From: Thalia democratica
Taxonomy: Eukaryota
DNA length: 64,000 nt
Direction of reading: 5' to 3'
Assembly: GCA_965202585.1 (NCBI GenBank)
Contig: OZ241833.1
Span: 52,886,001 to 52,950,000 of the forward strand
In this document: positions 1 to 64,000 of the stretch, one piece after another
How the letters are laid out: each line of letters starts with the position of its first letter
How positions within the stretch are numbered: the first letter of the stretch is position 1
The notes under the pieces: generated by a model
What the model saw: only the letters and a program-made list of their open reading frames with translations
Databases searched by the model: none
Told to the model about the DNA's origin: nothing
Made by a program: the position numbers and the translations under genes

Positions 1-847
1 TTATACCGGTCATGACCGAATTACTAGTGATTTAACATTTATTAAGAAGTTTATAAGTCAAATAAATGTGTTGAAAGTGGTTGCTGGTAGTTTAAATTCA
101 AACGACATGAAAAAAATAAGAAACACATTATCAAACTCAAATATTAAAGTTAGTTTTGTTGCCTGAATATTATTTTTCCAAATCGTATCATGTTGTATGA
201 CAGTAAAAATAAAAAAATAAAATTTTCAAAAAAAATTGTGTCAAAAGTTTTATAATAATCTTCTGTTGACTCTAATTATAAATTGTAAAAACGAGTCGAT
301 ATTTTTAAAGAAATAATATATAAAAGTTTAAATAAGTTAAAATAGACTTCAAGTTGATTTTATGAGTTTATGTTAATGAGTACAATAAAAAACTTCTATT
401 TTAAACAAACAGGTTGAATACTTGCGACTATGGAAGGTAGAAAAATACGATGAAGAATTTTTTACAAAATTGTTTGATGTCACAAATAAAATCGAAATTA
501 GAAAAATTCGTTTTGAGTTGTATGAATTTCTTACTTACGAAAATAGGAAAAATATTTGTGCAAAACTTTATAGGAAAATCAGAAGCTTAGAAACACAAAA
601 TATAACTTCTAATGAAGTTAGTTGTTTTATTTATTCTTTTATAACTAAACTATTAGTATTTGTTTGCGAACTAAAATAACTTTTACCACAAGCTCACTGC
701 ACTTTTGTTTTAATTTAATCTAAATTACAGATTACAATTGAAGTACAAGCTGAAATACAATATAAATGTGAAATAATACTTGAAGCAAAATTAATAAAAG
801 GACGACCACCAATATTTACTAATCGGTTTGTTTATAATATCTATTAA
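1..847 (+). CDS. 3' end of NLR-like gene 0 (exons <1-148, 413-616, 731-847)
   Basis: Exons homologous to the terminal exons of genes 1 and 2: ..RITSDLTFIKKF..SNIK|gttagt; ag|VEYLRLWKVEKYDEE..ITSNE|gttagt (204 nt); ag|ITIEVQAEIQ..RFVYNIY* (117 nt). Canonical AG/GT sites with consistent phases. Confidence 0.85.
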
Positions 848-849
848 GT

Positions 850-3800
850 TTACTTCTGTTAAACACTTAAATAAATTTTATTAACTAATATTCATATTTA
901 TTTTGTTTTGATTATTTACTAATCAGTTTTTTATATATTAATCAAACTCAACTTATGCATATTAAATCAAAAAAACAACTAGCTTTTAAAAAGCTCTCAT
1001 ATCTTCAAGATTAGATGTAAATATGAAAAATATGTAAAAAATGGGTGTATAAAGAATTTCCTAAACTGCTTGGCAGAATTTCACCTTTTTCAGAAACTGA
1101 AAAATACCACCCCCAAACCGCAGAATATCTATTGTCATTGTCTAAAATATCCATTGTTAGTGTCAAATATGAAATGTATCCCCCTTATTTCATTTTTACT
1201 AGTCACCCCCTCCCCTTTAATTTCTCAAGATATGTAACTTTTATTTTTATTTTAACAAGATGAGTAATGTATTAAATTTAGTGTTTATTAACTAAATGTT
1301 TACTAAAAAACCCAGTAAATTTTATTTCATTGTTTTATTTTTAATCGCTGCAAACAAAAACAATTAACTTCAAAAATTATCATAAATCAAATAAGTTACT
1401 TATTATATCCAAATTAAATAACAAAATAGAAACCTTGTTCACTAAAAACTTGTTCTAATTTTGCAAATTATTTTTTCAATCTAAATATCAATTATTTTTT
1501 GTCACATAATTTAAACAGGAGATATGGTCGCAAATGTGCTATTCAATGAAAACTTTCCAATAACTTCTGAAAACGTTGTAAGAGAATTCGCTGTTTATTT
1601 TAATTTCTTTCAAAACAACATTTTAATTAAGTTATTGAGCTTCATTTATAAAAGATATAACAAACTTTTGTTGTAACTAATATTTCTTTAGAATAGAACG
1701 AAAAAGTTATAAAATTATAATGTTATAAAAAATCTATTAAGTTCGTTCTAGTATCTACATTTCTACTACGTGATGCAACTTATACATAAAAAATAATTAT
1801 TACTTTATATTTATATGAACTAAAACGAAAACTATGACAACTTTGATTGTTGTAAACTTGTATTAACTTTTATACTTTACCTTATTTAGATAATATTACA
1901 ATTTTGTTCTTTTGTCTTACTAAAACTTACATAAATCCGTTTAAACAAAAAAAAAACTAAACACTTTAATATTAGTTTGTTTTTTCACGTGTTTTTATTG
2001 TTTCATATACAGTTTCCTACAGATTTTTAAACTAAAATAAACTGTTATCAACTTTTTGTATGTAGACTTCGCTTTTAGTTCTTTGATTTTGAATTTTTGA
2101 TATTGAAATCAAATGTTTAATTTTAAGCACCTAAACTTCAACTTGTAATAGAAAATCTACAATTTACTTACAGCAAAAAAGAAAGTTAATGCCAAATTAA
2201 ATATTTATTAACTTATTGTTACAATTATTACTGTAGTGTGTCAAAACAAATGAACAACTTTTTTTAATTTTTCTGTACAAGCATATACACTTTTTAAAAA
2301 TACTTTGAAGTCTTGTAAGACTTTTTTGCTCTTCCATTAATATGTAGAATCTTTTATTTTTTAATGAGCTTAAAATAGTTTTTTTCTTAGTTTTTATTTT
2401 AAATTTTGTTATATTTAAAGTTTAATCAAAGATTTAGTTAAAATTATTTTGTATGCTTAGTTTTGATATATATATTTTATTAATTTTAAATGTAAATATC
2501 AACACAAGTATAAACTTTTTTAAACTATTTCAATTTTAAAACGGTATGTACAAAATAAGGATTTACTTAAGTACTATATCTTCTCTAAACAATTAAATTA
2601 TAATAACGACTTAAAGCTTTGTATTGTTACTTTTTTCATTTTAGTTCTTAATAAAATTTAATTTAAAAATTTTTAACATTTGTAGTAACATTTTTCTAGA
2701 AGTTAAAAACTTGCTTTAACAATTAAAAAACATAAATGTTGTTTTGAATAAGTTTTTGGTGAAATGGGTTAATATATCTAAAACTATAGATTTTAACTAC
2801 AATTTTAAGATAATCCTAACTTTTTAAGACAATTGTTAATATAAGTAAGAGAATGGTTGTTTTGAATTCTTAGTACTCAGTTGTTTACTCTAGTCTAGTG
2901 TATACTTTAATTTGTTAAAAAAAACGTTGAATTTTAAAAGTGGGTTTTAGTTTTCATTTTAGGGATTTTATGTTTTATTATAAGCTCTTCTTACATCTTA
3001 ATGTTTTTAAAAGCTCAGCAAAACACCCAGTAATACTTTTTTGTTTTCATCACAGTTTAAATTTATTCACTTTGTTATTTTTAAACTTTCAAAGTGTAAC
3101 TTAAAGTATAATGTTTGAAAATAAAAGATAAATCTTTAAATATAGCTAGAACTATTTAAAATCTAGCTTGTTTAAACACACTATTGTTAAGTTTTGAAGA
3201 GTGAAAAATAACCTAATAAGCTACATAAATAATTAAGCATAAAAAAATTTGAAACCCAACTAAAAAAAATATACTTTCTAATCAAACGCATTCAAAACAA
3301 TACTTAAAGCTTGTATTTAAAATTATAAAAAGTCTATAGTTTCGGAAAAAAAGTTTAAAATACAACTGTAAAATTTCCTTTCAAAAGTTTCAAAGAAAGA
3401 TTAATTTTAAATTAATAAAACTCAAATAATCTGTTATTTTTTGTAGGTAAGTACTAAAATTAAATGTATAGTTTTAAAATAAAAAATTAGGTCATAAAAT
3501 ATTTAAAGAAAATTTCTGTAAGTAACCTAATTTAAAATTATAGTCTAGTTAACATTATAAAATATTTAAACTAACTCTAAATATATCAAAACAAATATTT
3601 CATTTTTAAATCTCATCATTTTTATTTTTAAAACTACTTTTTAAATAGGGGTGTGCAAATTAAATATTTTATTAACGACCCGGTTTCGATGACAAAAAAA
3701 TGCGACCTCTACAGGTAAAATAAAATAGTAAACTGCACATAATAATGTTGATTACTTATAATGTAATTGAAAAATTTATTCATGCGTTAACAATCTAAAC

Positions 3801-6800
3801 AAAAACTAAAATGTTACACATTCGAAAATCCAAGCTTGTCAGAGTATAATAAGGTAAAATTGATGCTATTTTTAAAATAAATTGAAATTAATTACTATAA
3901 TTAGTCAAAAAAAAACTCAATTAAAAGCTTTTCTTTTTAAAGCTTAAAGGTATTTATACCTTGAAATTAATCTAGATGGAATAAAAAGCTATCTAAAATT
4001 AGAACTTTTAAGCAAAACATTAACAAAACTCAAAGTCACTGAAAACTTCTAAATCTAATTTGTATTAAATTAATGTAACAGTCGAAATTTAAACGGATTT
4101 ATGAACTTTCTAAAAAAAATTCTAAAAATTTATCTAAGTTGAATTTAGAACTATCTAAAAATTTTAATTTAAACCAAATGACAACAAAAACTCAATGGAA
4201 TAGTCAAAAAATCTATTTTGTACTAGTATTATAATCTGATTTAAGTTTTGTCTACTTTCCAGTTTATTAATAAAATTTTGTTTCTGTGTCTGCATGATTT
4301 CATTAATTCCGTTCTTTTGTTGATGTAATTTGTACCGGACTCAAGTATAGATAAAGCTTCTTTTAAGCACAATCTGCATGTCATTGTTCCTGGTTTAGAT
4401 TTTTTTCTATTTTAGTATTTTCCAACTTATTTTGTAGCTCTTTTTTTTCTTTTTTTAACTTGTAGGTTAGTTTGAAAGTTCCGTTGCTTATTTGTACTGG
4501 AGGTAATTTTTTTCGTTTGGTTTGCTTTTTATTGTTGTATTATTTGTTGATATACGTTTCTTTAGCTGATTGGCGCTTAGTCCAATGTATGTTTTTGATG
4601 AATTGTCTGTTTTTATTGTTGCCTGTTAAATTACATTACTGCCCTACATTCTCCTCCTTCCAGGGCGCATGTTTGTTTCTTTCTGCAGTTGCCTGATTCA
4701 TCTTTGTTTTCTTTATTGTTGTGTTTTTTTTTATTGTTTCAATGTTCGTCATGCAGCTGTAGCTTAATTTTATATTGTTTTTGTTGAAATATTTTCTAAC
4801 TTACTGTTTTCTCCAAAGTGTTTGTTTATTATTTTACTTATGTTTGTTAGAAACTTTTTACCTATGTTTGTTTTTTACAGATTTGCAATATGGGGGATTG
4901 AACCATTTAATTTTTCTTTTTCTATTTCTGTTTTTGTTTTTGCATTCTTCTGTATAGTTAATTTCATAATTGTATCTGTTTGTTTTTAAAGCATCATTAT
5001 AGTTCTTTTCAACCTACTGAACCATACATTTTACCCACACAGCAAAGACAACAACAAAAAAAGTTACATAAATTCAAAATCAAACCATCCACCAACCATA
5101 CTCAAACAAATCCCAAAAATGGTAGGTCTTTCTAATAATTCAAGTAATAAAAACCTGTTCAACAACATAAATACTTTACTTGAACTTAATGCTTAACTAT
5201 TGCGGGTTCGTACCTTTACGTGGGTTCGTACCTTTTTTAGTTCGTTCTTTGTGCAAACAAAAGAACCCTCATTTAAAAGTGCCCCCTTGTGCAAAAGTGA
5301 TTCGTTCCCTAATTATTTTATTAGTTAAAGATTTCTTTTTATGTAGGGCTGATAGTTCGTTCGTTATTAATATTTTCTTACATGTAAGGTGTTCTTACTA
5401 ATAAATTTTCTAATTATTAAGTTATATTGTTATTATAATGTTTTCATCAGCAGTTTCGAACAAAACTTTTTTATCAAAAATCAAAAGTTCTATTTACAAA
5501 AAATATTAATGAGCTGATAAGGTTAAACGACTGTATATTTTAGTAAAAAAATATTTTTTACATATTGTTCATAATTCGTTTTAATTTATTCTAAATCATA
5601 TAAGTTAGTTCTTTTAATTTCAAAATTACTTTCAATTGCTAAATCGTTTCGTTTATTATTTTTTCTTTTCATTATTTTTCTGTTCAAGCCCTTTTGTGAC
5701 CAAAAAAAAAAATCTTATAATCAATAAATTTTGTAAAAGTTGTGAATAGTAATTATTAGATAAATATTTTAAACATGACATGTTTACTTTAATAATTATT
5801 CAAGTAAAACTGATAAAGATGCTTAAAACATAAAATTACTCAATATTGCTTCAAACATAGCAAAAAACAATCTACAATTTTAAAAAGTTATATTTATTAC
5901 ATTACTTTCTAACAATACTTTTTATCAGCGCTATTACTTTCAAAAAAAAAAGTTTAACTTATTATTAAAAAAGTTAGTTAAATGTAGTAGAATATTTTAA
6001 AATTGGTTAGTAAACCATAAAATTCAAAATAAATTCATAAACCTATTAGATTGTTCACCAAATACAAATAAAAGTTTTGTAAACGATCGCAAATTTGCTT
6101 ATTAAAAGAGTTAAACGATGAAATCAGTCACGCAGAACGAATTCGGTTTCGCAGCAACAGTTTGTTATTGGATTTTTTTTAAAGTAATTAAATAATTTTT
6201 AGCTAGCTTTAGTTTGATGTGTAGTAAAATAACCTTAATCAAATTATTAATATAGTTTTAAACGTATTTATATATTAAACAACAAATTTAATTTAAAATT
6301 TTATTAGCCTTGCCTAAGGGTACAAACTGCAGCCCGCAAAACAAAATTATGCGGCCCACGAGGACTTTGTTAGGTAAAACCATACGTTTTTTAAACAATA
6401 AAAAAAGTTTTTGAGATAAAAACTTTCGTTTTTGATATAAAAACTTTTAATAAAGCGTTTTATAATTACTGCTTAACTTAAGAAACTTAAAGTTGAAAAT
6501 TAATTACAGCAATCACTTTATAACAACTGCGATCCGCAGAAAGCTTTCAAACTATTCATCAGCGAACATTATTCTCTAGAAAATTTTGCCTGCAACTTTT
6601 AAGATTTATCTCTTTCAAGTGCGTATGAAATGAGATTAAAATAGTTTGTTCTGTCAGATCATTTTAGCTAACAACCTCTATTGGTTTTCTCAAAAGTTTC
6701 TATATTATCTCAGTTAAGTCACACAACATTGAATTTTTTTGTACAAACATTTTCGAAATACTTTAGGTAAGTATTTTATTCGTTAAACCATTAAATTTGA

Positions 6801-7210
6801 TAATAAATTTTATAAGCTTTATACTGTAAATTAACATTTATACAAACTTTCTAGCTATCAAGGCTTTACAATTTTCATCTTAAAAAAAAACAATTAAACT
6901 TGAAAAAGTTTGTTAAACTTATTCTAAACTATACTTGTATCATCCTTTTTTTTAATTTATCTTTTTTTTGAAAAGTATTAGTATGAAATACTGATACTAT
7001 TCAAAATCATATTAATACTTTTCAAATAAAAAATACACTAGTCTGCTTAACTCATTTAAAAGAAGAAAAAAATGCTTTATAGCAAAGATAAAATTAAAAG
7101 TAATACTTTCTTTGATTATCTAATGTTCGAAAAGTAACAAAAAAAATGTAATTTTTGTTTATTAATCTTTAATTTTTACATTAAGTGTAGTTCTAAATTT
7201 CTAAACTATT
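850..7210 (+). repeat. Direct segmental duplication, copy A (3' flank of gene 0); copy B at ~27850-34200
   Basis: Collinear near-identical sequence at an offset of ~27 kb (e.g. 1040-1100 vs 28020-28080, 3648 vs 30665, 6118 vs 33128, 7100-7200 vs 34100-34190). Confidence 0.95.
4241..5175 (-). mobile_element. Decayed Penelope-like retroelement fragment (RT C-terminus plus GIY-YIG endonuclease) with an inverted 5' segment
   Basis: Minus strand translates with stops and frameshifts to YNDALK..RKRKIKWFNPPYCKSVK.TNIGKKFL..CRKKQTCALEG..TYIG..ATELSK..CRLCLKEALSIL..NKRTELMKSCRHRNKILL, motifs typical of GIY-YIG Penelope-like elements. 5005-5175 reads on + as FNLLNHTFYP..YINSKSNHPPTILKQIPKM..NLFNN. Confidence 0.85.
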
Positions 7211-7979
7211 TAACTTTGTCTGGTATAACTTTATAGTTAATTAAGTAATAACATTGTTTTTATTCATAAACTTTATTGAAATTTAAAAAAGTTATATTTA
7301 TGACAATACTTTCCAATAGTCTTATTGTTTCAAAAAAATATAAGTTTAACTTATTATTAAAAGAGTTATTTATATTTAGTAGAGTAATCTAAAATAGGTT
7401 AGTAAAACATGCAATTAAAAAAAAAATAACTTTTCTACTAGATTGTTGACTAAATACAAATAAAAGTTTTGTAAACGATCGCAAGTTTGCTTATTGAGTG
7501 AGTTCAACGATGAAATCAGTCACGCAGAACGAATTCGGTTTCGCAGCAACAGTTTGTTATTGTTTTTTTTAAGCAACTAAATAATTGTTAGAATGCTTTA
7601 GTTTGATGTCTAGTAAAATAAGATACACAAAATAATTGTTTTAGTTTTAAGGGTATTTATATATTTAAACAACCGATTTAATGTAAAATTTTATTAGCCT
7701 AGCCCAAGGGTACAAACTGCAGCCCGCGAAACAAAAGAATACGGCCGACGAGGTATTTTTTAGCTAAAACTTTACGTTTTTTAAACAATAAAAAAAAATG
7801 TTTGAGATGTTAGACATTTAGTTATTTGAGAAACTTAAAGTTAAAAATTAATTACAGCAATCACTTTATAACAACTGCTACCCGCAGAAGGCTTTTACAA
7901 CTATTTATCAGCGAACATTATTCTCTAGAAAAATCTTGCCTGCAATTTTAAAGAGTTATCTCTTTCAAGGAGAGCGGGT

Positions 7980-8385
7980 CAGAATGACACAGCGACAAAA
8001 TGACACGGTCGTCAAATAGACACGGTACGTCACTTTGACACATCGACAAAATGACACGGTGCGTCGCTTTGGCACAGCGACAAAATGACACGGTGCGTCA
8101 CTTTGACACATCGACAAAATGACACGGTGCGTCACTTTGACACATCGACAAAATGACACGGTGCGTCACTTTGGCACAGCGACAAAATGACACGGTGCGT
8201 CACTTTGGCACGGAGGGTCACTTTGGCTCAGCGACAAAACGACACGGTGCGTCACTTTGGCACGGAGGGTCACTTTGGCACAGCGACAAAACGACACGGT
8301 GCGTCACTTTGGCGCGGAGGGTCACTTTGGCGCAGCGACAAAATGACACGGAGGGTCACTTTAGCACAGCGACAAAATGACACGG
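7980..8385 (+). repeat. Left arm minisatellite, ~34-bp unit GACACGGTGCGTCACTTTGGCACAGCGACAAAAT with 17-bp sub-units
   Basis: Directly visible tandem copies with no unique spacers. Confidence 0.95.
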
Positions 8386-9909
8386 TGGTTAATAAATGAG
8401 GGAACGATTGTTGTGAAACTTCAATCTTCATTGGTATGAACAACGATCTTATTTTTCTAGAAAACTTTTCGGTTTCCTGTCTTCTAACCGGTTTTGTAGA
8501 ATCAGCAACAATCACATTGATTAAGTTTAAAAACAAATACCGCAGGAATTTTTGACTGTAACTTCATAAAATAAAGTGAAACACGTAATGTTTATACCTC
8601 CTATTGTCCATTGTCGTACTTATAAACAACATACTCATTTTTAAGCAGTAGCAAGGTATTAGGTGTGCTTAAAAGCTGTGCTTAATAAACGACAAATAGT
8701 TACTTGTATCAAACAACGTTCACAAAGATGCAAAGGCAGCAACTTTTTTAACAAAATACGACTGCCAAAATTGAAGGGAATTTATTTTTGATTTCTTTCG
8801 AATGGAAAAACTTAAACACAATTTTGTACTAGAACTTGATACGAGTAATAAAATTTAGAGAATGACTTGCCAATTTACGACTAGAAAGATAAAAACTCAT
8901 ATAAACATATTCTTTAAACTTCAGCAACATTCTGATTTAAAAAATACAATTTACATTTTAGATTAATCATTCAGCACATCTAAACAATAAACTGGTAGAT
9001 GTAAACACAGAGGAAAATTGGTTTTATAAACTAAAACTCAGACGTTATCAAAAACAAATTTTCTGCTGTTATAATTATAAATTCTAATGCGGTTCGTATT
9101 TTACGTTTTTATGCTTAAAAAAAGTAATACTTGCGCTATTTTGGCGACTTAATAGGTTGCAATTTTGAACTGAAATGATGCGTTCCCTTTACCGTTTATT
9201 TTAATTATTTGCTTTTAGACAAGTTTATTATACATTTTCAATACAGAGTTTTAAGTAAACATCCTAACTTATTAACTTTTGTTGAATATTTTTTCGTATA
9301 ATTTTGGAAATTTAGGACTTTACAATAAAAAAAAAAAATTTTAACTGCTCGTAATAGATTGTTAAAGCATGTGATTTACGACTCGATAACTGAAATGTTC
9401 TTTGGTATAACTTTTGAGCGATAACCTTTTGTCGTTTAAAAAACAGTAATAAAAAAAACTTCTAAGTTAAAATGTTAAACATATCAAATATAACTGGCTA
9501 GTTACTACAAAAGCAGCCTAACTCTATATTTTTAAAAACTAGAGTTAAAACACGCATGACTTATTCTTACAACGAAATAACTCTGTATCAAATTAAATCT
9601 TAGTTATTTTTCATAACAATTCCTGATAATAATTAATTAAACGTTTAACAAAAAGTACTAAATTTTAATCATTACATAAATATGAAAAGTCGTGAAACGT
9701 AAAAAATAAAACTTAAGAATATTTTTGTTTTTATATTATGACTTAAATTTTAAAGCATTTTATCATGCATAGTTACAAATGTATCAAGCTACTATAGTTT
9801 GGAAAAAATATAATAAATATTTTGTTTAACTAGTTATTATTAAAATATTACAATTGAAAGTTATATTACTAAAGAACTTTAGTTTTGCTTATAAGTTTGT
9901 TAATCCATG

Positions 9910-10280
9910 CTATAGTGACGCACCGTGCCTAAGTAACGCACCGTGTCATTTTGTCGCTGTGCCAAAGTGACCCTCCGTACCAAAGTGACGCACCGTGTCG
10001 TTTTGTCGCTGTGCCAAAGTGACCCTCTAAGCCAAAGTGACGAACCATGTCATTTTTTCGTCGTGCCAAAGTGACCCTCCGTGCCAAAGTAACGCACCGT
10101 GTCATTTTGTCGCTGTGCCAAAGTGACGTACCGTGTCATTTTATCGCTGTGCCAAAGTGACCCTCTGTGCCAAAGTGACGCACCGTGTCATTTTGTCGCC
10201 GTGCCAAAGTGACCCTCCGTGTCAAAGTGACGTACCGTTCCAAAGTGACGCAACGTGTCATTTTGTCGCTATGTCATTCT
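9910..10280 (-). repeat. Right arm minisatellite, reverse complement of 7980-8385
   Basis: Units ATTTTGTCGCTGTGCCAAAGTGACGCACCGTGTC. Confidence 0.95.
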
Positions 10281-11299
10281 GACACCCACCCCTTTCAAGT
10301 GTGTATGAAATAGATTGAATAGTTAGTTCTATCATATATTTTTAGCTGACAACCTTTGTTAGTTTTACCAAAAGTTTCTATATTTTCATAATAATGTCAC
10401 AAAACTTGAATTAGTTTTACAAAACATTTCAATATACATTAGTTAACCATTTTTATTCGTCAAACTATTAATTTTGATAGTAAATTTGATAAGCTTTATA
10501 CTGAAAATAAATCAACATTTATACAAACATTCTAGCTATCAAGGCTTTACAATTCTCATCTTAAATAGAAAAATCAATTAAACTTGAAGAAGTTTGTTAA
10601 ACTTATTCTGAACTACACTGTATCATCCTTATTTTATTAAGTATTAGTATAAAACACTGATACTAATCAAAATCAGTGTTCTATACTAATACTTTTCAAA
10701 TAAAAAATACACTAGTCTGCTTAACTCATTTTAACAAAAACAAAAAAGTTTTATAGCACAGATAAAGTAAAAGTAATACTTTCTTGATTATCTAAAGGTA
10801 AAAAATTAATAAAAAAAAATGTATTTTTTGTTTGTTAAGCCTAAATTTTTACATTAAGTGTAGTTCTAAATCTATTAACTATTTTACTTTGTTTAATGAA
10901 AGTTAATAGTAGTTTAAATTATAAAAAGATCAATTGAATTGTCTAAATCGTTTTAAATGACATGACTATGCATTAAAATGTTTTACGTAATAGTTTAACA
11001 TTTATAAGTTATGATTGGTGTTACAACTATTTCTTAAATTATTTTTCAACAAAAGCTTCAAGATTTTCAAATTAAAAATAATTTAGTCTTACAATAAATT
11101 AAAATTTTGATTAAAAATATAGTTTTTAACAGGATAAAAAATGCAGCAAAGTTTTAAAGATAATTAAAAACTTAATACAGTTTTTAAACGTGGTTAATTT
11201 ATTATGTTTATAGATTTAGTAACTTTTTTTTTAAATCACAACATAAAATAACAAAAAAAAGATATTGTGTAATACAAAGATATAATTTTTGTGAACTTT

Positions 11300-14200
11300 T
11301 TTTTTCTTAAATATCTGCTTATTATTATAAAAATCATCAATATTTTATATAGAAATAAGCTCACAATTTTTTTACTGTTTTTAAAGTACAAAATATATTA
11401 ATCCAGCAATTAATATGTGTATTTGTCGTTGTTTATTTCTAAACTTTTGACAGAATCAATTTTTCTAAGTAAACATCGGCGAAAGTCAATATAGCCAAAG
11501 CCTGGACTTCCGTATGCCGTGAGACAAGCTCAATTATAGCATAAACTTTTGACCGATTATATGATCAGACCATAATCCTTCGGTAAACTGAAACTCGAGT
11601 TTCGTTCTTATTGAAACTCTTCAGTCAGCCGCAACCAAACAACTTGCAGTTTAAAATCTACAAACGGTTTATAATGTTTTACTAACAAATCAATCGAAAT
11701 AACAATCAGTTGTAACGTAATAATTTAAAGTTGTTACGTAATAATGTGATGTTGATTAAAGATTTGAGATCATCACATGGACTGTTGCAGTCTAATGATT
11801 TTTGAATGAAAGCGTAAAAACATATCAGCTTTGCTGGTTATGGCATAATAATTACTAGAAAAATATAAAAAATATTTATAAAAACTTTATCAAAGTTTTT
11901 TTCATACGTTTGATTAAGTAAACGTAGAAAAAAGAATATTATTTAACCAATTATTTTTTTCTGTTTTGTTTTGTTTTAAATGACTGTAAATAAATTATGC
12001 ACTAATATTTGTTAGTTTAGTTTATTTCTAAAGTTTATTAGATTTTTGTATGTATGTAACTTTTTTGTAGTTACAGAATTAGCAGTATTCATTTATTAAA
12101 GAGTTTTTTTTTAAATCTATCTTATAGAGTTTTCACAAAAAGTTATTTTAAATGTTGATATGTAATAAAAAAGTATAAATTCGAGAAAGCTCGTGCGCTG
12201 ATGGTTTTAATGTTTTTATATAACTTATAATTTTTAAAATTATACTTTTTAAGTAGTAGTTATAATTTTAAATAATCTGAAAATAATGTCTGGTTTAATT
12301 TAGAATAACAAAAATCTAAACTTATGACAAGAGCTCGATTTTTTACCTTCAAAATAAATATACAAATAAGTTTTAGCTATTTTACAATAATTCAATACCA
12401 TAATTTTTTTTTTAAACATATTAAACTTACTTATTAAAAGACTGTTTAAAGGTAGGTATGCTTTTTAAAAGCCTTATATGCTTATGGTACCTGTATATAT
12501 ATAATGCTTATAAAATTCACAAAGATATTATTCTATCAAAACGTAATAATGTAACATTTATAAGTTATGATTAGCGTTAAAACTATTTGTTAAGTTGTTT
12601 TTGAACAAAAGCTTCGTGTTTTTCATAGAAAAACTTATATAACTTTATAATAATTTTAAAGTTTCCTTAGATTTTGACTTAAAATTTTTTTTACATATCA
12701 AAAAATGCAGCAACGTTTTAATGACATTTAAAACTTTAATATAGTTTTTAAACATGGTTAACTCATAGTGTTTAGAAACTTAGTAACTTTATTTTAAATT
12801 CACAACAATAAACAGTAAACAATTTTATCGTTTTTGTGGTAATTTTTATGTTTGAAAAAATACCTTCTAATTCTTAAAGTCGTCAATATTAAAAAATAGA
12901 AATTTTATCACAACTATTTTTTGTTTTTACAGTACAAAATACTTAAATTCGGAAATTCATATATCCATTTTTCGTTGTTTATTTTCTAAAGTTTTAAAAA
13001 AATCAATTTAAAATAGAAACCATCGGCGAAAGTCAACAGAGCCAAAGCCTGGACTTCCGTATGCCGTGAGACAAGCTCAAGTTTAACATAAAGGTTTGAT
13101 TATACCGATTATATGATCAGATCATAATCCTTCGGTAAACTGAAACTTGAGTTTCGTTCTTATTGAAACTCATCAGTCAGCCGCAACCAAAAACTTGCAA
13201 TTATCAACCTTCAAACGGTTTATCATGTTTTTACTAATATATTATGTAAAACAGTATTCAGTTGTAACGTAACAATTCAAAGTTGTTACGTAACAATGTG
13301 ATGTTGATTAAATATGTGAGATTGTCACATGGACTGTTGTAATCTAATGATTATTGAATGAAAACGTAAAAACATATCAGCTTTGCTGGTTATGGCATAA
13401 TAATTACTAGTTAAATATAACAAACCTTTATTTAAAATAAATACTATATCAACAATTTATTTGTCTATAAAATTAATAAACGGATACTGTAATTAAGAAT
13501 TTTGTGTTTGAGTTTCTAAAAAATAATTTCAAGGGCGTTATCAAACACTTTCTATACGCTTAGAAAAAAGAAGATAATTTAACCAATTATTTTTTACTGT
13601 GTTGTTTTCTTTAAATGACTGTAAATAAATTATGCGCTAATGTTTCTTAGTTAAGTTAACTTTTAAGTTTATTAGACTACCGTTTGTATGTTATACTTTT
13701 ATAGTCACAAATTTAGCAGCAATCCTTAGTAAAAAAAAATTAAGTTTATCTGTATAAAGTTTTTACAAAAAGTAATTTTTAATCTTTATATTTAATAAAA
13801 GTTTTTAAATTCGAGAAAGTTTGTGCGCTGATGGTTAATTATTTTTTTTTGTTACTTCTAATTTTTTTGTTTAATTTTTTAACTTCTACTTATAATTTTA
13901 AAAATTCCGAAACTATTGTCTGCTAAGTTATAGTATAAAATCAAAGTTTTTGACCAGCGCTCGACATATTACTTTAAAATAAATCAACATAAAAGTTTTA
14001 GCTATTTTAAAACAATTAAATACCATTTTTTATTTATTAGACTTATTGAACTTACTTAAAAAAGATTATTTAAAGGTATGTATGCTTTTTAAAATCCCTT
14101 TAACTTTGTGGTTAATATATATTATTTATGAAATTCACAAAGATACTTTTCTAAGAATAAGTAATAGTGAAGTATTCATAAGTTATGATTGGCATCAATA

Positions 14201-17200
14201 CTATTTGTTAAGTTTTTTTAACAAAAGTTTCTGGTCCTTCATATTAAGATTGATATAACTTAATAATAATTTTAAAATCTACTTGGTTAAAAACTAACTT
14301 TTTACACATTAAAAAATGACATTTAATACCTTTTAAAAAGTTTATATAATTTTTAAACATGGTTAACTCATAGTGTTTAGACATTTAGTAACTTTATTTT
14401 AAATTCACAACATTAAACATTAACAAATTTTATTGTTTAATACAATGATACTATTCTTGTAGTATTTTTAAATTTGAAAAATATCTGCTAATTATTAAAG
14501 TCGTCAATATTTAAAAATAGAAGTTTTATCACAATTATTTTTTTGTTTTTACAGTACAAAATCCTCAAATTCGGAAATTCATATATCCATTTTTCGTTGT
14601 TTATCTTTAAAGTTTTACAACGTCAATTAAAAATAAAAAGCATCGGTGAAATTCTGTAGAGCCAAAGCCTGGACTTCCGTATGCCGTGAGACAAGCTCAA
14701 GTTTAACATAAAGGTTTGATCATACCAATTATATGATCAGACTAAAATCCTTCGGTAAACTGAAGCTCGAGTTTCGTTCTTATTGAAACTCGTCAGTCAA
14801 CCGCAACCGAAAAACTTGCAGTTTTCAACCTACAAACGGTTTATCATGTTTTACCGTTATGTTATGTAAACGTTTATTCAGTTATTACGTAATAATGTGA
14901 TGTTAATTAAAGATGTGAAGTTGTAACAAGGACTGTTGTAGTCTAACGGTTGTTAAATGAAAAATATCATCTTTTCTTGAAATGGCCAAAATAACTACTT
15001 GAAAAACATAAACAAACTTTTATTTAAAATTAATACTGTATCTATAATTTAGTTGTTAAAAAAATTAAAAAAACGAATACTGGAATTTAGATTTTTGTGT
15101 TTGAGTTTCAAATAAATAATTTTAAGGGCGTTATCAAAGTTTTTTATATGATTGATTAAGTTCACGTACAAAAAAAAGAAAATCATTCAACCAATCATTT
15201 TCTATTGTGTTGTTTCATTAAAAATGCCCAGACTAAAGTTATTTGTTAGCTTACTTAATTTGTAAAGTTTATGAAGTTTTTGTTTGTATGTGACAGTTTT
15301 GTAGTTACAAAATCAGCAGTATTTGTTAGTAAAATTATATTAAACGCTTTTCTTCATAAAGTTTCACAAAAATTTATTTTAAATGTTAATATGTAATAAA
15401 AATGTTTAAACATAAACAAATTTGTACGTTGTTGGTTGTTTTCCAATTGTATATCTGTTTTAACACTTCTAATAGGTAAACTTGAAGTTCTAGTTATAAC
15501 TTCTAGTTATAATTTTAAAAGTTGTCAAGCCTATATTCGTTTTAGTTTTATAATAACTAAAAATCTAAATTTTTGACAAACGATCAACTACTTATTTTCA
15601 AAACAAGTTATGCAAAACAAATGAACTTGAGCTACTTTATAACAACTAGTTCTATTTATTTATACTGTTATACGAAGGTTTTTCAACGTATTTATATACC
15701 ATCACAACTAAGAATTCATAAATTTAGGTTACTTATTTTATTTCATATTTTATTTTACAAACGTGTTCAAAACTGGTTTTGTTCTCAAGTGGTAAGTGTT
15801 AATAAAACTTGTCGTTTTAGTTGCATACGCTGTCAAAACTCTGACATATTTAAAATTTTTTAAGTTTTGAAACGATGTAAACAAAGGGAACTCTACAGCC
15901 TGGAATCAATATTGATTGAAGAAGAACGATTTGAGTAAAATACGCAAATAGTATTATATAAAAAGCAAAACTTTTAACAAACTATTAATTAATATATAAT
16001 TAATTGTGCTTTACTTTTTTATTTAAAAAAAATTGCATACATTTGAATATACCTCATACTATAAACTTATCTTTTAAACACTTTAACCAATTTGTTTTTC
16101 AAGTTTATTTAACATTAACCACTTTAGAATGAAACTAATATAGTTTTGAAAACGTTTGTGAAATGAAATACAGTAACTTCTCGCATCTTTACGCATTCGT
16201 GACATTACGCACTCTCGTTTAGTTACGTATTTTAGAATTCTAAAAATTAAAAATTAATTTATTTTAAATATTGCACAAATTAGGTTATTGTATATTTTTA
16301 ATTTATAATTTGTTTTTAAATGCTAACTCACCTCTCTATCTTCAGACTTTGCAAACTTTGTAAAAAAGTTGTAGTAACATAAACAATTTTTATTAAACAT
16401 TTTTCTTATATTTTATATATTTCTGTTCAAAAGAAGAAATCCATTACAGCACCATATGCATATTTTTGTAAAAGGCTATAGAAACAAATTTTTATCTAGA
16501 CACCACACCATTTTTAACTGTAAACAAATACTTAATTGTAAATTGAATTTGCTAAGTAGAATAGAACATAAATGTTAAGTATCAAATAAGTCACATATAA
16601 ATAAAGATTAAAAAAAAATCTACTTATTATTAAAATTAGTAAAATTTTTCTACAAGTATTATTATTTTATTTAAATTTATATCCTTTTATTTTAATATAT
16701 GTATAGTTTTATCTTTTGTCTTCATATTTATAACTAAAGTAAACAAATTGTTAAAAGTGGAAAAAATCCTCAGTCTGCTTGTAACTAGAAGCAATATAAA
16801 AAAACAGCAATTTGTATATTATATCTGCAATTTGCAATTTGTATATATATAAAGTATATTTGGTATCTCCCGTATCTTTACGATCTCTCATATCTTTACG
16901 CACTTTATCTGTGGGCAAAATGTGCATAAATAAGCGAGAGGTTACTGTATATTAAATTGTGTAACATCTACATATTTAATTGCAAATGGTATATAAATAT
17001 ACTTGTGTAAACATTAAACTTATTATTTAGAGACTATTTAAGAGTAGGTATGTTAAATACCCTGTAACTTTATGGTATTAGTATATATATACATATATTA
17101 ACTACAAATTCGCAAAGACGTATTTCTAAAAAGTCTGTCCTGCATAAAAATTTTTCTGGTAAATCTAGATCAAAAAAACGCAGATAAAAAACGTGCCAAA

Positions 17201-19400
17201 CCCCTTTTTGAAGCTATTTGTCTCAGATGTTTTAGAAATATAAATAAATTTGTTGTGTTTTCTGCAGAAACTTAATATCTTATACTTTAAGCTGTAACAT
17301 TAAACAAGAGACATTTTTTAAAGTTTGATACACGTTAAGATAAAGTTTAATTATTAGTTTCGATTTGAGATACAAAAAATATTATAAAATATACCACAAT
17401 TGATAGACTTACAGTTACTCTAGGTGTGATAAATAAAGTACCAAAACTTGGATCTTTAAACATCACTAACAGTTTATTTGATTTACATATGTTTAGGCTA
17501 GGTTTGTAATTAAAAATATTCTTCTGAATCTTAACTTAGTTATATAGAATTTGTTTAGCATAGCTAAAAACAAAAATAAATTATTTTTGTTTTTGTTACA
17601 GTTTAGATAGTTTAAATAAATTTACGTAGTTTTGTGGTTTTTACTTAAAAGTTTGAACATTTTTAAAGAATCAAAAGTAGTTTACATTTTTTTGTACCTT
17701 TGCTTTTGATTGTTTGATCCAGCAATTTTAATTACTATAGTTTATAGAACGACAAATAAACACGCTTGGAATATTTGGTCCTATAGTTTTCAAATATGGT
17801 TAGTTTATAATGTTTACAGGTTTAGTAGTTCTAATTTATAGATACAACACTAAATATTTAAAGAATATTATTGTGTTATACAAAAATATAACTTTTGTGG
17901 TGTATTTTTAATTGGAAAATATCTGCTAATTTTAAAAGTCATCAATATTTTATTATACAAATCTACTCACAAATTGATTTTTTCAAATTACGAAATACAA
18001 TAATCCGGCAATTCATATATCCATTTTTCGTTGTTTATTTTCTAATGTTTTAAAAAAAATATTTTTTTTTAAAGAAAACATCAGCTAAAGTCAATATAGC
18101 CAAAGCCTGGACTTTCGTATGCCGTGAGACAAGTTCAAGTTTAACATAAAGGTTTGATCAATTCGATCATCAGAGCCTTCGGTAAACTGAAACTCGAGTT
18201 CCGTTTTTATTGAAACTCTTCAGTCAGCCGCAACCGATAAACTTGCAATGTTCAACCTACAAACGGTTTATCTCGTTTTACTAATATACTATGTAAATGT
18301 TTTTTTTCAGTTTTAAGTTAATAATTTAAAGTTGTTACGTAATAATAAGATGTTGATTAAAGATTTGAGATTGTCACATGGACTGTTGTAGTCTAATGAT
18401 TATTGAATGCAAACGTAATAAATATATCAGCTTTTCTAAACATAGCCAAAAAACTACTATAAAAATTTGAAAAAAAATTATTTAAAACCAATCCTTAGTT
18501 GTTAAACAAATTAAAAAACGGAAGCTGTAAATTAAGTTTTGTACTTTTGTTCCCAATTAATAATTATAAGGGCGTAAAAGAACTTCATACGCTTGATTAA
18601 GTAAACGAAGAAGAAAGCAGATCATTCAACCAAATATTTTCTTTTGTGTTTTTTCATTTTAATTATACGCAATGAATTAATGGGCTAATATTTTTTAGTC
18701 TAGTATTAGTTGAATTGTATAGTTTATGAGATTTCGTTTATATGTAAAATTTTTGTAGTTACATAATTAGCAGTATTTGTTAGTAAACAAATTGTTTATA
18801 GTTTATCCTTATAAAGCTTTTACAAAAGTAATTTTAAATGTTAATATGTAGCAAAAAAGTTTAAACTTGAAACAATTTGTACATTGTTCGTTATTTTCCA
18901 ATTGATTACCTGTCTAAACACTTGAAACATGTAAACTTTTGTAGTTATAATTTTTTAATTTCTGTAATCTAAATTTGTAATAGTTTTATTAAAACAAATA
19001 TCTAAGTTTTTAACAAACAATCTGCTTATTATTTTTAAAACAAGTTATACCAAACAAAAATACTTAAGCTGTTTTATAATATATAATTAATTTACTTATA
19101 CTATTATAGTAAGGTTTTTAAACGTGTTTATATACTATTTGCAACTAAGTATGTAGAAGTTACATATTTTATTTTATATTTTATATCACAAACATTTCAA
19201 AACTAGTTTTATTCTCAAGTGGTAAACTTTAAATGAACTTAAAATAATTTGTTGTTTTAATTGCACACGCTGTCAAAACTCCGACATAGTTTAAAACTTT
19301 ACAGCCTAGAATAAATATTGATTCACAAAGAAAGATCTTAGTTAAATACGCAAATAGCATCAAATGGAAAAGCAAAACTGTTAGCAGATTTAATATTTAA
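11300..19400 (+). repeat. Array of ~1.55 kb AT-rich units upstream of gene 1, each with a conserved ~200 bp core (cores at ~11474, 13021, 14641, 18079)
   Basis: Core GCCAAAGCCTGGACTTCCGTATGCCGTGAGACAAG..CCTTCGGTAAACTGAAACTCGAGTTTCGTTCTTATTGAAACTC.TCAGTCAGCCGCAACC recurs with spacings of 1547, 1620 and 3438 bp. The flanks are also homologous but more diverged. Confidence 0.9.
16171..16947. mobile_element. Tc1/mariner-pogo-like MITE, 777 bp
   Basis: TA|CAGTAACTTCTCGC ... GCGAGAGGTTACTG|TA. The empty site GAAATGAAA-TA-TATTAAAATGTG is present in the inverted arm at ~50500-50525. Confidence 0.85.
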
Positions 19401-19656
19401 AATATCTTTGTTTAAGTTAAACTATTTTACTCAAGTCAAAAAAAACAGAAATAAAATTTAAATAGCTAGATAATATAAATTCTTTTACCTTAAAACTTAG
19501 AACACTGAAACGGGTTTACTTTTTTTAAATTATAGTAAAATGGAAGACTAAACTTTCAATATTATAATAAATTTAAGTATTAATAAAATATTTATTTCAG
19601 AAAATAAAAGTTTCAATACTTAATTTACCTTATAATAGTATAAATAAAATAAAAAA

Positions 19657-20049
19657 ATGGAAAACCAAATGACAATTTCAACAACTTCTAATGAGTTATA
19701 TGATGACGTAATAATTTACAAACTATTCAGCAATCCCACTTTGTTGAAAACTCTGAAACGAATTGAAAATATTGAAGTTTTCACAACTCTTGAACCTTTT
19801 TGCGTTGATGAAATTAAGGTTTGTAATTTTCATATTAGTCACAATTAAATGTGTAATTTGACAATTTGAAAACTATTTAACCACAGGTTGAGGTAGAAAG
19901 ACTTGAAAATGAAGGAAGAAGTTACGAGATCGCAGAACTGATTCTATACAAAGGAGCTTGTCGTAAACTAGTTCCTGGATGGAGCAAAAGACTTGTGACT
20001 TTATTAGGAGAAAACAATTTCAAGGAAATTTGTGATGCTATTAAACCTA
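19657..20049 (+). CDS. Exons 1-2 of gene 1: N-terminal death-fold (CARD-like) domain
   Basis: ~108 aa helical segment ending ..ELILYKGACRKLVPGWSKRLVTLLGENNFKEICDAIKP, resembling the GW..L..L......I.P end of CARDs. Family assignment is by pattern only. Confidence 0.55.
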
Positions 20050-21324
20050 GTTAGTTAATACTGTGTTGCTTCTTAAACTTAAAAAATTTAAACTTTTAAG
20101 TTAATAATACATATAGTACTACATAAAAACTAAACACTTAGAAAAATTATTAATAAATACTAAGTTACGTCTGAACAAGCATTAGATTATAGTTTCTAAA
20201 TGGTCAGTTATACTCCAATATAATTTTTATAAACATTTTTTTTTCTTTTATATTATACAAATAATTACATATAAGTTCAAAAGTTTAAAACAATTAGGTT
20301 AATCATTTAAATAAAACTAAATACGAAACATTTTTTATACAATTAATAATAACTTAGATAATTATGTAAATCATTCCTGAATAAATAAATAAATCAACAG
20401 CTGATGATGATCTTTCAGACTACATTGAAAATGATGGACTATACGGTTAGAAATTTGTTTTTCTTTTAAAATATAATTAAATTACATTGTGATTTTAGAT
20501 GCATTCAAAGTTTACATAACTAAATTAAGTTATTATACCTAAAATCTTTGTATTCATCATACATAATAAAAACTTAAAGCTCACTTAGGGTTTGTAAACT
20601 TTTTATTCTGTATAAACTACCTTTATAAGATCTATATTGCTTTATTTTGTTTAAAATCTCTAGTCATTTAATTGCACTGTTGTAACATATTTCGTAAAAA
20701 AATTTATTGTTTGTGTTGTGTTGCATAATAATTATAAAAAAATATAACTAAACTATTTTTGTAAGAAAAAAATTTGTTCTTTTTATTTTTAAGAAAAGCT
20801 TCACCAATAGCTTTTTATTTAACTATCAAGTGTTAACAAAAGTTAAAAATTAATAAATAACTTTTAACTTTTAAAATTCTACTTCATTTTTAAAACATTA
20901 TTTAACTTAATCTTTTATATAGACAAAACACAAGAAAAACGTTTTTTTTTTGATAAAAAACTCTTTAAAAATGTTTTGATTCAGTAATAAACACAAAGTA
21001 AGTGACAAAATATTTATAAGTTTTTGTATAAATTAAAATAGAGTTAACTTTATCACGGAGCTAAGTCAATGACTTTTAGACATTTTATCACAACAAAAAA
21101 GATTCAAAAAGAAATACAGTACAACTGTTTCAAATATGGCTTTGCATATAATCTTCAACTGTTTAAATTAAAAAATGATCTAATGCACATAACATTAATT
21201 CACAAACTACAAAAAAAAGAATTCATTAATAATAAAGACGTAAATATGAAATTTTATACAGCATATTTGTGTAAAAATCCGAGTTTGTTCGAAACAATTG
21301 AAAATACAACAAATAAGTGACTAT

Positions 21325-21490
21325 AATTTTTCGGTTTATTGCATATTAAGAGATTATTTTTCATGTGTCGGCGAGACGATATAAATTCGTTTATGTTGTT
21401 TAAGCAAGCCTCTTTTTTTAACACAACAACAATTGATTCTTTAAAACAAAGCCTACACACAGGTTTATTACCATCGGTTATATAAATTAC
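21325..21490 (-). mobile_element. Short Penelope-like endonuclease C-terminal remnant in intron 3 of gene 1
   Basis: Minus strand reads DGNKPVCRLCFKESIVVVLKKEACLNNINEFISSRRHMKNNLLICN, aligning to CRLCLKEALSIL..NKRTELMKSCRHRNKILL at 4260-4400. Confidence 0.65.
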
Positions 21491-22440
21491 TATACTAAAT
21501 GTATTTAAAAGAAAACAACACCATCACATATTCAATTTAAAATTGCTTTAAAATTTCAAAAAGTTATAAAATAACATAATAAATAAGGACAATTACTTTA
21601 AATTTATATTTCTCATAAAAAGTCTTTTCGTTTTATTTTTTGTTTATTTCTTTGATATAATGGACATTTAAGTATGGAAATGCATATTTTTATTTAAAAT
21701 TTGTGCATTTTATTAGATTTTAAGTTAAGCTATATTTTAATAAATTTTAAATACCAACTATTTTAAAGATGGATGTTTGATACTACAAATGAAAGAGGTT
21801 ATACAGAAGAATTGTCGTATTCTTTCTGATCCGATGGGAAAACCTGACACTGTTCAGATGAGTCAAGATGTGCCGATTGTTCATCCGACCATTAAAATAT
21901 CTAAATATCACTTTATTAGGAATACAGCTTTCACAGATGGAACGTATCGAGTTCTTGAAAAACAAAGATGTGCTTACAGAAGTGCTGAAAAAGTTCAATT
22001 TGATGATGTTGTAGGGTTAGTAAAACTGAAACTACGTATTCATATGACAACGTATTATTTATTTTCACAACTGCATTAAAGGTTTCAAAAATTGAAAACT
22101 TAATTTAAACCAATTAAAAGTCAGCTAAGCTTATTCTATGCACTACCTTTTTTATTGACTTGTGTTTATGTTTGCTAAATTTTTAAGGCTCTTTGAATTA
22201 TAGTATCAAATAAAAGATACATTTAATTAATACTAAATAAGCAATTTATGAGCTAACGTGTAAAATAAAATTAAAGAATAGTTCAATAAGTTTATTTTTA
22301 GTTGATTTTTTCTGTTTAGTTCTAATAAAAGTAACTGGTTTTACTTAATTAGAAAATAAACTAACAGTTAACTAAATTATATATACTAATCAAAACACAT
22401 AATTAAGCTTGTATTGTAAACAAATGTAATAAATTTACAG

Positions 22441-23440
22441 ATTCAAGGGAATCAAAAACCAACCATCAAACGAAGCTAGTTTGCAAATAAGAAACAGTCC
22501 AAACCCTTATTTCTTGATAATAGGCCCAGCTGGTGCAGGAAAAACTACTCTGAGTAAAAGAGTAGTTCTGTCAACATTTAATAGCAATAATTATGCGTTT
22601 TTTATTCCCCTTGCTTTCATTGACCCTAAAAAACCGATTGATTTGAAATATCTTATTTTTACTTTGGGGTTATTGTATTTTTCAAGTGATATTAAGTTTA
22701 CTGAAAACCAACTGAATGTAGCTTTTGCCTGGTTATTAGCCAACCAACATAAAATAACCATAGTTCTTGATGGTTTGGATCAGGCTTGATTTTCTTTACA
22801 GAACTGTAAAGCTCCTGCAGAAATAGATGTTCACAAGAAATACTTAGCTTCTGATTTATTGAATTTGATATTAGCACGAAAAGTTTTGACTAAAGTACGT
22901 CTTATTCTAACTTCAAGACCTCATTCAATACTAAACTTTGAGGAAGGCATTCAACCAAATTATGTTTTGTATCTTGATGATCTATTTGAAGGCGATATGA
23001 AAAAGTTATTTCGTTTTTATATTAAAACCAAATATGTTGACGAAAATTTAAATAAACTTTTAGAAAAGTCTCCAAAAATCCAGCAGTTAACTTTTTGTCC
23101 TTTGTTTTTAAGATTGTTTTGTCATTTATACGAAATAGTTGGTGATGAAATTTGGAAAGTAGTTAGTTCAACAGCCAGTCTGTTTAATGAGCTTCTTAAT
23201 CGTCTACAATGTTGCGCTCATAAGGGCAGCCAAATAGACGGAGATGTAGTTATGACAAAACTCTCAAAACTTGCTTGCAATAAGACTATGGAACGTTCGG
23301 TTGTAATCACGCAGAAAGATCTTTTGGAATGCCAAATCACACCAAATGAGGTCCAAGATCTCATGATAGGTGTGCATGGCAATTCAAACTCTGCATTAGT
23401 TGGACCAAGCCTTTTTTACTTTGCTCACCAAAGTATACAA
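22441..23440 (+). CDS. NACHT-domain exon of gene 1 (1000 nt, internal stop)
   Basis: P-loop GPAGAGKTT, DGLDQ, LILTSRPHS, FCPLFLRL, YFAHQSIQ (winged-helix F.H.S.QE motif completed by the next exon, EYL). Confidence 0.92.
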
Positions 23441-26400
23441 GTTAGTTTAACCAGTTTTTGTTACGTAGTTATAAGTTTTCTAAAGGTTTACTACATTTTA
23501 CAGCAACTATTCGACCACACAATAAAACTCAAAAAAATATCACATACTTTACTTCCGTTAAAATATTTACTAACAACTTAATAGTTTTCTTATTAGGTTG
23601 TACTTACTTAGTCATAAAAACTTGCTTTTTTTTTTCTAATTTTTACATTAGAAATGCAGTATAATGTTTTTAAATATTTTTAGCTAAAGTTTTAGAAATG
23701 ATTAACAAGTCGGAGAAATTTACTAATTTTTTACTTTTTAATACTGGATGAATAATTTTTTAGATATAGAAAAATTAAATAAACAAAAACATCTAGAAAA
23801 AAAAAACGTAATTCGTAGATAGCGTTTAATTTTGTAAAAGTGTAGCATTTTTTTGATAGGAATATTTAACAAGCCGATATGCGTGGGTGAGTTTGCCCAT
23901 CGAAAGATTTGAAGAGTTTTTAAAACTCATATTTCCCGAGCTTGATGGCGACCCAATTGAAAACGATGAATTTCAAGTTGTTCGTATGTTCGCTGTATCC
24001 CATGTCAACATTCTGCAATTTGGTTAGTTTTTAATTTGTAGTTTTTATTTTAGTTTACATTTTTCAGCATACTTTTCTACATTAGCTTATTAACTTTTTT
24101 CCTTTATTATACAACAAAAGTATCAAATCTTATAGGAGCCTAATAAACATTTGATTTTACTTAAAATATAACTTCATTTGTTAAATAATTGTTTTTATTA
24201 AAGACGGTATAGTTTAAAAATAATACAAACTAATTAGTTAAAAAAAAGTTCAAAGTTTTTTGAATGCTTCATTTTAGTAAAGCAACTTGAAAATTAAAGT
24301 ATAAATAAAATTACAATAGTTTTTAGGTTTTAAAACCATACGTATTATTAGTAGATACAGAACAACTACAAAAAAAGAAATTGAAATTTATTGAAAAATC
24401 AACTAAGTATATCATTGGTTGTCATGAAAAAATTGGAACTGTTGATGGTTAGTAATTTTGTTCAATTTTGTTTCGTTAAATTTTCTTGAAAAGTCTATTT
24501 TTATGTTTAATTCGATAAGTTTTTTAATTTTGTTTTATTAATCTTCTTAGTAACTTCAAAATAGACATAGTTTTTAAAAACCCTCTACACAAAACCTTTT
24601 AGTAAATAGATTTTAGAATGGTTAAAAACTATAGTATTTAAGGTTAACTGGTAAAACGTTTTTAGAATAATTAAAATTTTCTAAAGTTTTAATATTTATA
24701 CATCGTCAAAGTATTTATCATACAACATTCTACTTAAACTTGTTTGTATATTTGATACAGAGTTTCTCTAACGAGTTTAAATAAAACATTTTTTTTTCTG
24801 CTTTAGCAGACTTACTTTCTTCGTTTGAAGTTTTAATTATGTTGTAATAAATTTCATATATAATTATTAATACTATACTTACTTTCTTTGTTACTTTTAA
24901 CAGCTATTTTAGGAATAAACAAAGTTCGACTTTAGCACGCAACCAATAATATATTATATATATACAGGTATCTGTCATTCACATGTAATCAGAAATGATT
25001 TCAATGAAATTACTAATTCGATAATAATAAATCAATTGAAAGAAAATCTTCAAAATCACAAGCTTGATATTTGGACCGGCCATCACCAAATTACTAGTGA
25101 TTTAACATTTATCAAGAAATTTGTGAGTCAAATAGATAGGTTGGAAGTGGATTCTCCAGATTTAAATTCAAACGACATGGAAGAAATAAAAAACAAATTA
25201 TCAAGCTCAAATATTAAAGTTCGTTCTGTTGCTTAAGTATTAATTTTCCAAATTGTATTATATTATTTGACAGTGAAAAAAAACTAATTAAAAGTGTTGA
25301 AAAAAATTGTGTCAAATTCTTCTATAGTCAACTTCTGTTGACTTTAATTTACAAATAGTAAAAACTACAATTTCGTATAAACTTTTAAAAATGTAAAAGT
25401 AATATTTATAAAATTCGATTATTTATGATAAAAACAGTCTCTTCAATTTTTAAAAGGTACACTGTTATAGATAATGAAACTAATTTCTAAGTTATAAAAA
25501 TTACTGAATATTTATTGAAAGGATAATATTTAAAATCTAGTTATTAATAAAAGATGAACATAAGTTTAGCTGTTGAATTTATTTTAAACAAAAACATCTA
25601 AAGTTTCATATATCGAACAAACTTTATGAAAATAAAGTTAAAATCGATTGCAAGTTGATTTTATGAGTTTTATGTAAATGAATACAATAAAAATTTATAT
25701 TTTAAACTAACAGGTTGAATTATTTCATATGCGTTTTTATGATGTAAAGAAATACGATGAAGAATTACTTACAAGTTTCTTTGATGTCACAATTAAAATC
25801 GAAATTGGGAAATTTAGTTTTGTTATTGATGAGTCGCTTAGTAATGATGATGCGGAAATCATTTGTGCAAAAAGTTATGAAAAAGTCAGAAGCTTAAAAA
25901 CACAAAACATGATTTCTAGTAATGTTAGTTATTTTACCTAACTTTAATGACTTAAGTAATAACATTTGTTTTAGAATCTTGAAGCGTTTTTAATATAAGC
26001 TTTTTGTTTAAAATTTATTAAAACTACAGGTTACAATTGAAGTAAAAGCTTGGATACATAAATGGAATTTAATACTTGAAGCAAAACTAATTAAAGGACA
26101 ACCAACAATATTTAATAATCGGTTTGTTAATTATTTTTTTGAGTTTTTGTTTAATTTATTATTTGTTACAACGAATATAACTGAATTAATACTATTAAAA
26201 ACTTTATTAAGAAAGTTTTAATTCAAAAAAATAGGTTGGAAGTGAATTCTGAAGATTTAAATTCAAATGAATTCTACAACTTAAATTAATTAATACTATT
26301 TGAAGTTTTATCAACAAACTTTTAATTAAAACAAATAGGTTGAAAGTGGATGCTTATGATGTTTTGAATTCATACAGTGTGTTAGAAATAACAGAGTTCT

Positions 26401-27849
26401 TAGATTATTTAAATATTGAGGTTCGTTTTGCAGAAGGTTACACCCATTTTCAAGCGTTTTAAAGTTTAATTTTGATAAAAACATTTTCTTCCACTTCCTA
26501 AAATACTCATCCTTAATAAACAATCATTGAACGGATAATATTTAAAATTTATTTTATAGTTTGAAAATTGAATTTATGACTTTATTACGAACAATAATTT
26601 TTATTCTATTTAAAATTTCTTATATTATTAAACAGGTTGAATTGTTGTCTTTAGATGATTTAAAAGAATACGATGAAGAATTAGTTAAAAATTTGTTTAT
26701 TGTCACAAATAAAATCGAAATTAGAAAAATTCGTATCCACTTGTATTGGTTGCTTAGTAACGAAGATGTGAAAAATATTTGTGCAAAAATTGAAGATAAA
26801 ATTAGAAGCTTTGAAACACAAAATATAATTTCTAATGAAGTTAGTTGTTTTATTTAATTTTTATAAATAAACTATTAAAATTTGTTTGTGAATAAAAAGA
26901 ACTTAAAAAAAAATCATATTATAAATCGAAACTTAGAAACATAAAATGTAGTTCTAATAGTTTTTGTTGTTGTATTTAACTTTTATTACTTAAACAAAAA
27001 ATTTGAACATAAGTCACTCAATTTAAAAGGTTTATTAGTTAATTTCGTTTAGCGCCTCCTCAGAATAATCTTTTCAAACTGATAACACTATAGTGTAAAA
27101 CAATAGTTTTGAAATGTCTAGCTAAAAATTGTTACGTCATAAAGTATAAAAGTCTTTTAAAAAGGTTTAAATTAGAATTGAGTTATACTTAGTCGGTTTG
27201 AGGTAATTTATAAGACAAAATTGTTAAAACAAAAACATTTAAGATTGTAGAAATATTTTTTACCTTAAACTAAAAAAAAGCACATTATAAAACACAACAA
27301 AAAACGACAACAATAATACTAAAATCACGCTATTTATAAAGTTTTAAGTTGTAAAAATTTTTGGCTCGCGCGTTCTAATTAACAAAAATTATAGAACTGA
27401 GAAATGGTAGGTTTTTCTATCTCTCTGGATAGAATTTTGAACCATCTATTCAGGTAGGTTCTCAGCACAAACAGGTTTGTTGAGGAAGTGCTGATGAATA
27501 GATAACTGTTCACCTTTAGGCTTCACGTCGTCATTAAAAATAAACATTTTTAGCTTTTTCCTTTTAAAAATGAGTGACTTATGTTTAAATGTTTTAGTTA
27601 AGACTAGTACCAAAACCAAACTTTTATGAATTAAGTATTAATATCTGATTGTGAAACTTCCAATTTTTAGTATAAGTTTAATGTACTTTTTGTTTAAAAT
27701 TTATCTTATAACAGATCACAATTAAAGTGGAAGCTTATATACAAGAAGTATGGAAAACAATACTTGAAGCAAAATTAACAAAAGGACAACCAACATTATT
27801 TACTAATCGGTTTGTTAATATTATTTTTAATATTACAGTTAGTTGAACA

Positions 27850-30800
27850 CTTACATAAGTTTTATTAATAAATTTTCATAATTTATTTACATTATATTGT
27901 TTTCATTATTTACTAATCGGTTTTATAATTATTAATTAAACTCAACTTTATTTATATTAAATCAAAAAAAAAAACAACTAGTTTTTAAAAAACTCTCATA
28001 TCTTCAACATTAGATGTAAATAAATGGGTGTATAAAGGATTTCCTAAACTGCTTGGCAGAATATTTCCTTTTTCAGAAACTGAAAAATACCACCCTCACT
28101 CATTACAAACCGCGGAATATCTATTGTTATTGTCTAAAATATCTAATGTTTCCCCTTATTCCTTTTACTAGTCACGCCCCTCCCCTTTAATTTCTCAAGA
28201 TATGTAACTTTTACTTTTATTTTAACAAGATGTGTAATGTATTAAATTTAGTGTTTATGAACTAAATTTTTACTTAAAAACCCGGTGGACTTTACTTTTA
28301 TTGTTTTTGTGTAATCGCTGCAAACAAATACAGTTAACTTCAAAAATTATTATCAACTAATTTAGTTAATTATTGTGTCCAAATTAAATAAAAAAATAGA
28401 AACCTTGTTCACTAAAAACTTGTTCTGATTTAGCAAATTATTTTTTCAATCTAAATATCATTATTTATTGTCATATAATTTAAACAGGAAATATAAAGAT
28501 TTGGAAATTCAACAAGCAAACGCCAGTACAAAATATCGCAAATGTATTATTCAATGAAAACTTTCCAATAACTTCTGAACAAGTTGTAAAATAATTCGCT
28601 AACATTTTAACGTTCTTTCAAAACTACTTTTAAATTAAGTTATTGAGCTTTATTTATAATTAACAACACAATTTTTTGCTTTAATTAATATTTCTTTAGA
28701 ATAGAACAAAAAAGTTGTAAAATTATAATGTTAAAGTTTAATGTTATAAAAAATCTATTAAGCTAGTTCTAGTATCTACATTTCTACTACGTGATGCAAC
28801 TTGTACATACAAAAACAATTATTACTTTATATTTATATTAACTAAAACGGTATCTATGACAACTTTGATTGTTGTAAATTTGTATTAACTTTTATACTTT
28901 ACCTTATTTAGATAATATTACAATTTTGTTCTTTTGTCTTACTAAAACTTACATAAATCCGTTTAAACAAAAAAAAATTAAACAGTTTAATCTTAGTTTG
29001 TTTTTTCACGTGTTTTTATCGTTTCATATACAGTTTCCTACAGATTTTTAAACTAAAATAAACTTTTATCAATTTTTTGTATGTAGACTTCGCTTTTAGT
29101 TCTTTGATTTTGAATTTTTGATATTGAAATCAAATGTTTAATTTTAAGCACCTAAACTTCAACTTGTAATAGAAAATTTACAATTTACTTACAGCAAAAA
29201 AGAAAGTTAATGCCAAATTAAATATTTATTGACTTATTGTTACAATTATTACTGTAGTGTGTCAAAACAAATAAACAAACTTTTTTTAATTTTTCTATAC
29301 AAGCATATACACTTTTTAAAAATACTTTGAAGTCTTGTAAGACTTTTTCGCTCTTCCATTAATATGTAGAATCTTTTATTTTTTAATGAGGTTAAAATAG
29401 TTTTTTTCTTAGTTTTTATTTTAAATTTTGTTATATTTAAAGTTTAATCAATGAAATAATTGAAATTATTTTGTATGCTCAGTTTTGATATATATTTTTT
29501 ATTAATTTTAAATGTAAATATCAACACAAGTATAAACTTTTTTAAACTATTTCAATTTTAAAACGGTATGTACAAATTAAAGATTTACTTAAGTACTATA
29601 TGTTCTCTAAACAATTAAATTAAAATAACGACTTGAAGCTTTGTATTGTTACTATTTTCATTCTAGTTCTTAATAAAATTTAATTTAAAAATTTTTAACA
29701 TTTGGAGTAACATTTTTCTAGAAGTTAAAAACTTGCTTTAACAGTTAAAAAACATAAATGTTGTTTTGAATAAGTTTTTGGTGAAATGGGTTAATATATC
29801 TAAAACTATAGATTTTAACTACAATTTTAAGATAATCCTAACTTTTTAAGACAATTGTTAATATAAGTAAGAGAATGGTTGTTTTGAATTCTTAGTACTC
29901 AGTCGTTTACTCTAGTCTAGTGTATACTTTAATTTGTTAAAAAAATTTTGAATTTTAAAAGTGGGTTTTAGTTTTCATTTCAGGGAATTTATGTTTTATT
30001 ATAAGCTCTTCTTACATCTTAATGTTTTTAAAAGCTCAGCAAAACACCCAGTAATACTTTTTTGTTTTCATCACAGTTTAAATTTATTCACTTTGTTATT
30101 TTTAAACTTTTAAAGTGTAACTTAAAGTATAATGTTTGAAAATAAAAGTTAGATCTTCAAATATAGCTATAACTATTTGAAATCTAGTTTGTTTAAACAA
30201 ACTATTGTTAAGTTTTGAAGAGTGAAAAAAACCTAATAAGTTACATAAATAATTAAGCATAAAAAAATTTGAAACCCAATTAAAAAATATATACTTTCTA
30301 ATCAAACGCATTCAAATCAATACTTTAAGCTTGTATTTAAAATTACAAAAAGTCTACAGTTTCGGAAAAGAAGTTTAAAATACAACTGTAAAATTTCCTT
30401 TCAAAAGTAGAAAGTTTAATTTTAAATCAATAAAACTCACATAATCTGTTTTTTTAGTGTAGGTAGGTACTAAAATTAAATGTAAAGTTTTAAAAAAAAT
30501 AAACTAGGTCATAAAATACTTAAAGCAAATTTCTGTAAATAACTTAATTTAAAATTATAGTCTAGTTAACATTATAAAATATTTAAACTAACTTTAAATA
30601 TATAAAAACAAATATTTCATTTTTAAATCTCATCGTTTTTATTTTTAAAACTACTTTTTAAATAGGGGTGTGCAAATTAAATATTTTATTTACGACCCGG
30701 TTTCGGTGACAAAAAATTGCGACCTCTTCATGTAAAATAAAATAGTAAACTACACTTAATAATGTTGATTATTTATAATGTAATTAAAAAATTTATTCAT

Positions 30801-33800
30801 TCGTTAACAATCTAAACAAAAACTAGAATGTTACACATTCGAAAATTCAAGCTTGTCAGAGTATAATAAGGTAAAATTGGTCCTATTTTTAAAACAAATT
30901 GAAACTAATTACTATTTAACTTAAAGCTTAATAACAAACTTAAAGCTTATACATTTTTTTAAAGCTTAAAGGTATTTATACCTTGAAATTAATCTAAATA
31001 GAATTAAAAAACTATCTAAAACTATATTTTTAAGCAAAACATTAACAAAACTCAAAGTCACTGAAAACTTCTAAATCTAATTTGTATCAAATTAATGTAA
31101 AAGTCAAAATTTAAACGGATTTAAGAACTATCTAAAAAAAGTTCAAAATATTCATTTAAGTTGAATTAAGAACTATCTAAAAATTTTAATTCAAACCAAA
31201 TGTCAACAAAAACTCAATGGAATAGTCAAAAAATCTATTTTGTACTAGTATTATAATCTGATTTAAGTTTTGTCTACTTTCCAGTTTATTAATATAATTT
31301 TGTTTCTGTGTCTGCATGAGTTCATTAATTCCGTTCTTTTGTTGATGTAATTTGTTCTAGACTCAAGTTTTAATAAAACTTTTTTTAAGCAAAACCAGCA
31401 TGTCATTGTTCCTGGTTTAGATTTTTTCTAAATTAGTATTTTCTAACTAATTTTGTAGCTCTTTTTTTCTTTTTTTAACTTGTAGGTTAGTTTGAAAGTT
31501 CCGTTGCTTATTTGTACTGGAGGTAGTTTTTTTTGTTCGGTGTTCTTTTTATTGTTGTACTGTGTGTTTATATACGTATTTAAGCTGATTGGCAATTAGT
31601 CCAATGTATGTTTTTGACGAATTGTCTGTTTTTATTGTTGCATGGTAAGTTAAATTTTCTGCCCTACATTCTCCTTTTTCCAGGGCGCATGTTTGTTTCT
31701 TTCTGCAGTTGCCTGATTCATCTTTGTTTTCTTTATTGTTGTGGATTTTTTTTGTTCGTCATGCAGCTGTAGCTTAATTTTATATTGTTTTTGTTGAAAT
31801 ATTTTCTAACTTACTGTTTTCTCCTAAGTGTTTGTTTATTATTTTACCTATGTTTGTTAGAAACTTTTTACCTATGTTTGTATTTTACAGATTTGCAATA
31901 TTGGGGATTGAACCATATAATTTTTCTTTTTCTATTTCTTTTTTTGTTTTTGCATTCTTCTGTATAGTTAATTTCATAATTGTATCTGTTTATCTTTAAA
32001 GCATCATTATAGTTCTTTTCAACCTACTGAACCATACATTCTTCCCATACAGCAAAGACAACAACAAAATAAGTTACATAAATTCAAAATCAAACCATCC
32101 ACCAACCATACTTAAACAAATCCCAAAAATGGTAGAGACCAGACTTTCTAATAGTTCAAGTAATAAAAACCTGTTCAACAACATAAATACTTTACTTGCT
32201 TAACTATTGCGGGTTCGTACCTTTACGTGGGTTCGTACCTTTTTAAGTTCCTTCTTTGTGCAAACAAGTGACCCTCATTTAAATGTGCCCCCTCGTGAAA
32301 AAGCGACTCGTTCCCTAATTACCATAGTATTTTATTAGTTAAATATTTCTTCTTATGTAGGGCTGATAGTTCGTTCGTTATTAATTTTTTCTTACGTGTA
32401 AGGTGTTCTTACTAATAAACTTTCTAATTATTAAGTAATATTGTCATTAAAATGTTTTCATCAGCAGTTTCGAACAAAACTTTTTTATCAAAAACCAAAA
32501 GTTCTATTTACAAAAAAATTTAAATGAGCTGATAAGGTTATATGACTGTATATTTTAGTAAAAAAATATTTTTACATATTGTTCATAATTTGTTTTAATT
32601 TATTCTAAATCATATAAGTTATTTCTTTTAATTTCAAAATTACTTTCAATTGCTAAATAGTTTCGGTTATTATTTTTTTTTTATATTTTTCTGTTCAAGT
32701 CCTTTTGTGACCAAAAAAAAATTGCTTATAATCAATAAATTTTGTAAAAGTTGTGAATAGTAATTATTAGATAAATGTTTTAAACATGACATGTTTACTT
32801 TAATAATTATTCAAGTAAAACTAATAAAGAAGCTTAAAACATAAAATTACTCAATATTACTTCAAACATAGCAAAAAACAACCTACAATTTTAAAAAGTT
32901 ATATTTATTACATTACTTTCTAACAATACTTTTTATCAGCGCTATTATTTTCAAAAATAAAAGTTTAACTTATTATTAAAAAAAGTTAGTTAAATGTAGT
33001 AGAATACTTTAAAATAGGTTAGTAAACCATACAATTAAAAATAAATTCATAAACCTATTAGATTGGTCACCGAATACAAAAAAAGTTTTGTAAACGATCG
33101 CAAATTTGCTTATTAAAAGAGTTAAACGATGAAATCAGTCACGCAGAACGAATTCGGTTTTGCAGCAACAGTTTGTTATTGGATTTTTTTTAAAGTAATT
33201 AAAAAATTTTTAGCTAGCTTTAAATCGATGTGTAGTAAAATAAACTTAATCAAATTATTAATATAGTTTTAAACGTATTTATATATTTAAACAACAAATT
33301 TAATGTAAAATTTTATTAGCCCTGTCTAAGGGTTAAAACTGCAGCCCGCAAAACAAAATTATGCGGCCCACGAGGACTTTGTTAGGTAAAACCATACGTT
33401 TTTTAATCAATAAAAAAGGTTTTGAGATAAAAACTTCCAATAAAGCGTTTAATAATTACTACTTAACTTAAGAAACTTAAAGTTAAAAATTAAATAGAGC
33501 AATCACTTTATAACAACTGCGACCCGCAGAAGTCTTTCAAACTATTCATCAGCGAACATTATTCTCTAGAAAATTTTGCCTGCGACTTTTAAGAGTTATG
33601 TCCTTCAAGTGCGTATGAAATGAGATTAAAACAGTTTGTTCTGTCATATCATTTTAGCTAACAACCTCTATTGGTTTTCTCAAAAGTTTCTATATTATCT
33701 CAGTTAAGTCACACAAAATTAATTTTTTTTGTACAAACATTTTATAAATACTTTAGGTAAGTATTTTATTCGTTAAACCATTTAATTTGATAATAAATTT

Positions 33801-34200
33801 GATAAGCTTTATACTGTAAATTTACATTTATACAAACATTCTAGCTATCAAGGCTTTACAATTCTCATCTTAAATAAAAAAAAATCAATTAAACTTGAAG
33901 AAGTTTGTTAAACTTATTCTAAACTACACTGTATCATCCTTTTTTTTAAGTTTTTTTTTGAAAAGTATTAGTATGAAACACTGATACTATTCAAAACCAT
34001 ATTAATACTTTTCAAATAAAAAATACACTAGTCTGCTTAACTCATTTAAAAGAAGAAAAAAATGTTTTATAGCAAAGATAAAATTAAAAGTAATACTTTC
34101 TTTGATTATCTAATGTTCGAAAAGTAACAAAAAAAAATGTATTTTTTGTTTCTTAAACTTTAATCTTTACATTAAGTGTAGTTCTTAATTTCTAAACTTT
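27850..34200 (+). repeat. Direct segmental duplication, copy B (3' flank of gene 1)
   Basis: Collinear with 850-7210, including the Penelope fragment and one 1.4 kb unit. Confidence 0.95.
31263..32191 (-). mobile_element. Duplicated copy of the Penelope-like fragment with inverted 5' segment
   Basis: Same structure as 4241-5175. The + segment reads FNLLNHTFFPYSKDNNKISYINSKSNHPPTILKQIPKMVETRLSNSSSNKNLFNN; junction at ~32014. Confidence 0.85.
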
Positions 34201-35644
34201 TAAATCCCTTAAATCGAAACTAAAGCCCACTTTTAAAATTTAACGTTCTTTTTTAACAAATTAAAATATCCGCTAAAGTGTGTCGCTGAGCACTAAGAAT
34301 TCAAAATAACCAACATCTTACTTGTCTTATATCAACAATTGTCTTAAAATTAACGATTATCTTAAAATTGCAGTAAAAATCTATATTTTAAGATATATTA
34401 ACCCATTTCACCAAAAACTTATTTAAAACAACATTTAAGTATATTAATACTTAAAGCAAGTTTTTTAACTTCTAGAAAAATTAACACTTTTTACTACAAA
34501 TGTTCAGAATTTTTAAAATAAAACTTTATTAAGAACTGAAATGAAAATAGTAAAAATACAAAGTTTCAAGTCGTTATCTTAATTTGATTGTTTAAAGAAC
34601 ATATAGTACTTAAGTAAATCTTTTCAAAATTGACATAGTTTAAAAAAGTCCATACTTGAGTTGATATTTACATTTAAATTTTAAGAATGAAAATTTATCA
34701 AAACTAAGTATGCATAAAACATTCAACTATTTTTGATTAAACTTTAAACAAAATAGAAATAATAACAAAAAAAAGTTTATCATTTTTACAAAACAAAATA
34801 ATTTTCACATTAAAGGAAGAGCATAAAAGTTTTACAAAACTTCAAAGTGTTTTTTAAAAAGTATATATGTATGTATAAAAAAATTAAAAAAGGTAATTCG
34901 ATTATTTTTGACACACTGCAATACTATTTGTTACAATAAGTTATTCAACATTTTATTTAGTATAAACTGTTTTTTTGCTGTAAGTAAATTATAAATTTTC
35001 ATTTACTAGTTGAAAATTAGGTGCTTAAAAATAAACATTTCAAAATCAATGCAATATCAAAAGTACAAAAACAAAGAACTGAAAACGAAATTTTAATATT
35101 AAAAATAAATAAAATTTGCAGAAGACTATGTATGAAGTAACAATTACAAAACAGGCAAAAATGCAAACTAAGTTATAAAGTGTTTCAATTTTTTTATACG
35201 GGTTTATGAAGTTTTAGTATTTTAATCGAACAAAATCGTAATATTGTCTAAATAAAGCAAAGTTTGAAAGTTAATACACCGTTAAAACAATTAAAGTTAT
35301 CATAGTTACTATTTTATGTAATATAAATGAGAAAAATAACTCTACATTTAGAGTTATATAGTTTGTATATATTGTAACACGTATAATAAATTAAAATATT
35401 GAAACTATCTCAAAAGTTTTATTAAGACCTTTAACGTTATAACTTTACAACTTTTTCGCTCTTTAATAAAAAATTAGTTGCAACAAAAATTTGTTATAGT
35501 ATATTATAGATAAAGCTCAATAACTTAACTCGAAAAGAGTTTTAAAAAACATCAAAACAACAGCGAATTCTCTTACAACTTGTTCAGCAGTTATTAAAAA
35601 TTTTTCATTGAATAATACATTTGCGATATTTTGTACTGGCGTTT

Positions 35645-36151
35645 GCTTGTTGATTTATTTGTAGATTTGTTTGTAGATTTTCTTGTTGATTTAATTGTTG
35701 AATTGCTTGTAGATTTGCTTGTTGATTTAATTGTTGAATTGCTTGTAGATTTGCTTGTTGATTTAATTGTTGAATTGCTTGTAGATTTGCTTGTTGATTT
35801 AATTGTTGAATTGCTTGTAGATTTGCTTGTTGATTTAATTGTTGAATTGCTTGTAGATTTGCTTGTTGATTTAATTGTTGAACTGCTTGTAGATTTGCTT
35901 GTTGATTTAATTGTTGAGTTGCTTGTAGATTTGCTTGTTGATTTAATTGTAGATTTGTTTGTAGATTTGCTTGTTGATTTAATTGTTGAATTGCTTGTAG
36001 ATTTGCTTGTTGATTTAATTGTTGAATTGCTTGTAGATTTGCTTGTTGATTTAATTGTTGAATTGCTTGTAGATTTGCTTGTTGATTTAATTGTTGAATT
36101 GCTTGTAGATTTGCTTGTTGATTTAATTGTAGATTTGTTTGTAGATTTGCT
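35645..36151. repeat. 36-bp minisatellite (GCTTGTAGATTTGCTTGTTGATTTAATTGTTGAATT, three 12-bp sub-units), ~14 copies
   Basis: Directly visible, highly homogeneous tandem array. Confidence 0.97.
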
Positions 36152-36467
36152 AAATCTTCATATCTCCTGTTTTAATTATATGACATTAATAATTTATATA
36201 TACATTAAAACTATTACCTTCTACGTTTGAACAAATTTTTAGTGAAACAATGTTTTAACTGTGTGTTTTAATTCGGATAGAACAATAAATTAAGCTGATG
36301 GATGATTATTTTTGAAGCTAGATGTTTTCGTTAGCAACAATCAAAGAAAAACAATGAAATTAATTTACCGAGTTATCGTCTAAAAATTTAATTCACAAAC
36401 TAACATATCAATAATCTTGTTGTCTAAAACTAGGGTTTTCTAAAGGGTATACTAGCTTGCATTAGAT

Positions 36468-36924
36468 CAGGGTTTCCCAAACCTTTTTTTTTCAAACGGC
36501 CCCCTTTAAAGACACTAAAAAAGCTATGTCCCGCTTAAACAAGATTACTCAAAAACTACCATGAAAAACACCAAATACCATTTTTTTAGTATCTAGCGTA
36601 AGTTTCAAAACTACCATAATAACACTAAAGACCATTTTTTCAGTACCTAGTGTAAGTTTCAAAACTACCATAAAAACACCAAAGACCATTTTTTAGTATC
36701 TAGTGTAAGTTTCAAAACTTCCATAAAAAACACCCAAGGCCTTTTTTTTTCTCTTCGTCAACAGCTCAAGAATATCTAGTGTAAGTTTTAAATTGTGACT
36801 TTGTGGCACCCCGGTTGCTCCTTTACTGCTCATGGCCTCCCATTTGGCCCCTTTGCTGCTTATGGCCCCTCGAGTATCTGTGCTGGCCTCCAAGGGGCCA
36901 CATAGCCCTTTTTAGAAAACCCTG
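36468..36924. mobile_element. hAT-like MITE with internal ~60-bp tandem repeats
   Basis: Termini CAGGGTTTCCCAA / TTAGAAAACCCTG, a subterminal CGGCCCC/GGGCC motif and an imperfect 8-bp TSD CATTAGAT / CATAGATA. It contains 3-4 copies of CTACCAT..AAACACCAAAGACCATTTTTT..AGTATCTAGTGTAAGTTTCAAAA. Confidence 0.65.
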
Positions 36925-37362
36925 CATAGATACTGTGGGGTTCGAAATGAAGAAAAAAAAAGTGTAAGTCATAATTCTTGAGAAATGTTACACTAGCAAT
37001 AGATATTCTGGGGTTTGTAATAAAGAGCAAAAAGACCTTAGGAACTATTAATGGGATATTTGAAACGTAAATAGATATTCTGGGGTTTGTGTGGGCAATT
37101 ATTTTTCAGTTTCTGAAAAGAGAATATTCTGCCAAGCAGTTTAGGAAATCCTTTATACACTTATTTTTTCATGTTTACATTTAATAATAAAGATGTAGTA
37201 GCCTTTTGATAGCTAGTTATTCTTTGTATTATTTTATTTTATTATACGGAAGTTGAGTATGACAAAAAAAAACCGATTAGTAAATAATGAAAACATTGTG
37301 AAACAAACTAGTTATGAATAGTAGTTAATATAACTTGTGTAAGTGTAAAACAAAATGAAAAC

Positions 37363-40300
37363 TTAATAAATACTATTAACAAACCGATTAATAAATATTG
37401 GTGGTTGTCCTTTTATTAATTTTGCTTCAAGTATTATTTTCGTTTCACCTTGTATTTCAGCTTGTACTTCAATTGTAATCTGTAATTTAGATTAAATTAA
37501 AACAAAAGTACAGTAAGCTTGTGGTAAAAGTTATTTTAGTTCACAAACAAATACTAATGCTTTAGTTATAAAAGTTTAATAAAATTACTAACATCGTTAG
37601 AAAATATACTTCGTGCAATTTTATCTTCAATTTTTGCACAAATATTTTTCATATCTTCGTAACTAAGCGACAAACCAAACAAATAAATATAAACTTTTCC
37701 AATTTCGAACTTATTTGTGAAATTAAACGAATTTGTGAAAAATTCTTCATCGTATTTTTCTACAAACAACAAATACAACGAGTCAACCTGTTTGTTTAAA
37801 AATAAATCTTTAATGTTTTTGTTTATAATAAACTAATTAGCTATACTTACGTACATTTTTATTTTAAACTAAATTTAAAATATTCTCCCATCAACGAATA
37901 TCTATTCATTTTATAGTTTACAAATTGATTTTCTTATATATAGTAATGTTTGTTTTAAGAACTAACGAAACTATTTTGAATATAGTTAAAAAATATCTTG
38001 TCTATAGTGAAACATAACTTTAAAACGCATGAAAAAGATTATAACTTTCTACAAAACGAACCTCAATATTATAAATAGTTAAGAATTGTGTTATTTTTTT
38101 CATATTGTTTGAACTTAAACCATGAAAAGATATCACCTCCAACCTATTTGTTTGAAGAATATGTTTGTTGAAAAAGTTTAAATGATAGTTTTTCAATGAT
38201 GTTTGTTGTGTAAATTTTAACATAAAATAATACTCAAAAATAAAAAGCTAACGAACCGATTAGTAATCATTGGTGGTTGTCCTTTTATTAATTTTGCTTC
38301 AAGTATGACTTTCGAGCTATATTGTGCATCAGCTTTTACTTCAATTGTAATCTGAAATTAAATAAATTTTAGAACAAAAAGTACAGTACGCTTGTGGTAA
38401 AAGTTGTTTTAGTTCATAAACAAATACTAATAGTTAAGTTGAAAAAGTTTAATAAAACAACTAACTTCATTAGAAATGATATTTTGTGTTTCTAAGTTTC
38501 TCATTTTTTTATAAAGTTTTGCACAAATATTTTTCCTATTTTCGTAAGTAAGAAATTCATACAACTCAAAACAAATTTTTCTAATTTCGATTTTATTTGT
38601 GACATCAAACAAAATTGTAAATAATTCTTCATCGTATTCAAGTGGACGCGACACATTCAACTCTTCAACCTGTTTGTTTATTATAATGTTGTTGTATTCG
38701 TTTATATAAAACTCATAAAATCGACTTGCAGTCTATTTAAGCTTATGTTTATTTTAAAAACATAAATTTTTAATGTTTGAAAATATTCATTCACTTTTAA
38801 AATCTATAAATTAAAGTCAACAGAAGTTTGTTATAAAAACTTTTGACACCAATTTTTCTGTACATTTTTTATTAGCTTTTTTTCACTGTCAAACAACAAA
38901 ATACGATTCGGAAAAATAATATTCAAGCAACAAAACTAACTTTAATATTTGAATTTGATAACGTGTTTCTTATTTCTTTCATGTCGTTTGAACTTAAACC
39001 ATCAGCATTCACTTCCAACATATCTGTTTGACTTACAAATTTGTTGATAAATATTAAATCACTAGTAATTCGGTCATGTTCGGTACGAAAATAAAGCTTG
39101 TGATTTTGAAGACTTTCTTTCAATTGATTTATTATTATCAAATTTTTAATTTCATTGAAATCACTTCTGATTACATATGAATGATTGTTATCTGTACACA
39201 TATAATATTTTATTGATTACGTGATAAACTCGTATTTTGTTTATTCTTAAAAATAGCTGTTAAAAGTTGTAATACTACTAAGAAAGTAAGTATAGTATTA
39301 ATAATTATACATGAAATTTATTAGAAAAAAACTAGTTTCAAACCAAGAAAGTAAGTCTGCTTCAGTAGTAAAAAATTAGTAAATTCTTTTTATTTAAACT
39401 AGTTAGAGAAACTCTGTATATAATATACAAACAAGTTTTAGTCGAATGTTGTAAGATAAAACTTTGTCGATGTACAAATATTAACACTTTAAAAAATTTG
39501 TAGTTGTTTAAAGATGTTTTATCAGTAAACTTTAAATAAAACAGTTTTTAACCGTTATAGAAACTATTTACTAAAATGTTTTGTGTAGAGAATAATTTAT
39601 TATTATTATTATTTATATTAAAGTTTCAATAGCATTTGAAAAATAAATTTAAAAACTTATCGAATTAAACATAAAAACTTTTTGAAAAAACTTTACGAAA
39701 CATATAAACAAAATTCTACAAATTTACTAACTAGTAGTTCTATGACAACCGATGATATGTTCTGTTGATTTTTTAATAAATTTTGATTTCTTTTTTTCTA
39801 ATTGTTTTGTATCTGTTAATAATTTGTATAAGTTTTAAAACCTAAAATATTTTTATTTATACTTTGGTTTCCAAATTGTTTTACTACAACGAAGCTATTC
39901 AAAAAACTTTAAAGTTTTCTGTCTGTTTTAAAACAAATTAACTTGTATTATAAGTTTAAAACTATACTGACTTTATTAAAAAGTTGTTTAACAAATAAAG
40001 TTATTTTTTAAGTAAAATCAAATGTTTATTAGGCTAAAATAAAATTTGATGTTTTTGTTGTTAAATAAAACTAAAAATTAATATACTAATGTAGTAAAAT
40101 ATGCTGTTAATGTAAATTAAAATATTTAGTACAGTATTAAAACTAACCAAATTGCAGAATGTTGGTATTGGATATTGCGAACATTCGAACAACTTGAAAT
40201 GCATCATTTCTTCCTAGTGGTTTGCCATATTCATCAAGCTCGGGAAATATTAGTTTTAAAAATTCATCAAACTGCTCGATGGACAAGTGTAACCATGCAT

Positions 40301-43300
40301 ATCGGCATGTTAAATATTCCTATTGAAAATAGTATACTTTTATTAAGTTAAACGCTATCTATGAACTTGTTTTTTAATCTCCTAGCTGTTATTATTATTA
40401 TTATTTCTTTTATATAGTAATCATATAGTATCAAAAAGTAAAGCGTTAGTAAAATTTATCCGACCTTTTAACCGTTTCTAAAACTTTAGCTAAAAAAGTT
40501 TTAAAAAGTTATACTGTAGTTCTAATGTAAATATTAAACATATTTTTAGTAATTTTTATAAATAAGTAAATACAACTTAATACAAATATTTTGTAAATTG
40601 TTAGTAAATATTTTGAAGGGAGTAAAAATCTGTGTTTATTTTTTAATTTCCATGTATAATAAAATAATAACTACTCTAAATACTATAGAAAAATTTTTAG
40701 ACAATCTATTATTACGTAAGAAAAAACTGGTTAAACTAACTTGTATACTTTGGTGAGCGAAATAGAAAAGGCTTGGTCCTACTAATGCAGAATTAGCTTC
40801 GCCATGCACACCTATCATGAGATCTTGGACCTCATTTGGTGTGATTTGGCATTTTAAAAGATCTTCCTGCGTGATTACAACCGAACGTTCCATAGTCTTA
40901 TTGTAAGCCAGTTTTGAGAGTTTTGTCATTACTACATCTCCGTCTAGCTGGCTGCCCTTATGAGCGCAACACTGTAGACGATTAAGAAGCTCATTAAACA
41001 CACTGGCTGTTGATCCAACTACTTTCCAAAAATCATCACCAACTATTTCGTACAAATGACAAAATAACCTTAAAAACAAAGGGCAAAAAGTTAACTGCTG
41101 GATTTTTGGAGACTTTTCTAGAAGTTTATTTAAAATATTGTCAACATCTTCGGTTTTAATATAAAATCGAAACAGCTTTTTCATATCGTCATTAGATAGA
41201 TCATCAAGATACAAAACATAATTTGGTTGAATACCTTCCTTAAAGTTTAGTATTGAATGAGGTCTTGATGTTAGAATAAGACGTACTTTAGGCAAAATAT
41301 TTCTTGCTAGTATCGAATTCAATAATTCATAAGCTAAGTACTTTTTTTGAAAATTTATTTTTCTAGGAGCTTGACAGTTTTTTAAAGAAAATCTGGCCTG
41401 ATCCAAACCATCAAGAACTATGGTTATTTTGTGTTGGTTATGTAATAACCAATCAAAAGCTACACTCAATTGGTCATCTGTATACTTAACATCACTTGAA
41501 AAATACAATAACCCTAAAGTAAAAATAAGATATTTCAAATCAATCGGTTTTTTAGGGTCAATGAAAGCAAGGGGAATAAAAAACGCATAATTATTGTTTT
41601 CAAATGTTGACAGAACTATTCTTTTACTCAGAGTAGTTTTTCCTGCACCAGCTGGGCCTATTATCAAGATATATGGGTTTGGACTGTTCCGTATTTGCGA
41701 ACTAGTTTCAGTTTCAATTGACTCATAATCACTAGACTCGCCTTCACTAGAATCATAATCACTAGACTCACTTTCAGTTTCATTTGACGATTGGTTTTGA
41801 TTTCTATTAGATCTGTAAGTATGTATTAGTCATAAATTCGCTACACATCTTAAGATTTTAACGTCCAAAAGTTTTTATATAATAATTAATTAAATAATCA
41901 GTTTCGATAAAAACAAACTTTATATAAAAGTAAAACAACACTTTATACCTTTTTAATTTCATAAGTATGAAATTAGTGCTACTATTTAAAATAAGTAAAG
42001 ACTAATAAAATTGCTTTTTTAAACTTAACTTAACTATATTTACTTAAGTAATTTTTTACTATAAAGCTACCGGAAACCCCTAAAAACAGTCTAAGTTTTT
42101 ATGAATTAAATAAAAGTTTATTCAAATTCTAGCAAAACACAATAACAAACCCGACAACATCATCAAATTGAACTTTTTCAGCTCTTCTGTAAGCACTTCT
42201 TTGTTCTTCAAGAACTCGATATGTTCCATCTGCAAAAGCTGTATTCCTTCTGAAGTGATCTTCAGATAACTTGATGATGGGATGCACTATTGGCACATCT
42301 TGACTCATCTGAACAGTGTCAGGTTTCCCCATCGGATCAGAAAGAATACCACAATTCTTCTGTAAAACCTCTTTCATTTGTAGTATTAAACATCCAGCTG
42401 AAAATAGTTAATTTTTTTATGTTATTAGAAAAGCTGTTTTATAAAAAAACAATTCAGTTGTTTGTTGTTTAGTTATTAACTATATTAATGAAATAATTCA
42501 AAAATATTGGTTTAAAGTAGTTATCTCCGGCTATTTTATCAATTTTTGTAAGTTTTTAAGCTAGTTCACAATAAAAGCATCATGATTTTATTTAGTTTTT
42601 ATTAGATTTAATAAAATAATCTATATATTAGTGTCTTATAATATTTTTTTTTGTAAACCGTAAAAATACTTTGAATAGTGTAAAACAAATCAACAACAAG
42701 CAAATTTTATATGTTTTTGACATATACTAGAGTAAATACAAATCCTTTTAATGACCGCAGTACAAGTTTTTGCACTAAGAAATGGTTATTTAAGTATCTA
42801 CACTTGAAAACTGAATAAACCGAATACAATCATCAATCTACTAACGACAATTGAACGAAATCTTTTATGTTATAAGTAAACATAGTATAGGCCTAAGGAC
42901 ATATAGTTTTTGCACACATCCTAAACCTAAATAAACTCAAAGGTTAAGACAAATAGCTGATTTTAGGTTATCATCAAAACAGTTTAACTACATATTTTGA
43001 GCTTTTTAAAAGGTATCCAGACTTAGAGTAAAGCCTTGTCTTAGACGTGAAGTTTTCAATGGTAAAAATTTGCTCATGCGTATAATTTCAACACTCAACA
43101 AAACCTTTCTTTATTTTTGATAATTTGTACTTAAATATATTAAAGTTTAAGTTTATATTTTTATAAGATACTAGTAATAGTAAAACAATTAAAAATAACA
43201 ATTTGTTTTCTTACAATAATTATGCAACACGTCATACATAGTTTTTCACGAATTGTGTTATAACACGAAATTAAATAATTTCAACTTAAAATATTGCAAA

Positions 43301-44203
43301 ATGCAGTTTGTAAAGAAAGTTTGTTTAGACTAAAAGTTTACAATTTGGAACTGAGTCATTTAAAAAGTTTCACAATGTAGTATACAAGTATTTAGTTTTT
43401 ATTTAGTTTCAAAAACTTAAATTAACTAGTAATCAAAAAATATAGAAGTTTATTTATAAAATTAACAACAAATATTTGTTTACCGTAAAGTCCGTCATTC
43501 TTTTTGAAATTTGAAAGATCATAATTAGCTGTTAAATAAAAAATTGTTTTAACCAAAAACTTTTGGAATTATCTTGGTCTATGATTAATTACATAAAAAG
43601 TTATCGTTTTTGATAATACATGCTTAATTTTACACATTGACTGAAATATTTTTAAACAGTTGTGATATTATGTGTTTATCTAATTTTATGTTTTGTTTAA
43701 AAAAAATGGTATTTAACTGTAGTTTAAAAACTCTCTGTAAGTTTAAGAAATAACAGCAATATTAACTCTATACAACTCATATTAACCATATTTGTAATAA
43801 TTGGAACATACTTGGTCGAATAGCATCAGAAATTTCCTTGAAGTTGTTTTCTTCTAATAAAGTCATAAATATTTTGCTCCATCCAGGAATTAGTTTACGA
43901 CAAGCTCCTTTGTATAGAATCAGTTCAGCGATCTCGTAACTTCTTCCTTCATTTTCAAGTCTTTCTATCTCATCCTATGATTTATATAGTTTAATTTGTA
44001 AAGTTAATTGGTAAATTGTGACTAATAAGAAATATACAAACTTGCAATTCATCAACGCAAAAAGATTCCAGAGTTGTAAACATTTCAACACTTTCAATTT
44101 GTTTTAGACTTTCGGACAAAAGGGGGTTGCTGAACAATTTGTAAATGACTACGTCATCATAAAACTCATCAGAAATTGTTGAAATTGTCATTTGGTTTTC
44201 CAT
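37363..44203 (-). CDS. NLR-like gene 2, apparently intact, 13 coding exons, 961 aa (CARD-like, NACHT, X-Y-Z-X-Y modules)
   Basis: Exons 44203-44042, 43974-43812, 43528-43484, 42397-42151, 41812-40741, 40319-40148, 39812-39732, 39191-38941, 38669-38466, 38351-38257, 38143-38062, 37787-37593, 37479-37363 total 2886 nt. No internal stop was found, and all junctions are AG/GT with consistent phase. Confidence 0.88.
40741..41812 (-). CDS. NACHT-domain exon of gene 2
   Basis: GPAGAGKTT, IVLDGLDQAR, LILTSRPHS, FCPLFLRL, YFAHQSIQ; open throughout. Confidence 0.95.
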
Positions 44204-44501
44204 TTTGTTAATTTACTTATTGGAAACAAAAAGTTTATAAACTATTTGTTCTAAAAAATTATTGTTTCTGATAATTTGACATTGGAGTTTTTATTACACA
44301 AATTTATTAATTTATTTTTAAAAACAGCAAGTCTTTTTCAGTATTTTAAATTTCAAGATAATAATAATTGTAGAAGTATTTACCTAGTTTTAGTTATGTT
44401 TTGTGTTACAGACTTTATCATTCTTGTAATTAGTTTGTGAATAAACTCAACCAAGAAAGATATATTTATTTATGATAAAGTCTAGCTAAATTGAATCAAC
44501 A

Positions 44502-45416
44502 ATGCCTGTGATTAAATGCCCTCTTGAGAGTTGCACATATGAAACACCAGACGTCGATGCTTCTGTAGTTGCTTCTTTGCTTATCATTCACAACAACGTT
44601 CACATTTATGCAAATTCTTCAAAACCAAAGCCTCCAAAGATGGACCGTCCTCGAATAGGGACAGATTGCAATGAAGAAGGTTGGAATATATTTGTAAAAA
44701 AGTGGACTATTTTTAAAGATAGCATGGAGATGAAAGAAGAAGAAAAAGGCCGTCAACTGTACCAGTGCTGTGAGGAAGATTTAGGCGATGCTTTTCTGAA
44801 GAGCCATGAAGATGTAGTAAATTTAAGTGAGCAAGAGCTTTTAAGGATGATCAAGCAGCTTGCAGTTATTCCTGTTTCAGTTGTTGTACGACGATCAGAC
44901 TTTCTTAGTGCAAGACAGGATTTGACTGAAAACACTAGATCATTTGCTGCACGTTTAAAGGGAAAAGCCAGTACATGCTCGTACACATGTAAATGCCCAA
45001 AGGATGGCTGTAATCAAATGATAGATTTTACAGACATAATTCTAAAAGATGTCATGGTAACAGGTTTAGCTGATGAGGATATCCGTAAAGAGGTGCTAGG
45101 ATGGGAAAATCTAGATGAGAAAAATGTCAATGAGACAATCGGTTTTATTGAAGGTAAAGAGATGGCACGTGATGCAATGTCAAAACCCGCTGTTACAGCA
45201 TCAGTTTTCTCATACAAATCCTCAAAGAAAACCACACAAAAACCAAGTGGTAAAATAACTTGTGACACATGTAAGAAATTAACTGATAAATTTGTTTGGA
45301 GCAGTAAAAATATGAGGTATTTTGAGTGTTCTGCCTGTAAAAAATGCTGGTTAAAGTTTGTAAAAAAATTTATCAAAGTCACCAAAATTATGCTGATGAG
45401 TCAAATGCACTTCTAG
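44502..45416 (+). CDS. gag: Gag-like ORF (304 aa)
   Basis: CPLESCTYETPD..LLIIH..PKMDRP..W..F..KW..F..RQLYQC..DLGD..RQ..E..RSFAARLKGKA..C..DVMVTGLADEDIRKEVL is characteristic of Gag in Mag-like gypsy elements of invertebrates. It ends in a CxxC..CxxC motif. Confidence 0.8.
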   Translation: MPVIKCPLESCTYETPDVDASVVASLLIIHNNVHIYANSSKPKPPKMDRPRIGTDCNEEGWNIFVKKWTIFKDSMEMKEEEKGRQLYQCCEEDLGDAFLKSHEDVVNLSEQELLRMIKQLAVIPVSVVVRRSDFLSARQDLTENTRSFAARLKGKASTCSYTCKCPKDGCNQMIDFTDIILKDVMVTGLADEDIRKEVLGWENLDEKNVNETIGFIEGKEMARDAMSKPAVTASVFSYKSSKKTTQKPSGKITCDTCKKLTDKFVWSSKNMRYFECSACKKCWLKFVKKFIKVTKIMLMSQMHF

Positions 45417-46177
45417 TTGGTGGATTGTACACACCAAATGTATGCAAATCTTTAAAGAAAACCACACAAAAACCAAGTGGTAAAACAACTTGTAGCATAT
45501 GTAATAAATCAACTGATAAATTTGTTTGGAGCAGTAAATATATGAGGTATATTGAGTGTTTTGCCTGTAAAAAATGCTGGATAAAGTCCCGTAAAAAAGT
45601 TTATCAAAGTCATCAAAATTATGCTGATGAGTCAAATGCACTTCTAGTTGGTGGATTATATACACAAAACTTTGATGGCTTTTGCAGCCGAGGTCGTAGG
45701 AAAAATATGTTCGAGCGGAAAAATGCGAAGAAGAAAAAGGAGGTACAGGGACAGAAAAACGTACTTATACACACTGGATCGCGACGAAATTTAAAGAAGT
45801 CATTACCTTACGTCAGAAAAAGTGTTATGACCTACAATAACCCGCAGATCTCAAAAATGTGGTGTGACGTTTGGAATAAAAAGAAAGAATCTAACAGTAT
45901 TTGTTTTGTTAAGTCTCTGGAAAACATAAGTGAGAACACAAAATCGTTGCCACCACTGAAATGCGGTGATCATGTCGTGATACTAAATCGAACAGGTAAC
46001 TTTCCTAGCAAGTGGGGGAATAGTGGAGTGGTGGTGGAAGTGAAGGACTGCCATCAATGTGTTGTCAAAGTTGATGGATCAGGTCGCTTAACTGCTCAAA
46101 ATCGTAAGTTTCTGAGAAGATTTACTCCTCCTTTAAGTAGTATCCCTTATCTGAGAAAGGCAAACATACAACTGTAA
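45344..46177 (+). CDS. Duplicated Gag Cys-finger segment fused in frame to an integrase C-terminal remnant
   Basis: 230-bp tandem duplication (45224/45454), then SLPYVRK..MW.DVW..KE..LPPLKCGDHVVILN.TGNFPSKW..SGVVVEV..HQCVVKVDGSGRLTAQNRKFLRRF, the typical gypsy integrase C-terminal region. Confidence 0.75.
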   Translation: MLVKVCKKIYQSHQNYADESNALLVGGLYTPNVCKSLKKTTQKPSGKTTCSICNKSTDKFVWSSKYMRYIECFACKKCWIKSRKKVYQSHQNYADESNALLVGGLYTQNFDGFCSRGRRKNMFERKNAKKKKEVQGQKNVLIHTGSRRNLKKSLPYVRKSVMTYNNPQISKMWCDVWNKKKESNSICFVKSLENISENTKSLPPLKCGDHVVILNRTGNFPSKWGNSGVVVEVKDCHQCVVKVDGSGRLTAQNRKFLRRFTPPLSSIPYLRKANIQL

Positions 46178-47319
46178 AAGTTTGTCTTTTCTGTAAGGTT
46201 GAGAAAAAGATGTCAAGAAAAGTTTTAATGTTCTATGTTTTTATAGAAGGAAGATTCTTTTTGTGAAGTATTGTGTAATTTCCCTATGTACTAATGGTTT
46301 TCTTCGAAATTGATGTTGAACTGGAATGGCTCAGATTTGCTTTGATATATATTTTCTTGACGTATATTTTCTACAGAAAAGCAAACAGACAGCCAAAGTT
46401 TACTGCGAACAAAAATGTGTCCGGGATGAGTGTGTGAAATTATCGGATTATATGCAGCGTTTCCGTGTAAGACTTTATGATGCTTTTCAAAAGCTTCGTG
46501 CCACCGATGTTGCTGATATTCATTTATTGTCAAGTTGGAATGTTCACTGTAAATTAATGTTTTATGGTCTAACTAATGAATGAGTTTCAGTCTAATGGTG
46601 ACGTCATAAAGTTTGTAGTTGACTTTGCAGCAGACTTGTCTAACAGCCATCTGTTCAAAGTAATCTTGGATGAGGACGCAGGGATTGACTTTCAAAAATT
46701 CGAACTGTTGGTTAGTATCGAGTGTTTGGAAAATAAGTGTAGCAGTATTTCGTCAGTATTAAATGCTATCAGTAATGCACCTTCTACTTTGTTTAAAGCC
46801 GAAAATATGATAAAGGTGTTTATCAGCAAATGAAGTGAAGTTTCAAGATGGTTAGATGAATGACGTGTGGTTTCGTTCTTCAAAGCTGAAAAGTTCGAAT
46901 CGGTGAAGCAATTAAGTTTTTAAATACTTGTATTCAGCAACTGAGTGAAGAAAAGTAAAGATTAAGTCTCAACTTTTTTGTTACAGTTTGTTTGTTTAAG
47001 TTGTAGTTTGTTCTAACAAATCATTTATTAGTGAACTAAGTTAATCGTAATTTTTGAAATGTTTTTGTCTTATTGAGTTTAATTTCGTTGAATTTTAGAC
47101 CTGAAAAATGCGTTTAAGTTGTAACAAATTGTTTAAAAAAAAAATTTTGTTTTTCTAGGTAAATTTGACGTTTTATCTTCTTAGTAGATAAAATCTGGGG
47201 GGAGATGTAGAAGTATTTACCTAGTTTTAGTTATGTTTTGTGTTACAGACTTTATCATTCTTGTAATTAGTTTGTGAATAAACTCAACCAAGAAAGATAT
47301 ATTTATTTAATAATTATAT

Positions 47320-50300
47320 CATCTAGTGACTTTAAAAAATTTTTGTTTTCTTCAAGCAGAAAGTTGTAAAATATTAAATATATTAATTTTTTTTTGTTTT
47401 AGAAAATTTATAAATACATGTTACTTAAGTTTATTTATAGTAATTATAAAAACTTTAGTATATTTTAATTGTGGTTAGTGTAATTTTTTAAGTTACTAAT
47501 CAAATGAATAAAATAAAAATGTATAACGGCTTAGTAATTTTTAAAAGTGCTGTTTTCTTATAAATAAAATTGAAGTAGTAGACATATTTTTGCCTTTCAA
47601 TAAGTAAATTAAACTTTGAGTGAAAAAATAAATTAAAATACTTTTTATATATATTTTATATGTAAATAATTTTTCAAACCATACTATTTGACGATTAAAG
47701 AATTTTGCTTTACGGAACATATGTTTTGGTTTTTTTTTTAATCTACTTTTCTCAATAAACTAATTTGTATTAATACCATAAAATTATAAGGTCATTAAAA
47801 AGCATACCTTTTCTAAAATAGTATTTATTTAATAAATTTAGTAATTACAAAATTTTTTTTAATATAATATATGCAACTAGTTATGTAGAGGTTAGTCATG
47901 TTATTTTATAATATATTTCAAAAACGTTTTCAAAACCATAATAACAGTTTAACTATTTAGTGATTAATGATAAATGAAACTGAAAACATTTTATTTGAGT
48001 GAAACATTTTGAAAATAAGTTTAAATTATTACGTATTAATAAATTTAATAAAGTACAGATTTTTAGAGTTTATGAATTGTAACTGAAGAAACAATATGTT
48101 AATTAACAAATTGTTTAGAGTTTTGCTTTTCCATTTAATGCTGTTTGCGTATTTATTTTAGGTGGTTCTTCTTTAATCAATATTGATTAGAGTATAGTTC
48201 GCTTTGTTTACATCAATGTCAGAGCTTTGAAATCAGTGCAACTTTAACGATAAACTACTTCAAATTCGTTTAAAATTTATAACTTGAGACTGAAACTAGT
48301 TTTGAAAACGTTTGTGCAATAAAATATTTTCAAAAATGAGTAAGCTCTACATACCTAGTAGCAAATATAAATATTTTTTTTTTTATTATTTTTTTTTAAT
48401 ATAAGTAGACCGTCTGTTAAAAATTTATCTTTTTGTTATTATAAAACTTGAACGAATATAGGCTTACCAACTTTTTAAATCATAACCGGAACTTCAAATT
48501 TTACCAGTTAAAAGTGTTAAAACATATATTAAAATGGAAAACAACCAAGAACGTACAAGTAGTCTCAAGTTTAATCATTTTTATAACATATTAACATTTA
48601 AAATATTTTTTTGTCAGCACTTTGTTAAAAATGAACTTGAAATATTTTTTTACTAACAAAGCTTATTACTTCTATAACTACATAAATGTCACAGACAAAA
48701 AAAAACTCATAAACTTCAAAATTCAACCAAACTAACATGTATTAGCGCAATTATTTCAACGCGCAATTATAATGAAACACAAAAGAAAAAGATTGGTTGA
48801 ATGATCTTCTTTTTTCTACGTTTACTTAATCAAGCGTATAAAAAATGTTAGATAACGCCCTTAAAATTATTTATTTGAAACTCGAACACAAAAATTCAAA
48901 ATAAAGGTTCCGTTTTTTAATTTGTTCAACAACCAAATTATAGATACAATATTGATTTTTTTTTATAATAATTAATTTGGCTTTGTTTAGCAAAGCTAAT
49001 ATGTTTTTACCCTTTTATTCAATAACCATTAGACTACAACAGTCCATTTGACAATATCATATCTTTAATCAACATCCCACTATTACTTAACACCTTTAAA
49101 TTATTATGTTACGACTGAAAATATTTCAAATGAATTTATAGTAAAATATCATAAACCGTTTGTAGGTTGAAAACTGCAAGTTTTTCGGTTGCGGTTGACT
49201 GACGAGTTTCAATAAGATCCAAATTCGAGTTTCAGTTTACAAAAGGCTTATAGTCTGATCATATAATTCGTCAAACCTTTATATTAAACTTGAACTTGTC
49301 TCACGGCATACGGAAGTCCAGGCTTTTACTCTATAGAATTTCACCGATGTATTCTTTAAAAAAAAAGATTTTATTAAACTTTAGAAAATAAACAACGAAA
49401 AATGGATATATGAATTGCTGGAATATTGTATTTCGTAATTTGAAAAAGTCATATTGTGAGTTGATATATATAATAAAATATTGATGACTTTTAAAATTAG
49501 CAGATATTTACCAATTAAAAATACACCACAAAAATTATATTTATGTATAACACAAGAATATTTTTTAAATATTTAATGTTGTATCATTAAATTAGAACTA
49601 CTAAACCTGTAAACATTATAAACTAACCATATTTGAAAACTATAGGATCAAATATTCTAAGCGTGTTTATTTGTCGTTCAATAAACTATAGTAAATAAAG
49701 TTTCTGGATCAAACAATCAAAAACAAAGGTACAAAAAAATTTAAACTATTTTTGATTCTTTAAAAATTTTCAAACTTTTAAGTAAAAACCACAAAACTAC
49801 GTAAACTTATTTAAACTATCTAAACTGCAACAAAAACAATAATAATTTGTTTTTGTTTTTAGCTATACTAAACAAATTCTATATAACTAAGTTAAGATTC
49901 AGAAGAATATTTTTAATTACAAACCTAGCATAAACATATGTTAATCAAATAAACTGTTAGTGATGTTTAAAGATCCAAGTTTTGGTACTTTATTTATCAC
50001 GCCTAGAGTAACTGTAAGTCTATCAATTGTGGTATATTTTATAATATTTTTTGTATCTCAAATCGAAACTAATAATTAAACTTTATCTTAACGTGTATCA
50101 AACTTTAAAAAATATCTCTTGTTTAATGTTAACGCTTTAAGTATAAAATATTAAGTTTCTGCAGAAAACACAACAAATTTATTTATATTTCTAAAACAAC
50201 TGAGACAAATAGCTTCAAAATAGAAGTTAGCACGTTTTTTGTCTGCGTTTTTTTGATCTAGATTAACCAGAAAAATTTTAATGCAGGACAGACAATTTAG

Positions 50301-53300
50301 AAATACGTCTTTGCGAATTTGAAATCATTATATGTATATATATACTAAATTTTGAAATCAATATATGTATATATATACTAATACCATAAAGTTACAGGGT
50401 ATTTAACATACCTACTCTTAAATATTCTCTAAATAATAAGTTTAATGTTTACATAAGTATATTTATATACCATTTGCAACTAAATATGTAGGTGTTACAC
50501 ATTTTAATATATTTCATTTCACAAACGTTTTCAAAACTATATTAGTTTCATTCTTAAGTGGTTAATGTTAAATAAACTTGAAAAACAATTTGGTTAATGT
50601 GTTTAAAAGATAAGTTTACAGTTTGACGTATATTCAAATATATGCAATTTTTTTTAAATAAAAAAGTAAAGCACAAATAATTATATATCAATTAATAGGT
50701 TGTTAAAAGTTTTGCTTTTTATATAATAATATTTGCGTATTTAACTCAAATCGTTCTTTCTCAATCAATATTGATTAAAGGCTGTAAAGTTCGCTTTGTT
50801 TACATCGTTTGAACACTTTAAAGTTTTAAACTATGTCAGAGTTTTGACGGCGTGTGCAATTAAAACGACAAATTCATTTTGAATTCATTCAACATTTACC
50901 ACTTGAGGATGAAACTAGTTTTAAACATGTTTGTAAAATAAAATATGAAATAAAATGAGTAACCTAAATTTATGAATTCTTAGTTGTGATGGTATATAAA
51001 TACGTTGAATAAATTTAGTATAATAGTATAAATAAATAAAATTAGTTGTTATAAAGTAGCTCAAGTTTATTTGTTTTGCATAACTTGTTTTGAAAATAAA
51101 AAGTTGATCGTTTGTCAAAAATTTAGATTTTTTGTTGTTTTACAACTAAAACGAATATAGGCTTGACAACTTTTAAAATTATAACTAGAAGGTATAACTA
51201 GAATTTTAAAATTTATCTGTTAAAAGTATTTAAAACAGATATACAATTTGAAAACAACCAACAACGTACAAATTTGTTGATGTTTAAACATTTTTATTAC
51301 ATATTAACATTTAAAATAAATTTTTGTAAAACTTTATGAAGAAAAGCTTTTAACATACTATTACTAACAAATACTGCTAATTTTGTAACTACAAAACTGT
51401 CACATACAAACAAAAACCTCATAAACTTTACAAATCAAGTAAACTAACAAATAACTTTAGTGTTTGAATTTTTAATGAAACAACACAATAGAAAATGATT
51501 GGTTGAATGATCTTCTTTTTTTTACGTGTAGTCAATCAACCGTATAAAAAACTTTGATAACGCCCTTAAAATTATTTATTGAAAACTCAAACACAAAAAT
51601 CTAAATTTCAATATCTGTTTTTTTAGATTTTAACAACTAAATTATAGAAACAGTATTAATTTTAAGTAAAAGTTTGTTTATGTTTTTCAAGTAGTTATTT
51701 TGGCCATTTCTATAAAAGCTGATAGTTTTCATTTAAAAACCGTTAGACTACAACAGTCCTTGTTACAACTTCACATCTTTAATTAACATCACATTGTTAC
51801 GTAACAACTGAATATTACTACATTAAAATTAAAAAACATTTACATAATATATTTGTAAAATATCATAAACCGTTTGTAGGTTGAAAACTACAAGTATTTC
51901 GGTTGCGGTTGACTGACGAGTTTCAATAAAAACGAAACTCGAGTTTCAGTTTACCGAAGGCTCTGATGATCGAATTGGTATGATAAAACCTTTATGCCAA
52001 ACTTGAACTTGTCTCACGGCATACGAAAGTCCAGGCTTTTGCTCTATTGACTTTTGCCGATGCTTTTTATTTTAAATTGATTTTGTAAAAACTTAGAAAA
52101 TAAACAACAGCAAATGACACATATGAATTTCCGAATTTGAGCATTTTGTACTGTAAGGACAAAAAAAAATTGTGATAAAATTTATATTTTTAAATATTGA
52201 CGACTTTAATAATTAGCAGATATTTTTTAAGTTTAAAAATACCACAAAAATAGTATAATTGTATTAAACAATAAAATTTGTTAATGTTTAATGTTGTGAA
52301 TTTAAAACAAAGTTACTAAATGTCTAAACACGATGAGTTAACCATGTTTAAAAATTATATAAACTTTTTAAACGGTTTAAATGTCATTATTTAATGTGTA
52401 TAAAGTTTGTTTTTAATCAAGGAAATTTTAAGATTATTGTTAAGTTATATCAATTTTAATATGAAAGACCAGAAACTTTTGGTAAAAAAAAGCTTAACAA
52501 ATAGTATTGATGCCAATCATAACTTATTAGTGCTACACTATTACTTATTATTAGTTTAGCATCTTTGTGAATTTCATAAGTAATATATATTAAATATAAA
52601 GTTAAAGGGATTTTAAAAAGCATACCTACCTTTAAATTTTTTTTTAAAGTAAGTTCAATAAGTTTAATAAATAAAAAATGCTATTTGATTGTTTTAAAAT
52701 AGCTAAAACTTTTTTGTTGATTTATTTCTAAAGTAATACGTCAAGTGCTTGTCAAAAATTTAGATTTTTTTTTCATTCTAAATCAAAAGCGGACACTTTT
52801 TGAGAAAATTAAAAATTATAAATAGAACTTAAAAAGTTAAACTTAGAAATTAGAAGTAACAAAAAAACTTGTAAAGCCATCAGCACACAAACTTTCTCGA
52901 TTTTAAATTTACACTATTATTACATATTAAAGTTAAAAATTACTTTTTGTAAAAACTTTATACAGATAAACTTAAAAAAGATTTTTTACTTTGGAATACT
53001 GCTAAATCTGTAACTATGAAAATATAACGTACAAACAAAAGTCTAATAAACTTTAGAAATAAACTAAACTAACAAACATTAGCGCATAATTTAATCACAG
53101 TCATTTATAATAAAACAACACAGTAGAAAATGATTGGTTAAATTATCTTCTTTTTTCTAAGCGTATGGAAAATGTTTGATAAAGCACTTGAAATTATTTT
53201 TTTAGAAACTCAAACACAAAATTCTAAAATACAGTATCCGTTTATTAATTTTATAGACAAATAAATTGTTGATATAGTATTTATTATAAATAAAAGTTTG

Positions 53301-55000
53301 TTATAGTTTTCAAGTAGTTATTTTGCCATAACCAGCAAAGCTGATATGTTTTATGCTTTCATTCAATAATCATTAGATTACAACAGTCCATTCGACAAAC
53401 TCAAATCTTTAATCAAAATCACATTATTACGTAACAACCGAATACTATTTTACATAACATATTGGTAAAATATGATAAACCGTTTGTAAGTTGAAAACTG
53501 CAAGTATTTCGGTTGCGGCTGACTGAAGAGTTTCAATAAGAACGAAACTCGAGTTTCAGAATACCGAAGGATTATGGTCTGATCATATAATTGATCAAAA
53601 CCTTCATGTTAAACTTGAGCTTGTCTCACGGCATACGAAAGTCCAGGCTTTGGCTCTGCAGAATTTCGCTGATGTTTTCTTTCAAAAACCGATTTTATCA
53701 AAACTTTAAAAAATAAATCTCGATAAATGACAAATATGAATTGCCAGAAATATGTATTTCGTTTTAAAAAAAAATTCAAGTTATGAGTAGATTTGTCTTA
53801 TAAAATATTAATGACTTTTAAAAATAGCAGGTATTTTCCAGTTAAATAATAAAACACAAAAATAATTTCTTTGTATAACACTATAATTTTTTTTAAATAT
53901 TTAAAAGATGCGTCTTTAAACTAAAATTACTAAATCTGTAAACGTTATGAATTAATCATGTTTGAAAACTATAGGACCAAAAATTTAAAGCGTCTTTATT
54001 TGTCCTTAAATAAACTATAATAATTAGAAATTTAGATTAACCAATCAAAAAACAAAGGTACAAAAAAATTATAACTACTTATGATTCTTTAGAAACTAAC
54101 AAAATTTTAGGTAAAAACCGCAAAACTACTTATAAAAATCTAAAATGTGAACTACAATAAAAACAATAACAATTTCTTTTTGTTTTCAACTATGCTTAAT
54201 ATTTTCTTTATAAATAAGCCAATTATACAAGTTAAGAATAAGAAAAACATTTTTAAATACGAACCTAGCCTAAACTTACTAAAATTAAACTGACTGTTAC
54301 TAATGTTAGAAATATAAAACTTTATTATTTTGTTTACCACGCCTAAAGTAGTTGTTGGTTAATTATTTGTAATACACTTAACAATTTTTTGTATCTTAAG
54401 TAGAATTTAGTTTTTAATTCTAATCTAAACATTTATCAAACTTTAGAAAAACATGTTTTATTTAAATTTTACGCCTTTTAGTTAAGTATAAAATATGAAT
54501 TTTCTGCAGCAAAACACAACAATTTTATTTGTATAAGAAAATTATTTCAAACATTTGATAAAAAAGTGGTTGGCACATTTTTTGTCTGCGATCTAGATTA
54601 ACAGAAAAAGCTTTATGCAGGACAGACTTTTTAGAAAAGCGTCTTTGCGGATTTCATAATTAATATATATGTATATGTATTTTATATATACTAATACCAT
54701 TAAGTTATAAGGTGTTTTCAAAAGTACTCTAAAATAGTGGTTATTTTACAGTTTAATAAGTTTAATAATTATGTAATTATGTTTCTATACCATTTGCAAC
54801 TAGATATGTAGAGGTTACTCTTTTTATTTTATGTTTTATTTCACAAACAATTTTAAAACTATACTAGTTTCATTCTCAAGTGGTAAATGTTGAATGAAAT
54901 TTGAAAAAAATTTTGATTAGTAAACAGTTTGAAAAATAACTTTAAATCATTACTTATGCATAAAATCAAATAAAAGTTTTAGAGTTCAGAAAGTAAAATT
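47320..55000 (-). repeat. Inverted array of ~1.55 kb units upstream of gene 2 (cores ending at ~49349, 52062, 53674)
   Basis: Reverse-complement core GTCTCACGGCATACG(G/A)AAGTCCAGGCTTT at ~49300, 52010 and 53620. Confidence 0.9.
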
Positions 55001-56721
55001 TAAGTAAAGATATGTAAACTAATAAACTGTTAATAACTACATTAACAAACAAGACAGTTTTATTTGTGTACTATATTTGAACGTTTTTTCAGCTACGTTT
55101 GCCCGATTTTCTAATATTAATTTAAACATATCTTAAGCACATACGCTTCAAACTTTTAATAATTACTTTTCTTATGCTTAAAACTGTTTTAAATTGTAAT
55201 ATTTGTTTGTTTAAAACTTATAACTTTAATATTAAAAAAGCTCCTTCAATAATGGAATAAAAAATTAAATCTGAAATGTTAAAAAGTTTTAAAAATTATA
55301 CATTTAACTTAAATACAATAGACATCAAAGTGTCAAATAATATTGTTGTTTTTTCATAATTATAGATTTTGAAAGAATAAACGAATCAACAAATTTGCAA
55401 TACTTGTTCTGCAATTTGGAAACTTAATTGTTATTCGGAAAAAAATTAAAGGTATAAAAATTAATAATTTGAAAGAGTTTCAAAAACATAAAGTAATCGG
55501 TTGTTTAGTTGGTGTGAAACCAACTAAAATAAAAGCTATGAAGAGTATATCTAACCATCAACTTAATTTTGATATAATGAAACTTAAATTAGCAAGACTT
55601 TTATGTTATTTTACTGGTCTGCCGTACTTTGAAAATAAATGAAGTTATGAAACCTATTGTTTACGTAAGTTCAACGAAACAAAAGCAGCATACAAATAAT
55701 TTTTATTTGAACTGATATAAGATTAATAGTTTTTGTACTTAAAATAATAATTATCCGTTATTTAACTTTTATTGATGTCTTAAAGTTTAAGATGTTAGAT
55801 TACTTTATGTTTTTTGAAATTAAAAGTATATAATGTTTCAATAGAATATAAAATAATTTGATTTTTGAACAACATTAACAGTATTAAAAAAAGTATAACT
55901 CAAAGTAAACATTTTGTTAATATTTGTTTAACCAAATAAATAAAACTCCTAATGGTTATCTTAATTAACTAACAATGTCCATTTTAGATTATATAAAATA
56001 GTTTTTACACTAATACTTATTTTAATAAATTTTATAAGTTTATCAAAATTTTATCTTTAACTGCTGAGGTTAAAAAATGAAGTTTGCTTTAGCATAAAAA
56101 TATACTTTTAAAACGTCTCCCCCAGATTTTATCTACAAAGAAGATAAAACGATACATTTACCTACCAAAAAAACATAAAAATCAATTTTAAACTTAGGTA
56201 GAGTTTTAAGTTCTAACAATCAATGAAATTAAACTAGAAAAGAACAAAAACCACTGAAATGTTACAGTTAACTTTGTTTAGACTTAATTAAAATATTAAT
56301 ATAACCTGGAGTTTTAAAAGTTTTATCAATACCACTTTCGGTATCGTAGATCCTTCTCCGGGTTCATACACGGCCGGAACGACGCAGATCATTCTTTAGG
56401 AGCACTCAATCGTCAAAATATTATTCAGATAACTCAGATTTATTATTAGGATCCAAACAAAACAATACACCATTTCTCTGCTTTGAAGTTGATTGGCTTC
56501 CAACCATGCAATTAGAGTCCTCAGGTGAAAAGAAGGTAGCTCGTTTTGCGTTGCATATCTTGTCATAGTAATCTCAAGCTTTGAAACATGCACCTTTTTT
56601 GGAGCGCGGAACATCAACATTTCCTAGAAATATCTTTTCTTGTCATTACCAGAAAAGACAAACTTCTGCAGTGGTATGTTTTCTTTTCTCAAATAAGGGA
56701 TGCTGCTTAGAGAATCCCAAC

Positions 56722-56848
56722 TAGTCATGTACCGGACTCACTATCCATGTACGGACCCGGCAGTATGTTGCCAATTTAGTCTGATATCCGGATCCGGCCG
56801 GATCTTGATATGAAAAAAAGATTCGGATTCGGGTCCGGTACATCACTA
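56722..56848. mobile_element. 127-bp hAT-like MITE nested in the degenerate LTR element
   Basis: TIRs TAGTCATGTACCGGAC / GTCCGGTACATCACTA; 8-bp TSD ATCCCAAC / ATCGCAAC (7 of 8 match). Confidence 0.85.
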
Positions 56849-57738
56849 ATCGCAACAAGGATTCTTACTACGGTTTTGAACAGTTAAGCGACTTGATCCA
56901 TCAACCTTAAGAACCTGTTAGTGATATTCTTTTAGTTCCACTTCTACTCCACTTTTACCTCAATTGTCAGGAAAGTGACTTAATTGGTTTTGTATCATGA
57001 CGTGATAAGCGAAATTCATTGGTGGCATTGTGTGCTCATTTAAGTTTTCGGATGACTTAACATAACGATACCTAACAGCTTCTTCTTTTTTAATCCATGC
57101 GTACACCACTTATTTGAGATCTGCAGGTTCTGATGTAAGGTAATGAGTGATCAAATTTTCTCGCAATAAGATCTTTGCAGGGGGTAGTATGAATTCCGGA
57201 CTAGGCTTATTATTCCTGTAAGTTAAAGCTTGTATTATTATGTAATTATTTAGTTTCTCTTGTACTTTTATTGGAGAAACGTTTAGTGTGGTTTTCCTTA
57301 AGGGTTTGTACGAGGAAACTGAGGCCCTAATAGTAGGTTATGTCATTGTATCACGTGTCATCTATTTTGCTTCAATAAAACTGATTGTCTAGTTGATCTA
57401 GACTTTCCTATTCTAGCATCTCTTTGCGAATGTCCTAACCTTCTAGACCAGTCACTATGACATCTTTTAGAATTATGTCTGTGAAGTCTATTACTTGACT
57501 AAAGTTATTTTTTGGGTAAATATTATGTGGTGTATAAGCATGTACAGGCTTTTCCTTTTAAACGGGCCGCAAATAGTCTGGTGTTTAAAGTCAAACCCTT
57601 CTGTACTAAGAATGTCTGATCTTCGAACAATAACTCGTATTGGAATAACCTCTTTATCATGCTTTAAAGCTCTTGTTCGCTTTAATTTACTACGACTGCA
57701 TATGCCTTTATGTCCCTTTATGATAGTATCGCCTAGAT

Positions 57739-58063
57739 CAGGTGTAGTAAAATTCGGCCCTCAAAGCAAAAATATGTGGCCCGTAGGGTACTTTTTAGCA
57801 AAAAAAAAAGTTTTTTAAACTCGTAAAAACAAAATGTTTTGTAACAAAAACTTAGAATTTGGCTGTTTGTTCAACAAATACTCTTTATTGGTGTATTATT
57901 ATTGCTCATTTAATCATATATCTGGTTTAGAACAGTGTTTTTATAGTAACTATTACAATTGTTTCAAAATAAGTGCGGCCCTTGAAGAGTTTTCTAATCA
58001 GTGCGGTGCGTGAGAATTTTTTTAAATAATATTTGGCGAGTCACCAAAGGCTGCCGATCCCTG
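57739..58063. mobile_element. hAT-like MITE (325 bp) interrupting gag of the degenerate element
   Basis: Termini CAGGTGTAGTAAA / CTGCCGATCCCTG; TSD GCCTAGAT / GCTTAGAT; CGGCCC and GCGGCCC subterminal motifs. Removing it restores the gag reading DDLGD. Confidence 0.8.
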
Positions 58064-60842
58064 GCTTAGATCGTCATCACAACTTTGGTTGAATTCACGA
58101 CGTTTTTTTAACTCTATCATTTTTGTATTCTTTTTAAACATTGTCCATTTTTGCAGAAATGTGCTCCATGCCTCTTCATTACAGTCTAACCCTATTAGAA
58201 GACGGTTCATCTTTGGAGGTTTTAAAGATTTTGAATCAATGTAAACACTGCTGTGAATGATAAGCAAAGGGTCAGCTACAGAAGCATTGACATCTGGTGT
58301 TTCATATGTGCAACTCTCAAGAGGGCATTTAATCACAGGCATTGTTGATTCAACTCAGTATGATTTTATCATAAATAAATACCTTTTTTGATTGAGTTTA
58401 TTCACGAACTAATCACAATATATCAAACATTTGAACTTATGATTAAAACGTTTGCTTAATAGTATTTTAAAATAATTTAACAAACTATGATAAAACAATT
58501 TAAAAAAACCGTTGCTACTTAGTAAATTAACTTTAAAACATATACAAAGCGTATATAAACTATTTAAAACAAACATAAACTCTGATTAGCAATAAACTAG
58601 CCACTTTAACAAAAGCTACTATAAACACCCTGGCTACTCTGCTATATAGCATAGCTGATGAAAAATGTCTGCTTTAAATTGTTAAGTATAGTTAAGAAGA
58701 AAAGTTTCACAATTTCACAATTGTGTAGAAAATTATGTTTTAAGTATCTATGCGAGGTTAAAGTTCTAAAGCTTATAAATATTTATCAAGTGAAATCAAT
58801 GTTTTTGATTTATAAAACTAGTTTTGAATTTTAAGTTTTTTGTAATGTTATCTAGAAATACTTTTTGAACTTAAGATTTAATGCTTAAGTAGCTGAGTAG
58901 CGATTTGTTTGTAGAAATCAAGCAACCATATTACTTACAGACTGGTTTTTGAGTAAATTAGTATAATCTTCTTTGTAATATCTTTTTTTTTAAGTATACT
59001 TAAAGCTTAGCAGAGAATGTTCCAGACTGGTTTCCAGGAGCTGTTGCTTGCATCAAAAAAAAAATCTAAAAATAGACTCACTAAATAATTGTTTTATCTA
59101 AAACTACACCTTTGTTAAAAGAAAATCTGGTGGTATTGAAACTAATATTTTGAATAGTTAATTCTGAAAAACACTATTTAAAATTTCAATGTCATTACAG
59201 TACAATTAGTTGTACCTGGTAGAGTCGTGAGCAACAACGTTGAATTAGGATAAGAACAAACTCAGGGTACTCAAGACAATTTCTTTTTTATTCTTAGAAT
59301 AAGTTAGGATAATTCAGACTAGTTTGATTTTTTAAATCTTAGGATAAGTTAAAGAAATTGTATAAAATACAAAAGACTTAGGATTGTTTTGACAATTTTC
59401 TGAAATCTAAGTCCACAATTTTGATCTTGAATGTAATAAGTTATTCAATATTTAATGATTTATAACTTAGTTAATCAAAATTTTTTATTTGCAAAGTTAA
59501 ATAACATAAATTTCTATATTTTTTTATATTATATTTTAATTTTCTCAAAAAATTTAGGATAACTCAGGAAAGTTTTTTGTCAACTAAGATAGTTTTTATG
59601 ACCAAAGAGTGGAATTCCTGATAATCTTTAAACTGATTAAGGTTTTAAGAGTTTTAGTACAAATCAAATACAGTTTAGTTTCAAAATAAGATGTTCAATT
59701 TTTTATTCTAAAATTTTTTTTTGAAAAAACTTTAATTTTAACTGATACATGCATAATGATAAGTAACTTACTATGTAAAATATTCTAATAATTTAAGAAA
59801 TTGTAGTTAAAACAATAGAATTATACATAATTTAATTTTAATTATTGATAATTTAAATATTATTATATTGTCTTCTAGAACTTTTCTATAAACTTAAAAT
59901 TTTTTTTCCTTCATAAAAAGTTTAAAATTAAATATTTTCATGGTCAGTGTTTATTAATTTAATAAGGTAGAAGGCATTATGAAACTACTTTAAAATAACC
60001 AAACCTTCAGTTGCTTTATAATTAATACTAGTAAAAACTTGTTTACCATAAATTTATTTTCTGTATGCAGTTTACTCTTAATTAATTTACATGGAAACAT
60101 TTTCAAATATATTTTAACTTTCTAGTTCAAAAACAGATATTAATGTTTTTTAATTAACATATTTTATGCTATACTTATAAAGTCATAGTATAGAATATTT
60201 TAATTTTTTTACACCATTTAAACTGTTTTTTCACTTAAGTTAATTTTTTTACCCAAAATTAATAAATAACTTTTTAAGAAGTTGAAAAAATTTAGAAAAC
60301 ATGGATAAACAACTCAAAAAACCTTTTGCAACCCTGCTTTTTTATACTTTTTGTACAAAACTTATTGTAACTGGATTGAATTTTTTTTTATAGTTTTTAA
60401 GCTTTATTTAGATATGAAAGTTTAAATTTTTTATTAATTTTTAAATTGACAACTTTTGATTGTTTTTTAAGTTATTATATTATTATAAAAAATCTAGCTT
60501 CATATGCAATAAATTTAAGGATTTAGTTTTACTAATTTAATTTAAATACATGCTTATAGCTATTACAGAGTTGCTAAGTACTAACAATGTTCAGGCTAGT
60601 TTGGACATAGTTTTCTAGCTAATAAAGTTTTTTCTTCAGTTTCATCACCAACTCAGACTAGTATTATAAGTTCAAAAAATCCAAGGCTATTTTAAACTGC
60701 TAAAAACTAAATTATTTGACTCTTGTTTAAATAAATGTTTAGATTAAGTTTACAAATCTCAAGCTAGTTTTTTGTTAAGAAATTTTTAGAAATATATTTT
60801 GTTATTATTTTGTTTATTTTAGGCATTTTATTTTTATTAACA

Positions 60843-61330
60843 CAGGTTTGCCACTTTACCTGAAAACCTGGAAATACGTTAAAAATTTCGTATTATTAAT
60901 TAGTATATTTCTATATCTATAATAATCGGAATTTGACATTTTAGGCAAAAAAAAACTGGAAAAACCTGGAATTTTGAACTAAAAAAACCTGGAAAAACCT
61001 CGAATTTTAACATGTTCAGTAGTAAAATTCTGATTTGACTCAAAAATCTATCATATAGATAAAAATTTTTGTCATGATCAATATTTTTTTTATTAAAAAA
61101 CACAGCTTTACAGTATCTTTTCAATGTTATTGTAATATTTTACACAGTTTCTTACCTAAAAATTAGCTTTAAACTAAAAATAGACTCATAAATGTATACT
61201 TAGAAAAACCCGGAAAAATTAAAAAAAAAAACGATTAGCAACTTCGTTAATATTTTTCTCATAATTTTACTTATTTATTGTCTTTAAAAAACTTAGAATA
61301 TATGATTAACCTTAATGAGTGGCAACTAAA
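60843..61330. mobile_element. Decayed hAT-like MITE
   Basis: CAGGTTTGCCAC ... GTGGCAAC termini and repeated AAAACCTGGAA subterminal motifs; no TSD resolved. Confidence 0.45.
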
Positions 61331-62197
61331 GTTGTATTTTTATAAATTAAAATTATGAAGTACGAATTTATAACTAGTTTAAATTAAGTATATAAGATTT
61401 GTCCTAAAAAATGAAGAGTTAAAACTGAGATATAATATAATATTTAAAAAAATCAAGGACCTTCAAGCAGATATAAATTTTTGTCTACAACTTAACATAA
61501 AATTCCTTAAAAACAAATTCTTAATTTTTAGTGATAATCCTGCAGTTATTATATTATAAATTATGAAAAATATTTGTAATACTAATGGGCATGTACCCAT
61601 GGGTTATAGGTTGTTTTTTATCAGTTTAAGCTGGTACCTCTTTGTAGTGTAAGGTTAATTACATAATTGTAAATAGTTTCATAAAAGTTTTGTTATAGTT
61701 CAATAAAATAAACAAATAAATACTAAGGTAAATAATTTAGTTTAACGTCTTAATTGTCTTTTGTAAATATATGATAAATTCTTCAATGTTTGGAAAACAA
61801 ACTTAGAATACAGTCCAAAAGTGAGTAATTATCCAGGGTTTCTCACTAAAAAATAATTTGATGAGTTCAACCATACTTATTGTACAAAACCTTTAAGATA
61901 GTTAACTTTTTTAATTTTTATTTAATAATAATGATTTTTATAATTTTTAGTTATACTTTCATATAAATTTTTTTAATAAGTTTAACTGTTTTATCAGTAT
62001 CAGTTTAAAGGCGATTTGAACCATTTTTTTTTATAACTCAAGGTAATTAAAAGTGACTGTGGGTAATTTTTATCAAATTACTGAGATTGTATAAAAATTT
62101 AAGTTAAATTTATATTATATTATTATATTATAATAATGATTATTATATTTGTATATTAATTTATTGATTTTATATCTAGACAAATATAATAATAAGT

Positions 62198-63109
62198 ATG
62201 AGTTCAAATAATTCAATTGTAAAAGATGGTGACCAAAATGTTAAGAATATTTCTCCATGTTTAGTAGTCACATCAAACATTGATATGATCGAAAAGAAAG
62301 CAAAAGAACTATCTGATCTCGTTGAAGAAACATTTTGGAGATTAAAAGAAGAAAACTGTAGTTTGAGTTCAGAGCAATCAGCTCAAGAACAATTTAGACC
62401 GTCTGTTATACTTGATTGCGTTAGATGTTACCTTAAAAACTCATCTAAAATGGTAGAATCCAGCATTAAAATATTTGAAAAAAAGAAATCCCAGACTGGG
62501 ACTTCTAAATGCTCAACTGAGAATAAAAACAAGTTAAGTTTTGTAACAAAAAAACTTAGAAATGTTTTTACTAAAAATAAAAGCAAACGTAGTCTGGATA
62601 GTATTAAAGGACAAGAAAAAGAAAACACAACAATTTTAATTGAGTGTTTTACAAATGATCTGCAGAGTGATAAAGAAGAAAAAGAATATGAAAGAAGTTC
62701 CGGTTCAAAAGATTCAGGTTATTTTAAAACACTTGAACAATTACCAACTACTTTTGAGGATGTCCTGACTTCCACTAAAATTGATGAAGATACAAGCCGA
62801 GACAGTAAAAGTGAACAGAGCAATGATAAAGATGTTGAAAAAACAGAAAAAGAAAACCGGACTAATGATAGTTGTTCAGTCAAAGAATGCAATGAAAAGA
62901 AAGACCACGTTGCAGATATGATGAATGATCATAAAGAAGAAAAAGAAATTTTAGTGAGTAACAAAGTCGACCAAGAAGTCAACACAGATGATTGCAATTC
63001 ACATGACACCAGTTGTGAAGAAGAAACTAAAGAAGGTGTTCATTTTCTTTTCTATGTTTCGCTTCAGTATTTGTTTTTATTATTGCTTGCTTATTTACGT
63101 GCGTTTTAA
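62198..63109 (+). CDS. Orphan ORF or large first coding exon of an unknown acidic, low-complexity protein (possible donor at ~63035)
   Basis: 303-codon ORF with higher GC than the flanks and an upstream acceptor-like TTTTATATCTAG at ~62180. The sequence turns T-rich after GAAG|GTGTTC at 63035. No recognisable domain. Confidence 0.6.
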   Translation: MSSNNSIVKDGDQNVKNISPCLVVTSNIDMIEKKAKELSDLVEETFWRLKEENCSLSSEQSAQEQFRPSVILDCVRCYLKNSSKMVESSIKIFEKKKSQTGTSKCSTENKNKLSFVTKKLRNVFTKNKSKRSLDSIKGQEKENTTILIECFTNDLQSDKEEKEYERSSGSKDSGYFKTLEQLPTTFEDVLTSTKIDEDTSRDSKSEQSNDKDVEKTEKENRTNDSCSVKECNEKKDHVADMMNDHKEEKEILVSNKVDQEVNTDDCNSHDTSCEEETKEGVHFLFYVSLQYLFLLLLAYLRAF

Positions 63110-64000
63110 GTTTTACTTGAAAAATGACTTATCGGTTTAAAATTTGTATTTGATTTTTACATATAGTTGAATGTCAACCTTTTAACAGTTTCTTATAAGT
63201 TTAAAACTATTCTCTTAGAACTTTATTATTTCGTTTAAAATTTTATAGATTACTAGTTAATTAGATCTTAAGCAGCTATTTAAAAGATTGTTTTAAAATC
63301 TTTAAAACAATCTTATAAATATATATAAATAGATACTGCGTTTTAGAAATTTTATCTAGTCTTTTCATTAGAGTTGAAAACAAATAAGCTACCAAAATAA
63401 TGACTGAATGCTCTTTTATATATGTTTATACTATTTACAAACCCGATTCTAAATAAAATACTTTGTGATGAAATGTATGACATAAGATAGCTTAAATACC
63501 ATTTTTGTTATTGGTCTGCTAAACCACAGGACTTGTTTATAGTATTTAAAAAGAAAAAATTATCTCAGAAATACTCATATTAATTTGAAACATAAAATAG
63601 AATAAATAAAAAAAATAGCCATATTATTTATTTAAACGGTTATTCCAAAAACGGTTTTAATTAAGAGAGTTTATTAGTTTTAACATGTATAGTTAGTTGT
63701 TATTATATAAATATTTTGTTTAATAGTTATTATACCACTAACTATCCTTTTAATTTAAACCAATTTTACAAAATAACTATAGAGCCTAATCGTAATTAAA
63801 AAATATACGTAATAAAAACTTAGACTTGAAAAAAAGCTATAACTGATTTGTTAATAACAAAGTTTATAAATATGTAAATTAATTTGATCTTACACACAAA
63901 TGCTAGTTTTAAATTTTTGTAATTAAAATGTAGAAAATAACAGCAGTTACACTTGTAATGAGCATCATTATTTATACGCAGTTTTGTAAAGTTGTGATAA

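Follow-up and report, generated by a model that had tools for sequence, protein, structure and literature searches.

Three neighbouring genes of the innate-immune NLR type, here called genes 0, 1 and 2, lie within the window, that is, the whole 64,000-nt stretch that was analysed, from the AT-rich genome of a marine animal. Gene 2 is intact, gene 1 is a colinear paralogue that carries one in-frame stop codon, and gene 0 is represented in the window by a tail that begins inside exon 8. The C-terminal coding exons are of three types, X, Y and Z, which together make up a cassette.

37363-44203, reverse strand: gene 2, intact 13-exon NLR gene, 961 aa (supported by splice sites and a continuous frame, a NACHT match in Pfam and exon-restricted coverage in sequencing run X4)
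44203-44042, 43974-43812, 43528-43484 and 42397-42151, reverse strand: gene 2 exons 1-4, with canonical splice sites
41812-40741 (NACHT), 40319-40148, 39812-39732 and 39191-38941 (exon 8, with Z-like 3' end), reverse strand: gene 2 exons 5-8
38466-38669, reverse strand: gene 2 X1 exon, 204 nt, phase 0-0
38257-38351, reverse strand: gene 2 Y1 exon, 95 nt, phase 0-2
38062-38143, reverse strand: gene 2 Z1 exon, 82 nt, phase 2-0
37593-37787, reverse strand: gene 2 X2 exon, 195 nt, phase 0-0
37363-37479, reverse strand: gene 2 terminal Y2 exon
19657-27846, forward strand: gene 1, 13-exon paralogue colinear with gene 2, with one in-frame TAA in the NACHT exon
19657-19818, 19887-20049, 20401-20445 and 21769-22015, forward strand: gene 1 exons 1-4
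22441-23440, 23860-24022, 24355-24447 and 24968-25218, forward strand: gene 1 exons 5-8
25714-25923 (X1), 26030-26121 (Y1), 26339-26420 (Z1), 26636-26839 (X2) and 27715-27846 (Y2), forward strand: gene 1 cassette exons
About 26178-26290, forward strand: extra, truncated Z-like copy inside the Y1-Z1 intron of gene 1 (from blastn and translation)
1-847, forward strand: gene 0 tail with a single cassette, comprising the end of exon 8 (to 148), X (413-616) and terminal Y (731-847)

Gene models and cassette exons

Splice sites are canonical at 25/25 modelled positions in genes 1 and 2, and the 13 exons of gene 2, including a 45-nt micro-exon, give exactly the 961-aa product proposed in an earlier note on this DNA. 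The micro-exon, of phase 1-1, is conserved, a scan for such exons having recovered it as the third exon of both gene 2 (43528-43484) and gene 1 (20401-20445). In the Y2 exon of gene 2, reading continues past a retained donor (CG/gtttgt, the slash marking the exon border) for 7 codons to a TAA, and the protein of a relative, P0175, likewise ends 7 residues past Y. The in-frame TAA of gene 1 lies at 22787-22789 and was absent from the earlier note.

The exon types named in that note, X (195-210 nt, phase 0-0), Y (92-95 nt, phase 0-2) and Z (82 nt, phase 2-0), were borne out with canonical splice sites throughout. All five X exons have the borders cag/GTT.../gttagt (lengths 204, 210, 204, 204 and 195 nt), all five Y exons run cag/(A or G)T...AAT CG/gtt, and both Z exons start tAG/G and end GAG/gttcgt. 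The module counts were also right, with X-Y in gene 0 and X-Y-Z-X-Y in genes 1 and 2, and the 3' end of exon 8 is indeed Z-like in carrying the same RLEV....L.SNDM..I...L...NIK/gt as Z. Of the anchors described as invariant, YDEE, ICAK and ILEAKL.KG occur in 5/5 copies, whereas KIEI and SN.M..I occur in four. The cassette amounts to 381 nt over three exons and is frame-neutral. Because five copies have intact splice sites, coverage is restricted to exons and spliced homologues occur in metatranscriptomes, this pattern is far beyond chance. The truncated Z copy of gene 1 keeps the AG/G acceptor, has an in-frame TAA and lacks a donor; in blastn, 25089-25175 matches 26184-26270 at 81%, and 26178-26265 matches 26282-26372 at 78%.

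Whether transcripts use the cassette exons, a check set by the earlier note, was addressed with run X4, a small run whose kind is not on record. All of the exon bins modelled for gene 2 have coverage in this run, with depth 7-25 over all X, Y and Z bins and depth 0 in all five intron-only bins, a pattern as expected of an RNA assembly. The joint coverage table lists no splice junctions for X4, the reads gave no direct view of the Y-Z and Z-X joins, and skipping of exons was not seen. Runs X1-X3 are DNA, since introns are covered too. Two marine metatranscriptome contigs from relatives bear out the exon 8-X-Y joins; the spliced relatives P0010, P0175 and P0093, all from marine metatranscriptomes, have the same joins and architecture. 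P0175 was the sole relative found in a homologue search with the C-terminal part of P0010, and a locus search with P0175 among metagenome contigs gave zero confirmed loci. Among 1.84 billion library representatives, the closest full-length gene models of the family reach no more than 54-64% identity over the NACHT exon.

Domain architecture and predicted fold

The NACHT domain is recognized by Pfam (PF05729, E=1.1e-18, 68 bits versus a cutoff of 26.7), and the Walker A motif GPAGAGKT is found in both gene 1 and gene 2. The winged helix scored 21.1 bits for NOD2_WH, under its cutoff of 23.1. Exons 1 and 2, searched singly against Pfam, gave no match, and the homologous N-terminus of P0093 matched CARD_2 at E=0.009 over profile positions 13-90 of 93, with 16.4 bits versus a cutoff of 28.2. 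Among the atlas neighbours of the N-terminus, 48/100 were CARDs and the remainder death folds of other types, the score being just 0.79. These matches suggest that the N-terminal domain is a death fold of CARD-like type, which may signal as CARDs do.

The suspicion that domain annotation may miss the C-terminal repeat was well founded, as Pfam matches NACHT and nothing in the C-terminus. With the E limit relaxed to 10, Pfam searches returned noise only for every C-terminal exon, for exons 1, 2 and 4, and for residues 230-459 of P0010. Comparison by hhalign of the cassette alignment with residues 640-1009 of P0031 (Phallusia), an LRR_6-containing NLR region, gave a probability of 0.2%, and a profile search of PDB sequences gave no match.

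Because the library has no full-length gene model closer than 54-64% identity, relatives were modelled in place of the gene 2 product. AlphaFold2 predicted the C-terminal region with pLDDT 76-91 in P0010 and with pLDDT 84 and pTM 0.79 in P0175 (residues 75-258), both being one-unit relatives rather than the two-unit protein of the window. The predicted topology is a beta/alpha solenoid of four strand-helix units and a hairpin, with units of about 26, 27 and 42 residues, a 31-residue hairpin unit and strands of 6-10 residues; Y corresponds to the hairpin, which has no helix. In an unbiased structure search of 48,161 PDB chains, NLRP3 (residues 619-839) came first (Z 8.6, 164/184 residues) and NLRP9 next (Z 8.3), the two alignments covering 161-164 of 184 residues, although a Z of about 8 is middling and rated by the tool as common. 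Tropomodulin, NLRC4, NLRP1, LegL7 and RanGAP LRRs followed. The model of P0010 also aligns to NLRP3 374-841 and NLRP9 307-743, with low pLDDT in that part. Foldseek with the isolated domain gave no match at E<=0.001 and a mixture of ribokinase, TIM-like and F-box/LRR folds, all at TM <0.5, and its neighbours in the ESM Atlas were F-box/LRR-like proteins mixed with radical-SAM half-barrels.

The earlier note had stated that the canonical LxxLxLxxN consensus is lacking; the LxxLxL core is in fact present, and what is lacking is the Asn ladder. The cassette thus departs from the ribonuclease-inhibitor-like LRR (tandem 28-29-residue LxxLxLxx(N/C)xL, each with strand and helix) in its unit lengths and in an N/C position that varies or is missing. 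Taken together, the C-terminus is predicted to form a beta/alpha solenoid that is LRR-like but short and highly divergent.

Copy number, exchange and positive selection

The tree of cassette units is ((g0u1,g2u1),g1u1,(g1u2,g2u2)). Because the single unit of gene 0 nests in the unit-1 clade, sister to that of gene 2, gene 0 has lost a Y-Z-X block. The claim that module copy number varies therefore holds, but it is the cassette as a whole that changes, whereas the earlier note had envisaged X or Y+Z changing separately. Trees of the separate modules disagree, with Y copies clustering by gene and X and Z copies by unit. Gene 0 is itself mosaic, its exons being unit-1-like and its flank unit-2-like; from position 636 on it matches the flank of gene 1 unit 2 at 90.5%.

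Exon 2 and the NACHT exon had been described as nearly unchanged; in amino acid sequence, genes 1 and 2 are 83% and 85% identical there, respectively, compared with 41-66% in X, Y and Z. The dN/dS ratio between these genes was 0.34 in the NACHT exon versus 1.05-1.8 across exon 8 and the X, Y and Z exons, with a Fisher p of 4e-6. Whole-exon dN/dS (omega about 1.1) is not significantly above 1 alone and was therefore set aside as evidence of selection. A comparison of M2a with M1a, made with a test of our own on the five cassette copies, gave an LRT of 55.6 (p about 1e-12), with an omega of about 12.7 for 17% of sites, and all sites with posterior >0.95 lay inside or adjoining the named variable patches. 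Because only five copies were available and the module trees disagree, recombination can inflate such site-model tests. The LRT was 45.7 without gap-adjacent columns and 37.7, 20.1 and 6.8 for X, Y and Z, each on its own tree, and the maximum null LRT in a parametric bootstrap was 1.3. The dN/dS in the patches, on which the earlier note had staked its reading, is therefore above 1, a result robust to columns, trees and bootstrap; omega outside the patches is about 1.

In the closest pair, pN in the patches was 0.48 versus an intron divergence of 0.24 and a pS of 0.09 in the rest of the exon, and patch pS was somewhat raised (0.22 versus 0.09). Patch pN exceeded patch pS in 6/6 pairs (0.33-0.54 versus 0.08-0.33). 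Exposed patches of the cassette change far faster than neutral DNA. In the predicted fold, the selected sites fall at the ends of strands and in the loops that lead from strand to helix, occupying alternate in-strand positions and the loops just after parallel beta-strands. They would lie on one edge and face of the sheet, which agrees with the expectation that the variable residues share one face.

Interpretation and comparison with known systems

These findings are probably best explained by paralogous NLRC-type STAND receptors that have an exon-cassette, positively selected, LRR-like sensor end. The protein would run from a CARD-like death fold through a linker to a NACHT ATPase, followed by its winged-helix and helical domains, and on to the LRR-like solenoid, which would most likely be the ligand-sensing and autoinhibitory end; ligand sensing and an immune role are suggested by this architecture. 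According to the model, exon borders all fall at beta-strand starts, such that Z would encode one strand-helix repeat, X two, and Y a beta-hairpin and one strand. Because the cassette is frame-neutral and the introns are homologous, unequal recombination can gain or lose whole cassettes. Genes 1 and 2 hold two units, one having been lost in gene 0, and modules have probably also been partly homogenised or exchanged. Positive selection would drive apart the exposed in-strand and post-strand loop residues, with hydrophobic core anchors kept. The earlier view of the locus as a lineage-specific receptor-diversification system is supported, as nothing speaking against it was found in patch omega, site clustering or exon coverage.

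An unlikely alternative, for which there is nonetheless some evidence, is that the patchy divergence reflects mainly short-tract gene conversion or mosaic exchange together with weak constraint, the high omega arising spuriously because recombinant modules were analysed on a single tree. The conflict among module trees, the mosaic of gene 0, the raised patch pS of the closest pair and an omega of about 1 beyond the patches are all consistent with this idea, and about 650-800 contigs at >=90% likeness over 5.6 kb per DNA run suggest that paralogue donors are many. However, conversion shifts synonymous and nonsynonymous sites together, yet patch pN is the higher in every pair; M2a also wins within single modules on their own best trees, patch pN lies above intron divergence, and anchors and splice sites are retained. 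Decay of the cluster, with the C-terminal exons in neutral pseudogene drift, is highly improbable: the stop codon in gene 1, the reduction of gene 0 to a tail and the whole-exon omega would fit it, but gene 2 is intact through 961 codons, every modelled splice site is canonical, the NACHT exon is constrained, M1a, which allows neutral and constrained sites, is rejected, and exon coverage is seen in run X4, which resembles RNA.

A different question is whether the C-terminal domain is an LRR homologue and pathogen sensor at all, or a lineage-specific beta/alpha repeat that binds endogenous partners, as in F-box-associated substrate recognition, or serves self/non-self recognition. The latter is very unlikely. 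It draws on the lack of sequence homology to LRRs in the Pfam, hhalign and PDB profile searches, on the strand lengths and the helix-less hairpin, and on the F-box-associated proteins reached in the ESM Atlas by both language-model and shape searches and in Swiss-Prot (see below). Against it, the domain sits where LRRs of NLRs do, right after the NACHT-associated helical domains, the best two of 48,161 PDB chains are NLRP3 and NLRP9 over the same transition-LRR region, the strands retain an LxxLxL-type pattern with variable x positions, and such F-box-associated domains are themselves degenerate LRR-like solenoids. A broader proposal, decidedly doubtful, is that the cassette is an independently evolved beta/alpha repeat joined to NACHT in a pelagic lineage, possibly tunicates, and that dozens of genes diversify as cassettes are gained and lost, as modules are exchanged and possibly as the frame-neutral exons are put to alternative use; if true, this would constitute a combinatorial germline recognition repertoire directed at pathogens or self/non-self.

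On the preferred reading, that of NLRC-type receptors with an LRR-like sensor end, the locus is a compact example of three diversification routes: changes in the number of cassettes, the exchange of modules, and positive selection acting strongly at specific sites, with the selected residues predicted to line one surface. NACHT receptors of a poorly annotated, AT-rich lineage of marine animals thus have a sensor-type domain that escapes standard domain models, and tallies of "NLRs without LRRs" for genomes of this kind may therefore mislead. In immune-receptor LRR surfaces, such as those of plant NLRs, a conserved hydrophobic core alternates with hypervariable x positions under positive selection. 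The cassette resembles these in its core anchors versus hypervariable LxxLxL x positions and following loop, and in a site-class omega far above 1; unlike them, its repeat is much shorter (4-8 strand units in all) and irregular, and the evidence comes from five paralogous cassettes at one locus.

Among named proteins, those closest to the NACHT exon are ascidian NACHT proteins (Clavelina lepadiformis, Phallusia mammillata and Styela clava "NLRC5-like/NLRP-like"; about 27-33% identity, E 1e-39 to 1e-27), some of which have Pfam-recognisable LRRs (P0031, LRR_6). They differ in having TIR and BIR N-termini and other C-termini, and P0031 lacks hhalign similarity to the cassette. The closest look-alikes in the ESM Atlas are nematode F-box-associated DUF8381/FTH/FBA_2 domains (embedding 0.90-0.92, shape TM 0.60), and plant F-box/FBD proteins are among the closest Swiss-Prot models (TM 0.41-0.47), with scores that the tools rate as leads only. 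In contrast to these F-box-associated domains, the domain described here has no F-box and is joined to a NACHT ATPase.

The proposed order of death fold, NACHT, helical domains and C-terminal beta/alpha repeat is that of vertebrate NLRP/NLRC proteins such as NLRP3. NLR sensor domains that are exon-modular and under positive selection are already familiar, so the general picture is unchanged. In NLRP3, uniform 171-bp exons each encode a 28+29-residue LRR pair, and modules can be skipped without frameshift (Hoss et al., 2019, PMC6642158). The cassette is likewise divided into frame-neutral exons with borders at a constant beta-strand position, and whole modules can be gained or lost in frame. 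It lacks the equal length and phase and the two LRRs per exon of NLRP3, consisting instead of a 381-nt unit of three unequal exons (about 204, 95 and 82 nt; phases 0-0, 0-2 and 2-0) that includes a helix-less hairpin, has no Asn/Cys ladder and is unseen by Pfam LRR models. Diversification here follows the usual evolutionary mode of NLRs and introduces no new principle, while the form of the cassette itself is new.

The three gene copies and their surroundings

The observation of the earlier note, an NLR family whose sensor end is built from a frame-symmetric three-exon cassette, is confirmed, and the reading placed upon it survived its three refutation tests (use of the exons by transcripts, dN/dS in the variable patches and placement of the variable residues), with ligand sensing and exon skipping as putative features. 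The window is strongly AT-rich and eukaryotic (GC 21-34% in 2-kb bins), and NACHT (PF05729, E=1.1e-18) was found in two long ORFs, one per strand. Self-comparison revealed three paralogous copies:

1-850: gene 0, tail only
~19.6-27.8 kb, plus strand: gene 1
44.2-37.4 kb, minus strand: gene 2

The 3' flank of gene 0 (636-7213) corresponds to that of gene 1 (27621-34203) at 90.5% identity, a segmental duplication. Gene 1 is colinear with gene 2 and in frame save one TAA at 22787-22789 in the NACHT exon; the rest of the gene is intact and spliceable, and it may be a pseudogene of recent origin or an allele of the strain. In gene 2, a stretch of ~30 residues enriched for Ser, Asp and Glu (41809-41715, minus strand) opens the NACHT exon; gene 1 has no such stretch, and its NACHT exon is shorter by 72 nt.

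The named database neighbours of this exon all come from ascidians (Clavelina, Phallusia, Styela), at ~27-33% identity; a pelagic tunicate is a tentative guess at the source. A more distant full-length database relative, P0093 (766 aa), shares the layout, with 24% identity across 737 residues. This protein also shares with genes 1 and 2 a PIVHP motif, which lies in the linker exon preceding NACHT (42290-42270, minus strand, and 21865-21885). Exons 1 and 2, each searched alone, gave zero Pfam matches. The homologous N-terminus of P0093 matches CARD_2 across nearly the whole profile, below threshold (E=0.009), and in the ESM Atlas it neighbours CARD and further death-fold domains, with low scores; a CARD-like N-terminus is plausible, not established.

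Between genes 1 and 2, whose 3' ends face each other, a 36-nt tandem repeat (35642-36151; 14.2 copies, 96% matches) yields a spurious 199-aa ORF. Adjoining the start of gene 2, two overlapping ORFs of 304 and 277 aa (44369-47309), without Pfam match, are bracketed by identical 104-nt direct repeats (44369-44472 and 47206-47309) and have a diverged inverted copy at 56.1-58.4 kb; the whole resembles a mobile element. Upstream of gene 1 (11000-19400), and in inverted orientation upstream of gene 2 (47800-55000), a 1.5-2 kb repeat (72-86% identity) forms arrays.

Cassette architecture and transcript evidence

The C-terminal exon types, X, Y and Z, form units (Z-X-Y), of which gene 0 has one (X-Y) and genes 1 and 2 have two (X-Y-Z-X-Y). 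The anchors, conserved peptides between the variable patches, lie exactly where the earlier note had placed them, and the phases and lengths claimed for the exons held throughout: all five X exons (204, 210, 204, 204 and 195 nt) run from GTT after cag to a gttagt donor; all five Y exons (92-95 nt, phase 0-2) are bounded by cag and by AAT CG before gtt; and both Z exons (82 nt) begin at the G following AG and end in GAG before gttcgt. The 3' end of exon 8, described as Z-like, has the same sequence as Z, including the AGG that is used as an acceptor in Z. Gene 2 encodes exactly the 961 aa proposed, in 13 exons, once a 45-nt micro-exon is included; a scan for a very short phase 1-1 exon conserved between the two genes located it in both:

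43528-43484, minus strand: micro-exon of gene 2
20401-20445, plus strand: micro-exon of gene 1

In each gene the terminal Y exon retains its donor and is read through 7-12 codons to a stop. In gene 1, the Y1-Z1 intron contains an extra, truncated Z copy, and the X2-Y2 intron (26840-27714) measures 875 nt versus 113 nt in gene 2; because only the last ~100 nt align with genes 0 and 2, it likely carries an insertion.

The locus is present in four public runs, three of which cover introns and are therefore DNA. Transcripts had been expected to use these exons, and in X4, the run with exon-restricted coverage, depth was 0 in the five purely intronic bins and 7-74 in every modelled-exon bin, including Z1, X2 and Y2. 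One X4 contig spans exon 6 with foreign sequence at both sides, and another goes from exon 8 into 92 nt located elsewhere. The closest database proteins reaching past the NACHT exon, P0010 (459 aa) and P0175 (258 aa), derive from intron-free contigs (30-31% GC) of JGI samples 3300019144 and 3300018893, which we take from their identifiers to be marine metatranscriptomes. Their alignment to the window follows its exons one by one and confirms the chain of junctions that links the NACHT exon to exons 6, 7 and 8 and then to X and Y; P0175 also ends 7 residues past Y. Support for the Y-Z and Z-X joins comes solely from the X4 coverage pattern.

Each of these two relatives has a single cassette, showing that one- and two-unit states are both viable. 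As implied by the unit tree, the two-unit state would be older than the divergence between genes 1 and 2. The gene 0 unit branches inside that tree as the sister of gene 2 unit 1. The X-Y intron, the Y exon and the 3' flank of gene 0 resemble those of unit 2: its Y exon has 9/95 differences from gene 2 Y2 and 14/95 from Y1, and its flank is 90.5% identical to that following gene 1 Y2. Gene 0 therefore most likely lost a Y-Z-X block through unequal recombination.

On 5.6 kb, the DNA runs yielded 650-800 contigs at >=90% likeness, with summed exon depth 10-40x that of single contigs, which suggests many paralogues, the figures not being a copy number. Variant letters in these runs at 37442, 37448, 38132, 38314 and 38317, all within codons of the Y2, Z1 and Y1 patches, may be alleles or paralogues.

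Tests of selection on the variable patches

Nei-Gojobori dN/dS between genes 1 and 2 was 0.43, 0.71, 0.21, 0.34, 0.32 and 0.35 for exons 1, 2, 4, 5 (NACHT), 6 and 7, and 1.35, 1.29, 1.22, 1.55, 1.05 and 1.80 for exon 8, X1, Y1, Z1, X2 and Y2; the nonsynonymous versus synonymous contrast between the gene halves was significant (Fisher p=4e-6). Because whole-exon values near 1 are compatible with neutrality, codon site models (self-written Goldman-Yang, F3x4) were fitted to the five Z-X-Y units (129 codons) on the best tree, ((g0u1,g2u1),g1u1,(g1u2,g2u2)), where g and u denote gene and unit. M2a was favored over M1a (LRT 55.6, p=8.5e-13), with 18% of sites at omega ~0, 65% at omega 1 and 17% at omega 12.7. 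Sites with posterior >0.95 fell in the second X strand and in the three patches named beforehand, the latter in agreement with the dN/dS above 1 predicted there.

The selection tests rest on five cassettes only, and the module trees disagree, Y grouping by gene and X and Z by unit; therefore conversion or recombination occurs, which can inflate site tests. The LRT was 45.7 once gap-adjacent columns were dropped, and 37.7, 20.1 and 6.8 for X, Y and Z, each on its own best tree; 15 simulations under the fitted M1a gave a maximum of 1.34. For the closest pair, gene 0 versus gene 2 unit 1, patch pN was 0.48 and patch pS, somewhat elevated, 0.22, versus 0.06 and 0.09 for the rest and an intron divergence of 0.24 (patch pN versus introns, p=3e-4).

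The C-terminal domain and known NLR sensors

As anticipated, domain annotation misses this region: Pfam has no match for any C-terminal exon or for P0010:230-459 at E up to 10. The cassette profile found nothing among PDB sequences, and hhalign against the LRR_6-containing C-terminal part (640-1009) of the ascidian NLR P0031 gave a probability of 0.2%; LRR homology is not demonstrable by sequence. AlphaFold2 modelled the region with pLDDT 76-91 within P0010, and P0175:75-258 alone with mean pLDDT 84 and pTM 0.79, as two helices, four strand-helix units, a beta-hairpin and a final strand. In a search of 48,161 PDB representatives, independent of Foldseek, the top matches were NLRP3 619-839 (Z score 8.6, 164/184 residues, rmsd 3.9) and NLRP9 542-762 (8.3), values of about 8 being common by the tool's own warning; tropomodulin, an F-box LRR protein, NLRC4, NLRP1, NLRP2, LegL7, RanGAP and designed LRRs followed, with some enolase-type half-barrels interspersed. 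Foldseek with the isolated domain returned nothing at E<=0.001; its weaker matches mixed ribokinase, TIM-like and F-box/LRR/FBD folds, none of which reached TM 0.5. In the ESM Atlas, F-box-associated DUF8381 proteins of nematodes reached TM 0.60, and radical-SAM half-barrels scored much the same. We conclude from the model that the domain, which occupies the NLR LRR position and resembles an NLR LRR most closely, is probably a sequential parallel beta/alpha solenoid, short and irregular. The earlier statement that the canonical LxxLxLxxN is lacking stands in part: the Asn/Cys ladder and regular repeat length are missing, but LxxLxL-type strands are kept (V-E-x-L-x-L in X, I-D-R-L-E-V in Z).

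On the predicted model, the selected sites occupy alternate in-strand positions (x3 and x5 of V-E-x-L-x-L; two alternate positions in the second X strand), residues just past strands and the Y hairpin turn. Helix-joined strands must be parallel, and therefore their C-terminal ends share one sheet edge; the expectation that variable residues lie on one face is borne out in this topological sense, as opposed to a measured surface.

All three exon borders map to strand starts on the model. Exons for vertebrate NLR LRRs are described as uniformly 171 bp long, each border falling at a constant point of the beta-sheet (PMC6642158), a placement rule that parallels that of the cassette. The window genes are not a new kind of system: they work like exon-modular NLR LRR sensors and are best filed beside them, from which they differ in having a heterogeneous three-exon cassette, in lacking an Asn ladder and in escaping domain models.

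What the first reader, a model, noticed from the sequence alone, without database searches (positions are those of the whole stretch)
11300..19400. Seven copies of a conserved, motif-dense non-coding core arrayed upstream of both NLR genes
Seen: four cores precede gene 1 and three precede gene 2 in the same orientation relative to the gene. The cores look better conserved and more GC-rich than the rest of the ~1.55 kb unit, and have stops in every frame. Each carries ACGGAAGT (ETS-like, 4 copies) or ACGAAAGT (IRF-core-like, 3 copies), AAACTGAAACT plus the palindrome GAAACTCGAGTTTC (ISRE-like half sites, also foldable into a ~40-nt hairpin), GAAACTC.TCAGTCA, and ~100-150 bp further RTTACGTAAY (PAR-bZIP/NFIL3/CEBP-type palindrome, 6 of 7 copies). 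Donor-like CCTTCG|GTAAAC and AAACG|GTTTAT sites also recur. Inference: a multiplied inducible enhancer or promoter module (dosage tuning by copy number), alternative non-coding first exons, or a tandem small-RNA gene array.
Basis: partly seen in the sequence, partly recalled or inferred. Interest (0 to 1): 0.7.

Follow-up and report, generated by a model that had tools for sequence, protein, structure and literature searches.

The report
Hammerhead ribozyme repeats beside NLR genes
The seven conserved "motif-dense cores" are copies of a self-cleaving hammerhead ribozyme domain from an abundant small mobile element (a retrozyme), duplicated along with the NLR gene cluster, so this is an ordinary repeat relic and probably not an immune-gene enhancer.

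Summary
There are seven cores, four at 11.5-18.3 kb and three at 49.1-53.7 kb. They are GC-richer than the spacers (38-42% vs 22%), better conserved, and in the same orientation relative to the two NACHT genes.

The interpretation mostly does not hold. Rfam matches a type I hammerhead ribozyme (HH9-like) in six cores, on the strand antisense to the genes. The seventh is a degenerate copy seen by alignment. Only RTTACGTAAY lies outside it.

That domain belongs to a genome-wide ~335-bp tandem and head-to-head retrozyme family (1,552-3,595 first-look candidates). This scan has already reported that family at several other places in this genome.

The 1.55-1.62-kb unit occurs only at paralogous NLR loci. 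A paralogue on contig C2 has a single copy between the same flanks, so the arrays probably grew by DNA-level tandem and inverted segmental duplication.

Three window copies and the C2 copy carry changes at conserved or essential ribozyme positions. All have an atypical GUU cleavage site and a competing hairpin. Pairs that match best across the inverted duplication show no extra conservation of the core.

Expression could not be tested. Interest is low: a new member of a known kind.

The parts
10292..19654 (-). Array 1. It holds irregular tandem repeats (2 full units of 1552 and 1620 nt, partial units, and one long unit of 3427 nt) with four ribozyme cores. It ends about 2.1 kb upstream of the gene 1 homology block.
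   Evidence: unit map; repeat families D7-D9, D13.
11569..11642 (-). Hammerhead w1. The catalytic core is intact (CUGAAGA...GAAA). Helix III is ACUCGAGU and the cleavage triplet is GUU, with cleavage predicted between 11592 and 11591.
   Evidence: HH9, 33.4 bits, E 1.9e-5.
13121..13194 (-). Hammerhead w2. The core is intact (CUGAUGA). The helix III palindrome is broken (ACUCAAGU).
   Evidence: 35.3 bits, E 4.8e-6.
14741..14815 (-). Hammerhead w3. The boxes are intact, but U16.1 is changed to C, which breaks the essential A15.1-U16.1 pair. It is probably inactive.
   Evidence: 25.2 bits, E 0.0085.
18169..18241 (-). Hammerhead w4. A13 is changed to G (GGAAC in place of GAAAC). It is probably inactive.
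   Evidence: 25.6 bits, E 0.006.
11471..11680 (-). The ~210-nt conserved retrozyme domain of copy 1: 89 nt 5' and 121 nt 3' of the cleavage site. It is the only part shared with the genome-wide ~335-bp family. The equivalent domains are 13023-13232, 14643-14852 and 18070-18279 on the - strand, and 49143-49352, 51857-52066 and 53467-53676 on the + strand.
   Evidence: query positions 121-330, 77-79% identity, many contigs.
47825..55035 (+). Array 2. It is an inverted paralogue of array 1 with the same architecture but one full unit fewer, and it holds three ribozyme cores.
49173..49247 (+). Hammerhead w5. It is degenerate: G12 is changed to C, and helix II and the outer part of helix I are broken. 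Rfam did not detect it.
   Evidence: absent.
51895..51967 (+). Hammerhead w6. The catalytic core is intact (CUGACGA).
   Evidence: 29.5 bits, E 3.4e-4.
53504..53578 (+). Hammerhead w7. The core is intact, but helix I is weakened by two G.A mismatches.
   Evidence: 29.3 bits, E 4e-4.
11733..11742 (.). RTTACGTAAY palindrome. It lies about 150 nt 5' of the cleavage site, in a conserved spacer block outside the retrozyme domain. Other copies are at 13285, 14884, 18334, 51796 and 53426.
22481..23581 (+). Gene 1 NACHT / NOD2_WH exon. It is interrupted by a stop between 22789 and 22859.
40636..41667 (-). Gene 2 NACHT / NOD2_WH exon.

Best explanation
Each core is the conserved ~210-nt domain of a non-autonomous retroelement of the animal 'non-LTR retrozyme' kind. 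It contains a type I hammerhead ribozyme and reads on the strand antisense to the NLR genes.

Inferred history:
1. One copy of a minor subfamily of this element came to lie in the spacer between tandem NLR genes.
2. That copy, together with about 1.3-2.5 kb of low-copy flanking DNA, was multiplied by DNA-level tandem duplication.
3. The array was then copied again with its NLR gene by an inverted segmental duplication. A third paralogue on contig C2 still has a single copy.

If the ribozyme strand is transcribed, the intact copies (w1, w2, w6, w7) could cut the RNA after GUU into pieces of about 1.55-1.62 kb. However, half of the eight copies carry changes at conserved or essential positions. 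All have a weak helix II and a competing hairpin. There is no sign of selection on the core since the last duplication.

The most likely present role is therefore none: these are decaying relics.

Shown: the ribozyme identity, the family membership of the core, and the restriction of the long unit to paralogous loci. Inferred: the order of events and the lack of function.
For: - Rfam HH9 hits on six cores, E 5e-6 to 8e-3, all on the strand antisense to the genes.
- Across 19 copies, the hammerhead structure is paired in 94% of cells, against 31-56% when the partners are slid. Compensatory UA<->CG changes occur in helices II and III.
- The same 210-nt domain occurs on most large contigs as ~335-bp tandem arrays and head-to-head pairs, with 1,552 and 3,595 first-look candidates.
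- The 335-nt monomer folds as a highly self-paired circle, z = -4.8.
- The genome holds hundreds of ORFs with a C-terminal GIY-YIG domain, up to 918 aa. The closest database homologues of one such ORF (857 aa) carry RVT_1 and GIY-YIG, the Penelope-like architecture.
- The spacer of the 1.55-kb unit is found only in the two window arrays, at C2:17.87 Mb and as a fragment on C6.
- The C2 locus is colinear with the window's NLR gene, the 7-kb segment X and both array flanks, but has one ribozyme.
- Unit lengths are heterogeneous and nested. Both arrays share the same irregular architecture.
- Changes at conserved or essential positions: A13G in w4, U16.1C in w3, G12C in w5 and G10.1U in the C2 copy.
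- The active dimer fold is 10-21 kcal/mol above the minimum free energy for window copies, against 0.3 kcal/mol for a canonical family copy.
- Core and spacer divergence are equal in the best-matched pairs.
Against: - In most between-unit comparisons the core has about half the substitution rate of the spacer, for A/T and G/C sites alike. This could reflect past constraint, gene conversion, or misalignment of the AT-rich spacer.
- Two pairs of consecutive units (w2-w1 and w6-w7) keep complete catalytic cores. One published working criterion for an 'active' retrozyme is met by this (preprint 10.64898/2026.07.22.740005).
- A partial copy of the spacer plus the first ~25 nt of the core sits on C6 with no NLR homology in the 15 kb examined. 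This hints at some mobility of the long unit.
- No empty site and no clear target-site duplication was found for the original insertion.
- All Rfam scores are below the HH9 gathering threshold. The canonical family copies are also below it, at 38.8 bits.
- No transcript or chromatin data could be obtained.
Confidence: 0.8

Rival explanations
1. The 1.55-1.62-kb unit is itself a genuine long-cargo retrozyme. Its RNA would be bounded by two hammerheads, cut out of a multimeric transcript, circularised and reverse-transcribed. The arrays would then arise by RNA-mediated amplification rather than DNA duplication.
For: - Every unit boundary carries a hammerhead, and there are consecutive complete motifs.
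- Homology to the 335-nt family ends exactly at the borders of that family's variable region, as expected if only the cargo differs.
- There is a partial copy on C6 away from any NLR homology.
- The unit RNA is somewhat more structured than shuffles, z = -2.3 with only 15 shuffles.
- The literature notes that ribozyme-flanked repeats can give circRNAs from 150 to more than 1000 nt (PMC7229834).
Against: - The whole unit occurs only at loci that are paralogous over many kilobases beyond the array.
- The C2 paralogue has one ribozyme between the same flanks.
- Unit lengths are 1552, 1610, 1620, 2714 and 3427 nt with nested structure.
- No head-to-head scars lie at the array ends.
- The ribozymes are a weakened variant, with a GUU site and a competing hairpin.
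Confidence: 0.12
2. The cores have been co-opted as a cis-regulatory module (enhancer or promoter) of the neighbouring NLR genes, with copy number tuning expression.
For: - Both arrays end about 2-2.5 kb from the 5' side of an NLR gene. For array 2 this holds once an element inserted between array 2 and gene 2 at 44369-47309 is discounted. That element is known only from an untested first-reader note.
- The core is less diverged than the spacer in between-unit comparisons.
- A second conserved block with TTACGTAA lies outside the retrozyme domain.
Against: - The motifs inside the core are explained by the ribozyme and recur in many non-NLR copies.
- There is no excess conservation in the best-matched pairs.
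- In the C2 paralogue the unit lies 3' of an NLR gene, and the 8 kb on its other side has no homology to the window.
- Gene 1 carries an in-frame stop.
Confidence: 0.06
3. The cores are a tandem array of some other small RNA gene, such as spliced-leader RNA, snRNA or a miRNA cluster.
For: The layout, a tandem repeat with a GC-richer conserved core, resembles SL-RNA or 5S arrays. This was my first guess on reading the sequence.
Against: Rfam finds nothing at gathering thresholds in the whole window. At relaxed thresholds the only recurrent match is the hammerhead.
Confidence: 0.02

Closest known systems
Animal non-LTR retrozymes (Cervera & de la Pena 2020, PMC7229834)
   Same: - Type I hammerhead with a 6-bp helix I, a 4-bp helix II and a 2-bp helix III capped by a palindromic tetraloop.
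- Non-coding and low in GC.
- The core is homologous to an abundant ~335-bp tandem family in the same genome, and that family's monomer folds as a compact circle.
- The genome also holds many Penelope-like ORFs.
   Different: - The repeat unit here is 1.55-1.62 kb (also 2.7 and 3.4 kb), not 170-400 nt.
- The unit as a whole is not dispersed.
- Three of the seven window ribozymes, and the C2 copy, are mutated at conserved or essential positions.
- The cleavage triplet is GUU, whereas the main family in this genome has GUC.
Hammerheads of Penelope-like elements and the head-to-head insertion form (Cervera & de la Pena 2014, PMC4209133; Craig et al. 2021, PMC8557442)
   Same: - A short palindromic helix III implies the ribozyme works as a dimer.
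- Family copies elsewhere in the genome show the tandem plus inverted 5'-truncated arrangement typical of Penelope-type insertion.
   Different: - No reverse transcriptase or endonuclease ORF lies in or next to the unit.
- Rfam found no hammerhead in the four 10-kb loci examined around Penelope-like ORFs.
- The window arrays themselves show no such insertion scars.
Rfam Hammerhead_HH9 (RF02275)
   Same: It is the best-scoring Rfam model, and the match covers the full model length with the same type I topology and helix I internal loop.
   Different: Scores of 25-35 bits are below the 52-bit gathering score because helix III has no real loop. There is no evidence of common descent with HH9.
Amphibian satellite 2 and Schistosoma Sm-alpha hammerhead satellites
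   Same: Tandem genomic repeats whose transcripts carry a type I hammerhead with a very weak helix III, cleaving efficiently only as dimers (PMC7229834).
   Different: Those are arrays of thousands of short monomers. Here there are seven copies 1.5-3.4 kb apart, which makes dimer formation within one transcript less likely.

Membership tests
Hammerhead ribozyme, type I | Catalytic boxes C3-U4-G5-A6-N7-G8-A9 and G12-A13-A14, plus the A15.1-U16.1 pair. | tested here: met
   All are present in w1, w2, w6 and w7. They are broken in w3 (U16.1C), w4 (A13G) and w5 (G12C). The variable base among copies falls on N7.
Hammerhead ribozyme, type I | Three helices around the core, open at helix I, supported by covariation. 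| tested here: met
   94% of cells are paired, against 31-56% with slid partners. Two pairs show compensatory UA<->CG changes across 19 family copies.
Hammerhead ribozyme, type I | Cleavage triplet NUH. | tested here: met
   All eight long-unit copies have H17 = U: GUU in seven, and GCU in w3, where U16.1 is changed to C. This is allowed by the NUH rule (own knowledge). The main family in this genome has GUC.
Hammerhead ribozyme, type I | Score at or above the Rfam gathering threshold. | tested here: not met
   The cores score 25.2-35.3 bits against 52. Canonical family copies also score below threshold, at 38.8.
Hammerhead ribozyme, type I | Self-cleavage activity. | not testable with these tools
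   Only thermodynamic prediction was possible. The active dimer fold is 10-21 kcal/mol above the minimum free energy in window copies.
Animal non-LTR retrozyme | Tandem repeats, each unit with a type I hammerhead. | tested here: inconclusive
   Every unit boundary has a hammerhead-derived sequence. Only w2-w1 and w6-w7 are consecutive complete motifs.
Animal non-LTR retrozyme | Monomer of about 170-400 nt. | tested here: not met
   Units are 1552, 1610, 1620, 2714 and 3427 nt.
Animal non-LTR retrozyme | Multi-copy and dispersed, with insertion scars (evidence of mobility). | tested here: not met
   This holds for the 210-nt core domain. It does not hold for the unit as a whole, which occurs only at paralogous NLR loci plus one fragment.
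Animal non-LTR retrozyme | No coding capacity. | tested here: met
   The longest ORFs in the arrays are 96 aa and 65 aa.
Animal non-LTR retrozyme | Expressed as linear and circular monomer RNAs. | not testable with these tools
I did not try another route.
Animal non-LTR retrozyme | Autonomous Penelope-like elements in the same genome. | tested here: met
   There are 567 first-look GIY-YIG candidates. ORFs reach 918 aa with a C-terminal GIY-YIG domain, often in head-to-head pairs. Homologues of one such ORF carry RVT_1 and GIY-YIG.
NLR cis-regulatory enhancer or promoter module | Slower evolution than the flanks in comparisons of equal age. | tested here: not met
   In the best-matched pairs the core diverges by 0.120 and the spacer by 0.139, p = 0.22.
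NLR cis-regulatory enhancer or promoter module | Specific and constant position relative to NLR 5' ends. | tested here: not met
   The C2 paralogue has the unit 3' of its NLR gene, and the 8 kb on the other side has no homology to the window. The core domain is common elsewhere in the genome.
NLR cis-regulatory enhancer or promoter module | Open chromatin, transcription-factor binding, reporter activity. | not testable with these tools
   No such data were available.

The most novel reading that the evidence does not exclude
The hammerhead-bounded 1.55-1.62-kb units may be transcribed on the ribozyme strand, for example by divergent transcription from the NLR promoters, since that strand points away from both genes. 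The transcript would then be processed into unusually long self-cleaved or circular RNAs. This would be either a long-cargo retrozyme that has captured NLR-intergenic sequence, or a domesticated non-coding RNA that acts on the NLR cluster.
Probability: 0.08. Interest if true: 0.6.

Novelty: new member of a known kind. Interest (0 to 1): 0.25.

Why it matters
The main value is as a correction. An apparent array of immune-type transcription-factor sites upstream of two NLR genes turns out to be the catalytic core and helices of a hammerhead ribozyme read on the wrong strand.

It also documents how a retrozyme fragment can be carried along and multiplied by the tandem and inverted segmental duplications that build NLR clusters. 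This gives useful markers for dating those duplications: the array has 1, 3 or 4 ribozyme copies at the three paralogous loci, and one array carries a later transposon insertion.

Only if the long units prove to be expressed and cut would it add something new, namely ribozyme-bounded RNAs about five times longer than typical animal retrozymes.

Tried and rejected
- My first guess from the sequence was a spliced-leader or snRNA gene array. I rejected it because Rfam at gathering thresholds finds nothing, and the only recurrent relaxed hit is the hammerhead.
- Search for the autonomous partner: Rfam found no hammerhead in four 10-kb loci around Penelope-like ORFs. None of the listed retrozyme hits lies near a listed GIY-YIG hit. 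The partner remains unidentified.
- Pfam did not see the reverse-transcriptase domain in those ORFs directly. It is seen only in their database homologues.
- Empty-site test: the C6 copy is not an empty site, because it contains the first ~25 nt of the core. Candidate target-site duplications around the cores are too short and AT-rich to trust.
- Fold z-scores for all three full units timed out twice. Only unit 1 was done, with 15 shuffles.
- Organism identity: the NACHT and Penelope-like protein homologues come only from unnamed ENA assemblies.
Full report
**Setting.** The window is very AT-rich, about 24% GC. It lies at C9:52,886,001-52,950,000 of an 802-Mb unnamed animal genome. It holds two NACHT/NOD2_WH genes. 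Gene 1 is on the + strand at 22481-23581, with an in-frame stop near 22790. Gene 2 is on the - strand at 40636-41667. A 7-kb direct duplication links 1-7250 with 27621-34201 at 93-96% identity.

**Checking the observation.** The palindrome GAAACTCGAGTTTC occurs six times with at most one mismatch, against none expected. A seventh, degenerate copy lies at 49.2 kb. Repeat finding and BLAST against a reference unit gave the following map:

| Array | Span | Ribozyme strand | Spacing between ribozymes (nt) |
|---|---|---|---|
| 1 | 10292-19654 | - | 3427, 1620, 1552 |
| 2 | 47825-55035 | + | 2714, 1610 |

- Both arrays have the same irregular layout: partial unit, about 420 nt, a 1.35-kb "other" segment, partial unit, one or two full units, partial unit.
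- The core is GC-richer (0.38-0.42 vs 0.22). It has 5-7% non-consensus cells, against 14% in the spacer.
- Neither array has an ORF of 100 aa or more.

**What the core is.** Rfam at gathering thresholds finds nothing in the window. At relaxed thresholds, four matches in array 1 and two in array 2 hit Hammerhead_HH9 over the full model length, with E-values of 5e-6 to 8e-3. All are on the strand antisense to the neighbouring NLR gene.
- "GAAACTC.TCAGTCA" is UGA-CUGANGA-GUUUC. Its variable base is exactly N7, the one free position of the catalytic box.
- "AAACTGAAACT" and "CCTTCG|GTAAAC" are the 3' strand of helix I.
- "AAACG|GTTTAT" and ACGGAAGT/ACGAAAGT lie in conserved sequence flanking the ribozyme.

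This architecture of a 6-bp helix I, a 4-bp helix II and a tiny palindromic helix III is the one described for most metazoan type I hammerheads, which cleave as dimers (PMC4209133; PMC7229834).

**Family context.**
- A 371-nt query around core 1 finds eight full-length matches, seven in the window and one at C2:17.87 Mb. It also finds many matches limited to query positions 121-330, at 77-79% identity, on most large contigs, with 1,552 first-look candidates. These include arrays with a 335-336-bp period and head-to-head pairs.
- A query from one such locus gave 3,595 candidates.
- The canonical family ribozyme is CUGAUGAG-UCC-UAAUAA-GGA-CGAAAC-CGGUC. The window copies belong to a minor subfamily whose helix II is GUUU/GAAC. 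That subfamily has about 23 matches within three mismatches, eight of them in the NLR loci.
- Across 19 copies the hammerhead structure is paired in 94% of cells, against 31-56% when the partners are slid. Compensatory UA<->CG changes occur in helices II and III.
- The 335-nt monomer, folded as a circle, is far more stable than shuffled sequence (z = -4.8), as reported for retrozyme circRNAs.
- The shared domain corresponds to monomer positions 249-335 plus 1-122. That is everything except the family's variable region.
- The genome also carries hundreds of ORFs with a C-terminal GIY-YIG domain, up to 918 aa, often in head-to-head pairs. The database homologues of one such ORF (857 aa) carry RVT_1 and GIY-YIG, the Penelope-like architecture.
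- I found no hammerhead beside the four such ORF loci examined. The autonomous partner is therefore not identified.
- Earlier notes of this scan describe the same 328/335-bp retrozyme family at several other places in this genome. None concerns this NLR-linked array.

**How the arrays arose (inferred).**
- The spacer of the unit is low-copy. It is found only in the two window arrays, at C2:17.87 Mb, and as a 1.4-kb fragment on C6.
- The C2 locus is colinear with the window in inverted orientation over more than 12 kb. It holds an NLR gene (NACHT), the 7-kb segment X at 90% identity, and both outer flanks of array 1 at 86-87%. It has only one ribozyme between those flanks. The arrays therefore grew in place, or C2 collapsed.
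- The shared irregular architecture shows that most of the array already existed before the inverted duplication that produced the gene 1/array 1 and gene 2/array 2 pairs. Afterwards array 1 gained a full unit (or array 2 lost one), and a 777-bp transposon inserted into array 1.
- Heterogeneous unit lengths, nested structure and restriction to paralogous loci favour DNA-level duplication over RNA-mediated amplification.
- The C6 fragment carries the spacer and the first ~25 nt of the core, with no NLR homology in the 15 kb examined. This is the main loose end.

**State of the ribozymes.**
- w1, w2, w6 and w7 keep every invariant position.
- w3 has U16.1C, w4 has A13G, w5 has G12C plus other changes, and the C2 copy has G10.1U.
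- All eight have U at position 17 (the triplet is GUU except in w3), where the main family has GUC.
- The helix III palindrome extends to GAAACUCGAGUUUC. This lets GAAACUC pair with the GAGUUUC that follows the catalytic box. That 7-bp hairpin is the minimum-energy fold of every window copy and buries the core.
- In homodimer folds the catalytically competent double hammerhead lies within 0.3 kcal/mol of the optimum for a canonical family copy. For the window copies it lies 10-21 kcal/mol above the optimum. These are predictions only.

**Is the core under selection?**
- In most between-unit pairs the core has 8-15% substitutions and the spacer 16-28%, for A/T and G/C sites alike.
- In the three pairs that match best across the inverted duplication (w3-w6, w4-w5, w2-w7), core and spacer have the same age. 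There the rates are 0.120 and 0.139 (p = 0.22).
- I read this as no detectable constraint since that duplication. The older excess may come from past constraint, gene conversion, or poor alignment of the AT-rich spacer.
- A second conserved block with RTTACGTAAY lies about 150 nt 5' of the cleavage site, outside the retrozyme domain. I have no specific explanation for it beyond shared ancestry.

**Verdict.**
- The cores are hammerhead-ribozyme domains of a known kind of mobile element, multiplied passively with the NLR cluster.
- The enhancer and first-exon readings are not supported. The "small-RNA array" reading is right only in the sense that the conserved part encodes a structured RNA.
- A small chance remains (about 0.08) that the long ribozyme-bounded units are transcribed and processed, which would be unusual for animal retrozymes.

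Noticed in passing
window 16171-16947: A 777-bp non-coding transposon with terminal inverted repeats (CAGTAAC.TCTCGC...) and a TA target duplication, which points to a Tc1/mariner-type MITE. It is inserted in array 1, and the matching site in array 2 (about 50504-50511) is empty. The family is very abundant, with 4,365 first-look candidates at 79-87% identity.
   Followed up: partly
window 7975-8401 and 9873-10303: Two blocks of an 18/34/52-bp GC-richer satellite (units built on CACGGNGCGTCACTTTGG) lie in inverted orientation around a 1.5-kb segment, just beside array 1. The same satellite sits beside the single unit at the C2 paralogue.
   Followed up: no
window 1-7250 vs 27621-34201; C2:17870700-17877951: A 7-kb segment ('X') follows each NLR gene. 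The two window copies are 93-96% identical and the C2 copy is about 90% identical. The NLR cluster is a mosaic of segmental duplications of different ages.
   Followed up: partly
window 22789-22859: The gene 1 NACHT domain is split by a stop between two ORFs (22481-22789 and 22859-23581), so gene 1 may be a pseudogene or have an unusual intron here.
   Followed up: partly
window 35642-36151: A 36-bp tandem repeat of 14 copies at 96% identity lies inside a 199-aa ORF with no Pfam match. A 54-bp repeat follows at 36552-36749.
   Followed up: no
L047 / C6:29581723-29583180: A 1.4-kb copy of the unit's spacer plus the first ~25 nt of the ribozyme core, then unrelated sequence. The 15 kb examined has no homology to the window's NLR genes. 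Its origin is unclear: a partial duplication or an aborted retrocopy.
   Followed up: partly
L045:5927-5988 (C2 paralogue, inside the unit spacer): A weak Rfam match to the MIR8001 microRNA precursor (38.7 bits against a gathering score of 90, E 4.7e-4). It is probably a chance hairpin in AT-rich DNA.
   Followed up: no
L048-L051 and the list: Long ORFs with a C-terminal GIY-YIG domain (779-918 aa, Penelope-like) are numerous and often sit in head-to-head pairs 1-3 kb apart. Rfam found no hammerhead within the four 10-kb loci examined.
   Followed up: partly
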